Shown: positions 1 through 64,000 of the stretch, in pieces
Layout: each line of letters opens with the position of its first letter
How positions within the stretch are numbered: the first letter of the stretch is position 1
Origin: Glycera tridactyla
Lineage: Eukaryota
Assembly (NCBI GenBank): GCA_965644265.1
Contig: OZ286476.1
Location: 20,212,001 to 20,276,000 of the forward strand
Length of the DNA: 64,000 nt
Direction: 5' to 3'
Translations under genes and position numbers: made by a program
The notes under the pieces: generated by a model
Databases searched by the model: none
Seen by the model: the letters and a program-made list of their open reading frames with translations, nothing else
What the model was told of the DNA's origin: nothing

Positions 1-970
1 GCGGAAAGTTGTCATTCAATAAGATCAACCTATTTTATGGTTTCATCATCTGATATTATCAGTTGAAGATGATGTGTATACATCTGCAGATATTCTTCAG
101 TTGATGCTAAGAATGCCATCTAACACCCTGGCTGTTAACAAGATACAGATATCTTATCAGATTGAAAATTGTACCTGTTATCATGTTTCTGGCTTGTTGA
201 AACGTGTGACCTTTAATATCATATGATAGATATAGCTCCGATCTCTTTATATCTATTGTGATTATTCAGACAGAACAATGCCTTGATGGAGTGACCACTA
301 ATAGGGATTAAATTGTGATTTATGTACGTTCGATATATGCTGATGATGGTAAGACATTCATTTCAGTCTGAAAATAGAAGCTGTATTTCAAGTGTAATTC
401 ATAGTTGTACAGTTTTCCTGCTTCTGAAGTTTTTTAAAATTGAGAACATGTTACTCCAATTTCATATCAACAATATGCATTGATTGATGGCCTGTCTGGG
501 TTTTCATCCATGGTATATGATCCAACCATCAGTTATGAATATGAATATCTTACATTTATCAGCATAGCTATGATGACATGACTCCTATATTGGAAATATG
601 TCAACCCTGCCTGATTTTTCAATCGATATTTTTATGTTAAACTTTCTATTACATCAATTGATTGTTCCATCATTCATTTCTGTTCAATCCGCGTATTGGC
701 AATTCTGGCTTTCTTTGATATTATTCCTCATGTGAATATTTTACCCCTGGTTTTATTCGCTGATAAAATTTTATATTTTGGATGTGTCATTTGGATTTTT
801 GATTTTGTTCACTTTGGGATTATATTTTTTGAATCTTGTCAAAGAGCATCGATCAAACCAGAAGGAAATGCAGATAATTCTTTTTTGAAGATAAAATCCA
901 AAGAGGAAGATTCAATTTGGATATCTGCCTTGTAATGACAGTATTACAAGGCAGGCAAACTCTCATCAGG

Positions 971-996
971 GGTGTCTCATAGGAGGTTTCACTGTA
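971..996. mobile_element. Solo right end of the same MITE family
   Basis: gtctcataggaggtttcactgta resembles the right TIR plus TA of the 47112 element. Confidence 0.45.
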
Positions 997-2394
997 CAGA
1001 ATAACTTATTACTAATTACACACCAGTGAAGATGAAAGTCAGTAGATAGCTCAGTTATTCATTTCTTAAAGTGATGAGTTCATGGTAATAATTTCAGCTG
1101 TAATATATGAAGCACAATTCCGCTCATACAGTTCATGATGGAAAACTCCAATATGTTACTTTTATTTCTGACACTCATTGTCAGGGGAGGTAAGATCGAT
1201 GAGCTGTTCAGTCATCAGTACTACCTTATGTTGCCGTATACATGCCCATACCCAATTAGATGCACACTATGTAATTTACCTCGTCCACGGCACCACTGAT
1301 GACCAGTGGGACACATGTCAACCCCGAATAATCGTGTATTTCGTGATAAAAACTTTTGTCTGTCACTCTTTACCTGGTCAAAGTCGGTTCCAAATAGACG
1401 CACACAGCACTTGACAATGCCTTGGCGCACTACGCATATGCTCAGCAATATATGGTAGTAATCAGGCACTGATATTATGTATAACAGTGCCTTACTCTGG
1501 AGGTCCATGCACAGGATGGTATGGATAATTCAACATATTCACACAACTTACCTGGAGCTTCTAACACCAATGCTTACATGACCAGAAGAGCTTGCAAAGG
1601 ATCAAAGGGATGGAAGACTACTTATCACAAAGGATCATACAACAGTGGAGTTGACCATAATGCTTGGGACATAACAAAGATCATAGCCATCAAACCAATT
1701 AATCACTAATGGGACAACATACCATCATATCACACATTGTTACATGTCGGTTCATTGTTAAAAACCTTCAATATTCTCTTCTTGTTTTACTTTGTTCAAT
1801 GCTATCATGTTTCTACTGTTATATGTTATATTCTTTTGGGTTAATTCAATCCTGTCTAGAGGCATGTTATAAGAAATTCCAGTAGTTAAGTATAAGCTGC
1901 TTTGAAAAATTGTTTTGCCTCGTGGATGAAGAAATATTCACCAATCAATGTATGGATTGGTTTGTTTACCATGTTGCTGTCATGTGATTCATTCTTGGAT
2001 GTGAAGAAGTGTCTTGTACTATGGCATACGTATAATTTGATTCCTCCCTCCTTATTTGGAACTCTGTAGTCCTATCACATCTGCATGCAGTCCGTATTTA
2101 TCACGAATCATCATCTGATTTTCACCTGCAGTAAAATCTAGTGTGCAGCAATGCATTCAGATTGTAACTCTTGGTGTGCCATATTTATCTACCGATGGTA
2201 GATTTTAAACAATTGTAACCCATGAATTCCCATCATACATCAATGATAAACTCCATCATTTAACCTCAGCGTGCCCTTATGGCCCTTCAGACTCTCTGAA
2301 ATAATGTTTGAATCCTTATACCAAGACTACTTATTTCTTCCTCCCTGATGTTAATCTGTGTGTAGTGACACCCTCTTGTTGACCATCTTTGCAG

Positions 2395-2664
2395 AAACCC
2401 CAACAACCATCACTGTACCCCTCAAGGACAAAGTAGTAACTGAGGGTGATGCAGTGACTCTTGAGTGTGAAGTCTCCAAACCTAACAAGAAAGCTGTGTG
2501 GTACAAGAATGGTATTGAGATCCCTGAGACTGATCAGCATTTCAAGATTATTGTCCTGGAGAAGGTTCACAAGATTGTGATTGATAAATCAGTACTTGAT
2601 GACCAGGCAGAATATACCATCAAGGTTGGGGAAGAAACATCCACCTGTAATCTTACAGTCAATC
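2395..2664 (+). CDS. Ig exon 1 (ETPTTITVPLKD...TCNLTVN), 270 nt, phase 1-1
   Basis: tttgcag acceptor, C|gtaagt donor, I-set motifs. Confidence 0.93.
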
Positions 2665-3141
2665 GTAAGTAGCAATTTCCTGTGTGTTCATGATGGTACT
2701 TAAGTCCTTCTCCTGCTAATCTGCTGTTTGTATACTTTTGGTGATTATTGAGTACAATTGTAATGTGTTTTCTCCCTCTTTGATGAAAGATCAGAAGTAT
2801 ATTTGAGAAAATGGTAATAAGGGAGCTTAGCAGGTGTAGGGGCGTGTCGGTAATTAGCCCAAATAGGTAAATAGACCCTTGTTGCTGTGGTGTGACCCTG
2901 ATATATTTCATACCTCAATGATTTCTGTATACACTCTGTGAGAAAGTTTTATTTATTATCAACAGTATTTTGAATATTATTTTCTATAGAACAGTTCCTC
3001 TTCTACATCTAGTCTCTTATTTATTATGAATTATCATACTATGCTGAATTTATTTTCACTAGGTTCTGCTGGTGGCATTTTTTTTTACCCTGTCTCAAGC
3101 CATCAGGATTTTGACTCTCTTGTTTGTTTCCTTCCCCTTAG

Positions 3142-3411
3142 CAATTCCTAAGACCTTCATCACCCCACTGACAGACATCACAATCCCCGAGGGTCAGACT
3201 GCAACATTTGAAGTTGAGGTATCTGAGACTGTCAAGGAGGTCATGTGGTTCAGAGCTGGTAAGAAGATTCTCAAGTCTGATAAGCGTGCTGTGATGACAG
3301 TAGAGGGACGTATTCATCGCTTGATCATCAAAGATGCTGTAGTCTCTGATTCCACAGAGATCACAGCTAAAGCCAATAAGGACAGCACAGCTGGAAAATT
3401 GACAGTTACAG
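3142..3411 (+). CDS. Ig exon 2 (AIPKTFITPL...GKLTVT), 270 nt
   Basis: cccttag acceptor, G|gtaaga donor. Confidence 0.93.
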
Positions 3412-4034
3412 GTAAGAATGGGGTATTGCAGTTGTGATTCTGTCACCAATTCTAAGTCAGTGATTGCAGCTTATGTTGCTAAGAGACAGAAGGCCCAGTG
3501 ATAAATATTTCTGTTCATCACCTCTTTTTCATGTTAACTGGTCTTACATGATCTCTGGTCCTTCTATATAATGATTGTTTCGCCAGAGATGTCAAGACAT
3601 TCAAGATCTTGACATGCTTGTCTATGTGTGTTCTTTCGAGTGTTTCTTGATATCCTCCCTCTTCTAGCTAAGTCATTATATTTTCACTGAGATTGGGTAA
3701 TCAATTGGCTGTGCATGTATTGATGTTCTTTGGCAAAGGGGACTAGATATATCATGTCTTATCGTGTATGTATTTTCCCTTTCATAGCCAAACCAGCATT
3801 TATCAATTTTATGAACTATATTGCAATCATGCATCATCTCCAATATGGTATTGACCATAATTGTCTATGTTACTATGTTCCTGTACCTGTGATACATATA
3901 AAGGGTATGCTTTCCAATCAGTGGTGTAAGAGAAATATATATAGATGGTTGACAAAATTGAGTGTGGTAGAACAAGCTGATTTCATTATTCCTGTTCGGC
4001 CCTTCATTTTTTTTCTTCATCCTATTTATTTCAG

Positions 4035-4313
4035 AGATCCCATTGACCTTCCTCACTCCACTTAAGGATGTCACCATCCCTGAGGGTGAAACTGCCGTCT
4101 TTGAGTGTGAAGTCTCCAATCCCAAACAACCTGTCACCTGGTCGCGCAATGGCAAAAAGATTCTCAAATCAGACAAGCGCGCAGTGTTCACAGTAGATGG
4201 TGCAATCCATAGATTAACAATCAAGGATGCAAAGGTTGAGGATATGGCCGAGTTTACAGCTACTTTTGGCAAGGAAACCACTACTGCCAAATTAGTTGTA
4301 GAAAAGCCCAAAG
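4035..4313 (+). CDS. Ig exon A1 (EIPLTF...VEKPK), 279 nt
   Basis: tttcag acceptor, G|gtttgt donor. Confidence 0.92.
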
Positions 4314-4894
4314 GTTTGTGTCTCCTGTATTCTTTTTGTTCTCTGCAAATGCAAATTTGCTGTTGGCACTCTTGCCTCTCTAAGTGCCATCAAAATGCTT
4401 GATCTTTTTTCTCAGAACATCTCTACTTTCATTGAAACATCTCTCCCTTTGCACACCCACTCTCCTCCCACAGACAGTCTACTTTATTTGTTTAGGGATC
4501 ACCTATTCTCAGTTGATTATCATTCCCATCGAGAGTGGTGGGTTTGAACAACAGATGTCACTTTTTTGGCTACTTGGAAGTCCTCAAATTCTGGTTTGAT
4601 CATATCTCTAATGAAGTATAATATTAAATCATCCACTTCTATCTGAATTTCGAATTTGAGAACCATCTGAAAAGTGGGCCCATGACCTTCTGGATACAAA
4701 TCATTCATGGCAATCGCTTTTCAGTTTGTTGGATTTCATGTAAAAATGATACTATAGGTAACAAATCTTGTCAAAGCACCTCTCAGTAAATGGATAGGAA
4801 AATCAGGAAAGGAATCATATATTAGAGAATGAATTATATGATCATAATATGTGTGTGCATTGACCAGTTTTCTTGTCATCTCTAAAACTTTCAG

Positions 4895-5164
4895 AGGAAC
4901 CAGCCAAGTTCATTTCTCCTCTCAAAGACGTAACCACACCTGAAGGTCCCACAATCACATTTGAATGTGAAGTGTCGAAGACAGGACTGACTGTGGAGTG
5001 GTTGCGTAATGGAAAGAAGATCTTGAAATCAGACAAACGTGCCACCATCACCGTCGATGGTACCAAGCACATTTTGACCATCAAAGACTGTGTGGTTGCT
5101 GACACAGCAGAGTTCACTGCCAAACTTCCAGAGGATCAGACTGTTGGCAAACTCACTGTCACAG
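4895..5164 (+). CDS. Ig exon B1 (EEPAKF...GKLTVT), 270 nt
   Basis: tttcag acceptor, G|gtcagt donor. Confidence 0.92.
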
Positions 5165-5530
5165 GTCAGTTGACAGCATTGAAGAATTCGGAATTAAGTT
5201 GTATGTCTAGCATGCCTAACATTTGTATTCATGACTGATGTTGTATCGTCAGATTCAATCGCATTACTTATTTTATTTAGTTTCTTGTTTTGCATTATGG
5301 CTTGATACAATTTGATGGTGATTTGTCGAATGCAATCTATTTTGTGCACAAGCACAAGTTGAAATTGGGCATTCTACATGTTGTCAGGATGTCGTATCGA
5401 TGATATCATACATAAATGTGATAGGAGTCATGAACAATAACTTTCCCATTTTGATTGGATGGGTATCTCTGTGAATCACTTGAGGTATGAATTGGGCAAT
5501 ATATATCTCACAAATAGTGACTAAAATTGT

Positions 5531-6111
5531 TTTGTCACCATATGGGAAGTTCAGCATGGTGCTACATGTCGATTTCTCAGTATATCAGTGAAAAGATGAT
5601 CTTGGCATGATTCACTGTTGTAACATTCTATTTGCAAATGCAAAGTTTATTTGGCAAGTGCCGGAAATCTGTTAGTAATTGTCACATCAGGCTTGAATTG
5701 AAAATGTATCGATCTTCTAAAATGTCATGAGAATTGAATCTGGGCATCTGGTCTGGAAGAATTCTTCGTTGCATATGGTGTCAGTTGCTTGGGAGAGTGC
5801 TTTCAAGGGTTACCAACAGATAAAGAATTAATTTGTCACCATATGGGAAGTTGAGCATGTTGCTCCTTGTCAATTCCTCAGTATATCAGTGAAAAAATGA
5901 TCTTGACATGATTCACTGTTGTCACATTTAATTTGCAAATGCAAAGTTTATTTGGCAAGTGCCAGAACTCTGTTAGTTATTGTCACATCAGGCTTGAATT
6001 GAAAATGCATCGATCTTCTAAAATGTCATGGGCATCTGGTCTGGCAAAATTCTTTGTTGCATATGGTGTCAGTTGCCCCGGAGAGTGCTTTCAAAGGTTA
6101 CCAACAGATAA
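5531..6111 (+). repeat. Intronic tandem duplication, two ~290-bp copies
   Basis: tttgtcaccatatgggaagtt...ttaccaacagataa at 5531-5823 and 5832-6111. Confidence 0.9.
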
Positions 6112-6984
6112 CAAAAAATGTGTAGAAACATCAGTTACCATCAAACCACTTTGAGCTGATGGCAGGTGGTCAAGACATTTTGAGTTGATGACTTCTTTAG
6201 ACTCAGGCTCACTTCCAAACTGTTTTCACCAGTGCTTTTTCTGTGTCCTCTACTGTGATCGTTTCATCCATGTTCATCTGATCTTCTGCACTTACTTTAT
6301 GGTGATGCCTTTACACTATTAGTTATCTTAGATATGTTTTTGCTGGACTGATCTGCTTCTATGTCAGTTTGGAAAATCTAAGTACTGCTTCTTTAGATTC
6401 TTTTACTTTTGTTCATTCGTTTTTACACTCAGCAGCTTTATTTTCTTTGGCGCATGTTTTGTGTGTAAAGACACATGAATGTATTTATTTGAAGATGCTT
6501 CTCTTAGTCATATTATTTGCTGGACTGTTCTGCTTCTTCAGTAATTTGCAGGATTGGGAATTATGTGTTCAGTTGATTGTTTCCTTTTGCTCACTCCTTC
6601 TTACAATCAGTGACATGCATAATTATAACATTTAGCCTTCTGAATTATCATATATGCTTATTACTTTGTGATCTGTTGGTAAACATCTTGATAGCTTGTA
6701 TAAATTGTGTATTGAATTCTATTCTCATCTCATGCTTCTAGTGGATTTCTTCCATTTGCAGATTGCCAATATTTTCAAAAATACAAGTGTTGATCCATAG
6801 GCTGCAATGCTTACTCATAATTTGTGGTCACTTAACTGTCAAAAAGTGCATGGTTACCATAGATTATATTTCCAGCTTGGATCATATTTTTATGTTTCTG
6901 TTGTTGGTATGGAAAATAGGGAGTATATATGATTGTGAGTGTGAATACAATCCAAATGCCAATCAATGTATCATACTTTTGCAG

Positions 6985-7263
6985 AGATTCCATTGACCTT
7001 CCTCACTCCACTCAAGGATGTCACCATCCCTGAGGGTGAAACTGCCGTCTTTGAGTGTGAAGTCTCCAATCCCAAACAACCTGTCACCTGGTCGCGCAAT
7101 GGCAAAAAGATTCTAAAATCAGACAAGCGCGCAGTGTTCACAGTAGACGGTGCAATCCATAGATTGACAATCAAGGATGCAAAGGTTGAGGATATGGCCG
7201 AGTTCACAGCTACTTTTGGCAAGGAGACTACTTCTGCCAAATTAGTTGTAGAAAAGCCCAAAG
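6985..7263 (+). CDS. Ig exon A2, 279 nt
   Basis: ttgcag acceptor, G|gtttgt donor; near copy of A1. Confidence 0.92.
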
Positions 7264-7667
7264 GTTTGTTTGACTTGAATTCTCCATGTTCTGTGCACAT
7301 GCTTTGAAACTCTTGGTTATCTGGTTGATATTTTGTACCATCAAAGTTCTGATGTTTCTATTGAATATGCATAGCGTTTCATCCTCTGCTCAGAATCACA
7401 ACAATTGGATTTGCGCATAAGTCATCATTCATTAATTGTAAATCATGTTGAAATGATTTGTCATAATTTCTCGGTAATGTTTGATGATTGGAATTTAGTT
7501 GTATGCTTTCTCGGCTATTCAGTTCTGAATTATACATTGATTGATCATCACCTAAAGGACAATGGCTTTCCCATTCCTACTATCTGTCTAGAGAATATCT
7601 GTCCATATTGCCTGAGATGAATGTTTGCATATATCAGTACAATTCTACCCAATTTCCTCGTTTCCAG

Positions 7668-7937
7668 AAGAACCAGCCAAGTTCATTTCACCTCTCAAGG
7701 ATGTAACCACACCTGAAGGTCCCACAATCACATTTGAATGTGAAGTGTCAAAAACAGGACTGACCGTGGAGTGGTTGCGTAATGGAAAGAAGATCCTGAA
7801 ATCAGACAAACGTGCCACCATCACCGTTGATGGTACCAAGCACATTTTGACCATCAAAGACTGTGTAGTTGCTGACACAGCAGAGTTCACTGCCAAATTG
7901 CCAGAGGATAAAACTGTTGGCAAACTCACTGTCACAG
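7668..7937 (+). CDS. Ig exon B2, 270 nt
   Basis: ttccag acceptor, G|gtcagt donor. Confidence 0.92.
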
Positions 7938-9298
7938 GTCAGTTGACAGCATGGAAGAATGGAATGCGATAGTATGTCATGTATATGCTGAATATATTTG
8001 AGATGTTCCTGCTGATGCTTGTCAGTGATTTATTTTAGTCATTGACATTGTTTGCTCATCAGTTCTGTTCTGCATCCATTAAGATTACATGACGCATGCT
8101 GGAATGATTCAATTAGATATCACATGCTAATTGAAATCATCTATTCTATATCAGTGAAATTAGCTCTTCCCATGAAACACTGAAACACCTTACTTTGATA
8201 ATTGAGTGATTTGGTGAAAATATATATATGTTTCATAATACACAGATGATTTGAATCAAGTAAATAGCAACCAAATGGTATTGCTTTTCAGGATCATTTA
8301 TTCTTTTTCATGGTTGAACATAGAATTTCCATTCTTGAACATGCTTTCAGAAATCTGTCCAAAATATTTTTGACTCAAACTATAATTTGCCTTTGAACAC
8401 AGCTGTGATCATCCTGAATCTTTGGACTTTCCAATTATCTCATCTTCGATATAGCCACATTGTAGAATTACTGTGGATTTCATGAATCCATGGAATGCTG
8501 ATCATCTTAACATTGTTATACTCATGTTTCATTTTTACATCAGAATCGTATTGGTGTATCTGTATTGGTGCCTCTTATTGGTCTTACCTGACCGTTGTTA
8601 CTGCACCAATGGATTATGATGTTTCTTCTAGTTCTGTCACTTGAATGGCTTGATGGGTACTGCTCATGTTTTGTGAATATTGTTCAGCGCTTACTTATTT
8701 CAGTTTAGATAAGTTGTATTAACTTTCAGCTGATTTTCTGTTGTGATTTCTATAATGTTGTTTCACTAAAACATGTTGACTATAACATTCAGAGATTTCA
8801 GCATGATACTTTTCTTTCCGGTCACTTGCGACTGCCTTGTATGAGATAGCTGCATAATTTCAATGTTTGTCCATTTCATCCTACAGAAAAATGTTGTGCT
8901 TTGTTTTGAAACTGGTATATGCGCATCTTCCACCAGTTTCTTTTTGGATGTTCTTTGATGTATGTTGAAGCATTGTGTAGAATGTACTCATATATCATTT
9001 CCCATATCTTTTCATCAAGTAGCACATTTCATCATTTGTCAATAGACTCACTAATTTGCTATCTATCACTCAATGGTGAATTACACATGTAGTTGTTGTG
9101 TCCAGCCATATTACTTTCTGTTTTCTATTATTTCATCAGATAATTCAGTTCAGATTTATCACCAAATCGGGCCAAACCATTAATTGGAAGATACTTTTTT
9201 ACTTCCGCCTCAATACTGGTATAATTGAGTTTATGAATATCACTTTCACTGTGTGAGTGTGTGATTCTAAATGTTTGTATTGTCTGTCCCCCTTCCAG

Positions 9299-9577
9299 AA
9301 ATTCCATTGACCTTCCTCACTCCGCTCAAGGACATTACCATCCCTGAAGGTGAAACTGCTGTCTTTGAGTGTGAAGTCTCCAACCCCAAAGAACCTGTCA
9401 CCTGGTCGCGCAATGGCAAAAAGATTTTCAAATCAGACAAGCGAGCTGTTTTCACTGTAGAAGGTGCAATCCATAGATTGACAATCAAGGATGCAAAGGT
9501 TGAGGATATGGCTGAGTTCACTGCTGTATTTGGCAAGGAAAAGACCACTGCCAAACTGGTGGTTGAGAAGCCGAAAG
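9299..9577 (+). CDS. Ig exon A3, 279 nt
   Basis: ttccag acceptor, G|gtttgt donor. Confidence 0.92.
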
Positions 9578-10018
9578 GTTTGTTGTTGCTTGTTCTTGGT
9601 GGATTTATTTCGAGAATGCTGGATATGAACAGTTCCAAGAGTAATATCCAGAATCAGATACGGTTATTATTTCTACTGATCAATAAGTTCCCAATATATA
9701 CAGTACTTCAGCAGAAGCTACTCTTCAGATGATGACTTAATATCCAAGGATGTATAGAATGTATGAGTTTGCTGGTCAACAACATTTAGGATGATTTCAT
9801 ATTGTATTTCTCATACCTCTATAACAGATAAATCACTGTAGTATGCTATATAATGGACCTATTCATTGGGCTGGTCGATATATACCACATCAGAATTAGT
9901 ACCAGTCAAATAGTATATTTTTTAGGTGGGAACATATAATTGATCTTTTTAATTGAGTTAGGTATCTAAGCACCACTCACTGCATATACATACAACATTA
10001 TTATGTTCATACTTGTAG

Positions 10019-10288
10019 AGGAGCCTGTGAAGTTCATCACCCCTCTCAAGGACATTTCTACCCCAGAAGGTCCAACTATTACATTTGAGTGTGAGGTCTC
10101 AAAACCAGGTGTGCCTGTGACATGGTTCCGCAACGGAAAGAAGATTATGAAATCTGATAAGCGAGCAACCATCATAGTTGATGGAACCAAACATTTCCTA
10201 ACCATCAAAGACTGTGTGGTTGCTGACACTGCTGAATTCAGTGCCAAACTTCCAGAAGATCAGACTGTTGGCAAACTTACTGTCACAG
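10019..10288 (+). CDS. Ig exon B3, 270 nt
   Basis: ttgtag acceptor, G|gtcagt donor. Confidence 0.92.
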
Positions 10289-11610
10289 GTCAGTTGACAG
10301 CATGCATCTGCAAAACTATTTATTCTATGCTAATTCTTGCTGCTATCTCAGTCTTTCTTCTCTTCATCGAATTCTGAACTTACTTCTCAGGTTTGATGCT
10401 ATGCATTGTTCTGAAGGTCACTACAGGCCATTAATATTTTTCTCTAACCAAATATGAATATACCTCATCCATATCGGCAATAATTTGAATAATGTGTTAA
10501 TCTTTCCATCATATTGATGATGTTTTACTAGATAATCTATGAACCAACTTCATGTCATGAATGAGCTTCTGCCATGGCTAAACAAATGGCTTTATTATGG
10601 AGTCATGGCAGTATCAATTCATTGTGGTCATCTAGTGTTGGAACAAGTTTAACCAACTTGATATTTCATGTTGTCACTTGATTTATATATCATACTCCAT
10701 GCTGCACATGAAATAATAAGGCTGGCCTGCGAACCATATGTGAGATATAGTTTACCTACCCCAATTTTTGGCCCCATGCACAGATGTATAATCATTGCTG
10801 AACTATCATTATGAAATTCACCATGGCAGTTATTGAAGAAGTCCCTATTTCACAAATTCTTTGGATTTCTACTATCCATGATTCCATTATTCAATACATG
10901 GTGTGGGAAAGATTCTCATGAATTAAACATAAAAGTACAAATCACATATATTCAAATTGAGGGAATAATACTTCTCGTAGGTATAACATTTCTGTTCGCT
11001 TCTACCTGCTTCTCTGAGGTATTGCCAGCTCTGTCTTCTCTTCTCTTCTCTTCTCTTCTCTTGCTGTTGCTCTCATATTCTGTTTACAATTGCTTGGTAG
11101 ATGATTCTTCTCTCTGTTTTTGCTGCAGCTCACATGATTGTATGCAGTCTCTCTGCAGGCATTGCTAATCCTATTATTATTATTGGTGTGGGAGGTTCCA
11201 TGCATATGAAGGATTCTGTAGTGTATGGAAGATATTGCAGTTGGCCTTCTGTATTCAGAATTATCTTAGCTAGCATTCATCAAGTCCTCACAAGATATTG
11301 GATGTATTCGATAGGTCATAAGTAGTATTTCTACTCACATTTTATACATGAATTCATTGGTTGTCGGTGCATATGATGGACCGGTAACAGGTGTTGATTT
11401 CAGTGTGGTAACTTGAAGTTTCCAAACTATTGCACTGTTTTGAAAAGCTATGTATAGCATTTATTGCTTCTTGTCACTATAGTGAATTATCATACAATGT
11501 ACTGGGGCTATTATGAGGTTCCCACATTGTGAAATGATCCCTTAAAGTTGATATAGTACATGATATATCAAAGTTGTCTAATTGTTTGGATTAATTCCTG
11601 ACCTTTGCAG

Positions 11611-11889
11611 AGATCCCATTGACCTTCCTTACACCACTCAAGGACATTACCATCCCTGAAGGTGAAACTGCCATCTTTGAGTGTGAGGTTTCCAATCCCA
11701 AACAGCCTGTTACCTGGTCCCGCAATGGTAAAAAGATTCTCAAGTCTGACCGCCGTGCAGTGTTTTCTGTGGAGGGAGCTATTCACAGATTGACAATCAA
11801 GGATGCCAAAGTTGAAGATATAGCCGAATTCACTGCCACATTTGGCAAGGAAAAAACCACAGCTAAACTTGTTGTGGAGAAGCCAAAAG
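11611..11889 (+). CDS. Ig exon A4, 279 nt
   Basis: ttgcag acceptor, G|gtttgt donor. Confidence 0.92.
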
Positions 11890-12310
11890 GTTTGTCATAG
11901 TTGGCTCGTGCATGAAAAGTTTGCATCAAATATGCCAGGAATTTGTTTAACAATTTTCTCTTCTTTTAACACCATGACAATTTCAATCAGGAACTACAGG
12001 CAGTTGGAATTTGTCATCCACAAACCAATGTAGGAGGTATCTATGAGATCTCAAGAATATCAATAGCACCACCATACAACTGTCAACCAGGTAAGCCTGG
12101 ATATCCTGTCATCTATACCATCAGCTATATATTTGTGTAATATGATTGGATCTGCCATTGATGAAATATTTTTCTATTGGTATAAATAGATGGAATAGGA
12201 TGACTATCACCTGAATTTTAATGATACTATGATATCAGATGTGAAACTCCTTGCTTGTGTGAGTATGCGTCAGGCATTGCTTTATCTGACTGGGGGCTTC
12301 ATATTTTCAG

Positions 12311-12580
12311 AGGAGCCTGTGAAATTCATCACTCCATTGAAGGATATCACCACCCCGGAAGGTCCCACAGTGACACTTGAATGTGAAGTATCAAAGCCTG
12401 GTGTCACGGTCACGTGGTTCAGGAATGGAAAGAAGGTGCTAAAGTCAGACAGGCGTGCCACCATCTCAGTTGATGGCACCAAGCATTTCTTGACAATAAA
12501 GGACTGTGTGGTTGCTGATACAGCAGAATTCACTGTCAAAATACCAGAAGACCAGACTATTGGCAAATTAAGTGTCACAG
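12311..12580 (+). CDS. Ig exon B4, 270 nt
   Basis: tttcag acceptor, G|gtcagt donor. Confidence 0.92.
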
Positions 12581-14846
12581 GTCAGTCGACAGCATGTTTG
12601 AGCAGAAAAATTCTGTGTGCATTGGCCGATAATTCTTTATCGACCAATCTTTCATAATGTGGATATCGCTTCTATTCTTTCATCCATCAACATGAATGTG
12701 ATGGCTCTGTCAAATCAGCAATGTGCTCATTTCCAGAAATGGAGGCTGATGTCTGCCAAATTCCTATTGATTTCAAGACCTGAAACACCAACTGTTTCAA
12801 GGAGTGATATGGCAAACATTTTTTCTGGGAATGAACACATTTTAGTATCTGGAGCTTTGTGATGCATCAAAACTTCTTACTGCATTTTGAATCATTCTGA
12901 TATAATTGATAATTTCTTAACTGGTTACAACATAGCTGAAAACTTTGCATTCACTTGCATGACTAGACTCTTTTCCTGCAGACTCAAGCTAATTGTTAAG
13001 ATGAATATCTTGACACCCTCCTTTGGTGTAGATACCTAAGGTTTGGTATATTGAAAAGGGTGCATGAGGAATGAGGCCCATTATCAAATAATCCCATTAA
13101 TTGCTTGTTATTCACATTCATTTCACATACATACCTCGTCTACTAGATTGTCTTCTATATCAATGGGGATTTTCTCCTATCCTTTTATTACATACATCAC
13201 CATATGCTGCATTAAAAGAATTGATGATACCTACAGAAATGCGTGATTGATGAAATCACATGATTGATTCACAAGTAGGTTCGGCTAAATTTATTGCATT
13301 TTTGAACCTAACCACACCTCATCCATGATGCTCTAAGGCATTTGGAAGCTTGATTGTTGCATCTCTTCAATTTTAGGTGGAATTCAAATTTTCATCCGGC
13401 ATTTATGTAACTGTAGATGCTCTTTGAATTCTACCTACCATGGTGGCAGAACACCATGAGAGAGCATATTTGAATGCTTAGCACTGTCATGGGATCTTTT
13501 TGATGGGATCATCCAGTGCCGATCACAAAGCCCCTGCTTCCTATGTCTTAGCAAATATTAGGAAATGTTGAGATTTCCTTGCTTACTCGATGTATGCCGG
13601 GAACAATTTCACATTATTGGCGTTGGAAATAGAACAGTTACACTACCCAATGTCTTATATGCGCTATGTGCATTCGTTTGATAAGCATTTTGTTCATACT
13701 TTTTTCAGCTGTTTTGAAGAATGTACATTCCTTGTACATTGGCTATGTATTTGGTGCTCACCTTCTTGTCTTTTGTGGGCTAAAGTTGGCTTGATATCTC
13801 TCTGCAACATGGTGCTCTCTGGAATGGCCAGTGGATATTGTACTTTGTGCTCTGCTTTGAATTTCATGGTTTCAACTCAGTTTGTGATTTTTGTATTGAA
13901 TGTTTGTCTCAACGCAGGTGCAATTTTCAAGCCTTGTCCCACCATTGATCAGAATGAGATCAGCATTTTGAAATTGAAATATATCTCAGTGGGTTGAGAT
14001 GAGGGTTGAAATTGTACACTAGAATTTGGGAATGATGCCACATCTTTGCCTGATGGGAATGATGCCACATTTTTGCCTATCTATATGTGATCATCTCATG
14101 CTTTTGATCATTTCGATGTCTCATTTGCAAGAAACAGAGTCCGTGCTATTCAAAATAGCAATTTATACGTCGCATTCCTGAGTATCATAACAGTACTCTT
14201 TCACCAAAAAATATACAGATGAGCTGTGGCTTTGGTGGATTGCATCAAGGTACCCACAATTCTTTCAGCATTGAGGCATGATTGAGGAATGATTGTGATT
14301 TGGGGATTACCAAAAATATATCATTAGGCTATAATATTATACAAGGATTTACTGTACTGTGTTCTTTTCTAATTGTCTCTGAAAGAGTGGTTTATCATTG
14401 TAGTATTGAGTCCTATTATGGTTCTGATTCATAGCAGAATCATATGCATTTGACATCACCTCATTATCTTGAGATACGAAACTGTTATTCCACCCTGTCA
14501 ATGTGGCTAGTGAGGCTGTATCAATCAGTCTTGAGTCAGTATTGTGGATTCATATTCACACAAAAATTCAATTTAATGGTATAGTTCTTTCTCAAGGTTC
14601 ATGAGAATGTTGATGGTGAATCAGGTATAATGCCAATTAGGCCGTTGAATTTGTCTTCAAAACCCTTACTTCTGATGATCATTGTTCAGTTTCCTGTGTA
14701 TTCTTCATCGACCAGTTCAGTATGTCTCTTTCAGAAACCACCTGTCGCCAAGGCAGCTTTTTCTCATAGTTATGCTGTTCTGACATCCACTCAGTCTATG
14801 TTTCTTTATATCCACTCTATCATGTCTATGTGTGTGACCTTTGCAG

Positions 14847-15125
14847 AGGCAGCCTTGACATTCCTCACCCCTCTGAAGGACCTTACCATCCCAGAAGGGG
14901 AAACTGCTGTCTTTGAGTGTGAAGTCTCCAATCCCAAGGAGCCAGTCACCTGGTCACGCAATGGAAAAAAGATCCTGAAATCAGACAAGCGTGCTGTATT
15001 CACAGTCGAAGGATCTATCCATAGACTAACAATCAAGGATGCTAAAGTAGATGACACTGCTGAGTTCACAGCTACATTTGGTAAAGAGACAACTACAGCT
15101 AAGCTGACTGTTGAAAAGCCAAAAG
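14847..15125 (+). CDS. Ig exon A5, 279 nt
   Basis: ttgcag acceptor, G|gtttgt donor. Confidence 0.92.
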
Positions 15126-15414
15126 GTTTGTTGATACATTTTCCCTGGTTTTTTGTTCTTGTGTTGTCTGGTCATTTGTGATTTAAGCAATGTATGGAAT
15201 TCCATTATTTAACATTTTCTTTGGATTGATCATTTTTGGAAAAGTGAATTCATGCCAGTCTGAAGCCATATTATCTGGATATCTATAGATGATTTGTTGT
15301 GCACTCTGTTCTGGGTGATATTCTTGATTGGGTGAAAGCGTTGTTAAAGTCAGATTCATGTACACAAGCAATTGTGCAACTGATATTCCATGAATATCAT
15401 TCATTGTCTTGTAG

Positions 15415-15684
15415 AAGAGCCAGTGAAGTTCACATCACCACTGAAGGATGTGACAACTCCAGAGGGTCCAACCATTACCTTTGAATGTGAAGTGTCCAAA
15501 CCCGGTCAGACTGTTGAATGGTTGAGGAATGGCAAAAAGATCCTGAAATCTGACAAACGTGCGACAATCACTGTTGATGGTACCAAGCACATTTTGACCA
15601 TCAAAGACTGTGTAGTTGCTGACACAGCAGAGTTCACTGCCAAATTACCAGAGGACCAAACAGTTGGCAAACTCACTGTGACAG
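15415..15684 (+). CDS. Ig exon B5, 270 nt
   Basis: ttgtag acceptor, G|gtcagt donor. Confidence 0.92.
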
Positions 15685-16917
15685 GTCAGTTGATATTATG
15701 CACTTGATTACTGCGCTTACTTCAGTTTGCATTAGTTGCTTCTTATGTATCTATCTTGATGACTGTGAAGGCCATCACTTTGGATATTTCACCATAAAGA
15801 GTGTTTTTTTGCATACAATTTTGGTTGCAATTATGATTTGAGGCAATCCTTTGCTGCAAAGAACTCCAGTGCATCATTGCTTTCTCTTTTTTGAGTTATT
15901 TATGCTAGCCATTTGTCTCAGATGCTCTGCCTATGCTGTGACCTATGCCTAAACTTGGAATTATATTCCACTCAGCAATTTGTAAGTTCTGTTCCCCGCT
16001 GGGCTTCCATGTTGTACATTTTTAGCTTATTGTAGCTTGTCATGCTATGTTCATATTCATTTGCATTTCTGTTTCATGCTTTCTGTCTTTGTATGGTTGT
16101 CCTTTTACTTCTGCATCTTCAGTTACTGCAGTTTGTCAGCTTTGACTATATTTTCAATGTATGCTTATTTCCTTTCTGCTGAACTTAGGTGCTTATTTTA
16201 GGTTGTATCATTATTTATTGCAACTTCTGTTGCTTCAACTTTTGGTTGCTATTGAAGGACTTTTATTTTTGGCTGAACCTATGTGTTTGATTCCATTGAC
16301 ATCAAGTTTTCGCAATTTTGCTTGGCTCAGCTTTGTGTTTGACTGTAAAAAGTCATGTGATTCGTGTCACATCTGCTGTGTTCATATCTGTATCTGTCTG
16401 CTTATGTGTTTCACATTGATTATGATCCAAGGTATCATAATATTTGGCTGTTCGGTCAGATTACATTCACTCTGCCATATATGTATTAATTCGTCAACCA
16501 AGCTCACATTGTTGTCTTCAGTTTTGCACTCCATTAGTTCATTGTATCCACATTTGACTTAACTACCTTGGTTTTCAATTGTATCTCACCATCAACTCAG
16601 GTATCATTCAAAAAAGCATTTTGATCATAGTTGGATGTGATCGTATCATTTCTCTTCAATGCTGTGGTTTATTTAAGAGTTATGCATAAAAACATAGATT
16701 TCAAGTCAGAGGACCATATACTTCTTTATCTATATAGAGAAGCAATGTTTTCTCCAGCCTCTTAGTAATGTTTACATGAAGCAACAACTTGTTACTATGG
16801 CAGGGATAGTGATATTGTGTGCATTTTTGCTCTAGAAGTATTCCTCCATTCAATAGGTATTACTTGTTAGATGATTTTCCCCCATTTGACCCCCATGTCA
16901 TCATTCCTGAATTCCAG

Positions 16918-17196
16918 AAGCTGCCTTGACCTTCCTAACACCCCTCAAGGATATTACCATCCCAGAAGGTGAAACTGCTGTCTTTGAGTGTGAAGTCTCC
17001 AATCCCAAACAACCTGTTACCTGGTCACGCAATGGCAAGAAGATCCTGAAATCAGACAAGCGCGCTGTATTTACTGTTGACGGATCCATCCATCGACTGA
17101 CTATCAAGGATGCAAAGGTTGATGATACTGCTGAATTCACAGCAACCTTCGGCAAAGAAACTTCAACTGCTAAGTTGACTGTTGAAAAGCCAAAAG
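16918..17196 (+). CDS. Ig exon A6, 279 nt
   Basis: ttccag acceptor, G|gtgcgt donor. Confidence 0.92.
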
Positions 17197-17526
17197 GTGC
17201 GTCACAGTTCTCATGTTTGCATGTACTTTATATTACACCAGTCAGTGTCACAGGTTTCTTTGTTCTGTTCATCCTTGTTGAATCACCCAATGGTAATCAT
17301 GTCACCACCCGGTAATTCTTCATGGTTATAAACTCATATCATCCCAGTCAAGGATCAGAATCGTTCCACTGAATATTTGGTTCAGAACAAGTGAATGAGA
17401 CTATTTTTGTTTCTATACATTTCTATCATCACAATCATCTTATAAGATGATGAATAGTATCACAATTCTGCAGTATCCAAAAACAGTTTCACTTGACTGA
17501 AAGATAATATTTTCTTCTTCAAACAG

Positions 17527-17796
17527 AAGAGCCAGTGAAGTTCACATCACCACTGAAGGATGTGACAACTCCAGAGGGTCCAACCATTACCCTTGAATGT
17601 GAAGTGTCCAAACCTGGTCAAACTGTCGAATGGTTGAGGAATGGCAAAAAGATCTTGAAATCTGACAAACGTGCAACAATCACTGTTGATGGTACCAAGC
17701 ACATTTTGACCATCAAAGACTGTGTGGTTGCTGACACAGCAGAATTCACTGCCAAATTGCCAGAGGACCAAACAGTTGGCGAACTTACTGTCCAAG
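17527..17796 (+). CDS. Ig exon B6, 270 nt
   Basis: cttcttcaaacag acceptor, G|gtcagt donor. Confidence 0.92.
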
Positions 17797-18664
17797 GTCA
17801 GTCATCAGCATGTGTAGAGATAAGAAGTGAATGTACAACTAATGCGGGCTCTGAGCATGAGTTCTGATTCTTTTAATATTGAAGAAACTTGGATGTAGGA
17901 GCAGCATGTTCACGTACTGTCATTCCAGTTGTACATATATGTGATTTGCTGTACAGTCCAACGCCATTAGCTGACAAATTTGATTCAATATTTGTGATAG
18001 TCTAACAGCATGAAATGTGGGGATAAGTTTCTCTACTGCAAACCTATAGGTGTCATTGAAGGACATAATGCCTATATGTAGGTGAATATAGTGGATGTTG
18101 CATGCAAGCAAACACAATGCATTCAGTTAGAAGTCAAAAAGATTTCCTGTACTCACAGTGAAAGTTTTCCATGGTAGAAGCTTTCAAAATGCATCCGCAT
18201 TCCGTCTTCAGCTACTGGCTACTGTGGTGTTTGCTTTCACTTGGTACAGTTGGAGTCGGTGCTTGCCACTTGACTGGATGCTATGCTACTGATTCTGGCT
18301 CACAAAGAAAGTTTGATTGTGACTTCATTGATAAGACTGACTTTATTGATAAGACTGCATGCATATCATTTGCTGAGACAGTTCAGTTACAAGACCCCAG
18401 TAATATGTCACTCGCTGTTCAGTGTCTCAGTGGTATTTTCGTTTGGGTACATATTGCTCATCTGCATGATTAGATTCATCTGTTGTTGCTTCTCTTCATA
18501 ATAACTTTGTTTGTCTTGGGATTCGAATTGCATGTATTCCACAATGTTTTAAAAATTGTATACTTCTTCATGAAGGGTGAAAATGTTCAAGGGATGTTAT
18601 TCTGTGGTATTTTCTTGCTTTCATATGTGGTGCATGCTGAAGAGTTGATCAACACATCAGATCA

Positions 18665-18666
<2 letters not shown>

Positions 18667-18731
<65 letters not shown>

Positions 18732-18750
18732 GAGAGAGAGAGAAGAGAGA
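18667..18750 (+). repeat. (TG)30 followed by (AG)n microsatellite
   Basis: Direct reading. Confidence 0.95.
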
Positions 18751-18853
18751 TATCATGTTACATGACATATATACATTCCTTCGAAGGCGAAACACCCTCT
18801 TCTTCTTTGCCTCATCTGTTCGTTACACTCATCTCTTGGTTCCAACTTTCCAG

Positions 18854-19132
18854 AAGAGATCCTATCATTCCTGAGCCCCTTGAAAGATGTCACCATCCCT
18901 GAAGGTGAAACAGCTGTTTTTGAGTGTGAAGTCTCCAATCCCAAGGAGCCAGTCACTTGGTTGCGCAATGGCAAAAAGATCCTGAAGTCAGACAAGCGTG
19001 CGGTGTTCACAGTTGATGGGTCGATCCATCGATTGACTATCAAGGATGCCAAAGTAGATGATACTGCTGAATTTACAGCCAAATTTGGCAAAGAAACATC
19101 AGCTGCTAAGCTGGTAGTTGAGAAACCCAAAG
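18854..19132 (+). CDS. Ig exon A7 (EEILSF...VEKPK), 279 nt
   Basis: tttccag acceptor, G|gtgtgt donor. Confidence 0.92.
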
Positions 19133-19543
19133 GTGTGTTTCAATTAGTTTCTTGTTTTATTTTCTCTGAACATTTCAGATGATTGCTGCCACTATTCTAC
19201 CATTTGCATAACCAAGCTTATTAGTTGATCAGACCTAACGTGTAAGTTGAAATGCAGCATATTAGAGTGGAGTATCATTTCAAATTGAACATGTAACACT
19301 TTTTGTATATGGAGGTATGATGGAAAATGATTATGATGAGAATTAATCATGGAAAATATATTTTCGATTACACATTGACCATGACTATCAATTACCAATT
19401 TGTACTTCGAAAACTAATGTATGTAAACATATCCGTGATAATTTATTGTATCATCAACTGATGCATTGAGCATTAATGTCATTGATACAGCTTGAATTTT
19501 CCCAATGTCATTCACATCAATTTGGCTTTATCCTATTTTATAG

Positions 19544-19813
19544 AAGAACCAGTGAAGTTTGTTTCACCACTTAGTGATGTCACTACTCCTGAAGGGCAGA
19601 CAGTGTCCCTGGAGTGTGAGGTTTCGAAACCAGGTCAGACTGTTGAATGGTACAGGAATGGAAAGAAGATCTTGAAATCTGATAAGCGTGCCACTGTCTC
19701 AGTTGATGGCACCAAACACAAGCTGACATTCACGAATTCCAAAGTTGATGACTCAGCTGAGTTTACTGCTAAGATCCCAGAAGATCAAACTGTTGGCAAA
19801 CTCACTGTTGAAG
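19544..19813 (+). CDS. Ig exon B7, 270 nt
   Basis: tttatag acceptor, G|gtcagt donor. Confidence 0.92.
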
Positions 19814-21105
19814 GTCAGTTTTAGGAGCTTGTTGATGTTAAGTTGCTGCTTATAGTTATTGAGGCTTTTTTTATTCAGCTTGACATTTTCTGATAGTATC
19901 ATGTTGTTTCAAGTTGCATCTGAATTGAAATAGGATCAATTCATATCATGGTTATGAACTGATCGAATTTTTGCTTTCTGTTACTAAATATTGTCTCATG
20001 CATTCCATTCCATGCAATAAAGTTGAATGGCAACCCAGAATACAGAGGTCAGAATGCCCTGTTACAAGACCTCTTTTTGCGAATGTTGTCTTGATTCCGG
20101 ATTGGTGAACTGGCATCAGTTCATGTTGTATCAGCTTGCTTGCATTGCTAGATTTCATTCTTTTGTGATGTGACCATCATTAGAGTTCATTATATTCCTT
20201 ACATCTAGGGTACATCAAGAAGTTTGCATCACCAAGTTTTGCTACAAGGCTGTCAACATATCTGCTTCATAATTTCTCAATGAGCATACTCATGTATGCT
20301 GGTTCAGAAATATATTTTGCTCTCCATCAAGTGCATGGAATCACTGTTGAAGACTTATCATGCTCTCATGCTCACCCTATGAAGGATGTCAGTATTTGAG
20401 AGCAGATGATATACAACTCAGCAGATTCTGTGTTACAGCTCATTGTGTCAGATAATTGCTTCTTGTTTCTGAAACCACCTTATCATCTTTCTTTTTGCTT
20501 TTCCGTTCATGCATATCTTAGCATCTTTGTCGGTATAGCATCATCAGTGAATGTCAATTGATACTAGTTACGTCTTTTGATTGTCATGTAATTCTCCTTA
20601 GGCTTCAAGTGTTATAAAGCTTGGCTTTAGAATCTTATACGCTTTGTTGTGATTTGTTGTAATGCTAGTTTGTCTCTCAGCAATGTGGATTTTCTTGCTT
20701 TATTCTGTCTTGTATTTGAGTTGTTGATGAATGTATTTGTAAACTGGAAAATATGCATGTCTCATTACAAAGTTGTTTCGAATGTTCTTGGATGGCTCTT
20801 CTTGAATATGTATTTGTTCAATTGATTACTATGTAGTAATATGCTGTTTGATTTCTCTGTACAAAATACGATGTGAGCAATTGCTGACATTATAACATTC
20901 CAGCACCTATATAATACAATTATATCTGATTCTATTCCATTACTGGATGAAGATGTGTGTCTGTGTCTGTGGTGTGTGTGCGATCCATTCATCAGCTTGT
21001 GTGCTTCTACATGCCAGTGTATGGAAGATGAAGTCTTAACTATCAGATTGGTATGATGATAATTTGTTGGCATCCTCTGAATGAGTTCATCTTTCCCTCT
21101 TCCAG

Positions 21106-21384
21106 AGGTCCCTTTGACTTTCCTTAGTCCACTGAAGGACCTAACCATTCCTGAGGGTGAAACTGCTGTCTTTGAGTGTGAAGTCTCCAATCCCAAACAA
21201 CCTGTTACCTGGTCACGCAATGGCAAGAAGATTCTGAAATCAGACAAGCGTGCTGTGATCACGGTAGAAGGATCCATCCATAGACTCACTATCAAGGATG
21301 CGAAGGTTGATGATACTGCTGAATTCACAGCTACTTTCGGCAAGGAAAAATCAACTGCTAAGCTGAGTGTTGAGAAGCCAAAAG
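21106..21384 (+). CDS. Ig exon A8, 279 nt
   Basis: ttccag acceptor, G|gtgtgt donor. Confidence 0.92.
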
Positions 21385-22080
21385 GTGTGTTCAATATTGT
21401 GTTATCAGTAGAAATTGAAAGTAAAAGGCTGACTGGGGAAACCGTGCTCAACGCTATCACTTCAGTGACGAAACATAGATATGATGGGAATTTTCAGAGG
21501 ATTCTTTTTTCTGTAGTTATATACGGCAATCATCCAGCATTGATGGAACTCAGATATACAAAGAATTGCACTGAAAGCAATACACTTCTCTATGTTGTAG
21601 AGCTTCTGTCACTGATAAACAGTAATAATGAAACTGATACATTGAGATACACTGTGGGTAAATGCTGGTCAATCAGTGTTTTTCAAATGATGATGCAATA
21701 TCATTAGGGTGGCTCCTATTTCTGTATGATAGGAAAGTTGTCCTGTTGGTTTTAGGAGTCACGCCTAGGGGCAGGTAATGATGATCAATTCAAATTGTTT
21801 GTATTCTATCAAACTTAATTTTATGATATGGAATAATGTGGGATGATATAATGGCATTATGTATAAATTCATAAAACATATCACCAGATCGCATTAGGAA
21901 TTAGGAGAGGTAGATAATGGGGAGGGGGTCATAATGATAAGAGGTTTGGGGGAAATAGAGCATGTTCAACATATAGACATCATAGGAGATAATGTATGCT
22001 GATTGTATCAGGAAGAGATTACAGAAAAATATATGCTTATAACTACTAACATTCATATGGTATCTGTTTCACCCATCTAG

Positions 22081-22350
22081 AGGAACCAGTGAAGTTTGTT
22101 TCACCACTCAAGGATGTGACTACTCCTGAAGGCCAGACAGTTGTCTTGGAATGTGAAGTTTCAAAACCAGGCCAGACTGTAGAGTGGCTCAGAAATGGAA
22201 AGAAGATTCTGAAATCAGATAAACGTGCTGTAATCAAGGTTGATGGCACCAAACATACATTGACATTCAATGATGCTAAAGTTGATGATACAGCTGAGTT
22301 CACTGCCAAGGTTCCAGAGGATAAAACTGTTGGCAAACTCACTGTTGAAG
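22081..22350 (+). CDS. Ig exon B8, 270 nt
   Basis: atctag acceptor, G|gtgagt donor. Confidence 0.92.
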
Positions 22351-23864
22351 GTGAGTTCTGGAAGCATGCCAGAATGAACAAAATGCATTAGATACTTGAC
22401 TAATGTGCATACTAGACAATGCATATGTTAGCATGATTATTTGTTCGGTATATATAACTGAAGAGGGATGCTAGTTTCGTCTAGTACTTGTCGGTGCATG
22501 ACTGACATGTGAATCGTGCATAGTTTTGCATGATGTACTACTAGAGGCATCTTTAACCCACCATAGTTCATAGACTTTCTACTAGTTGATACCTAGTCTG
22601 TTAGATTGCATGGATTAGCATAAGGTATCATTATTACATCCTCTGTGATGTGTTCAGTTTGGTAGATGCATGTTGGCAATCAAGTTTTTACTATTTTCCC
22701 AATTGAAGTGGAAAATACTGATCATATTTGATGATCTGATCACAAAAATTACATGACAGATGTTTGGCAAATATAAGCTCCTGTTTATGCGATGGCGCTC
22801 ATTGCTGATTATTGCAGATTCATCATGTGTTATCCAGGGTTACATATTCATAGACATAAACCATATACTTTTGCATGATCTATTTGCATCTGTTATCGTT
22901 GATAGGCTCTAACGTCTCAATAGCTGATGTTCCAGTTTGCATGTCAGTTAACATGCTTCTATCAATAGGCGCGTCTTGTAAAATCCCTTTACTGGCCCTG
23001 GTCTTCTTACGAAAAGACCATGATAATACCTGCCAGATTTCTGGGATATTTTTTACAATGATTGAATTACTCCCTAGTTGTTAGTGATCGGTGAATATAT
23101 GTATCAGGCCTGGTGTGGCATCCTAATGTGGTCTCAGAATAGACGACATGTTATGCAGTGTTTCAGGAATGTAATTTTCAATTATATCCATATGATTTAT
23201 GGTGTAATCATCGGCGTTTATAGGAACGTGCGATATTGTAGCTTGTAAAACATATAGGTCTGGTTTCTTGAGCTCCAGACAGACGTCATCACTTAGAATG
23301 AGTAATCATTTGCTCAAAAATCACCATCATCTGGATAGAGAGATCGTTTTATAATTCCTATCTCACTCTAGAGAGAATAGTGAAATGTAATACTCAGACC
23401 GATAGAAACAAATTACTCTGAGCACACTTGTGAAAGGTGTATTCTGCATGATTCATTTTGTTTAATTACTCTGAACATTATGCTCTTTACAGATTTATTC
23501 ATCACACTACCACTCATATTAAACACAGAATTGTGTTGATTTGTCCCATCATGAGTCACCTCTCAATGCCATTCAGGGATCCATGTCAATTCAGTATGAC
23601 AGCTGTTGATTAGTATAAATGGTATCCTGACCGATGCCTCTTTGACTGAAATGTTTTCACGAGTTTTGATTCATTCTCATCAATAATTCCATGAGCAGCC
23701 AACAACTAGCTTGTACAATTTATGCATCATGAAATTAGATATAGTTGGGTCTATATGATTATATGTCTGTTGATATATGTATATCAATATGCCATCAGTT
23801 TTGTAGAAAGCAACAGTTGTAGAAACTGTTGAGGAACTGAATTTTGATTTTTTTACAGTTGCAG

Positions 23865-24131
23865 AAATGCCTGTGTCTTTCACTTGTCCATTGAGTGATG
23901 TTTCAACTACAGAGGGTGGAACTATCACTTTGGAATGTGAATTGTCAAAACCAGATCAAACAATTGAGTGGTTCAGAAATGGAGTGAAAATTCTACCGTC
24001 TGACCACACAGTCATAGCAATTGATGGGAAAAAGCATACACTGACAATTCCTGATACCAAAGTTGAGGACTCCGCAGAGTTCACAGCTAGTATTGGTGAG
24101 GAAAAGACTACTGGCAAACTCACAGTCAAAG
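23865..24131 (+). CDS. Divergent Ig exon C (EMPVSFTCPL...KLTVK), 267 nt; an in-frame acceptor 6 nt upstream (start 23859) is equally possible
   Basis: ttttacag-ttgcag tandem acceptors, G|gtcagt donor. Confidence 0.88.
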
Positions 24132-24437
24132 GTCAGTCTTAGGCGTGACCAATAGCTTAGATTATAGTTCTAGATCAGACAGATTTATCTTTGATGCTGT
24201 GACATATTTGTGTTGCCGTGTTTGACTTCATTTCAAGAATCTTAAGTACAATGGATGCATCATTGATGTACTAAAAATAGTGATTTATTTATTCATTATT
24301 TTTCTTGTATTGACTCCATATTAGCCTTCATTCTGCACTTTCTCAACAGCTCCCAATATGCATTGATCACAGAAACTTCCAATAATGATAGTAAAAACAC
24401 ACATATGTGCACAACATACGCACAGACACGCACACAT

Positions 24438-24438
<1 letters not shown>

Positions 24439-24492
<54 letters not shown>
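24439..24492 (+). repeat. (CA)27 microsatellite
   Basis: Direct reading. Confidence 0.95.
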
Positions 24493-24496
<4 letters not shown>

Positions 24497-25423
24497 GGTA
24501 GCTTGGAATACCATCATCCAGTTCATATTCGAAGATATCGGAGTGATAGTCATGAATCTGTTAGTTTAGGCTCTACCAGAAAATCCCACTGAATCTTCAG
24601 CCTTCATAATATTTTTCTCATGAGAATGCATAATGCATACCTCCCATGTTTATGATGGAAAAGAGCATGCTCAAAGCCTACAGCATGCAGTTATATATCA
24701 TACTTGACCTTCGATGTCAGGGTAGTTCATGCTTACTTGCTCTTATGCTTAAAATCGCTGCTCATTTCGATTTATGTTGAATGCATTTGTTTCTCATTTA
24801 ACTGTCAAATTTTCATTTGCTTTTCATTATATCTTTGCTGTTGTTGCCATCAGGCTTGAGTGTCAGCTTTCAGTCAGTTGCATAGTCAGATGAGCCATTT
24901 TTAGGCTCATCAGTTTTATTTGTAGATATGTCTTAGGTGTCCGCTACTTCCATTTGACAACCAGTCTGGTTCCTCAATATCCTGTGTCGCCTGCTTTGGA
25001 GAGAGCATCTGGCTTTCATCGATCATGAAACATGACATATTACATAATCCTTTGTGTTGACATGTGCAGCTCAACCTCAACCAATCTTTCAATCAATCAT
25101 TATTGATGTATTGAACGGTCCATCTTGAGAATTCTTTTTTAGTTGAGTCATGTAAGTCATATCTGAAGAAAACATGAATCTACAAATAATTCAGATTGTC
25201 TACTTTGTACCTTGATTTCAAATTGTTCCCTTTTCGCTTTACATTCCCCTGTAGCAAATATATTTTGTCATACAATTATTTTCCTTTTTGGTGTAGTCAC
25301 TATCTTGACCATCTTCCTGAAAATTAGCAGGTTGATTTGATTCGACTTTATTCATCTTCTCTGTATGTGAATGTGTTTTTCTTGACTGTTCTGTTCATCC
25401 CACTTGACATCCATCTTTTGTAG

Positions 25424-25693
25424 AAGTTCCCATTACCTTCACCACTCCTCTGAAGGACGTTTCCATCCCAGAAGACGAGACAGTTACTCTGGAGTGTGAG
25501 GTTTCTCAGCCAGGTCAGCAGGTGACATGGTTTAGAAATGGGAAGAAGATTCTCAAATCTGATAAGAGAGCAACAATTACTGTTGATGGGACCAAACACA
25601 TTCTGACCGTCAAAGATGCTAAAGTACCTGACACGGCAGAATTTTCAGCGACTGTTGCTAAGGACAAGACTGCCAGCAATGTGACTGTGACAG
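25424..25693 (+). CDS. Ig exon D (EVPITFTTPL...NVTVT), 270 nt
   Basis: ttgtag acceptor, G|gtgtgt donor; only partly shown in ORF track. Confidence 0.92.
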
Positions 25694-26188
25694 GTGTGTC
25701 TCCAAAACCTCTATGCATGCTGTTCGTTTACTGATTTGCTTCGTTCCTATGTAACTAGTGTACTGAAGAGTTTTACTCTTCAAATCCTGATCATACATGA
25801 CCTGTACTCCAGAAAATGGCTATTGAATCCAAAAATCAAGTGAAAATGAGACAGTTAAATTTGAAAGGGAATGATTTCCCTGTTGTGTTGCAATACTGGT
25901 TCCTGGCCGTAACAAAGATAGATCCAGGCTATGATAAATTCTTATGGCATTTACTATTTCTTGACTATTCTCTGTTCATTGCATCGGTGCTTATGTAACA
26001 GTACTCTCGAAAATATTCATGAAAGACATTCTAAACATTGGCAAAGGTTTTCTTCACTTAATTTATACCATGAATTCAGAAACATTTCATCTAGTGTGTG
26101 TAGATGCTACAAAGAATTTCAGTCATACACTCTTAAATGATATACTTAAACCATTCAATCCTCAACCTGTCCCACTTCACACTTTCAG

Positions 26189-26458
26189 AAGTACCAATCA
26201 CCTTCACCTCCCCCCTCAAAGATGTCACAGCCCCCGAGGGTGATACCGTGACATTAGAATGCGAGGTTTCAAAACCAGGTCAGCCAGTTGAGTGGTTCAG
26301 AAATGGAAAGAAGATTCCTAAGAGTGATAAACGTGCTACAATTGTGGTGGATGGTCCTAAGCATAAATTGGTCTTGAAAGATGTCAAAGTCGATGACATC
26401 GCTGATTTCACTGCCAAAGTTGGGAAGGCCGACACATCTGGCAAACTCAATGTCTCAG
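26189..26458 (+). CDS. Ig exon E (EVPITFTSPL...KLNVS), 270 nt
   Basis: tttcag acceptor, G|gtcagt donor. Confidence 0.92.
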
Positions 26459-26843
26459 GTCAGTTTTCTGTAAGAATGTGTTCTCTCGATCCCTGTTGCT
26501 GGATCAGGAGGAAGTAATTGCCTGCTTACTAGACATTCCATGGCATATATTGAATCAGAATCTCCATATATGCTTCCTGGAAGTGAGCTTTGAATTAGTC
26601 TTGGTTCTGTACTGAATCAGTGCATGTACATCACTATCCTGATTCAGGCAATGATGTTAGTTGCAATTTTCTGCCCTATGGGTGATGAAGAGGTTGCTCC
26701 AAAAGGATCGCATGGTATTCTCAAAAATGGAACTCTTACTCATGTTGTTGACCTACTTTTTCTCTTGCATATGTCAGAATTCTACTGACTGATCTAGTCT
26801 CTCTTCTGCTTAGTCTATATGTTCATTATTCTTACTAATCCAG

Positions 26844-26986
26844 TAGGCGGTTCAGTTGCAGCTAACAATCGCTAACGTTACGTAACGGAAACAGGGTCCC
26901 CATTCTTTTTTGACACACTTATGATAGAGAATATTTGGTAGGGGATTTGGCGAATGTTTTCTCCGTTGGCTCAACTGAACAACCTG
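26844..26986. mobile_element. Dispersed repeat / MITE-like family (related copies near 56921-57040 and partial 50026-50116)
   Basis: Shared agttgcagctaacaatc...gacacac...gggatt...aactgaacaacctg; aggcggttcagtt / aactgaacaacct imperfect inverted ends. Confidence 0.55.
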
Positions 26987-27400
26987 CTGTTCTAGTATAT
27001 TTTTTCTCATAGATGCTCTTCTGTTGAATAGTCAATGTTCTGATTCTAGGTGCTTCTTGTTCTAATCCTTCTTTGATTTCCTAATATTGCATGTATGACA
27101 ATCTTGTCCATGAATCATGGCATTTGATGATTTTTTTGTTCATCTCCGGGTTCAATTTCATGGACATGAGACAATGACATTGATTCATCATCTTGTTACA
27201 AATGATGTATGTTTTCGATATTCATTACTCTATACATATCCTGTCTATTTTTAGGAGCTTGTTGATTTGCAATGTCTCGTATTCTTGTGCGAACAACTTT
27301 CGTTTATTTGTTATGATATTTCGGCTTCGAATATGATAGGGCAGCAACATTTTGTGTTTTGATTTGTGTCTATTTGCAAGTATCATTATCCTATTTTAAG

Positions 27401-27533
27401 GGTACAGGATTCAAACCTACCTCCGATGGTCTACAACATTCAATGAGCTTGGAAGATGTCGAGGGTGATGATTCAGCAGAGTTTAAACACCAACTAAACT
27501 CACTTACAAGCATTTTTAATAGATATGTTCATG
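27401..27533 (+). pseudogene. Decayed Ig exon remnant (GTGFKPTSDGLQHSMSLEDVEGDDSAEF...) inside the E-F intron
   Basis: Matches the DG-x-x-H-x-L-x-I-x-D-x-x-x-DD-x-AEF motif of neighbouring domains; no Trp strand and no good phase-1 donor. Confidence 0.55.
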
Positions 27534-27824
27534 AGTGTTCAGATGCAATCATGTTGCCACTTGTGAATTTTCCGAACAATGGGGTCACCTATGAACATTA
27601 TCATATCCCAGTTTGTGTTATAGTAATATGTGTCATCATACTTGTTTCGGCATGCATTTATATATGCACATTTTCAATCTTTATGGACCAAAGAAGGCAC
27701 AATTTGCAAAGCTAGGTATATGGATTGGAACACATCCAGAAAGTAGTAACTTCTAGGAAATAACACTTCTATATATGAAAATGATTCAGCATTGTGACCG
27801 TTACATTTTTCCTGATCACACCAG

Positions 27825-28094
27825 AACTACCAGTGACCTTCACAACACCACTCAAGGACACAAATGTCACAGAGGGCGATGGTGTTACGTTGGAATGTGA
27901 GACATCTAAGCCTGGCCAGAAGGTTGAATGGTTCAAAAATGGCAAGAAGATCCCCAAAACCGACAAGCGAGCATCGATTACTGTTGATGGCACAAAGCAT
28001 AAGCTGACCATGAAAGATGCCAAACTCGATGACACAGCAGAATATTCTGCTAAAGTTGGAGATGCTGATACTGCAGCAAAGCTGACTGTCTCAG
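27825..28094 (+). CDS. Ig exon F (ELPVTF...KLTVS), 270 nt
   Basis: caccag acceptor, G|gttagt donor. Confidence 0.9.
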
Positions 28095-28691
28095 GTTAGT
28101 TGTTGGTGCCATTCAAGTCCATATTGGTAATTATCAGAAATCACAATTGTTGGTGAATGTATACTTAATGTGAATTCTAGTCGGGGTATATAACATTACA
28201 ACGATGCACCAGAAAAGTCTCTAATTTAAGGTCTCAGCTGCTATGAATTGAACAATACTCATATAACAAGTTCAATGTGTTGTCCCCCCAAAATGGTGAT
28301 TGGCGGTATATAGGCCAGAAGTTATTTAAAACTGAAGGCGAGAGCCAATCATTCTTCAGATCTGGCACACAAATATTGGCTGGACTATTGAAACTCGAGG
28401 GCAATATCCTAGTCTTGTTGTCAATTTATGACAGAATATCTTTTGGATATAGATCAACAACATAGGCAAACACAATCCATGGGGTCAATACATGCTGTTG
28501 AGGTCCCACCACTCACTCATGCAACACAGTTTCTCTTAGTATATGCTGCAATGGCAATACTTGTAGAAACCACCTGTTGATTTATAACAATGAGTTACTT
28601 CTGTCTACATTAAAATTGCCAGGGTTTTATTGCACTATCTTCCTGCAATAACATTGAATATATCACAATATCTATGTCTAATCTTTTTTAG

Positions 28692-28961
28692 ACAAACCTG
28701 TGACATTCATTTCCCCATTGATGGATACTGAGGCAGTTGAAGGAGACAAGGTCGTACTTGAATGCGAGACAGCTAAACCAAACCAGAAGGTTGACTGGTA
28801 TAAGAATGGTAAAAAGATACCGAAGTCAGATAAACGTTCATCCATTTCGGTCGATGGTACGAAGCACAGCTTAACTTTGGATGATGCCAAGATTGATGAT
28901 ACTGCAGAATATTCTGCCAAAGTTGGTGATGAAGCTACTGTAGCCAATCTCACCGTCAAAG
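28692..28961 (+). CDS. Ig exon G (DKPVTF...NLTVK), 270 nt
   Basis: ttttag acceptor, G|gttagt donor. Confidence 0.92.
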
Positions 28962-29457
28962 GTTAGTTTGAATGGGAAATTTGTCTGATATCGAATAATC
29001 AGCTACAAGTGAATATGCAATCAGTCAACAGTAAAAGTAGATCGGTAAGATATACCATGATGAGGAAGTACTTGCTCAGTCACGGCTGAAAATATGCAGG
29101 GGCGATAGCCAGGCATGATATCATTTTCATAGTTCTGTATTGATCTGATTCAACTTTCTTGCGTATATACTTTATTCTTCTTAGTGCTAATATCTGTATG
29201 TACATGGATACGGCTGAATAAAGTTATTTTGAATTTTATGTATTTGGATGATATACTGACTTATGAATCATGTCAGTGACAGAGTGAATTTCTTGCTTTC
29301 ATCAATATTATAATATTGGAGGGAATATCAGAATTGATGGCATCATGTTATGCACTGCCTCGGCACTCTTTATTGATAATACATTTCAATGAACAGTCTG
29401 ATATTCCATAATTTGAAGTGGCATTTGTATATTCAGAATCAACTGTCTCCATTTTAG

Positions 29458-29727
29458 AAGCACCAGTGACCTTCACCACCCCTCTCAGTGACACAAGTGT
29501 CGTTGAGGGCGAAGATGTTACATTGGAGTGTGAAACATCCAAACCAGGTCAGAAAGTGGACTGGTATCGGGATGGAAAGAAGATCATGAAGTCCGACAAA
29601 AGGGCATCAGTCACATCAGATGGTCCTAAGCATAAACTGATAATCAAAGATGCTAAACCAGATGATGTAGCTGAATTTACTGCAAAAGTTGGGGATGCTG
29701 AAACAGCAGCAAAACTCTCAGTCTCAG
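29458..29727 (+). CDS. Ig exon H1 (EAPVTF...KLSVS), 270 nt
   Basis: ttttag acceptor, G|gtcagt donor. Confidence 0.92.
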
Positions 29728-30080
29728 GTCAGTGAGTCACATCATAAAAAGCGATATTTATAGGTCTCATCATATTGCCAACTTTCTATCTGTAGCTGCT
29801 CTATGCTATACGAATTATCATGGACTAAAGATATGATCACTTAATTGTTATCACATCATTCTCTGTGATGCAACTATCTTGCTGCTAAGTTGAAAATGAT
29901 GATTGAAAAATCTCATAGTTGGAATTGAATTAGTTTCTTAGTATATTCTCAGATTGATGATATTACATCAGAAATCCTGGAAATGTCAGGATTATTTCCA
30001 CACTCACTCTGCTAACTCCATGATGAAATCTATGATTCCAACGAACAGGTTTGTCAGCTTATCTCTCATTCCAATTTTAG

Positions 30081-30350
30081 AACGACCTCCTGCATTCACA
30101 TCACCTTTAGAGGACACCATTGCCACTGAAGGTGACACTGTGACCTTGGAGTGTGAGACGGCCAAACCTGACCAGAAAGTTGAGTGGTTCAGGAATGGCA
30201 AGAAGATTCTCAAATCAGATAAGCGGGCTTCAATTTCGGCTGATGGCACGAAACACAAGTTAACTGTGAAAGATTCCAAAGTTCCTGATACAGCAGAATA
30301 CTCTGCTAAAGTTGGTGATGAGGCAACTACTGCCAAACTTGATGTGAAAG
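30081..30350 (+). CDS. Ig exon I1 (ERPPAF...KLDVK), 270 nt
   Basis: ttttag acceptor, G|gtcagt donor. Confidence 0.92.
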
Positions 30351-31693
30351 GTCAGTTCAGTAGACATTGTTGAGATGCTATGCATAGCAGATGCATTATT
30401 CATTAATTGCAAGTCAATATTCATGCTTATCGCTGTTGCAACAAATGTCCCAGTGAATGATTTGTGTCCTGTCTGATCTGATACAAATCATTTCTTGTAT
30501 GGGTAGTTCTGTAGTTACTCAATGGATGTTATCAAGATTTAATGCTTTCAGTATTAACAGAATATTGCCAGACTCATGCTTGTTTGCTTCTAAGTATTGT
30601 GGCTGGAAATAATTGGTGTCCTAATCTGGAGGCCATATCTCACACCAATTTTCTTCTATTTGGTGTAAGACCCGGCCTCTTGATTCCATATTCCTTTCCA
30701 TACAATATATGGATTTTTCCTCCTAACATTAGAAACATTTTCTCACGCTAGTTTCTTCTTGTTTGATGTGTCAATTAACTTGAATGGTGATGGCACATTT
30801 TTTTTCTTCCTGTAGTTTTAGGGTCATGCTGTATGGATATGTCTGATATATTGATCAAGCTCTCATTTACCACACATTATGAATCATCATCTCATCTTCT
30901 TTGCTGTTGAATAACAGATATTTGCTGACTTGTCTAGGCCATTCATTTACTTTGCTTGCTTTTGCAATTCTTGCTGTTCCCAGTTGATGTAATTATTGAT
31001 TATAATGCTATTATTGCATGAAATAATCATTTTCCTCTGATCCACCTCTTCATATTGTCTTGTGCCTCTATCTCATTCTGCTATATATTCTAACTGTTGA
31101 TTGATGATGCTATTGTTGGAGCTGTATAAGATTATGTATGTCTCATCTATATGAATATCTACATGTTTCCCATCTCGCAAACAATATAGAATGATGTGGT
31201 TTAATTTTCATTTTGTACTCTTTATTTACTTTTCCATAACTTTCCCTTTCAGTGATGTGGGAATGGAGTGAGTGAATTTCAAACTGGGCAGTAACATTTT
31301 CATGTCACTTTCGATCACTTTTCTGGTAGTATAGCTGACTTCAGCATTGTCTGTATATCCTTGGAAGTGATTTAATTTTGGACGCTTTCTCTTGACAAGA
31401 CTTCACCATCCTTTCCTTGCATCTATCCATTTTATATGATTGATTTGATGAGCAGAGCAATAGAATTTGTCATGAAAGTGTCCTCGTTTCCCTTGTGAAA
31501 GCTACATCAAGCAATTAACATGTGTGGACTACACATACGACAAATTGATGCTTCTTCAAATAAGAATTTTGTTTTGGGTATCAATTCAAATTATATTGTG
31601 GACTTCTGTTGAAGTTTCCAGTGAACCAAGATAACCCCTCATGGTATATCATATGACCATTTGCATGATTGACACCCGCCATCTCCATTTTAG

Positions 31694-31963
31694 AAGCACC
31701 AGTGACCTTCACCACCCCTCTCAGCGACACAAGTGTCGTTGAGGGAGAAGATGTTACATTGGAGTGTGAGACATCCAAACCAGGTCAGAAAGTGGACTGG
31801 TTCCGGGATGGAAAGAAGATCATGAAGTCCGACAAAAGGGCATCAGTCACATCAGATGGTCCTAAGCATAAACTGACAATCAAAGATGCTAAACCAGATG
31901 ATGTAGCTGAATTCACTGCAAAAGTTGGGGATGTTGAAACAGCAGCAAAGCTCTCAGTCTCAG
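31694..31963 (+). CDS. Ig exon H2, 270 nt
   Basis: ttttag acceptor, G|gtcagt donor. Confidence 0.92.
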
Positions 31964-32480
31964 GTCAGTGAGTCACATTGTGAAGAGTGATATTTATAGG
32001 TGTAATCATAACTTTCTATCTGTAGCTGCTCGTTCGCTGTATGGATCATTATGGATCAAAAACACAATAGTTGAGTTGCTATCACATCATTTCTGTGATG
32101 CAACTTCTGGGCCGCTAGGCTGAAAATGATGATTGAAAAATATCCCTCCTGGAATTGAATCAATTCTAAACTTCCGGGTTCCCAATTTCCCATCAGCAGC
32201 TGCTCCCTGGCTCTTTGAATCATCATAGACTATGGTTATAATAATTTAGTTATCACATCAATCTGTGGTTCAGTTATTTGGCTGCTAGGCTGAAAATGAT
32301 GATTGAACAATAATCCAGCTGGATTGGATCATATTCTTCATGTATTCTCTGATTGATAATGTCACATCAGAAGTTGTGCAGATGCTGGAATCATTTTTGT
32401 ATACTCACTCTGCTTTCTCCATGATGAGATCATGATGCCAACCAACAGGTTTGTCAGCTTATTTCTCATTCCAATTTTAG

Positions 32481-32750
32481 AACGACCTCCTGCATTCACA
32501 TCACCTTTAGAGGACACCATTGCCACTGAAGGTGACACTGTGACCTTGGAGTGTGAGACGGCCAAACCTGACCAGAAAGTTGACTGGTTCAGGAATGGCA
32601 AGAAGATTCTCAAATCAGATAAGCGGGCTTCAATTTCGGTTGATGGCACAAAACACAAGTTAACTGTGAACGATTCCAAAGTTCCTGATACAGCAGAATA
32701 CTCTGCTAAAGTTGGTGATGAGGCTACCACTGCCAAACTTGATGTGCAAG
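32481..32750 (+). CDS. Ig exon I2, 270 nt
   Basis: ttttag acceptor, G|gtcagt donor. Confidence 0.92.
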
Positions 32751-34065
32751 GTCAGTTCAGTAGTCATTGTTAGAATGCTATGCATAGCAGATGCATCGTT
32801 TATTAATTGCAAGTCAATATTCATGCTTATCGCTGTTGCAACAGATGTCCCAGTGAATGATTTATGTCCTGTCTTGGCGGTCTCATCTGACACAAATCAT
32901 TTCTGGTATGGCCAGTTCAGTAGTTGCTCGATGGATGTCTTCACGATTCAATGCTTTCAATATTTACAGAATGTTGTCAGACTCATGCTTCTTTGCCTTC
33001 TAGTATTGTCGCTGAAAATAGTTGATTTCTGAGTTGGAGGTCATATTTGGCAGTAATTATTCTATCGTTCATGTCAAAACACACTTCGTCGTTGTATTTT
33101 TTTTTTAGACAGTATATTCATTTTTTTTCATCCTAACATTAGAAGCAATTCCTCACACTAGTTTTCTCTGGTTCGATGTGTCAATCCACTTCATGGAAGT
33201 GAATGGTGGTGAAACATCTCTCCAAGCTTCACTTCTTAATCAAGTTTTAGGGTCACTGTATGAGTAAGTCTAATATATGGATCAAGCTCTCATTCATCAC
33301 ATATTTTAAGTCATCCTCTAATCTTCACTGTGATTAACAAATGTTTGGCGACATGTCAAGGTCATATATTCACGTTGCTTGGTTTTGAAATTCTCGCTGT
33401 TTTCAGTTGGTGGTAGTTATCAATTGCAATGCTGATATTGCATGGAATACTCATTTCCCATTCTCATCTGATTCACCCACTCATATTGTCTGATTGTTGA
33501 TTCTATTATTTTAGGGCTGTATGAGATCAGTTATATCTCATCTAAATGAATATCTACATATTTTCTATCTTGCACACTATACAAGGTCGACTGATATTGT
33601 CCAAATTTCAAGTTGTCCTCTTCTGCTGACATTTTCATAGCCCTCTCTTTCAGTGATGTGATGAAAGAGTGTGTGAAATTCAAAATGGAAACAGCACTTC
33701 CATGTCAGTTTTGAACGACAGGAGTTAATCATTTCCTTCCATTTATCCATTAAGTATGACAAATCCAGAGGGGAGCAATAGAGAATCTAGGTGCTAGTGA
33801 TTGAGTCACATGCAGCGAGAGAGTATTCACTGACCCAGTCTTCTGCAGTGTCTTGTCTTCAAATGATCAGCATGTATTCAGTGAAAGTCACATCAAGAGG
33901 TCAACATGTGTGGACAATCAATACTTCAAATAAGAATGAGATTCTGGATATCAATTCAAATTATTTTGCAGACTTCTGTTGAAGTCTTTGAGAGCACTAA
34001 GGTAACAACTCATGGTATTATTGTATTACAGTTTGTATGATTGAAACCTCCCATCTTCATTTTAG

Positions 34066-34335
34066 AAGCACCAGTTACCTTTACCACCCCTCTCAGCGAC
34101 ACAAGTATCCTTGAGGGCGAAGATGTTACATTGGAGTGTGAGACATCCAAACCAGGTCAGAAAGTGGACTGGTATCGTGATGGAAAGAAGATCATGAAGT
34201 CCGACAAAAGGGCATCAGTCACATCAGATGGTCCTAAGCATAAATTGACAATCAAAGATGCTAAACCAGATGATGTAGCTGAATTCACTGCAAAAGTTTG
34301 GGATGTTGAAACAGCAGCAAAGCTCTCAGTCTCAG
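34066..34335 (+). CDS. Ig exon H3, 270 nt (carries a Gly-to-Trp change)
   Basis: ttttag acceptor, G|gtcagt donor. Confidence 0.9.
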
Positions 34336-34852
34336 GTCAGTGAGTCACATTATGGGAAGTGATATCTATAAGTGTTCTCAAATTCTCTTTGTAAACCTAT
34401 GTGTCCAACTTCCATCAGTAGCTGCTTATTGCTCTATGGATCATCATAGTTCATATACAACACTCTAGTTGTCATTGCATCACTGTCTCTGATGCAACTA
34501 TTCGGCTGCTAGGCTGAAAATGATCATGAACCATATTCTATCTGGAATTGAATCAGTTTCTAAATTTCAGTGTCCAATTTCACATAAGTAGCTGTTCTTT
34601 TGCTCTTTGAATCATCAAAGACTATGAATAAAATGATCCAGTTATCACATCACTCTCGATGTAGTTATCCGGCTGCTGGGCTGAAAATAATGATTGAACA
34701 ATGCTGTGGCTGGACTGAATTAGTTTCTTTGTATATTGTCTGATTGGTAGTATCGCATAAGAAATTTTGCAGATGGCAGCATTATTCTTGCAAACTCACT
34801 GTGCTTACTCCCTGATGAGATCATGTCAGCTTCTCTCTTGTCCCGGTTTTAG

Positions 34853-35122
34853 AACGACCACCTGCATTCACATCACCTTTAGAGGATACCACTGCCACTG
34901 AAGGTGACTCTGTGACCTTGGTGTGTGAGACAGCCAAACCTGAACAGAAGGTTGACTGGTTCAGGAATGGCAAGAAGATTCTCAAATCAGATAAGCGGGC
35001 TTCAATTTCGGCTGATGGCACGAAACACAAGTTAACTGTGAAAGATGCCAAAGTTCCTGATACAGCAGAATACTCTGCTAAAGTCGGTGATGAGGCTACC
35101 ACTGCCAAACTTGATGTGCAAG
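34853..35122 (+). CDS. Ig exon I3, 270 nt
   Basis: ttttag acceptor, G|gtcagt donor. Confidence 0.92.
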
Positions 35123-36297
35123 GTCAGTTCAGTAGTCATTGTTGAGATGCTATGCATAGAGGATGCATTATTCATTAACCGCGAGTCATTATTCATGCTT
35201 ATAGCTGTTGCAACAAATGTTCCAGTGGATGATTTGTGTCCTGTCTTGGCTGTCTGATCTGACACAAATCATTCCTGGTATGGTCTGTTCGGTAGTTGCT
35301 CGATGGATGTGATCAGGATTAGGTGTTTTCAATATTGACAGAATGTTGTTAATCTCATGCTTGTTTGGTTTCAAGTGTTCGGTGCCTTGTTTTGGAGATT
35401 ATATCCAACACCAATCATTCTTTTGTCATGTGTATTTATTCTGTAGTCCTTTTTAGGATATATTTTGTTTTATTATCCTAACATTAGAACATTTTCTCAC
35501 TATCTAGATCTCTTTTGGTTGGTGTGTCGATTCACTCTATATAGGTGAACATTGGTGGCTTATTTCCTTTTTTTTTCACCAAATGGGTTAGCAGTGTTCT
35601 GTTCTTTTGACATATTTTAGTCGTTTTGTCAGATAAAATACAGGTGAGTTATTGCCAGAAACAGTATTAATCTTTTTACTGTGGTGTTTTTCTCTTTTTG
35701 CCTTGGTTGGCATGACAAATTTCATGCTTTCATACTTATATTCATATTGGTTGGGTTGGTATTTGTTTGTCAGATAATTGAGTTTATGTTTTTGAGATAG
35801 TGGCATACATTATTTCTATCTCAGTCAAAATTTGTGTTTTGAGTTAGTACTATTTAATATATCTAGAAATTCTTAATTATGAGTGATTCCTTAATCTCTT
35901 CTTGGGAAATATCAGCTATACGTTAATTTGAAGATACAGTACCTGTGGGCTAAGGTTCATACTACTATTCATAAACACAAGAGATATTCGTATTTATCTC
36001 ATTGAAAGACTGTCAGTCATGATATAAGCTACAATGTTTCAGAAGTTATGCATTTGGTAAATTTTGTCAAAGATCAAATTGACCTGCATATTATATTCGA
36101 GGATGTTAATACTGGTATAAGTTATATTGAATAATAAAATAAGGCGGAGAATTGACTATGCATGCTTCATGTTCGTATGGAGGATTCCATCACTGTTGCA
36201 TCACCCGGACATTTCACCTCGATTTACTCCCTGAAGTCCATGATTCACTCCTGTCTTTCGAAATTCATGCCTATACACTATTCATCAGAAGCATATA

Positions 36298-36457
36298 CAG
36301 TCAAACCTGTCTATAAAGACCGCCTTCGGTCGCATCGAAAAGCGGTCTTTATGGGCAGGTGGTCTTTATAGAGAGGACATCTACTGTTGAAAATACTACC
36401 ACATTCGCAGCTCAGGTGGTCTTTATAGAGAGGTGGTCTTAAGAGCAGGTTCAACTG
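36298..36457. mobile_element. TA-flanked MITE (Tc1/mariner-pogo-like CAGT...ACTG ends)
   Basis: TA|cagtcaaacctgtctataaagacc ... ggtcttaagagcaggttcaactg|TA; imperfect TIR. Confidence 0.75.
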
Positions 36458-36665
36458 TATATGTTATTCTTCCTTTAAGTCAGTGCATGCATTCATGGGT
36501 GATTATATTCCTTGTAACTGGGTATTTTCCTGGTCCAGTAACTTGATCACTCAGAACTAATGTAGTATTGCCTATAGTCGTTCACAATTCATATACAATT
36601 TCATGTTGATGTTCCCTACAACTATCTTCTCATCTATTCTCATCCTTGTTTTACTTCCATTTTAG

Positions 36666-39600
36666 AATCTCCATCATTCATTTCTCCTGTCCCTACCTTG
36701 GTTGACCAGTCTACCATCCTATCTACTGATGTTCATCATGATTTGTCATTAAGCTCTGAGCTATCTCAAACTGATCTCAATGCTGAAGATGAAGCTGGTC
36801 ACTCTCCCACTGGAAATGTAGAACTTTCTCCCATGGAGGAAGTCCCTTCTCAGGCAGCATTTCATGGAGTTTCTCCTACTGGAGTTGAAGCACTTTCTCC
36901 TACTGAAGAGGAAGAGATACCTTCCATCATCGTTACTACTGAAGGTGATGAGATGGCATCTTCCATGGAAGTATCTGTTGTATCCATGGTAACTGAAAGC
37001 GAAGACATTTCCTCCTCACTTGAAACTAAATCACCACCCTCTTCTGATGGGAAAGAAGTAACTTTCCCTACTGAGGATGAGAAGTTGTTTTCTACCTCCA
37101 CTGCCTCTTCCACTGAAAGTGTAGTATTGTCTCCTACTGAAGACAGAGTACCCTCTACCATCACAGATGTAACTATTCCCTTCCCAGAAGTAGTTTCTTT
37201 CCCCAATGAGAAACAAGTACCTCCTGGAGCTGAAGATGTACCCTTGCTACTTGAAGGTCAGGAAATACTGAGTCCCATAGAAGATGAAGCATCCTCTTCA
37301 CTTGAGGATGATATACTCAGTTCTAGTGGAATTAAAGTGACCTGTTCCATTCATGATGAAGTACCCACTCTGATAAAAGATGGAGTATCATCTCCCATCA
37401 AAGGTGACATTCTCTCTCCCATTGGAGTCGAAAAGGCATCTCCTGCTGCTGAGGATGAGGGACTATCTTGTTCCACTATCGGTGAAGGGGCACTGGGTCC
37501 TCTTGAAGATGAAGATAAACCTTCTCTCTCTGGAGGTGAAGATGTACTCTCTCTCTCTGAAGGCTCACCCTCTGAAGATGATGTGCCCAGTCCTTCTGAA
37601 GGTAGAGAGGTACCTTCTCCCACTGAAATTAAAGAATCCTCTGCCACTGGAGCCGAGGAAGGTCAGGAAGTACTGAGTCCAATGGGAGATGAAGTACCCT
37701 CTCCATTCGATGGTGATGTTCCCAGTCCTACTGAAGTTGAAGTACCTTCTTTTCATGGTGAGGTACCCACTCTGATTGAAGGTGGAGTAACCTCTTCAAT
37801 TGAGAGTGGACTTCCCTCTCCCACTGAAGTTGAAAAAGAATCTTCTGCTGTAAAAGAGAGCCTCGGTCACTTTGGGGATGAGGATGTACTTTATCTCTCT
37901 GAAGGTAATGATGTGTCTTTGCCTTCTAAATGTGATGATGTACCTTCGTTCACTGAAGGTGAAGATGTACTTTCTCTCACTGAAAGTGAACTACTCTTTC
38001 CAACTGAAGGTAAAGAAGTACCTATTTCTCCTGAAGGTGGGGAGGTACCTTCTCTCACTATAAGTGAACCACCGTCGCCCACAGGAGTCGAAGATGTACC
38101 CGTGGTCCTTGAAGGTCAGGAAGTACCAGGTCCAATGGAAGATGGTGATGTATCAAGTCCTACAGAAGGTCGAGTACCTTCTCTCGTTGGTGGTGGAATC
38201 CACAGTCTGATTGAAAGTGAAGTTCTTGCTCCGGTCAATCCTGAAAGGGCATCTTATACTGAAGATGAGGCAGTATCTTATTCTACCGCTAGTGAAGAGG
38301 CCCTGGATCTTTTTGAAGATGTACCAAAGCTCTCTGAAGTTGAAGAGGTGCTTCTTCCAACTTATGGTGAAAAAGTACCTATTCGTCCTGAAGGTGAAGA
38401 GGTACATCCTCTAACTGTGTGTAAACTACCATCCGCCACTGATAGTGAAGATGTACCCTTGGTCCCTGAAGGTCAGGAAGTACCATTTCCCATGGAAGAT
38501 GAATTCGCCACTCCACTTGATGGTGATCTACCATGTCCTACTGAAGGTAAAGTACCCGGTCCCATTCATGGTGAGGTACCCACTCCAATTGATGATGGAA
38601 TATCCTCTGCATATGGAAGTGGACTTCCCTCTCCCATTGAAGTTGGAAAGGCATCTTCTCCTGAAGATGAGGCACTGTCTTGTTCCACTTTTGATGAAGA
38701 GGCCATAGGCCCCTTTCAAGGTGAAAATGTACCTTCACTCTATGAAGGTGAAGATGTACTCTCTCTCACTGAACATGATGTCTCCCCTCCTACAGAAGTT
38801 GAACAGGTGTTCTCTCTCACTGACGGAGGTGTATCCAGTCCTCCTGGAGGTGAAGAGGTGCCTCCTTTCACTGAAAGTAAACCACCCTCTGTCACTGAAA
38901 CTGATGATACAACCTTGCTCCTTGAAGGACAGCAAGCACCGAGTCCCATGAAGGAAGAAGTGCCCTCTCCATTTGATGGTGATGTTCCCAGTCCTGCTGA
39001 AGTTGAAGTACCCTCCTCTATTCATGGTGAAGTGCCCACTCTGATTGAAGGTGGGTTATCCTCTCCCATTGAAAGTGGACTTCCCTCTCCCACTGAAATT
39101 GAGAATGTATCTCCTGCTGAGGATGAGAGAACAGATTCCTCTGGAGGTGATGATGTGCCTGCTACCTATGAAGGTGAAGATGCATCTTCATTCACTGGAC
39201 TTGATGTAGCCTCTCCTGAAGGTGAACAAGGAATCTTACCCACTGAAGATGATGTACCCAGTCCTCCTGAAGGTGAAGAAGTACCTTCTCCCACTGAATG
39301 TGAAGTGTTAATCCCCACTGATGTTGTAGAAGTGCCTCCTATCTTTGAAAATGATATACCCATTCCTGTCAAATGTGAAGTTTCTTCTCCCTCTGAAGGT
39401 ATGGTACCCTCTACCATGGAAGATGAGAGAGTCTCATCTCCCACTAGAGATGAAGACTCTTCTGGTCCCATCGAAGGGGGAGCAGGCAGACTAACTAGAG
39501 ATAAAAAAGAACATGATCCCACTGAAGATACAGCTCCTATTCCCACTAAATTGGATGCATTCAGCCTCCTACCTGAAGTGGAACCTACCTTCCCCATTGA

Positions 39601-40610
39601 GACTGCAGAAGTACTATCTTCTACTGAAGGTGAAGAAGTACCCACACCTGATGAAAATCAGGAGGTACCCAGCACCACTGAAAGTAAAATAATCTCTTCC
39701 ATTAAAGGTAGCAAAGTAACAAGCAGACTGACAGAAGTTGAAGAAGCACATTTTCCCATTGAAGATATAGAAGCTCCCATCCCCTCTGAACTAGATGCAC
39801 TGGATCTCCATACCAAAGAAGAACCCACCTCTCCTGGTCAGTGTGCAGAAGTACCATCTCCTAATGAAGGTGAAGTACCCCCTCCTATTGAAAGAAGGGA
39901 GTTACCCGGCACCACTGAAAGTAAACGATCCTATCTTATTGAAAGTAGCAAGGTAACAAGCAAACCAGCAGAAGTTGGAGAAGCATGTGGTCCCACTGAA
40001 GATATAGAAGTTCCCATTCCCTCTGAATTGGATGCATCAGGACTCCTCACTGTAGATTCTACCTCCCACACTGAATGGGCAGATGTTCCTTCTTGTACTG
40101 AGGGCAGAGAAGTACTCTCCACTATCAAAGGTGATGAGTTACCCTGCACCATTGAAAATAAGCTACACTATCCCATCGAAGGGGATGGGGTATCTTCATC
40201 CAGTGAAGGAGAAGTTTCTTCTTCCACAAAGGGTGTTCCTGCTTTCACCAAAGCTGACAGAGCACCCACTCCCACAGACAGCAAAGTATCTGCTCCGGTA
40301 CAAACAGAATATGTAGTTCCCCCCACTGACTTGAGATCTCAGACTGCCAGCACACCTATTGAAGGTGAATTTGTACCTTCACCCACTGCTCCACCTGAAT
40401 GTAAATTGGTACATTCTGCTTCTCCCATTGGAGGTGATATGCCCCCTCCCACTGCTCCGTCTGATGATGGGGTCAGGGCGCTAGGCCATGATGATGCTGG
40501 AGAGACAGATGTGGCCAAGCCAAGTCTGGAACATGTATCTAGTGATGAATCTGATGAACATTCAGCTGAGGATGATCATTTAGGGACAGAAGCAAAACTG
40601 TACAAGAAAG
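36666..40610 (+). CDS. Giant PEVK-like exon (E/P/S/V/T/D/G-rich, Lys-poor), 3945 nt = 1315 codons, phase 1-1
   Basis: ccattttag acceptor, uninterrupted ORF, AAG AAA G|gtcagt donor; internal repeats. Confidence 0.9.
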
Positions 40611-41656
40611 GTCAGTCTTGTGAAATATTTGCCTGTAGAATTTAAGACTGGCATATTTCTCACTGTGTTGCTACAATTCTTAATTTTCCAATTCTTTCAT
40701 TCATAGGGCTTTCAATAGTTAGTGCTTCCAATTGATATATGTTTAGTAAGGTTGGATTCTATTGTGCCAGCCACTTCTTGGCCAAGTGGTTCTTCATAGG
40801 CATAGTTCGTTCTTTCATAGCTGTTATTGTATGTTTTACAATGCTTTTGTTCATTTTCAATGTGCACTGATTTCTTCTTGTCCAATCAGTGCATTAGGTT
40901 TCATATGCAGCTATTTATCTTTTGTTTCTTTATGCAATCAATAGGATCTTTGTTTTACGGGAATAAAATTGTGAGAGCCTGTATGAGCATTCTGCTTATG
41001 GAATGTATGTCGGCTTGTTTTTTAATGCTATTATCAACCAAGTACCCTATGACATTTTGTTTAAGACAAGGATAACATGACCCTTCAAATGGTTGTGAAA
41101 TTGGTAAATCTCGTCAGCCATTTGCTGGACATTGCTTTGTTTAAGGATCGTTATTTCTTTGATATTGTCCATACTGCTCATCTTTGACTGCTTTGTATTG
41201 ACCAAGAATACCTGTATTCTGGGTTTGCTCTCTATGGGCATTTCATTACTACAGTGCATTGCAGCTCCTTGAGATATGAAATGTCATCCACATCCCACCA
41301 GTGATATTTCAAATTGAACAGTATAATGTCTAGCCTCGAAAACAATTTATTGCCTCATTCGATGTATGGGATGAAGGTTTCTTTTAGAATATGTTTGAAT
41401 GTGCACTGCTCAATCCGTGCTATAACTTGTAATGAGAACCATTTCACGTCAGTAACTGACTGTCGGTGAAATAGTTGAAGCCATTTTTGTTGTAGTAACC
41501 AGAAATCACCATTAGCTTTAATGAATTGTTTTGGACTTTGGGGATTCATGGTGAGTGGTGGAACACTAGTGAACATGGGGACATCGAGTATTCGCATGTA
41601 GTGAATATCTTTTCCATTTCAATGAAGTATCATATTGTTTTTTTCCCATCATTCAG

Positions 41657-41905
41657 AAAAACAAGTGGAGAGATCACCCACACCTTGTAGTTCATCATCT
41701 GAATCTGAAGATGTAGAAAGCGAGGGTAGAGAGCCTAGCCCAGTTGTGGTATCAGTTATTCGAGAAGATGCTCCATTGGCTCAGCATCCACTATTTTCCA
41801 AGGAAGGTTCTCAAGATGAACCAGCATTAGACGATGCTAAGTTGGAGCCAGATATTTCTCCAGAGATTATCGATGTTGGCACAACAGGCAAAGCACCTGC
41901 GCCAG
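41657..41905 (+). CDS. Acidic linker exon (EKQVERSPTP...KAPAP), 249 nt
   Basis: attcag acceptor, G|gtcagt donor, length a multiple of 3, E/S/P-rich. Confidence 0.82.
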
Positions 41906-42650
41906 GTCAGTCTTGTCATAATGTCCTATTTAAGATACTGTTAGGTGCCCTTGCACATACCTTGATTCCCTTACACCTGAATATCCTTTCCTTTTGTTCT
42001 GTTTATCTTGACTTCAATGAACATTTCAATTTGACTACCAGATATTACTTTATCAGAAATGACACCTTGAGTGTAGGTGACTTTGATAAATTTTCACCCT
42101 CTGTTGAAAGGAGGAGTTTTACATGAATCTTCTATAGCATATCATTAAGCCTATTCAACTGGCTGCTTTCATTGAGTACGCCCCAGGTGTTGAGTCTTTT
42201 TTGTATTCGGGTCGTACTTAGCACATTTTCGTTGAGTACGAATCTCAACGGTCATTCGACTATGTTGAACTCATTGAACGAAACCTATTTGGGTGGGCTA
42301 CAACCATTGAGTACATTTCCGCCAATGCACAGTCAAAGAGACTTACCAGTCGGATAGAGCCATTGTTGACTTTTCACGCCTATGACTCTCATGGAACATT
42401 TTATAACCTAATTAGACATATTAGAGGAATCAGTACTTCTTTTCGGATGTGCCACAATTTGTTTCCGGGTCTTGATCTTGAACAGATAGTTTCCAGTGCA
42501 TGGTCATGATTAGTTTGTGAGAACATATACTCTTCCAATGAAATATTGATTTATCAGCTGATGAAGTTATGCCAAATTTTACCTGTCCATGTAGATGATG
42601 TGAAATATCACTTCAGTTGATTGTCACATTGGATGGTCTCATTGATCCAG

Positions 42651-42848
42651 ATGAGAAGCCAAGGCCATCATTATCACCTGAGGAGAGTGAAGTGGAGTCA
42701 GAAAGTGAGGTTTCAGAGGCAGAAGAGCCTGGTGTTCCTCAGTTGACTCAGGAAGACTTTCCTACAGTCGATGCGAAGACAGATACCGTAGATGATATCC
42801 CACCAGAAATTGTTCTTGATAAAACTGCACAAGATGCCCCTGTGACAG
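42651..42848 (+). CDS. Acidic linker exon (DEKPRPSLSP...DAPVT), 198 nt
   Basis: gatccag acceptor, G|gttggt donor, length a multiple of 3; similar to 41657 exon. Confidence 0.78.
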
Positions 42849-42872
42849 GTTGGTTCATCATTAATGTCTAGG

Positions 42873-43170
42873 ATAAGTGTTAGTTAGCATTGTCATGTTT
42901 GTCCTGAGGTTCTTAACCCTTGTTCCAGTGCTGCCTGTAATTTCTTTTCCGCTCTATGAGTTCTCAACTTCATCTTGGTCTAAGTCGAGAATGTGAATGT
43001 TATATCCCCCATGCCATGGTTCACGATATAAGTGTTAGTTAGTATTGTCATGTTTGTCCTGAGGTTCTTGACCCTTGTTCCAGTGCTACCTGTAATTTCT
43101 TTTCTGCTCTGAGAGTTCTCAACTTCATCTTGGTCTAAGTTGAGAATGTGAATGTTATATCCTCCATGCC
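42873..43170 (+). repeat. Intronic tandem duplication, period 155 bp
   Basis: ataagtgttagttag...ccatgcc at 42873 and 43028. Confidence 0.9.
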
Positions 43171-43949
43171 AAGGCTGATTTCCTTAGTTTTTGTCAGTGT
43201 TTATGTTGCAGATAGCATAAGGTAACAGTGGTCTGTTCTTCATGATTGGAGAATAATAATTGTTTATAATCCTCACCCGTGCTTGGCATTCAACAATGGG
43301 AGTTGTATGCCTAGTCTAATTAAGAATTTTAGCCTTCTGTTTTGGTTCAGTCTGAAAACAATCAGTGATTGCTTTGCTGGTGACCAGTTTGCAGACTGTT
43401 GAAATGCATATATTGATGTGCAATCACATGTTGACAAGTGAGGCATTAACTATTGTATGCTGTTGCTTGGTTGCTGAGTCGGTTCCTGCCTGGTTGATCT
43501 GTGTTGATTGTCCTGACTTCTCAATCTCAACAAGGAGTTATCAGGAGAAGATGACACTGATTCGTGCCCATTATCGTTGTGAAATATGCTTCAAGTTTTG
43601 TTTGTATCCAATGCCATTCATTTCAGATGTTCTTGCATTTATTTCATGTTGTTCTTGCTTGCTATGTTCTCAGTAGTTTTAGCATTTACTGCCTGTTTCA
43701 TCCATGTTGTTTGCATCAATTGATTTCTTATGAGGTCTTCATCATCATGTGTATTTATATGTCCTTCATATATGACAAACACTTTGACTCGAAAATTCTT
43801 CTTTCAATGCCCTGTCAGAAATATTCCGTATCATGGGATATACTGCCTCATTTTCACTGAAGTAGTTGCTGCTTTTGTTTGGGCTGTGAAATTGACTTGT
43901 GAAGTTTTCTTCATGACCTACCCTACTTCAGGTAATTTTGTGGGTAGAT

Positions 43950-43966
43950 AGATATACATACATATA

Positions 43967-43999
<33 letters not shown>

Positions 44000-44000
44000 T
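43950..44000 (+). repeat. (TA)n imperfect microsatellite (another near 52600-52633)
   Basis: Direct reading. Confidence 0.9.
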
Positions 44001-44344
44001 CCATAGGTATTGTCTCTGATCTAATGGATGCTGAGGGAATCTGTCTGACATTCATGTGTGAATATATTATGACAAGAAATACACAGGGGCCCAATACCAT
44101 GCCTAATGCACACTCTGTAGTGTCAATTTAACTCACCATATAGGCAGTTATTCAACATTCAATTGAAAGAAAGAATCTATATCAAGAGGACCTGCCCCAA
44201 CCACATCGTTGGATAGTATTCACGGATATCGTGACCACATTGGTTTTATGCTGAGATTGGTACATGGATTGGTACACCCTGTCATGGATAATTTCCATTA
44301 TTTTGATCTTTTGAGAGATTATGATTGCTCTATCTCATTTTCAG

Positions 44345-44614
44345 AAGAACCGGTCACATTCAAGACCCCATTAAGTGATGTCAGCTCACCTGAAGGTGAA
44401 ACTGCAACTCTGGAATGTGAGGTCTCTAAGCCAGGACAGACTGTTCAATGGTTCAGGAATGGGAAAAAGATTCCCAAATCTGACAAACGTGCCTCGATCT
44501 CCGTCGATGGTACAAAGCATAAGTTGACCTTCAAGGATGCCAAAGTTGATGACGGTGCTGAATTCACTGCCAAAGTAGCAGATGCTGAAACCACTGGCAA
44601 ACTCACTGTCTCAG
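44345..44614 (+). CDS. Ig exon (EEPVTFKTPL...KLTVS), 270 nt
   Basis: tttcag acceptor, G|gtcagt donor. Confidence 0.92.
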
Positions 44615-45257
44615 GTCAGTGAAAGAATGCAGTTGTAGTAGATTGATACTTGTTAGTTTGTGCTTGACATAGCTTCTAATACATGTAAGCACTTACACTG
44701 TTATAATGCCCATATATACACCTGCAGTTTTGATGTATTTTACCTACAGTCAAAGAAACTTGTTTTGAAGCTCTCAGTATGCTAAGATCAGATGCTAGTA
44801 GATCTAAAGTATTTGTATATGATCTCTCTGGCTTTCTCCCTGGTTCTTATCTCATCATCTTCCATTGGGGACCTGGGAGGGCGAGTCTTGAAAGATCCTA
44901 CCCATGCCCATTGCAGAGCCATTACAATAGAGCATATATGGAGCTGACCAGAGCCAACCAACCGACCAGTCTCTTACTTTAAAGTATGTCTTTTTCTGTT
45001 CCTTGTACACGGTCACGTTTTTAACATATAATATGGACGATAGTAAGAATTGCCTCATTCTTCAGCATCAATTTCTTTTTAAACACTAGGGTGTTACATA
45101 CACTCATACAAATATATTGTCCTATGTACAAAAAATTAAAGGGCTGTGGAGCTTTGTGTTCTGTTTACTGGAATGAAAATGCTGCTTGGTGTTTCCTTTT
45201 GTGAAACTTTAATGAATCATAGAGTGATACATGTATCTTTTCCTCACCCCTTTGCAG

Positions 45258-45527
45258 AAGAGCCAGTCACATTCAAGACACCTCTGAGTGATATTACTTC
45301 CCCAGAGGGGGAAACAGTCACCCTGGAATGTGAGGTCTCTAAGCCGGGACAGACTGTTGAATGGTTCAGAAATGGGAAAAAGATTCCCAAATCTGACAAA
45401 CGTGCTTCTATCTCTGATGATGGTACGAAGCACAAGTTGACCATCAAGGATGCCAAGGTCGATGACGGTGCTGAATACACTGCCAAAGTAGCAGATGCTT
45501 CAACTACTGGCAAACTCACTGTCTCAG
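45258..45527 (+). CDS. Ig exon, close paralog of 44345 exon, 270 nt
   Basis: ttgcag acceptor, G|gtcagt donor. Confidence 0.92.
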
Positions 45528-46756
45528 GTCAGTCAGTGACCGGAATGGTTCAGAATAGTTGAACGTAGTTCAGAATAGTCAAATTAGTTGCTTTCTGTTT
45601 GTTGCTTTGCTGACTGTTCGAAAGGACCTATTATCCCAAATAATCAGGAGCTGATTATTTGTTCCGTCATTCTGCAGTTCCAAAGAAATACTCTGTTCAA
45701 TGATGTAAATAAGGAATTTTGTCACTTTGTTGAGTTTTGTAATGCTTTGTTCTTGAATGATTGTTTGCCAAGTGCTTGCATTCCTTTGGCAATATGATGA
45801 AAAACAAGCAAATTGTCTCCGCTGTTCAAAATGTTTATTCACATTCATTCTTTTCTGGTTTCAAATAGTCTTTTAAGTATGTTGTCCTTTTGCTTCCATG
45901 AGCATGTAATGCTATCTATTCAATGTGTAGATAGTTTGTCTAGTTTTGGGTTTGATAGTCCCAGCCATCACTGATGACTATGTTACTCAGACTGTACAGT
46001 ACGTGGCTGGTTGTATTCATAGTCTATCTAATTGTTGGTTATTAGATACTGCTTTTTCAGAGTATTTTGTTTGCATGCCAACTGTCTTAAACTCAGTTGC
46101 ATAGCTGAAAGTGTTTCATCAGATCTGTCATTTCTTTGAATAAATTATACATGTGCAGTTCCTGAAAGTTATTTTTCATGCTGAATATCTTAGGAATTGT
46201 TTTTTATGTCAAATATCTCTCCAGTTCCATTTCTGTCGACACTCTTGCCACTTATCTGATCACAAAACTATGTTAACAAGAATATACCAATATATTGCTG
46301 TACCCTATTGTTCTATTTCCACGTTCAAAAACTGTATCCCTTTCGTCTTATGTACACAACATTGCTTTATGAGAGTACCAGGTATTTTGACATGTGAATT
46401 GCAGTTTACTTACTAGACAAATATTTCCTTATTTGTCTGATATATTGTATATATCGTTGTTTGAAGAAGGGGCTCTGAATGTATGGATTGCAATGTATGA
46501 AAGTGAAGGAGAGATGTATTATTTCTAATTCATTCCAACAAATCCTACCAATATCTGATCACGGTGAATTGTATTCAACTTTCCCCATTTCCAGCAGTTA
46601 TGATATACTTCAATAAAGTACATGTGGTTTTACTTCAAACCTAAGACCTTTCTTTATCTGAGTGTACCTGCAATCTATTCTCATAATGGATTCCTTAGAT
46701 TGTTCTTCTCTTCTCCCGATTCTCACCCAACCATCCTGTGTGTTCCTATCTTGTAG

Positions 46757-47026
46757 AAGAACCCATCAAATTCACCTCTCCACTCGAGGATGTCAAAACC
46801 CCAGAGGGTGAAACTGTGACCCTGGAATGTGAGGTATCAAAACCAGGACAGGTTGTGGAGTGGTTCAGAAATGGGAAGAAGATTCCCAAATCTGACAAAC
46901 GAGCTTCAATCTCAGTCGACGGTACCAAGCATAGACTGACAATCAAGGACAGCAAAGTCGACGATAGTGCAGAATTCACTGCCAAGGTTGGCAAGGACAG
47001 CACTGCTGGAAAACTCATTGTAGAAG
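46757..47026 (+). CDS. Ig exon (EEPIKF...KLIVE), 270 nt
   Basis: ttgtag acceptor, G|gtatgc donor. Confidence 0.92.
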
Positions 47027-47111
47027 GTATGCTGTTTTCCAGGCATGACAGCTGAATTAATAGTAGTTTACAGTGCTTGTATAGAATAGAAATGATATAT
47101 TTTCAGAGGTA

Positions 47112-47273
47112 CAGTTAAACCTGCGATGAGAGACCCCTGAGGAAAGACCACCTTTGATGGGAGTCAGCCTTTCAGGGCAATAGTCTTATTTGACCACCTC
47201 TAACGAGAGACCACCTCTTGAGAGACCACTTTTTTGTGACAATCAGGGCAGTCTCTCATTGCAGGTTTCACTG
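47112..47273. mobile_element. TA-flanked MITE, same superfamily
   Basis: TA|cagttaaacctgcgatgagagac ... gtctctcattgcaggtttcactg|TA; 23-bp TIR with 2 mismatches. Confidence 0.8.
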
Positions 47274-47730
47274 TATGCATACATTTTGAGATTATTCTAC
47301 CAACTTTTGCAGGCAGGAATATGGTGTCCAACCAGCCTAGTTTCATCATTGCCTGGACTTTTTGATTTTGACTGGTTATAGGTATAGGTGTGTATAGGGG
47401 GGGGGGGGGGTAGAATTATTTCAGCTATTCATTTTCAACTTTTTCTGAGTCAGTACCATTTTCCCATTCAGTTATATTGGCTCATTCTCTTCACTCCTGT
47501 ACCCATAGGACGAGGAGCTCTTATTCACTAGATCAGAAATACCACCATTGTTTCCCCACTTGTGTGTCCAGACATACACTTCTTGAAAATGTTTCATGGA
47601 AACTTCTGTGTCAGATCGAATCAATTACTCTAGAACATTCTATATAATTGAAATGCAACATGACTTCTCTTATGCTATGTGATATGTTTATAATGTGTGC
47701 TCACCTTCAACCTGTTTGTTGACCTTGTAG

Positions 47731-48000
47731 AAGTACCCATCACCTTCACCACCCCTCTCAAGGACGTGTCTGTGCAGGAAGGAGAAACAGTGACCTTGGA
47801 ATGTGAGGTGTCTAAGCCTGGTCAGCAGGTCACCTGGTTCAGAGATGGCAAAAAGATCTTGAAAACAGACAAACGTGCTGTTATTAAGGTCGATGGAACC
47901 AAACATACTCTGACCGTCAAAGATTCCAAAGTCCCTGATTCTGCTGAGTTTTCTGCAACAGTTGCAAAGGACAAGACTGTTGGGAAGTTGACAGTGACAG
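47731..48000 (+). CDS. Ig exon (EVPITF...KLTVT), paralog of exon D, 270 nt
   Basis: ttgtag acceptor, G|gtgtgt donor. Confidence 0.92.
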
Positions 48001-48297
48001 GTGTGTCTTCTGTTGTTACCAGCATGCTTGTTTCATTTCCGTCCCCCCGTAAAGTATCTTACACTCATTCTCGACATCCTGTGCATATTCTCTCTCATGT
48101 GATGGGTCTCTTGTCTTATAGCCTATTAATGAATTTTCATTCCATTATTCTTTCATTCAAGTAGAATGCTCCTTATCAGTCTATTTCTAAGTTGAGGTCA
48201 TTTCTGATAAGGGTGTCTTGGTCATTGAACTCTAGTTGACTAGTGAAGATGTTTTTTCACCATTTGTTAATGAGATTATCTGTATGTAATATAATAG

Positions 48298-48442
48298 CAG
48301 TGACGGATGCAGAACTTTCCAAAAGGGGGGCACCAAACATGCCAGAGTGGAGGGGAGGGGGTTGATGAAAAATGAATAAAAGAGTATGGTCTGGCTGAAG
48401 GGGGGGACATGCGCCATGTGCCACCCCCTGTATCCACCACTG
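48298..48442. mobile_element. MITE-like element with cagtg ends
   Basis: cagtgacggatgcag ... ctgtatccaccactg imperfect 15-bp TIR, GC-rich body; no TSD identified. Confidence 0.6.
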
Positions 48443-48612
48443 GAATGGGGACAGTGGTAGGACAAGTCACTTTCCATAGATAAGAAGCTGATCATGTTAG
48501 AGTAAACTTGCTAGTCTATATCATATCCTGAGTAGTGATCATCCTTGAAATCTCATTCAGATGAATACGCTGTCTAGACATCACTCCCATCATCTATTCT
48601 TCCATATTTTAG

Positions 48613-48882
48613 AAGAACCAGTTGCTTTCAAAACACCTTTGAAGGATGTGACCGTTCCTGAAGGTGAGGATGTAACGCTGGAATGTGAGACCACAAAGCC
48701 AGGCCAGACAGTTGAATGGTTACGTGATGGCAAGAAGATTCCCAAAACTGATAAACGGGCTTCCATCTCGGTTGATGATACCGTGCACAGGTTGACCTTG
48801 AAAGATGCCAAGGTCGACGATGGAGCTGAATTTACTGCCAAACTCAAAGATGCCAGCACCAGTGGAAAACTCACTGTGGAAG
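48613..48882 (+). CDS. Ig exon (EEPVAF...KLTVE), 270 nt
   Basis: ttttag acceptor, G|gtgtgt donor. Confidence 0.92.
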
Positions 48883-49294
48883 GTGTGTTGTGGTGATAAA
48901 GCATTCCTAATAAACCCGAATGATTAATAATCAGGATGCCATTCGTATCTATTCCTGACTTAAAGTTTCTATATCTCTTGGGAGATTTCATCTCATCGGC
49001 ACGAAGAATAGCAGTTAATAAAGACTGAATGATGATTCAGATAGCAGTTAATTTGACAGAGATAATCATAGACATATATAGCCAGAGATGATATTTTTGG
49101 CAGATAGTTTTTTGGATGACATTTACCAGTTCATTTATCATCTATATGACCTGTCATCTTTTCAATCAATATTAGAATAATGAGATCATTATGATCTTTG
49201 AAAATATATGCTTTAATCTTTGTGACAGTATGGGTATTCTCCATAATTGCCATGGAAGGGATTACATTCAAGGATGCTTTATTCATTTTTCTAG

Positions 49295-49564
49295 AAGCCC
49301 CAGTGACTTTCATTAGACCACTTGAGGATGTCACCACGACTGAGGATCAGACAGCCACCTTTGAGTGTGAGGTGTCAAAACCAGGCCAACAAGTAACCTG
49401 GTTCAAAAATGGGAAGGAGATAACTAAACCCGATAAGAACATGAAAATCTCACGTGACGGTGCGGTTCACCGCCTCACGATCACAAACACTTCACCCTCT
49501 GATGCCGCTGAATTCACAGCAACTGTTGCTGATGACAAAACTGATGGCAAACTCAAAGTAGAAG
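49295..49564 (+). CDS. Ig exon (EAPVTFIRPL...KLKVE), 270 nt
   Basis: ttctag acceptor, G|gtgcgt donor. Confidence 0.92.
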
Positions 49565-49746
49565 GTGCGTTGGCATGTACACGGTTCAAAGTATCAATGC
49601 ACATGCTGCTTTGTTGATGTGCATTCAGTATTTTGACTGTGGGGTAGTTTATCGTAGACGATATTTAAGATTTTGGGGTATTCTCATTGAGCAGTTACAG
49701 CTTCAGCTTCGATGAAGTCGTTTTCAGCTTAGTTACGGTAATTACA

Positions 49747-49865
49747 CTACTAGAGAATGTTTGCTGCCATTTTCTTTTTACTCTCTATGCCTACTAGAGA
49801 ATGTTTGCTGCCATTTTCTTTTTACTCTCTATGCCTACTAGAGAATGTTTGCTGCCATTTTCTTT
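49747..49865 (+). repeat. 44-bp minisatellite, about 2.7 copies
   Basis: ctactagagaatgtttgctgccattttct starts at 49747, 49791, 49835. Confidence 0.9.
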
Positions 49866-50675
49866 CTCTCTCGAGCTTTTCTGTTATCTCAAGCTCACTC
49901 ATCTTCTTTGCTTTACAATAAGTATTTCAGCATTGACCATCATCCGTCCAGAGCCGTCACTTACAAGGTGTCCAGTTGCTGTTAACATTCACCAAAACTC
50001 ACAAACATTTAGTAATTAAATGGAACTCCCTATATCCTTTCTGTCACACGACACACAATGAATTCTTTGATGGGATTTGGTGAATGTTTTGTCTATTCTT
50101 TCAACTGGACGACCTGCAGGAGATGGGCATGGACTGGGGATGATGTAATACACATTTCTTCATTGTTCTCTTAATCACTTCATTGATTCTCACCATGAAG
50201 CATGTATGTTTATGCATTGTTGAAGCAGAATGTTGATAGATAAGAGTTACAGCTTCATGTTATTGTTCATTGAATGTAACGCTTTTTAGTTCGTCATCAG
50301 CTTCAAATCTATTTTGGAGGGGTATGTTCTCCAATTCTTGTTTTCTTCAGCTTTATCATCGTTCATATCTTAGTTTTCTGGATCACAACATTCTATCTTT
50401 GGTGTCTTCTGTCATGATTGTAGCTTGTATTATTGCTGTTTCTCAGAAACATTTAGAGATATGTTCTAACATATCATTTGTCGGAGAAAATTTCTTGATT
50501 CCATCCCACTGTATCCCTGTCATTCATTGTTTCATTTCATTAAAATTTTGCTGATCTGACATTTACCACTCATGATCCTATTTAGAGATATTGTTTTTTG
50601 TTGAAAATATTTTATTTTTATTTTTCGAGTTATAGTGTTTCCTTGTTTTACGATAAGTATCTTATGTTTTTTCAG

Positions 50676-50957
50676 CAAGACATAGCTCATCCAGACGTTC
50701 ATTCACAAAAGGGTTGCCTCAGCGTACATTCTCCAGGGGTGGGGGTGTAGCCGTCTTACGGGTTGAGGTCAGTGATCCGGACATTCCCGTAGTCTGGTTC
50801 AAGGATGGTACTCCGATCACACATGGGGGTCAATATGAACTGAAGGACGAACACACACTTCATACCTTTAGCATCATTGATGTCACTCCTGCTGACGGTG
50901 GCGAGTACATGGCTAAAGCTGCTGATGACGTCACAATGACGACATTAGTGGTTGAAG
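50676..50957 (+). CDS. Atypical Ig exon (ARHSSSRRSFTKGLPQR...TLVVE), 282 nt, no B-strand Cys
   Basis: ttttttcag phase-1 acceptor, G|gtatga donor, WFKDG and D-x-G-E-Y motifs. Confidence 0.8.
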
Positions 50958-52600
50958 GTATGACGTCATCTGGTTATTCTGTATATGGCATCGTGGGCAG
51001 ACGAATGGTAGATGTTTGTACCCATAGTACACTATTCATAGCCGGTGATGGATGTATTATATATATATACTGGTTATGATCGCCAATTATCCCATTTGTA
51101 TCATATTCCGTAGCATTCCATCAGCCATATGAGCAAATATCTTATGAAATGTATCCTTATGATTTGAAGAATATAAACATCATATAAAGCTGTCATGCTG
51201 CTCTGGCTGTTTTTATCACGAGCAAGAATGAGCGAGAACAATTTTCAATTTATCACATAAAGGTTGCAGAAGATGATATAGTTGGCAACTGCAGCAGGCT
51301 CTATAGCTCTAGTAGCACTAACGATGATGATAATGATAATAACAATGGTAATAGTAATATTCAGGAGGTTATTTCCCATGCACAGGTCTTGAAAGCCTTT
51401 TCTGGTGTCATGTGCTTTCTGACCATGAAATATTAAGATCCATATCTTCTCGAACAATTGGTAATTTTTCTTCCGTAATCACATGGAGGTTGTATCTCCT
51501 CATATCTATTGTCATGACATTCATCTCAAATTGCGGAAATCATTTTTATCTGCAGCTTACTGGATATTTCAAATTGGTAATATAGAATAAATGTTTCCCA
51601 TATGATTAGTGGGCAAATGGGAGCACTTCCCATGTGTTGAGGCCTTGGCATGGTATCTATACAAGGTGGCAGCTCAACATCAAATGTGAGTGAATTTTCC
51701 CATCTATGTTGTTGCCAGTAAAAGCACAACCTACTCAAGTAATATATTCCTAGTTTTTGTTTTTCAAACACACCATAAGCATTCATTCAGCATGGGTATC
51801 CCATTAGTTAGTCACTTATTTACAGATCATCTCTATTTTGTTGGACCAGTGGTTCTGAGAGATTGCATTAGCGATGAATATAGTCATTTCAATAGAATAG
51901 CACTGTCTTGGTCCAGTATTTGTCTTGGTTCTTGTGCATATATGTTGCATTCAAATCATTCCTTGCCATGTCATTGGGATGACCTTTAGATATGTCTTGT
52001 GGTCGCATTAGTGAGTGTGTTGTCTTGATTAGTTATAGTTTGATAGACTAGTGATTGTCGGTTAGGGTGTAAACTACCTCACACATGGGAGTGACCTTTT
52101 TCCTGGAGTTTCATCGGGCTGAGTGTATGTCAGATATCAAATGCTAAATGCTGATTTTTACATCCTTCCAACTGATATACGCCTTTTATCACATCATATT
52201 CCTCTTCTTTCTTGGGACATAGGGTGTCTTCTAATCAGATATGCATTTTACTGTCTTGCAAACTTCAAAATATGATGTCCTTAGTTTCATCATTCAATGG
52301 CTGTACTATCTATTCCGATGTTCCAATGATATCACAGTTATTGCTTCTGTAATTTAATGCATTTTCAAAGATACTTTTACTTTCAATTTTTTTCTATGTT
52401 GCTTTATAGAACTGTTTATGTAACAGTGAGAAAGACATTAGCATCTTCTTTATTGGAGTGAAGCATAACCGGATCCACTATAACACTGCCTCACATCTCT
52501 ACCAAATACTTATATCATTGGGAAATTGATATGTGTGGGGTATGAAGTGTAGATATCTTGTGTATTGTGCACTTCCTCTCAGTTGCATTATGGGTAGTAT

Positions 52601-52633
<33 letters not shown>

Positions 52634-54027
52634 TTACTTGTATTTCAGTATACTTAGTCATCCACCATTCTGTATTGGGGGACTAGGCCTCCAGCTTGTC
52701 TTCTTACTGTAGGAATGTCTGTCATCATTCGATCTTACAGTCACTAACACTAGCATAAATCTGCATGTAAAGTTCTGGCCAAATACGTCTTAACAATACC
52801 AGCTGTTCTCACATGACATTTCCCCCTTTTTGACATCATGATTATTGCTTATACATTTGGTGATTTATCAAAAAGACGTCAAAATGGAGTTTAATTTTGG
52901 ATAAATAGTTTCAAATTAGCCGAGGTACTCCAATATGTTGTTGCTTCAAGAATCTTCAGAGAGTTTGAAGTACCAACATGAAAGAAACCAAATTTGACCC
53001 GAGAGTCATGGCTTGCCGTCAAACATGAATGTTATCATGGGCTAAATGAACAATACATACTGCAGATTGACTTATATTCGCATGACCTGAAGGAACTCTT
53101 GCATAGATGTTTAGTGGCATTTCAGAGCTTCTATGGCGGTAATGCTTGATGTTAATCTAACCAGTTACTCATAGTATTAAGTCATCATTTCTCTTTTCAG
53201 ATGCAGTTCACTTGTTGATGCTTGATCAATGTTTCTATGCCTGTTGTGCATCTTGGTTTCAATTAAAATGCTGTTTGATCAGGGTATTTAGTCAAATTGC
53301 ACAAAAATGTCAGTATATTGTGCAGGAATTGTTGGTTTAATTCTTTTCACAGGATATCTAGGCAATGCGAATACTTGTTTGGATTTATGGTCTTGAACAT
53401 TTGAATTTGTGCGAGGTTTTTCAGTGATTCCCTATACTTATATTCTTGCAGCCGTTTTTGTCATCATTCTCAGCCTTTAATCTTTGAATCTTCTGAATCC
53501 ATTTTGAAAGAATCCATTTTATCATATATTTGTTCTACTCAAACATTCCATGTTGTCATGGATTGTTATGCAGCAGTGAGCAAATGTTAATTATGAAATA
53601 GTTGGCAGCAAACATGTTGCTTTGTTCTGTATCAGATAGCTGAATGTTGTATCTCAGACAAGAACCTTACTCTTTATTTGTAAATTGCTGCCTAAAGATT
53701 TTTTGGGTCAAAGAATGATATAGATCATGAAGCATCAAATTATGCAAAATGATGCAAAAATCATATGTTTTTTTAAGGGTTGGCTTAGTTCTGTTGGGAT
53801 ATAATCCATCCCAGCATATGTGCATGGCGTCCCACTCAGGGTTGAAAAGCTCCCCATTGCAACACAAACCAACAGTTTTGAAAGTTCTTTCATCATTGTC
53901 TGTACTGTGGGATGAAAGCCAAGCTGCAACTATTACTTAAAGATGGTCATATGCTTGACTGGTATCATGGGATCCTTGTATCTGTTTCCAGTTACATTGT
54001 CCTGATTTCCATAATTGTCCTTTACAG

Positions 54028-54300
54028 AGGAGAAAACCATCTTCACCAAGCCACTAACTGAGCAGACCGTTGTCGAGAAGGAAACTGCCACCTTCGAGTG
54101 CGAGGTTTCCAAACCCAAGAAGGTTGTTAAGTGGTACCGTAACGGTAAGGAGATCAGCAAAACTGACAAACGCTACGAGATCATCGTTGATGGATGCAAA
54201 CATCTTATCAAGGTCAAAAACTGCACCCTTGAGGACACCGATGCAGAGTTTACGGCCAAGATCGAAGATGCTGAGACCTCAGCCCCTCTCAAGGTCGAAG
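54028..54300 (+). CDS. Ig exon (EEKTIF...PLKVE), 273 nt
   Basis: ttacag acceptor, G|gtgtgt donor. Confidence 0.92.
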
Positions 54301-54534
54301 GTGTGTGAGGAGTGTCACCGTTATGTCTGTGTCATCTTTTGTTTCATCACGGCTTTTGTCTCATTTATTTGTTGGCACATCTGCTTCGTAAAACGCCTTC
54401 TTTAGTTGCATTATAGATCAGTCTTATTTTTCTACAAATTCATTGGTGCCATTCAATGGGATTTGTAGATGCTTCTTTTGTTTATTTATAAGCCCTGCTT
54501 CATGTATTCAGTTGAATTCAGTTTTGTCTTTTGA

Positions 54535-54750
54535 GTTTAGCCAAGATATATATGTTCCCTCGTTCATGTATATTTTGTTCATCTCTCTGTATTTATTTCC
54601 GTTGTGGTCTGTCTCTTCAGTTTAGTCAAGATATATATGTGCTTCCTCCATCATGTATATTTTGTTCATCTTTGATTTATCAGTAACCCTGCTTTGTGTA
54701 TTTATTTCTGTTGTGGTCCATCTCTTCAGTTTAGTCAAGATATGTATGTG
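54535..54750 (+). repeat. Degenerate ~85-105-bp tandem repeat, about 2.5 copies
   Basis: agtttag(c/t)caagatat...atgtatattttgttcatct recurs. Confidence 0.75.
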
Positions 54751-55816
54751 TCACTTTTTTGGTTTTCTCATTTGAAACAGCATTCGGTGCTGTTGCCCTT
54801 TTGTTTGAGCAATTTTCAGTTCACTTCATGTCTGCATTCGTATCCAGTATTACTTTATGTTCACTTGTGCTGTCCTGTTGAATGCATTTTTTCTTATGTC
54901 ACTCAATGTCCATTGAATTTGTTGCCGGACTTCAGTGAGAGATTATGGATACCAGAACCCCCTGATTTTTTTAGATAACCTTTCAACCCATCTTTATATG
55001 TATCACCTCATCATGAGATATCATGTAGCTTATCCAGACAACCCCTCAAGATTTCATGATTCCTCATATGCATATAGTATGGATCAATCCTGCGATTGAA
55101 AATGGATAACACAAAACTTTCTAGAATTTTGATAACACAAAACTTTCTAGAATTTCAAGATAGTATAAGTTCATGGTAGTCCTATATAAACTGAAAAGAA
55201 GGATACATTCAAAAATCATGTATTTTTAGACAAAATTTAAGTAGGTATTCCCAGTTGGCAAAACTGAATACTCATACATATTTTTGTTGCTGTCAGCCAT
55301 CAGCAAAATGAGTTGATCGTATTGAATTTGGGTATATCTCATATATTCTGATTAAGGGTGGTAAAAATATGTTTCTTCATATTCCTGTTAGTGAAGCCTA
55401 TGTATTGAAGAGCTTGCTAGATGCCAGGGCAATTTCCATGTTATTGATAATCTGTCTATCCTGTACAATTCACTATGGAGACACCAGCCATACATATCCA
55501 ATAATGGATGGTCAGGCAAGCAATAATGTAGAAAGGCAATAGACAAGGGATGATTGAAAGTGGACTCTCCATTCACTCGCTTGAATTCATACAAATGTAG
55601 GCATTTGTCATCAGGCTACTTAACATAATCATAAAATCATAAGTAGATAGCTTTTGTACCACACAAATGTCAGGTTCTATCCAGTGCAGAAATGCTATGT
55701 TTCCATTCTCCTTTTCAGCACAACATCGGACATCTCGTGATTCTATTCATTTTGTTTTATTCATTTTGTTTTATTAGCCTTATTAAAATCTTTTGTTGGT
55801 ATTATCGTTGTTCCAG

Positions 55817-55947
55817 AGGAGCCAGTTGCTTTCTTGAAGCCCCTTCAGGAGAAGAAGTGCAAGGAGCATGAGGAAGTCTTCTTCGAATGCACGCTCAGCA
55901 AGCCAAACAAGAAGGTCACGTGGTTCAAGAACGGACAGGAGATCACG
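55817..55947 (+). CDS. N-terminal half of a split Ig domain (EEPVAF...WFKNGQEIT), 131 nt, phase 1-0
   Basis: ttccag acceptor, ACG|gtcagt donor; Ig similarity stops at the donor. Confidence 0.88.
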
Positions 55948-56392
55948 GTCAGTGGATTCATTCATTCAGGCAATTCTCCATTTAGCACCTTTTTCACGTT
56001 TTTCAAAAGTCTCAACAATGTGATGGGCTTCCCCCGACATCATTTAGACCTGAAAGTGATTATAATAAACACACGATTTGTGAATATGTAGAGCATGCTG
56101 GATGCATTCACTGGGGTTTTACACGGTTTGGTGCACAATAATTGGCCAAGTTATACCTTGGTCAAGTTCAATATTTCAGCATTGTTGGCCATCTGTTGAT
56201 CCTGTACATGTAATTTGTAGCCACCAGCTATATATTCACGTGGAACTTCCTCTATCAGGTGGCAGCTCCTTCAGTGACCTAAGAAAGGGATAGGAACAGT
56301 TATGCAAGTTTTCAAGTTTTCCTGAATTAAGGAAATTTGTCACAAAATTTGAAATCCAAGATCAAGTTTCAAATCTGGTGTTTTTGGAAGTA

Positions 56393-56415
56393 GGGGGGGG
56401 GGGGGGGGGGGGGGA
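56393..56415 (+). repeat. G23 homopolymer (another G-run near 47397-47411)
   Basis: Direct reading. Confidence 0.9.
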
Positions 56416-57389
56416 GTTTCAGGAAATTTGGTCAGGTTTCAGGAAACTCTGTTTTAGTGCACTTGCATCACTGTGGGAATGATGTCATCAACAGGCAAAG
56501 ACCAGCGTGGGAGTACATCCACAAATTATCAATGATCTGTCAACGGGGTCACCAGCCAAACTTGTGATTTTTAGCAATTACTGGGTAACAGATACTGGTT
56601 GACCATTCATATTCTACCTGCACCATTCCACAGAACTGTATAATGTGTGCTTCTCACAAAGGAGGCACAACAGTGTAGAGGTAACTGAGTGGAACCCCCG
56701 CACCAGCCAAAAGTGTGCAAGAATACTCAGCTATAGACTGTGATGGCAACTACAGAATGTTCAGCCCATGCAATTAAGTCTACTTCTGTGTAGTAGTGAG
56801 TTCAGCTTGATTAGGCTGGCCGAGGGAAGAAAATATGATGTGCACATCTGAGAGATAACAGATGAGAGCTCCACGTTGACATCATGAGTAGCAATCCTGC
56901 TGGGTGCCAGGTACGATGTCCAGTGTAGTTGCAGCTAACAATCACAAGTATTTCATCATAGAAATGGGGTTCTCACTCTTTCTGACACACTCGTTAGGGA
57001 TTCAGCAAAATTTTCTTTGTTCACCAAACTGAACAACCTGAAGTCGGAGCTAAATTCGGCCTCTGTTCGCTATCTTTGAATACAGAAATGACAATGACAA
57101 TTCTTTTATTGGTGAAAACTGCATAAGTACATGGAAAATAATGCCATACTTCATCATGGGATCCGACACCATGGTCTTCTTGGCACATTAGTTAGACCGA
57201 AGTAAAGATTCCTTCAATTTTGGTCTCCCTTCTTCAGGGGTCTGAAATATGAAGTGCCTGAAACCCGACCTGGTATCTCTTTGATGACCTGTCCAACTCC
57301 GCAGTGGTTTTTGTGGTTCTGTTGCGGTGGTCATTGAGCTGGATTAGTGTGGTCTCATCTTTCTTATCATGATTCTCCACATATTCTTT

Positions 57390-57750
57390 GTTCAACCCAG
57401 TGCATGCCGACTGGGATATCAAAAGTTGTCATGTGTATGGGAGTCTATTCCTGTATGCACATAAAAGAACCACTGCTGTCCTTTGCAAAGATAAGGGGGT
57501 TGCCCGGGCAGCAGTGCCTCCATTCTTCAGCTTTTTCAGTTTTCCAGTCTGATATGACCCGAGAAGGTTGGAAGGGTGTTAATTAAACAAACAAACCTCG
57601 CTGATGCGGTATCTTTTAACTTGCCCCCGGCACAGTGCTCCTTTCTTCAGCATTTACATTTTTTAATTGTATTTTTTTGTAATAATCAGTCCAATATGAC
57701 CATTTAGGTGTTGAGAGGACGTTAAACAAAAATCAATCAATCAATCAATC
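57390..57750 (+). mobile_element. SINE remnant with duplicated 3-prime end and (AAAC)n / (AATC)n tails, Nin/Deu-domain-like by recall
   Basis: ccgactgggatatcaaaag...gcacataaaagaacc core-like motifs; tails gttaattaaacaaacaaac and gacgttaaacaaaaatcaatcaatc; family assignment from memory, not searched. Confidence 0.5.
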
Positions 57751-57763
57751 TTTTAACTTGCAG

Positions 57764-57899
57764 GTTGATGAGAGGTTTACCATCATCGCCGACAAGCAGA
57801 AGCACAAACTGGTCATCAAGGATGCTCATCTGGACGACACCGCTGAATACACCATTAAGGTGGAGGAGATTCAGTCATCTGCCAAGCTGACAGTCGAAG
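57764..57899 (+). CDS. C-terminal half of the split Ig domain (VDERFTIIADKQKH...KLTVE), 136 nt, phase 0-1; absent from ORF track
   Basis: ttgcag acceptor, G|gtgagt donor; hand translation completes the 55817 half to an 89-codon I-set domain. Confidence 0.88.
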
Positions 57900-58380
57900 G
57901 TGAGTACATTCCACAGATCTACAATGAGTGACCACTCAAAATGACGCCAAATAGTGTCGCACCACGTCTCTGAGACGTCATTGGTTCATTGTCCCTCTCC
58001 AAGATGTTTTGGTATCACCATTTCACCAAACAATGCATTGTTAGGTGAAAACTTAACAGGATTCATTTGGTGATGCGAGAATTCAGTTTCTTGCCTGCTG
58101 TCATGCTGATCAGGTGTCTGCATCCCGAGTTCCCCTTGTACGGAAGAGAATTAATGTGATATGTTGTCTCTCTATTGGTAGAAGTGCCCCCCTGATGAGG
58201 GAGCACCTTTGTAGGACAATGAAACCAGTGGTGAGAGACTGCCATAAATGTCACTGAAGAGTAGTCTCTCGTCGAAGAAATATCAGACCGTGTCAGAGGG
58301 TAACCAATATTTGGTGACATATAAGGCGTCTCTTTGCAGGATTCACTGTAACAACAATTAAAATATCGATAATGGTAATA

Positions 58381-58558
58381 CAGTGAAACCTGTCTTGGGA
58401 GACCCCTCTTTTGGGAGACCACCCTCTAATAGGAGACTGCTCTTTATCGGCTCTCCTCTATTTGATATAGTTAAATATACCTCCAATGAGAGATCACCTG
58501 TCTCGAGAGACCACTTTTCGTTGGCATTTGGGGCGGTCTCCCAAGACAGGTTTTACTG
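58381..58558. mobile_element. TA-flanked MITE, same superfamily
   Basis: TA|cagtgaaacctgtcttgggagacc ... ggtctcccaagacaggttttactg|TA; 24-bp TIR with 1 mismatch. Confidence 0.85.
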
Positions 58559-58745
58559 TAATAATAATGATAATATCGATGATAATAGTTATCATAATGA
58601 AATTGATGATGATGATAGTTATAACAAACATTTATTTATTCATGCAGTGTACATGACACCAGGGCTTGTATTCATCCTTCATATGATCCAGTGTTGTATA
58701 AAGAGATGTTAATCATCAGTCAATCAATCAATCAATCATTTGCAG

Positions 58746-59012
58746 AGCTGCCCTTGTCAATCGTCACGCCACTGAAGGATATCCGCTGCATGGAGAAAGA
58801 TCGCGTCACATTCGTGTGCGAATTGAGCAAAGCCGATATCAAGGTCAAGTGGATGAAGAAGGGCAAAGAGATCAAGCCTGGCAAGGACTTTGAGATTACC
58901 TCAGATGGTACCAAGTACTTCCTGACGATCCCCTCCACCAGTCTGAACGACGTCTCTGAGTACACAATTGTAGCGGAGAAGCTCAAATCTTCAGCCAATC
59001 TTATTGTTGATG
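58746..59012 (+). CDS. Ig exon (ELPLSIVTPL...NLIVD), 267 nt
   Basis: ttgcag acceptor, G|gtaagt donor. Confidence 0.92.
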
Positions 59013-60063
59013 GTAAGTCAGCTCATCTATTTTTTACATCACTGCATGTCGTGAACAATATTTAATTCAGATTACATCTTACACTTAATTGCCTGCTTCG
59101 AATATTACCTAGGTGTCCACAGTTTGCTGAAGGCTTTCAAACAGTTTTGTAGGATGTTTGAGCAGACTTGAATTTCAAATTTGCCAGGTCATGCCCTACT
59201 AGGTGATCCTACAGTTAAGGATCATGATGTAGCCTTGCTGGAGGATTTTAAATTGATTTGAGGCAAATTAATTTGGATGTATAATCATCAGTGAATTACT
59301 CAGAGCTGACATGTTCCACAACCTGGTGTATAATACCACGTGTTTAAAAAGGAATACTTCCATTTCCATGACAATTGAGGCTGACTAAAAAGCAGGGCCT
59401 TCAATTTATTGAGCCTGTTTGCCAAATTGTGCACCATTCTTTTGATGTTTTTTGAGAATCTTTTTGAAGACATACAACACAGAGTTAATATACTACTGGC
59501 AAATGAAGTACTTCTGCCTCACCTAATAGTCCACCATCTGTTGTCAAATTGCATGATCAGCTTTCTTTTATGTTTTCTGTAGCATGAGTTTGATGTAGTT
59601 TGAGTACCAGTGCATGTTACTTTATCATCTCTTTGAATTGTGATCTCTTGAAAACTAATTCAGAGGTTTTCATTATTCTCGAAGATCAATGCATATTGCT
59701 TTGACCTTTAATCTCCTGCCCCCCTCAGGTGAGGTATGTGAGGCTCAGCATCTTCTGAATGAAGATGTAAATCTTCCAAGTCAATCAATCAATCAATCAA
59801 TTTATCAGTAAATGATGATCGTATGGCATGATTTCACAGAGATGATATTGTTTGAAGTGTTTCTAATATTTTCATGCATGTGTTACTACTTGTTTCCTGG
59901 GATTGCGTTTTTTCTCTGAGGATCTTGATATTCCGGCAGTTGATTCTGCCAAGATATCCCATTCTCGAAGAAAATGTGAAATCTCAACATTCAAAGGCTA
60001 GCAAGGGTAATCATAGTGAGTTGATTGTTTGGATTTTGCTAACAGCATGCTTTGATATTGCAG

Positions 60064-63000
60064 GACCTGTTCCAGCTCAGACCAGTGTTATTGTTCCACG
60101 CGTGTTCTGCACTAATCCTATACATGACCTTGAAGATGACCCTGACCTTGGGAGGAGGGAAGTTTCGACGAGGAAAACAAAGCATTCAGCTGATTCACAA
60201 ACACAAACCGAAACTCCAACGCTCACAGCAGAATCAGAGGGTCAGGAAGATCTCCCTGAGACAACAATCTCTGTTCTTACCTTCTTTGATAATAGACTTG
60301 AAGAGTGCATAACTGATATCACTAGTTCAGATTTAGAGAGTCCAGTATTTGATGAAAATGTATCAGCAGGTGAATTTGATTGCTACAGCGTGGATGAATC
60401 AATCGTGAGCAATAAAAGCACTGTATCGGGTGATGGGATTCGAGAAAAACGTGATTCAGGCTATCGTTCCCTCAGTTTCCAAAGTCACGGTTCTGAAGAG
60501 GACTCATTTACAAATGGCAATAATAGCAACAATACGCAGAATATCGGTGAATTGTTTGAACACAGACTTGATGATATGATGCCAGACCAACCAGAACACT
60601 TATTGAGTCATTCGGATAATGAATCAGGATTTGTTACAGACAGTCATAGCCTTGAAAATAGTACAGTTTGTTCAGAATCATTACCAAGTGACACTTCTCA
60701 ACCTAATGATGTAGATATATGTGGTGCGGATAAGCAAAGTATCTCAATCAGCAGTCCTTTCCATGATCAAGATGAACTTCCACACTTGCAAAATAGGAAT
60801 TTGAGCCACAATCAGTCTGAATTTATCATTGCGACAGCTTATAATGATGAGTATGAGGCCATTATAATTGAGACCAGTTCAGATTGTGAAGAAATATCAG
60901 AAGAGCCTAATTCTCAAACTGAAATCATAACTGTTGATGTTGACGATGATGATGTCCAGAGTGAGACATCAACAGAAACTGAGGAAGTGAGTGAGTTACA
61001 GGATGGATTCATGATTTCTGACACAATCCCTGAGATTATGGTCACATCATGTGATACACCACATGACATACTGCATGATCTGTCACATGATCGATCACAT
61101 GACACGTCACATGACCTGTCACATGACCCATCATATCCATCACATGACACACCACATGACTCACCAGGTGATGGTGTACTTGCTGCATCGCAAGTTCAAT
61201 ATGAAGAACCTCATGGCCCATCGACTGGTTCGTGTGAGGATTCCAGGATAGAAGATGCTGAAATTTCAGTTGATGATGATATACTCCCTGTGAGTTTTTC
61301 TTATTTGGCCAGTCCTCCGAAGGATACTACAATCCTGCAGGATAGTGTGATCATCTCAGAGGATGAAACAAATCCATCTTCTCAGATGCAATCAGAACGC
61401 TTAGACGTTGTACAGGAAATTCTGCCTGATTCAAGGAAAGATGTTGTATCATCAGTGCTATCTGATGAATTGGAAATATATGCTTCCCAACTGAGTAGTT
61501 CCATCACTGAGTCTGCAGTGCATGAAACCCACATTATATCTTCATACATGATTGAGTCAAATTTGCATGAGAGAGACAGAAAACCTGTAGATAGCTTTGA
61601 TGATTGTTGCAATGGTAGAGAGGATGTCCCCATTTCTGTAGATGTTGCCATTGACAATTCAGTCAGTTTTGAAGCCACCCTTTCTGGAGATGGAGAGGTG
61701 GAATCCTCATCTGATAATCGAGAAAATTTATTCAGTAAGTCACAAGAACATGAATCGGATCAAGATAATACAGAGGAAAGCCAATTCGATCACTCCCTTT
61801 TAGAATCATCTAGTTTGGACACTGTAGAAGAAAGCCCACATGATGTGGATTTCCAGAGTCAGTCAAAAGAACCTAATTATGAGCAAGAACACATTGAAGT
61901 AATCCAAAAGGTTAGTCATTTGGTAGAATCATCCCATGACTGTGAGAATGTTCAGAAGAAAATACAGCAATCAGAGTCATCAAGTTTGTCAGAAGAGCCA
62001 GAATCTGAGCAAGAGGTGACCCGTAAAGATGACTCTTTTGAGGTAATAGCCAATGTTTCTGACAAGATATATGCGGCCGCACACGGGGTAGACTCATTTG
62101 TTGATCCTGAGGAGGCTGCGTATGAGCAAGATATGGTACAGGATGATGATGAACAAATAGAAGCGTCATTAGATGCAATTAATGAGTACCTTCTCACAGA
62201 ACATACTAGGGCTATCCAAATTAAGGAAAAGCAATCTCATGATCTGGAAATTAACCAGGTAGAAATCACACTTCCATCTGATGTACCAAACAGGCTGCCT
62301 AATAATGGTTTTGGACAAAGTTCAGATGAGATGATTGAGGAGTCTGAAGCCTTCGTGAAATCAAGTTCTGAACTTGTTGATTTACCAGGGGGAACATGTA
62401 GATCAGACGACATTAGTCATCCATGCAAGACTGAGTTTGAGCTCACTGCGAGTGATGCAAGCAATGGGAATGATTGCTTGGAGCCGTCCCCATATGACCT
62501 TGATGAAGGACAAGAAGAGACATTAGAATCCTTGAGCCAAGATGATGTTCATGAAGTCACTCAGGGAGATAGCTATCTAGTGGAATCATCCACTGGTGCA
62601 CTTGAAGTACCAGAAATAGCTGATGAATTAGAGACTTTGAGACAGAGAAAAGAATCTGATCTCGAGCCACTGAAACCGGAGACGGATGTACTCGTAGATA
62701 CACCTATTGATTCTGATAATGTAGAAAAGAAAGCATATAAATTCAATTCCTTGCCAGAATCACATGAGATTTATACTCCAGAAGGTTTTGAGAATCAGAG
62801 TGGTGAGATTCCGATGGAATCATCTTTGAGTTTTGAGAATATACAAGAAAGACCGTCTCTACAGTCTGTTCCGCATAATGATTCTGGAGATGAAACTGAT
62901 GAATTTCAAGAGCAGCTCTCCCTCAATGTTGAGACTGTGTATGAGAAAAAAATTTGGACTGATCCTGTGACTCTGACAAAAGAATCTCATTCTGAACATA

Positions 63001-64000
63001 TTGTTGGTGAAGTGATCCAATCCAATGAGTCCCAAGTTGAATCAGCTCTTTGTTTGGTTGATGCACAAGAGAAGATTGCTGAATCAGATTTACTGAGCCA
63101 GTCTGAAAATCCTGAATCTGAGCTTTGTTTCCATGAAATACAAGAAGGTACTCAGGTGGCATCATATTCTTGTTTAGATAAAGTGCAAGAAGGGTCAGAC
63201 AATTTCAGACGACCCTCAGAGTCTGATTTATTTCAGGATGTTGATGAGGGGGGACAGGAGGCTTCGATTGATTCTGTTCCTGATATTGATGATGGAAAAC
63301 AGGAGGCTGAGCCTTCATCAGGAACACCTTCTGAATTTGAAGTACAACGGAGAGCATCTGAATCTAATGACCTCAGCCAACCTGAAGAGCTTCATCCTGT
63401 AGAGACCTCTGAAGAGATCAGTCAGATGGGTGATAAACTGGTAGAATCATCTTCTACTTTAAGAAATACACATGAAGTCACGCCTATATTTGACTCTGTT
63501 AACCTGATAAAAGAGTCAGATTCGAATGTTGAGATTGAGCAAGGTACTGCTGAGGCAACTTTGAAAGGTGACACCCTCATAGAATTATCCCACCATCCTG
63601 TTGATGAACAAATAAATGCATATGAATTTGACTCTCAGCATGGAAATGAAGAGATTGCCTCCAAGCATGATGCTGAGGTTGTGATCCAGGAAACTCCTGT
63701 ATCATCAGAAACTTCTCCTGAGTCACATTCTTCTGGAAGTGTGACAGAAACTTGTGATGGAGAAACACAGCAAGAAATGGGCTGGTCCAGAGAAGGCATA
63801 TCTTCAAGTCATATCTTGAAGCAGTCAGATGAGTTGGTCTTAGAAGAGGGTGATGAATATTTGAAGCAGTCAAATAACTTAGTTTCAGTAGAGGGTGATG
63901 AAGTTGATGAGTATTTGAAGCAGTCAAATAATTTGGTTTCAGAAGAGGGTGATGTGTATCTGACTGAAGTAGGTGATGCATTGTCTGATTTTGATGACGT
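60064..64000 (+). CDS. Second giant exon, E/S/D-rich disordered segment, >=3937 nt (>1310 aa), open to window end; absent from ORF track
   Basis: gatattgcag phase-1 acceptor. Hand translation (G)GA CCT GTT CCA...GAT TTT GAT GAC GT found no stop, and the frame closes arithmetically at 64000. Confidence 0.85.

What the first reader, a model, noticed from the sequence alone, without database searches (positions are those of the whole stretch)
2395..64000. Fully plug-and-play giant elastic-protein cassette: almost any exon subset splices in frame
Seen: 41 of 43 complete exons are phase 1-1 with lengths divisible by 3. All but the first phase-1 exon end in G, so a skip keeps the frame and usually rebuilds a Glu or Asp at the junction. 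Known: vertebrate titin tunes passive stiffness by skipping symmetric I-band Ig and PEVK exons. The short F-G turn without an N-x-x-G motif and the missing F-strand Cys resemble titin I91(I27)-type domains. Inference: an invertebrate titin-class spring with a very large combinatorial isoform space.
Basis: partly seen in the sequence, partly recalled or inferred. Interest (0 to 1): 0.75.

Follow-up and report, generated by a model that had tools for sequence, protein, structure and literature searches.

The report
In-frame Ig exon array, titin-like gene
This 62-kb stretch of a giant titin-like muscle gene of an invertebrate has 43 exons, 41 of which could be dropped without breaking the reading frame, a design already known from vertebrate titin; the RNA at hand shows the exons joined one after another and gives only hints that some are skipped.

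Summary
I rebuilt 43 complete + strand exons (2395-59012) and an open giant exon from 60064. Forty-one are phase 1-1 with lengths divisible by 3. Two (55817-55947, 57764-57899) split one Ig domain with a phase-0 intron. Every exon but the first ends in G. All 861 possible donor-acceptor pairings give a sense codon, 86% Glu or Asp.

Each 267-282-nt exon is one I-set Ig domain of the titin I27 / obscurin / MyBP-C kind: no F-strand Cys, no NxxG, a two-residue F-G turn. The model has pLDDT 94 and TM 0.92 to titin I27. Four acidic, domain-free exons (about 2,770 aa) lie among them.

Spliced RNA contigs from four samples of one study confirm six predicted junctions exactly, all between consecutive exons. 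The one apparent skip (33 to 35) is ambiguous, because exons 33 and 34 share their last 22 letters. Contig breaks and depth steps hint at other partners for exon 35 and, in one sample, exon 36.

So the titin-class spring reading is supported. The "very large combinatorial isoform space" is a capacity, not a shown use. Symmetric exons are standard in TTN (85%), OBSCN and NEB. This is a new member of a known kind. The scan had already noted other parts of this gene.

The parts
2395..2664 (+). Exon 1. Divergent Ig, 270 nt, phase 1-1. The only exon that ends in C.
   Evidence: (I-set E 7e-13)
3142..3411 (+). Exon 2. Ig, 270 nt, phase 1-1.
4035..22350 (+). Exons 3-18, eight A/B pairs. A exons (279 nt) start at 4035, 6985, 9299, 11611, 14847, 16918, 18854 and 21106. 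B exons (270 nt) start at 4895, 7668, 10019, 12311, 15415, 17527, 19544 and 22081. All are phase 1-1 and end in G. Copies show dN/dS of 0.05-0.09 with dS above 1.
   Evidence: Exon 8 and junction 7>8 are seen in RNA.
23865..24131 (+). Exon 19. Ig, 267 nt. A second in-frame acceptor lies at 23859.
25424..28961 (+). Exons 20-23. Four Ig exons of 270 nt each: 25424-25693, 26189-26458, 27825-28094, 28692-28961.
29458..35122 (+). Exons 24-29, three young C/D pairs. Starts at 29458, 30081, 31694, 32481, 34066 and 34853. Each is 270 nt. Copies are 95-97% identical in DNA.
36666..40610 (+). Exon 30. Giant domain-free exon of 3945 nt, phase 1-1. Composition is E 14.5, S 13.4, P 12.2, V 9.0 and about 3% K. 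Net charge is -225.
   Evidence: (no Pfam family)
41657..41905 (+). Exon 31. Acidic non-Ig exon, 249 nt, phase 1-1.
42651..42848 (+). Exon 32. Acidic non-Ig exon, 198 nt, phase 1-1.
44345..49564 (+). Exons 33-38. Six Ig exons of 270 nt: 44345-44614, 45258-45527, 46757-47026, 47731-48000, 48613-48882, 49295-49564.
   Evidence: All five junctions between them are seen in spliced RNA contigs. Exons 35-38 lie in one contig of about 1.9 kb in three runs and on two adjoining contigs in the fourth.
50676..50957 (+). Exon 39. Divergent Ig, 282 nt, with a basic Ser-rich N-terminal extension.
54028..54300 (+). Exon 40. Ig, 273 nt.
   Evidence: A 30-letter loose end of contigs in three runs is unique to this exon.
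55817..55947 (+). Exon 41. First half of a split Ig, 131 nt, phase 1 to 0 (not symmetric).
57764..57899 (+). Exon 42. Second half of the split Ig, 136 nt, phase 0 to 1 (not symmetric).
58746..59012 (+). Exon 43. Ig, 267 nt, phase 1-1.
60064..64000 (+). Exon 44. Second giant acidic domain-free exon with a phase-1 acceptor, open at the window end (at least 1311 aa). Composition is S 14.6, E 13.6 and D 10.3. Net charge is -245. A second in-frame acceptor lies at 60076.

Best explanation
The window holds the tandem-Ig and disordered-spacer ('I-band type') middle of a giant titin-family muscle gene of an invertebrate. It encodes 39 I27-type Ig domains, nearly all one per exon, and about 2,770 residues of very acidic disordered sequence, some 6,300 residues in all. 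The uniform phase 1-1 design most likely arose by repeated tandem duplication of a phase 1-1 Ig exon. New exons fixed inside phase-1 introns also had to be 1-1. One consequence is that any exon, or any block of exons, can be left out with only a Glu or Asp at the seam and whole domains kept. The chain would act as a series spring: straightening of the Ig chain (about 170 nm folded) plus an entropic spring from the acidic segments (about 1 um contour length). The lengths are my inference from general polymer figures. In the RNA available, the exons tested are spliced consecutively. Some regulated block skipping is likely but unproven. Free combinatorial use is unlikely.
For: Exon structure and phases. 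I-set assignment for every Ig exon tested, E 2e-15 to 7e-10. Nearest solved relatives by sequence are titin I9-I11, cMyBP-C and obscurin. The AlphaFold model has pLDDT 93.9 with an F strand at 71-77 and a G strand at 80-88. Fold matches are titin I27, titin I10, obscurin Ig32 and sMyBP-C at TM 0.91-0.95. There is no Cys pair that could form the canonical Ig disulfide (36 of 38 have the B-strand Cys, 0 of 38 the F-strand Cys), which fits an intracellular protein. All copies are intact and under strong purifying selection (dN/dS 0.05-0.09 at dS above 1), so they are translated. The giant exons match no Pfam family and are E/S/P/V-rich. Spliced RNA confirms six junctions. A relative found in a metagenome has a B-type exon with the same 270-nt phase 1-1 design and the same GTCAGT donor. 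Literature: 85% of human TTN exons are symmetric, as are most in OBSCN and NEB (PMC9222585). [quoted passage not shown]
Against: Nothing in the window is unique to titin. The names of the best database matches are split among titin, obscurin, OBSL1 and twitchin-like, with at most 51% identity for a single domain. The disordered exons are Lys-poor and match no PEVK/PPAK model. I could not see the flanks. The Ig-Fn3 super-repeats downstream are known only from earlier unchecked notes. The RNA evidence is contigs only, from one study, over 6 of 62 kb. Muscle expression was not shown.
Confidence: 0.72

Rival explanations
1. One reading: the cassette is used combinatorially, with many different exon subsets spliced in different muscles, giving a very large isoform space.
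For: Any subset is in frame, and the seam residue is Glu or Asp in 86% of pairings. Contigs of exons 35-38 stop 2-15 letters upstream of exon 35 in all four runs. Summed depth on exons 33-34 is roughly a fifth to a half of that on exons 35-38. In run X4 the contig also stops at the exon 36 donor, and exons 37-38 have half the depth.
Against: All six junctions seen join consecutive exons. Exons 35-38 are colinear in all four runs, in one contig in three of them. The single apparent skip, 33>35, has only 20 letters on its short side, and exons 33 and 34 share their last 22 letters. Contig ends and contig depths are weak evidence by the tool's own caveat. Strong purifying selection on every copy fits regular inclusion.
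Confidence: 0.1
2. The exons are strictly constitutive. Phase symmetry is only a by-product of exon duplication, and the Ig part is never alternatively spliced.
For: Only consecutive junctions were seen. Phase 1-1 is inherited by duplication. All copies are conserved.
Against: There are contig breaks at the exon 35 acceptor in all four runs, with a several-fold depth step, and a sample-specific break and depth halving after exon 36 in X4. Known titins in flies and vertebrates do skip such exons (PMC3575840, PMC12063666).
Confidence: 0.2
3. The array belongs to an obscurin/UNC-89-like gene, or another sarcomeric Ig protein, rather than to a titin/sallimus-like gene.
For: The proteins with the most matching domains are vertebrate obscurins (7,265 aa, 61 matched stretches). 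Obscurin Ig domains are among the best sequence and fold matches.
Against: That ranking follows the number of Ig repeats, not closeness; single-domain identity is 32-51% for titin and obscurin alike. To my knowledge the Ig array of vertebrate obscurin has no giant acidic disordered exon inside it, whereas this window has two, plus two small acidic exons. Earlier notes place Ig-Fn3 super-repeats downstream and more spring exons upstream on the same piece. MyBP-C is excluded by size, since there are 39 Ig domains without any Fn3.
Confidence: 0.1

Closest known systems
Vertebrate titin (TTN), differentially spliced I-band tandem-Ig and PEVK region
   Same: It has one I27-type Ig domain per symmetric exon, arrays grown by duplication of multi-exon super-repeats, and disordered spring segments among them. 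Its exons can be skipped in frame: 85% of TTN exons are symmetric (PMC9222585), and skipping occurs between exons 50 and 219 (PMC3575840). Fold match to I27, I10 and I9-I11 is TM 0.92-0.94.
   Different: Single-domain identity is only about 30-51%. Here the super-repeat has two domains (A279/B270, eight times). Neighbouring domains are 52-91% identical. The disordered exons are giant single exons, acidic and Lys-poor, instead of many 28-residue PPAK exons. The vertebrate regulator RBM20 is described as vertebrate-specific (PMC6279932). Skipping has not been shown here.
Drosophila Sallimus (Sls) / arthropod I-connectin / C. elegans TTN-1 (invertebrate I-band titins)
   Same: Each is an invertebrate giant protein with Ig arrays and PEVK-like spring exons. 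In sls the spring exons are removed or kept according to muscle type (PMC12063666).
   Different: From my own knowledge, kettin-type Ig domains of Sls are separated by linkers and are of the classical I-set sequence type. Here the domains are I27-type and directly abutting. No sequence comparison with Sls was made here.
Lophotrochozoan titins as surveyed in PMC12063666 (Fig. 1A text)
   Same: [quoted passage not shown] Earlier notes place this gene in a spiralian, with Ig-Fn3 super-repeats downstream.
   Different: That paper gives domain cartoons only. I found no description of exon phases, of the A/B array or of splicing for any spiralian titin. The organism's identity was not verified here.
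Vertebrate obscurin (OBSCN) Ig array
   Same: It has long runs of single-exon I27-type Ig domains with a high share of symmetric exons (72%, PMC9222585). Obscurins top the list by number of matching domains.
   Different: To my knowledge it has no giant disordered exon inside the array. Its defining RhoGEF and kinase modules cannot be looked for in this window.

Membership tests
Titin/connectin family, I-band (spring) part | Tandem intracellular I-set Ig domains of the sarcomeric (I27-like) type | tested here: met
   Pfam I-set E 2e-15 to 7e-10. PDB sequence hits to titin I9-I11 and I27. Model pLDDT 93.9, TM 0.92 to I27. No cysteine pair that could form the canonical disulfide.
Titin/connectin family, I-band (spring) part | Long disordered P/E/V/K-rich spring segment (PEVK) | tested here: inconclusive
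   Exons 30-32 and 44 match no Pfam family and are E/S/P/V/D-rich. P+E+V+K is 28-48%, but K is only about 3% in exon 30, and the net charges of exons 30 and 44 are -225 and -245. This is PEVK-like in role, not in sequence.
Titin/connectin family, I-band (spring) part | Differential splicing of the spring exons between muscles | tested here: inconclusive
   Only consecutive junctions were seen. Contig breaks and depth steps hint at other partners of exons 35 and 36.
Titin/connectin family, whole protein | [quoted passage not shown] | not testable with these tools
   These lie outside the window. Earlier unchecked notes report (Ig-Ig-Fn3-Fn3-Fn3)x2 repeats 62 kb and 122 kb downstream.
Obscurin/UNC-89 | SH3-DH-PH (RhoGEF) module and obscurin-type kinases | not testable with these tools
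   None was found in the parts of the window scanned. The flanks cannot be read.
Myosin-binding protein C | About 10-11 domains mixing Ig and Fn3 | tested here: not met
   There are 39 Ig domains and no Fn3 in 62 kb.
Symmetric (phase 1-1) one-domain-per-exon Ig gene design | Exon borders at domain borders, both in phase 1, length divisible by 3 | tested here: met
   41 of 43 exons. Six borders are confirmed by RNA. A relative has the same design.

The most novel reading that the evidence does not exclude
Several upstream donors converge on the exon 35 acceptor, so that the main message bypasses a large block of the Ig array and the giant acidic exon, and the block used differs between samples or muscles. 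That would be regulated spring tuning by exon skipping in a spiralian titin, run by something other than RBM20. It would argue that this mode of stiffness control is ancestral to bilaterians or has evolved repeatedly. A further oddity is that the array's neighbouring domains are 60-90% identical and each A/B copy is held almost unchanged by selection, which may point to a periodic binding role besides elasticity.
Probability: 0.3. Interest if true: 0.5.

Novelty: new member of a known kind. Interest (0 to 1): 0.3.

Why it matters
The design principle, symmetric one-domain exons that allow in-frame skipping, is textbook for titin, obscurin and nebulin, so the finding does not change what is known. 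Its value is comparative. Spiralian titins are barely described: a 2025 evolutionary study of connectin/titin contains no mention of annelids, molluscs or other spiralians. That study names it as an open question whether protostomes split one ancestral titin or chordates fused two (PMC12198301). If this Ig/spring region and the Ig-Fn3 region noted downstream prove to be one transcript, and if its exons are skipped by muscle type, the gene would bear on that question. The strong selection on eight near-identical A/B pairs and the high identity between neighbouring domains are also worth a look by people who study misfolding in tandem-repeat proteins.

Tried and rejected
1. The joint 44612>46755 in run X2 looked like a skip of exon 34. 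I rejected it because its short side is 20 letters and exons 33 and 34 share their last 22 letters.

2. The joint 47765>49360 and the loose ends at 49382 and 49385 are contigs of the paralogous exons 8 and 40, laid partly on exons 36 and 38. They are not splice events. They do show that those exons are expressed.

3. The joints at 47273 and 47279 to 48735, and the very high depth at 47100-47299, come from an intronic repeat.

4. Two word searches, with stop-free references of 208 and 156 aa around exons 17 and 36, aimed to find RNA-derived fragments spanning unusual junctions. They returned only three single-exon fragments of relatives from metagenomes and nothing from this species.

5. The exhaustive protein search ranks hits by the number of Ig repeats. 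The names of the 20 hits I looked up do not separate titin from obscurin.

6. The UCUU (RBM20-type) motif is not enriched in the introns: 9.7 per kb against 8.9 per kb expected.

7. The sigma-70 promoter scan of 1-2400 is irrelevant for a eukaryotic gene.

8. Literature searches found no paper on exon structure or splicing of an annelid or other spiralian titin.
Full report
WHAT IS THERE. The window is AT-rich eukaryotic DNA (GC 0.35-0.46, no N). Its + strand carries a long series of short open frames with very similar translations. Using the frames, AG/GT borders and domain homology, I built a table of 43 complete exons from 2395 to 59012, plus an open giant exon from 60064 to the window end.

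Thirty-eight exons of 267-282 nt each encode exactly one Ig domain. One further Ig domain is split by a phase-0 intron into exons 41 (55817-55947) and 42 (57764-57899). Exons 30 (36666-40610, 3945 nt), 31 (249 nt), 32 (198 nt) and 44 (at least 3937 nt) encode domain-free acidic sequence.

Forty-one of the 43 exons are phase 1-1 with lengths divisible by three. Exon 1 ends in C and all the others in G. I tried all 861 ordered donor-acceptor pairs of the phase-1 exons. None gives a stop codon, 692 give Glu and 51 give Asp.

IS IT MORE THAN CHANCE? Formally yes, since a 1-1 exon is 1 in 9. The exons are paralogues, though, so the phase was inherited rather than acquired 41 times. The three unrelated acidic exons are also 1-1. 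That is what one expects for exons that became fixed inside phase-1 introns.

A metagenome contig from a relative (L001) carries a B-type exon that is 75% identical in DNA, with the likeness confined to the exon. It has the same 270-nt phase 1-1 design and the same GTCAGT donor. The design is therefore conserved.

WHAT THE DOMAINS ARE.
- All eight Ig exons scanned match Pfam I-set, with E from 2e-15 to 7e-10. The giant exons match nothing.
- By sequence, the nearest solved structures are titin I9-I11 (5jdd), cardiac MyBP-C and obscurin. Titin I27 is also found.
- An alignment of 32 of the exons shows 64% mean column identity and a consensus with a B-strand Cys in 36 of 38 domains. None has an F-strand Cys or an NxxG motif.
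- The AlphaFold model is confident (pLDDT 93.9). Its F strand (71-77) and G strand (80-88) are joined by a two-residue turn.
- Its best structural matches are sMyBP-C, titin I27 (TM 0.92, rmsd 1.0 A), titin I10 and I9-I11, and obscurin Ig32.

WHICH GENE. The exhaustive protein search found 4,632 relatives. The top of the list is vertebrate obscurin, but only because it has the most Ig repeats. Ranked by single-domain identity, the best hits are these:
- a teleost titin fragment (51%);
- a Lottia gigantea hypothetical protein (47%);
- bird obscurin and a bird titin fragment (46% each);
- an amphioxus protein (45%);
- a lamprey protein (43%);
- a hemichordate protein named 'twitchin-like' (48% over a shorter overlap).

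Domain similarity therefore places the array in the sarcomeric titin/obscurin/MyBP-C class and goes no further.

What points to titin or sallimus is the interleaving with huge disordered segments. Exon 30 is E/S/P/V-rich with net charge -225, and exon 44 is S/E/D-rich with net charge -245. Earlier notes of this scan also place more giant spring exons upstream and (Ig-Ig-Fn3-Fn3-Fn3)x2 super-repeats 62-183 kb downstream, in what they call a spiralian or annelid-like worm. I could not read those flanks, so that part is context, not evidence.

[quoted passage not shown] A 2025 study of titin evolution contains no mention of annelids, molluscs or other spiralians (PMC12198301).

RNA. Four runs of one study (X1-X4, Logan contigs) hold 11-16% of the sampled words of 41600-51000, close to the exonic share. 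I laid them on 44300-50299. They cover the exons and not the introns, apart from two repeats. Their contigs jump the introns at GT..AG, so they are spliced RNA.

The junctions 33>34, 34>35, 35>36, 36>37 and 37>38 are exactly as predicted. Exons 35-38 lie in one contig of about 1.9 kb in three runs and on two adjoining contigs in the fourth. A loose end in X4 joins the unique last eight letters of exon 7 to the start of exon 8. Strings unique to exons 8 and 40 also occur, so those exons are expressed.

The single apparent skip (33>35, run X2) has only 20 letters on its short side. Exons 33 and 34 share their last 22 letters, so it cannot be told from 34>35.

HINTS OF ALTERNATIVE USE (WEAK).
- In all four runs the deep contig of exons 35-38 (depth 25-33; in X4 that of exons 35-36) ends 2-15 letters upstream of exon 35. 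The contigs of exons 33 and 34 are shallower, and summed depth there is roughly a fifth to a half of that on exons 35-38.
- In X4 alone the contig also ends one letter past exon 36, and exons 37-38 have half the depth of exons 35-36.
- Breaks at 2 and 8 letters would fit donors of many upstream exons and of exon 21, respectively. The break after exon 36 would fit exons 40, 41 or 43 as partners.
- An internal promoter, allelic differences or quirks of assembly would explain these patterns as well. The tool itself warns against reading contig depth.

I count this as a lead, not a result.

SELECTION. The eight A copies and eight B copies differ strongly at silent sites (median dS 1.26 and 1.45) but hardly at all in protein (median dN 0.067 and 0.12), giving dN/dS of 0.05 and 0.09. 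Only the pairs 3/5, 4/6 and 12/14 and the C/D triplets are young, with dS of 0.05-0.2. Every copy is therefore kept as working coding sequence, which argues that all are translated somewhere. It also argues that most of the likeness is due to purifying selection rather than recent homogenisation.

MECHANISM (INFERRED). The product is a chain of 39 abutting Ig beads, about 170 nm when folded. Added to it are about 2,770 disordered, strongly acidic residues, about 1 um of contour. Together they would act as a two-stage spring between filament-bound parts of the protein, as in titin. Because exon borders coincide with domain borders in one phase, the cell can shorten or lengthen the spring by leaving out exons. 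Vertebrate titin does this (PMC3575840), as does fly sls (PMC12063666). Whether and where this animal does so remains open.

VERDICT. The 'titin-class spring' reading is supported at the level of domain class and architecture. The 'very large combinatorial isoform space' is unproven and, given only consecutive junctions, unlikely in its strong form. The design is standard for giant sarcomeric genes: 85% of TTN exons, 72% of OBSCN exons and 97% of NEB exons are symmetric (PMC9222585). This is a new member of a known kind.

LIMITS. RNA could be laid on only 6 of 62 kb, once, and only as contigs.

Noticed in passing
window 4035-22350 (exons 3-18): The A and B copies are old at silent sites (median dS 1.26 and 1.45) yet nearly identical as protein (dN/dS 0.05 and 0.09). 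Only pairs 3/5, 4/6 and 12/14 are young. Such tight selection on eight two-domain units suggests a specific, repeated binding role, not just elasticity.
   Followed up: partly
window 2395-54300, all adjacent Ig exons: Neighbouring domains are 52-91% identical in 32 of 35 adjacent pairs (mean over all 35 pairs 61%; exons 33/34 reach 91%). From my own knowledge of work on tandem-domain misfolding, neighbours in vertebrate titin are usually below about 40% identical.
   Followed up: partly
window, 33 of 38 Ig exons, e.g. 4895-5164: A basic stretch of the form W-x-R-N-G-K-K-I-x-K-S-D-K-R (the C, C' and D strand region) is kept almost unchanged in 33 of 38 domains, next to giant exons with net charges of -225 and -245.
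   Followed up: no
window, donors of 28 of 43 exons, e.g. 5165, 44615, 45528: The donor sites are unusual, with a pyrimidine at +3 (GTCAGT 20 times, GTTTGT 5 times, others 3 times). RNA shows that GTCAGT donors are used, and a relative has the same donor (L001).
   Followed up: partly
window 46757 (exon 35 acceptor) and 48000 (exon 36 donor): RNA contigs break at these two splice sites and the depth steps there: in all four runs at exon 35, and only in run X4 after exon 36. Possible causes are alternative partners, an internal promoter or quirks of assembly.
   Followed up: partly
window 47107-47280 and 44883-45099: These are intronic repeat elements with high RNA word depth (139-251 and about 10-14). 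Different flanking sequences appear in the contigs, so they are probably transposon fragments expressed from other loci. Weaker copies of the first lie at 58216-58270 and 58479-58560.
   Followed up: partly
window 50676-50750 (start of exon 39): This Ig domain has a basic, Ser-rich N-terminal extension containing an RRxS-like site (SRRSF), a possible kinase target.
   Followed up: no
window 23859/23865 and 60064/60076: Each place has two in-frame candidate acceptors, 6 and 12 nt apart, for exon 19 and exon 44. Either choice keeps phase 1.
   Followed up: no
window 18600-18700 and about 24430-24500: GT/CA dinucleotide microsatellites lie in introns.
   Followed up: no
L001 414-683 (ENA metagenome ERZ23486739): This environmental metagenome contig holds a B-type Ig exon of a related animal. 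It is 80% identical in protein to exon 8, and DNA likeness is confined to the exon.
   Followed up: yes

Follow-up and report, generated by a model that had tools for sequence, protein, structure and literature searches.

A strictly alternating two-domain immunoglobulin super-repeat, with a longer linker at every second joint, in a probable titin/twitchin-type gene of Glycera tridactyla

Eight tandem copies of a two-exon unit, each exon encoding one immunoglobulin (Ig) domain, lie at positions 4035-22350 (+) of a 64,000-nt window of the Glycera tridactyla genome (GCA_965644265.1, contig OZ286476.1, positions 20,212,001 to 20,276,000 of the forward strand). The eight A exons (279 nt each) alternate strictly with the eight B exons (270 nt each). 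We favor the reading, at a probability of roughly 0.7, that this array arose by an old tandem amplification of the two-exon unit, followed by purifying selection and local gene conversion, within a tandem-Ig region of the titin/twitchin type. An initial annotation made from the sequence had described an (A279/B270)x8 super-repeat, and all 16 exon sizes and their order agree with that description (Table 1).

Exon limits were defined from the reading frame, the AG acceptor, and the GT donor. All 16 exons have these borders and are in phase 1-1, so any single exon can be skipped in frame; the codon split at each border encodes E in every case. The A exons end in (V/T/S)VEKPK (8/8) and the B exons in VT, VQ, or VE (8/8), and an A exon that follows a B exon opens with IP, AA, EI, or VP. 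The tight B-to-A joint that had been proposed is therefore borne out at the B end, whereas an "xP" start of the next A exon is found at five of the seven joints and fails at two. The window contains 37 Ig exons (a lower bound), all on the + strand, and no undetermined bases (N). Only A exons are 279 nt long; the remaining 21 Ig exons measure 267-273 nt.

Table 1. Coordinates of Ig exons and arrays within the 64,000-nt window
Feature	Position	Strand	Length and evidence
U2, Ig exon directly upstream of array	3142..3411	+	270 nt; A-like sequence without KPK
A1, I-set Ig domain, end VVEKPK	4035..4313	+	279 nt; AlphaFold pLDDT 92
B1, I-set Ig domain, end LTVT	4895..5164	+	270 nt; AlphaFold pLDDT 87
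A2	6985..7263	+	279 nt; RNA joint A2>B2, four runs
B2	7668..7937	+	270 nt; RNA joints A2>B2, B2>A3
A3	9299..9577	+	279 nt; RNA joints B2>A3, A3>B3
B3	10019..10288	+	270 nt; RNA joints to A4, B4, A5
A4, optional	11611..11889	+	279 nt; skipped alone (X1), with B4 (X2, X3)
B4, optional together with A4	12311..12580	+	270 nt; RNA contigs
A5	14847..15125	+	279 nt; initial 22 letters seen after B4 and after B3 (RNA contigs)
B5	15415..15684	+	270 nt; frame and splice borders
A6	16918..17196	+	279 nt; frame and splice borders
B6	17527..17796	+	270 nt; frame and splice borders
A7	18854..19132	+	279 nt; frame and splice borders
B7	19544..19813	+	270 nt; frame and splice borders
A8	21106..21384	+	279 nt; frame and splice borders
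B8	22081..22350	+	270 nt; frame and splice borders
C/D x3, second two-exon array, younger	29458..35122	+	all exons 270 nt

A, B, and neighboring exons match the Pfam I-set profile (PF07679; 56.9 bits for A1 and 44.2 bits for B1, against a cut-off of 23.7). Their best relatives by sequence among solved structures are titin I9-I11/I10, MyBP-C, and titin N2A, with obscurin domains also among the matches. AlphaFold models of A1 (pLDDT 92) and B1 (pLDDT 87) each have eight strands in a beta-sandwich of the intracellular muscle Ig type, and the A1 model superimposes on titin I10 with a TM score of 0.90 and an rmsd of 1.0 (Foldseek). A genome-wide search places all of its 34 strongest A-like matches inside the span of the window on this contig (C47). 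Downstream on the same contig, 26 of the 36 best fn3 matches in the genome lie at C47:20,298,679-20,471,561 (+), 22-195 kb away, and a single exon at C47:20,511,092-20,511,304 (+) matches the Pkinase profile at positions 124-192 (57 bits). We read the stretch as belonging, putatively, to the spring-like tandem-Ig portion of a giant + strand gene of the titin/twitchin type.

The proposed extra KPK at the end of every A exon is confirmed by alignment (8/8), and this C-terminal tripeptide alone sets A exons apart in length from the window's remaining Ig exons. Among the 37 Ig exons, the 9-nt 3' extension that encodes it occurs only in A exons, where its codons differ synonymously and its residues are unchanged. 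In the AlphaFold models, the first strand starts at F5 in both A1 and B1, and the final strand runs to residue 89 in A1 and to residue 88 in B1; KPK of A1 lies outside the Ig fold and is modeled with lower confidence. The A-to-B joint, VEKPK-E-EPVK, consists solely of P, E, V, and K and is three residues longer than the B-to-A joint. Of the two kinds of joint, A-to-B would probably have the greater flexibility, and a hinge after every second domain is plausible.

A tree of the domains places the A exons in one clade (support 100/98) and the B exons in another (93/87), so that domains group by repeat position and not by neighborhood; KPK is confined to the A clade, and units 1-4 cluster within both clades. 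At 17 positions the A and B sets have no residue in common, and 37 positions are invariant across all 16 domains. The copies are about 90% identical in protein (pN 0.06 for A and 0.10 for B), but divergence has reached saturation in their introns and is at or near it at silent sites (mean pS 0.58 for A and 0.59 for B). The dN/dS ratio among copies is 0.02-0.18.

Introns between A and B are short (581, 404, 441, 421, 289, 330, 411, and 696 nt in units 1-8) and those between B and A are long (1820, 1361, 1322, 2266, 1233, 1057, and 1292 nt, in order), with ranges as the initial annotation had claimed (289-696 and 1057-2266 nt). The two classes do not overlap (short maximum 696 nt versus long minimum 1057 nt); full separation of eight and seven lengths dealt randomly has a chance of 1/6435, which is no independent test because the units are related by descent. 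We detected no similarity between introns of different A/B units (blastn, introns against introns). Similarity ends 0-40 nt beyond the exons, even in the pairs A1/A2, B1/B2, and B5/B6. On these two results we reject an origin of the array by recent duplication of whole units; an absence of detectable homology in the non-coding DNA of the units is expected if the array is old (pS ~0.6). Exon dS is low in A1/A2 (0.14), B1/B2 (0.19), and B5/B6 (0.18), beside introns that cannot be aligned, and is 0.95 in A5/A6, a combination that calls for conversion in addition to duplication. The idea that transposon insertions made the B-to-A introns long is unsupported, since the two longest are single-copy in the genome, with the qualification that the genome search passes over very common words and so excludes transposons incompletely.

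On the simpler reading, which is probably correct, the alternating intron lengths were passed down from a founder of two exons; that the classes are still fully apart at saturated sequence divergence could alternatively reflect selection. In the same window, the younger C/D array (three units) alternates in the same way between short introns of 353-517 nt and long ones of 1315-1343 nt, and these are 73-85% alignable between units. The mechanism, a two-exon unit copied together with its introns, is visible there. It is from the tree and the C/D array that we infer copying of A/B as whole genomic units.

Under the amplification reading, the founder would have comprised an A exon that had gained the 9-nt 3' KPK extension and a B exon, with a short intron between them and a long one after B, and it would have been copied in tandem, long ago, to eight units. 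Copying of a two-exon unit would by itself make domain type and linker length alternate strictly, and the tree shows this for the domain types. Strong purifying selection would hold the KPK tail, the 16 domains, and the sizes of their exons to the nucleotide, and gene conversion limited to exons would have homogenized some neighboring copies. The protein segment would string together 16 Ig beads, with three more residues at each A-to-B joint, every second one along the chain.

The transcript data are contigs assembled in a single study (four runs), and they report joints rather than inclusion levels. Five predicted A/B joints were found with exact GT..AG ends, and contigs link A2-B2-A3-B3-A4-B4-A5 with copy-specific letters present. 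The suggestion that exons are spliced as AB pairs does not hold as a rule: the joint B3>A5, which skips A4 and B4 together, is present in contigs of two runs (X2 and X3), but a 657-nt contig of one run (X1), covering A3-B3-B4-A5, has the joint B3>B4, which skips A4 alone. Splicing thus does not strictly respect pair boundaries. In X2, one joint carries the inserted letters AAGCTGCC; it may correspond to B2>A6, which would skip three pairs. A backward joint, 7934>6982, is most simply an ordinary B1>A2 joint placed on B2, because it has the B1 letters at 7898 and 7900; less simply, it may be a circular RNA. A hairpin predicted to hide the B donor in B1-B4 (CUGUCA...UGACAG) was rejected, as its stability is no better than that of shuffled sequences (z -0.5 to +0.9). 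Given that the exons are in frame and that A4 and A4+B4 are optional in RNA, exon skipping probably adjusts the length of the spring, much as it does in the titin of vertebrates.

The conservation check covered short metagenome contigs, which contain three different A-type exons from a relative. All three are 279 nt long with a VEKPK end, and they include both the IPLTF and AALTF subtypes seen in the A/B array. The first 694 nt downstream of the relative's A6-like exon lack a B exon, as do the first 387 nt downstream of its A5-like exon, compared with introns of 330 nt (A6-B6) and 289 nt (A5-B5) here, which argues against tight conservation of the short intron class. Two metagenome versions of one locus of a relative differ solely within the exon. 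A protein search of 1.84 billion representatives gave 3740 matches; those to multi-domain proteins are all about 30% identical (maximum 39%), and the only close match is a 113-aa fragment. A word search with the A8 reading frame gave no match.

Several other readings account for parts of these data. KPK might be a selected hinge between stiff two-domain rods of ~9 nm, with the short A-to-B intron causing each AB pair to act as one splicing cassette. The tripeptide is invariant in eight copies here and in three of the relative despite synonymous change, it lies outside the modeled fold, and its joint is restricted to P, E, V, and K; the A4+B4 skip in two runs and the possible three-pair skip B2>A6 fit a cassette, and the carpenter's-ruler model of titin I65-I70 ties certain joints to hinge points (PMC3859903). 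We nevertheless regard this reading as unlikely. KPK goes back to a single insertion, in the common ancestor of the A exons, and with ~0.4 changes per site in that clade, the chance of zero changes in four residues is an estimated ~0.2; moreover, one contig joins B3 to B4 by skipping A4 only, and the 694 and 387 nt without a B exon in the relative contrast with the short introns here. A version in which the AB unit is both a mechanical and a splicing module, with the short intron and an unusual A donor (GTTTGT) coupling A to B, and with A-A and B-B conversion keeping the alternation, seems to us a little less likely still. The pair might instead bind a partner of matching period, such as a filament protein. 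This is decidedly improbable: the 17 type-specific and 37 invariant positions and the very low dN/dS are compatible with it, but the non-repeated Ig exons of the window have most of the conserved positions too, as fold constraint predicts, optional units argue against a fixed ruler, and a partner or motif was not found.

Alternation could also be kept so that identical domains never adjoin, as low identity of natural neighbors in titin suppresses long-lived misfolds (PMC4660218). Adjoining domains are indeed 56-66% identical versus 79-99% for next-nearest ones. We doubt this reading, placing it below the hinge and module readings and slightly above a binding role, since neighbor identity of ~60% is far above the 24% of titin I27-I28 (PMC4660218), so that the array looks unoptimized, and since copying of a two-exon unit yields alternation without selection; the A4-only skip even brings together the sisters B3 (81% identical to B1) and B4 (85% to B1). 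Finally, repeated exons may mislead assemblers, and the two metagenome versions that differ inside the exon alone might hint at such errors. That the array is a shorter one inflated by mis-assembly is nonetheless highly implausible, because every unit has its own unalignable introns, the two longest of them single-copy in the genome, and because RNA contigs chain A2 through A5 with copy-specific letters. Old tandem amplification of the two-exon unit, with purifying selection and local conversion, is thus the reading we retain.

Super-repeats of the titin type are commonly taken as rulers or as traces of duplication. The A/B array is a very clean natural case, with eight two-domain units and a three-residue linker at every second joint, and it may offer a test, provided by nature, of the way in which the flexibility of poly-Ig chains is set by the length of their linkers. 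It may also show how repeated exons stay alike and are spliced. At present, it is one more example and establishes no new principle.

Vertebrate titin offers a close comparison: the tandem Ig region of its I-band is differentially spliced and contains domain super-repeats, as outlined from Kenny et al. 1999 in PMC9529554. As far as that account describes them, these share with the A/B array one Ig per symmetric exon, recurring position-specific types, block duplication, and optional exons, but their period is 6 or 10 domains rather than 2. In the A/B array, unlike in titin super-repeats, neighbors are ~60% identical and the linker insert occurs at one repeat position only. The carpenter's ruler of titin I65-I70 (von Castelmur et al. 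2008, as summarized in PMC3859903) likewise has linkers of a few residues between Ig domains, with certain joints proposed as hinge points between stiffer segments; in the A/B array, unlike in that summary, the linker alternates strictly, at every second joint. The hinges of I65-I70 rest on a crystal structure and SAXS (PMC3859903), and those suggested for the A/B array rest on sequence and single-domain models. Titin I9-I11/I10 (PDB 5jdd, 4qeg, and 5jdj) is the best match of the A domain in both sequence and fold, and with 36% identity to A1 over the fold alignment, I10 is a fold relative rather than an orthologue. The gene studied here, though titin-like, is separate from titin, and identity between its Ig domains and titin I10 is only 36-45%.

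In kettin as generally described, linkers of ~35 residues separate all Ig domains; the A/B joints, by contrast, exceed a bare domain boundary by 0 or 3 residues. The A/B array nevertheless resembles kettin/Sallimus of insects and nematodes in belonging, on our reading, to an invertebrate giant muscle protein with a regular Ig-plus-linker module (PMC3207145). Obscurin has long runs of near-alike I-set domains almost without linker (PMC3859903), and the A/B array is likewise a long run of very similar I-set domains. An alternating linker is undescribed in obscurin, however, and the fn3-rich region and kinase match downstream of the A/B array are of the titin/twitchin type.

The A/B array is an old, conserved two-domain super-repeat that is transcribed and belongs to the tandem-Ig spring encoded by a titin-like gene. 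We called exon borders in the window, which contains no N, from the reading frame together with AG acceptors and GT donors, and found at least 37 forward-strand exons, each encoding one I-set immunoglobulin (Ig) domain and all (37 of 37) in phase 1-1. Within the array, eight A exons of exactly 279 nt alternate strictly with eight B exons of exactly 270 nt; the window's remaining 21 Ig exons range from 267 to 273 nt. The split codon at every array joint encodes Glu, and the C-terminal end is VEKPK in all eight A exons and VT, VQ, or VE in all eight B exons. When all 37 Ig exons are aligned, the C-terminal KPK is the sole length feature that distinguishes the A exons. A-to-B introns measure 289 to 696 nt and B-to-A introns 1057 to 2266 nt, with no overlap between the ranges. 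The (A279/B270)x8 alternation claimed in the initial annotation, with its linker and intron-length classes, was thus borne out in every number by the border calls. Part of the extra length of the B1-to-A2 intron is due to a local tandem duplication; the two longest B-to-A introns have no further copies elsewhere in the genome, and their length is therefore not attributed to recent repeats.

Coordinates of the array and associated features (window positions unless stated otherwise)
Feature	Position	Strand	Remark
A/B array	4035-22350	+
A1-A5 donors	4314, 7264, 9578, 11890, 15126	+	GTTTGT; unusual for gene
Low-dS pairs with unalignable introns	4035-7937; 15415-17796
First 16 intron letters after B1-B4	5165-5180, 7938-7953, 10289-10304, 12581-12596		near-identical (GTCAGTTGACAGCATG)
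Tandem duplication in B1-to-A2 intron	5525-6111		~290 nt, 88% identical
Mosaic of B1 and B2 letters	7898-7912		B1 letters at 7898, 7900; B2 letters at 7910, 7912
Partial B3 match of X2 and X4 contigs	10033-10109		~77 nt
C/D x3 array	29458-35122	+	all exons 270 nt; dS ~0.1; introns 73-85% alignable
Open exon	36698-40645		1315 codons; P-, E-, V-, S-rich; internal repeats
RVT_1 frame	L002:2274-4337 (G000:C47:20,342,273-20,344,336)	-	687 aa; E 2e-40
Protein-kinase exon match	20,511,092 (contig)		beyond fn3 matches
Compared versions of relative's locus	L001:284-1414; L003:1-1131		10 differences

Judged from sequence matches, the layout is that of a titin/twitchin-type giant muscle gene. For both domain types, the nearest solved relatives are titin I9-I11/I10, cardiac MyBP-C, titin N2A, and titin I65-I70, then obscurin. 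Among the 36 best fn3 matches of the genome, 26 lie on the same strand 22 to 195 kb downstream of the window, followed by one protein-kinase exon match, and a long open exon lies in the window itself. Across the 2.04-Gb genome, every strong A-like match falls inside the window's span. The fn3-rich downstream part also contains, on the strand opposite to the gene, an open frame with a reverse-transcriptase domain; this is a retroelement, probably sitting in an intron.

Models of single exons, made with AlphaFold using the 37 exons as alignment input, confidently predicted Ig folds (pLDDT 92 for A1 and 87 for B1), and A1 superimposed on titin I10 with a TM of 0.90 and an rmsd of 1.0 Å. In both models the first strand begins at F5, and the last one ends at residue 89 (A1) or 88 (B1); KPK (residues 90 to 92 of A1) belongs to no strand and was modeled with lower confidence. 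In the alignment, the A-to-B joint exceeds the B-to-A joint by three residues. The alternating linker length proposed earlier therefore stands, with KPK placed beyond the last strand. The A-to-B stretch VEKPK-E-EPVK consists only of P, E, V, and K, and the two kinds of joint would differ in flexibility. Strand F lacks cysteine in every A and B domain; therefore, the canonical Ig disulfide is missing. A second cysteine (KDCVV, residue 65 of the B domain) is present in B1 to B6 but not in B7 or B8, in any A domain, or in most of the window's other domains.

A maximum-likelihood tree of the 37 domains places all eight A domains in a single clade (100/98) and all eight B domains in a second one (93/87), which indicates that the KPK extension was gained once and that A and B were multiplied together as one AB unit; units 1 to 4 cluster together within each clade. 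The A copies have a mean pS of 0.58 and a pN of 0.06, the B copies 0.59 and 0.10; dN/dS is 0.02 to 0.18, and no similarity was detectable between introns of different units. On these divergences we regard the copies as old. The C/D x3 array, a second two-exon array, shows the same process at a younger stage. Its introns alternate in the same way (short, 353 to 517 nt; long, 1315 to 1343 nt), and we therefore regard the alternating intron lengths of the A/B array, which were as the initial annotation described, as inherited from the founder unit.

Simple duplication is an incomplete account of the A/B array. Although dS is 0.95 in A5/A6, it is only 0.14 to 0.19 in A1/A2, B1/B2, and B5/B6, and in all four pairs similarity ends at most 0 to 40 nt past the exon edge. 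Low exon dS with similarity ending at exon edges looks like the pattern expected of exon-confined gene conversion. Intron divergence in C/D x3 is greater than exon dS, and these exons may also have been homogenized. We propose that a two-exon unit was amplified into a super-repeat, which purifying selection and exon-limited conversion have kept. The introns downstream of B1 to B4 begin with the same near-identical letters, beyond which they are unalignable.

B donors are GTCAGT, the usual form in the gene. The A donors, which are GTTTGT in A1 to A5, GTGCGT in A6, and GTGTGT in A7 and A8, score lower when the matrix is derived from the other exons of the gene. Conjecturally, the 9-nt KPK extension arose from a donor-site shift, which would fit the lower-scoring A donors. 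At the donors of B1 to B4, the exon end and the first intron letters can form a small hairpin; it was rejected, its stability being no better than that of shuffled sequence.

In RNA contigs from four runs of a single study, the exons between 6900 and 12700 are covered but the B-to-A introns are not, and exact GT..AG joints are seen for A2>B2, B2>A3, A3>B3, B3>A4, and A4>B4; such contigs show joints, not inclusion levels. Splicing as AB pairs, raised initially as a possibility, does not hold strictly. In two runs B3 is followed by the first 20 to 22 letters of A5, which occur solely at 14847, so that the A4+B4 pair is skipped, but a 657-nt contig from a third run reads A3-B3-B4-A5, with A4 alone skipped. 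Skipping therefore occurs, always in frame, and pair boundaries are not strictly kept. In one further contig a B2-like end is joined to AAGCTGCC, found only at the A6 start; this joint, with 29 letters on one side, may represent the skipping of three pairs. Contigs joining a B1/B2-type end to the A2 start (reported as "goes back 953") most simply show the normal B1>A2 joint and less probably a circular RNA. Compared with the reference they are a mosaic of B1 and B2 letters, which would be due to either an allele or conversion. Contigs of runs X2 and X4 match B3 only in part before continuing into unlike sequence, with joint letters upstream into an exon starting like G4 (47731) and ..QQVTWFKNG.. 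encoded downstream; we assign them to another Ig exon or allele.

Apart from generic Ig giants at ~30% identity, the only match among the 1.84 billion representative proteins searched was a 113-aa fragment with 92% identity to A1. Together with three further metagenome contigs, this fragment stands for three distinct loci of one related organism, L001 and L003 being two versions of one locus (99.1% identity over 1131 nt). In all three loci, an A-type exon with AG/GT borders measures exactly 279 nt and has a VEKPK end; these exons are nearest to A1/A2 (88%), A6 (88%), and A5 (84%), their donors are GTTTGT and GTGTGT, and the IPLTF and AALTF subtypes are common to them and this array. The two organisms therefore diverged after the array and its internal differentiation had arisen, and the A type is conserved together with its linker. 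On these short contigs, no B exon was found within 566, 694, or 387 nt downstream, so the A6-like and A5-like exons (694 and 387 nt searched) are followed by introns that exceed the 330 and 289 nt seen here. These longer introns give no support for tight selection on the short intron class. All 10 differences between L001 and L003 fall within 121 nt of the A-type exon, whereas the 852 nt of flanking intron have none; the cause is either a conversion-like tract or paralogous reads mixed by the assembler.

Particular joints of titin tandem Ig have been proposed as hinge points (von Castelmur et al. 2008, as summarized in PMC3859903). Here, a hinge at the A-to-B joint or a pair cassette is conceivable, but neither has support beyond the linker itself. 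Neighboring domains of the array are 56 to 66% identical, far more alike than the natural titin neighbors I27-I28 (24%, PMC4660218), which is mildly unusual. The mode of working of the array is probably that of vertebrate titin's optional tandem-Ig segments. In the account given in PMC9529554, vertebrate titin tandem Ig has super-repeats of 6 and 10 domains, of duplication origin; relative to these, what is new here is a period of two with a single linker insert.
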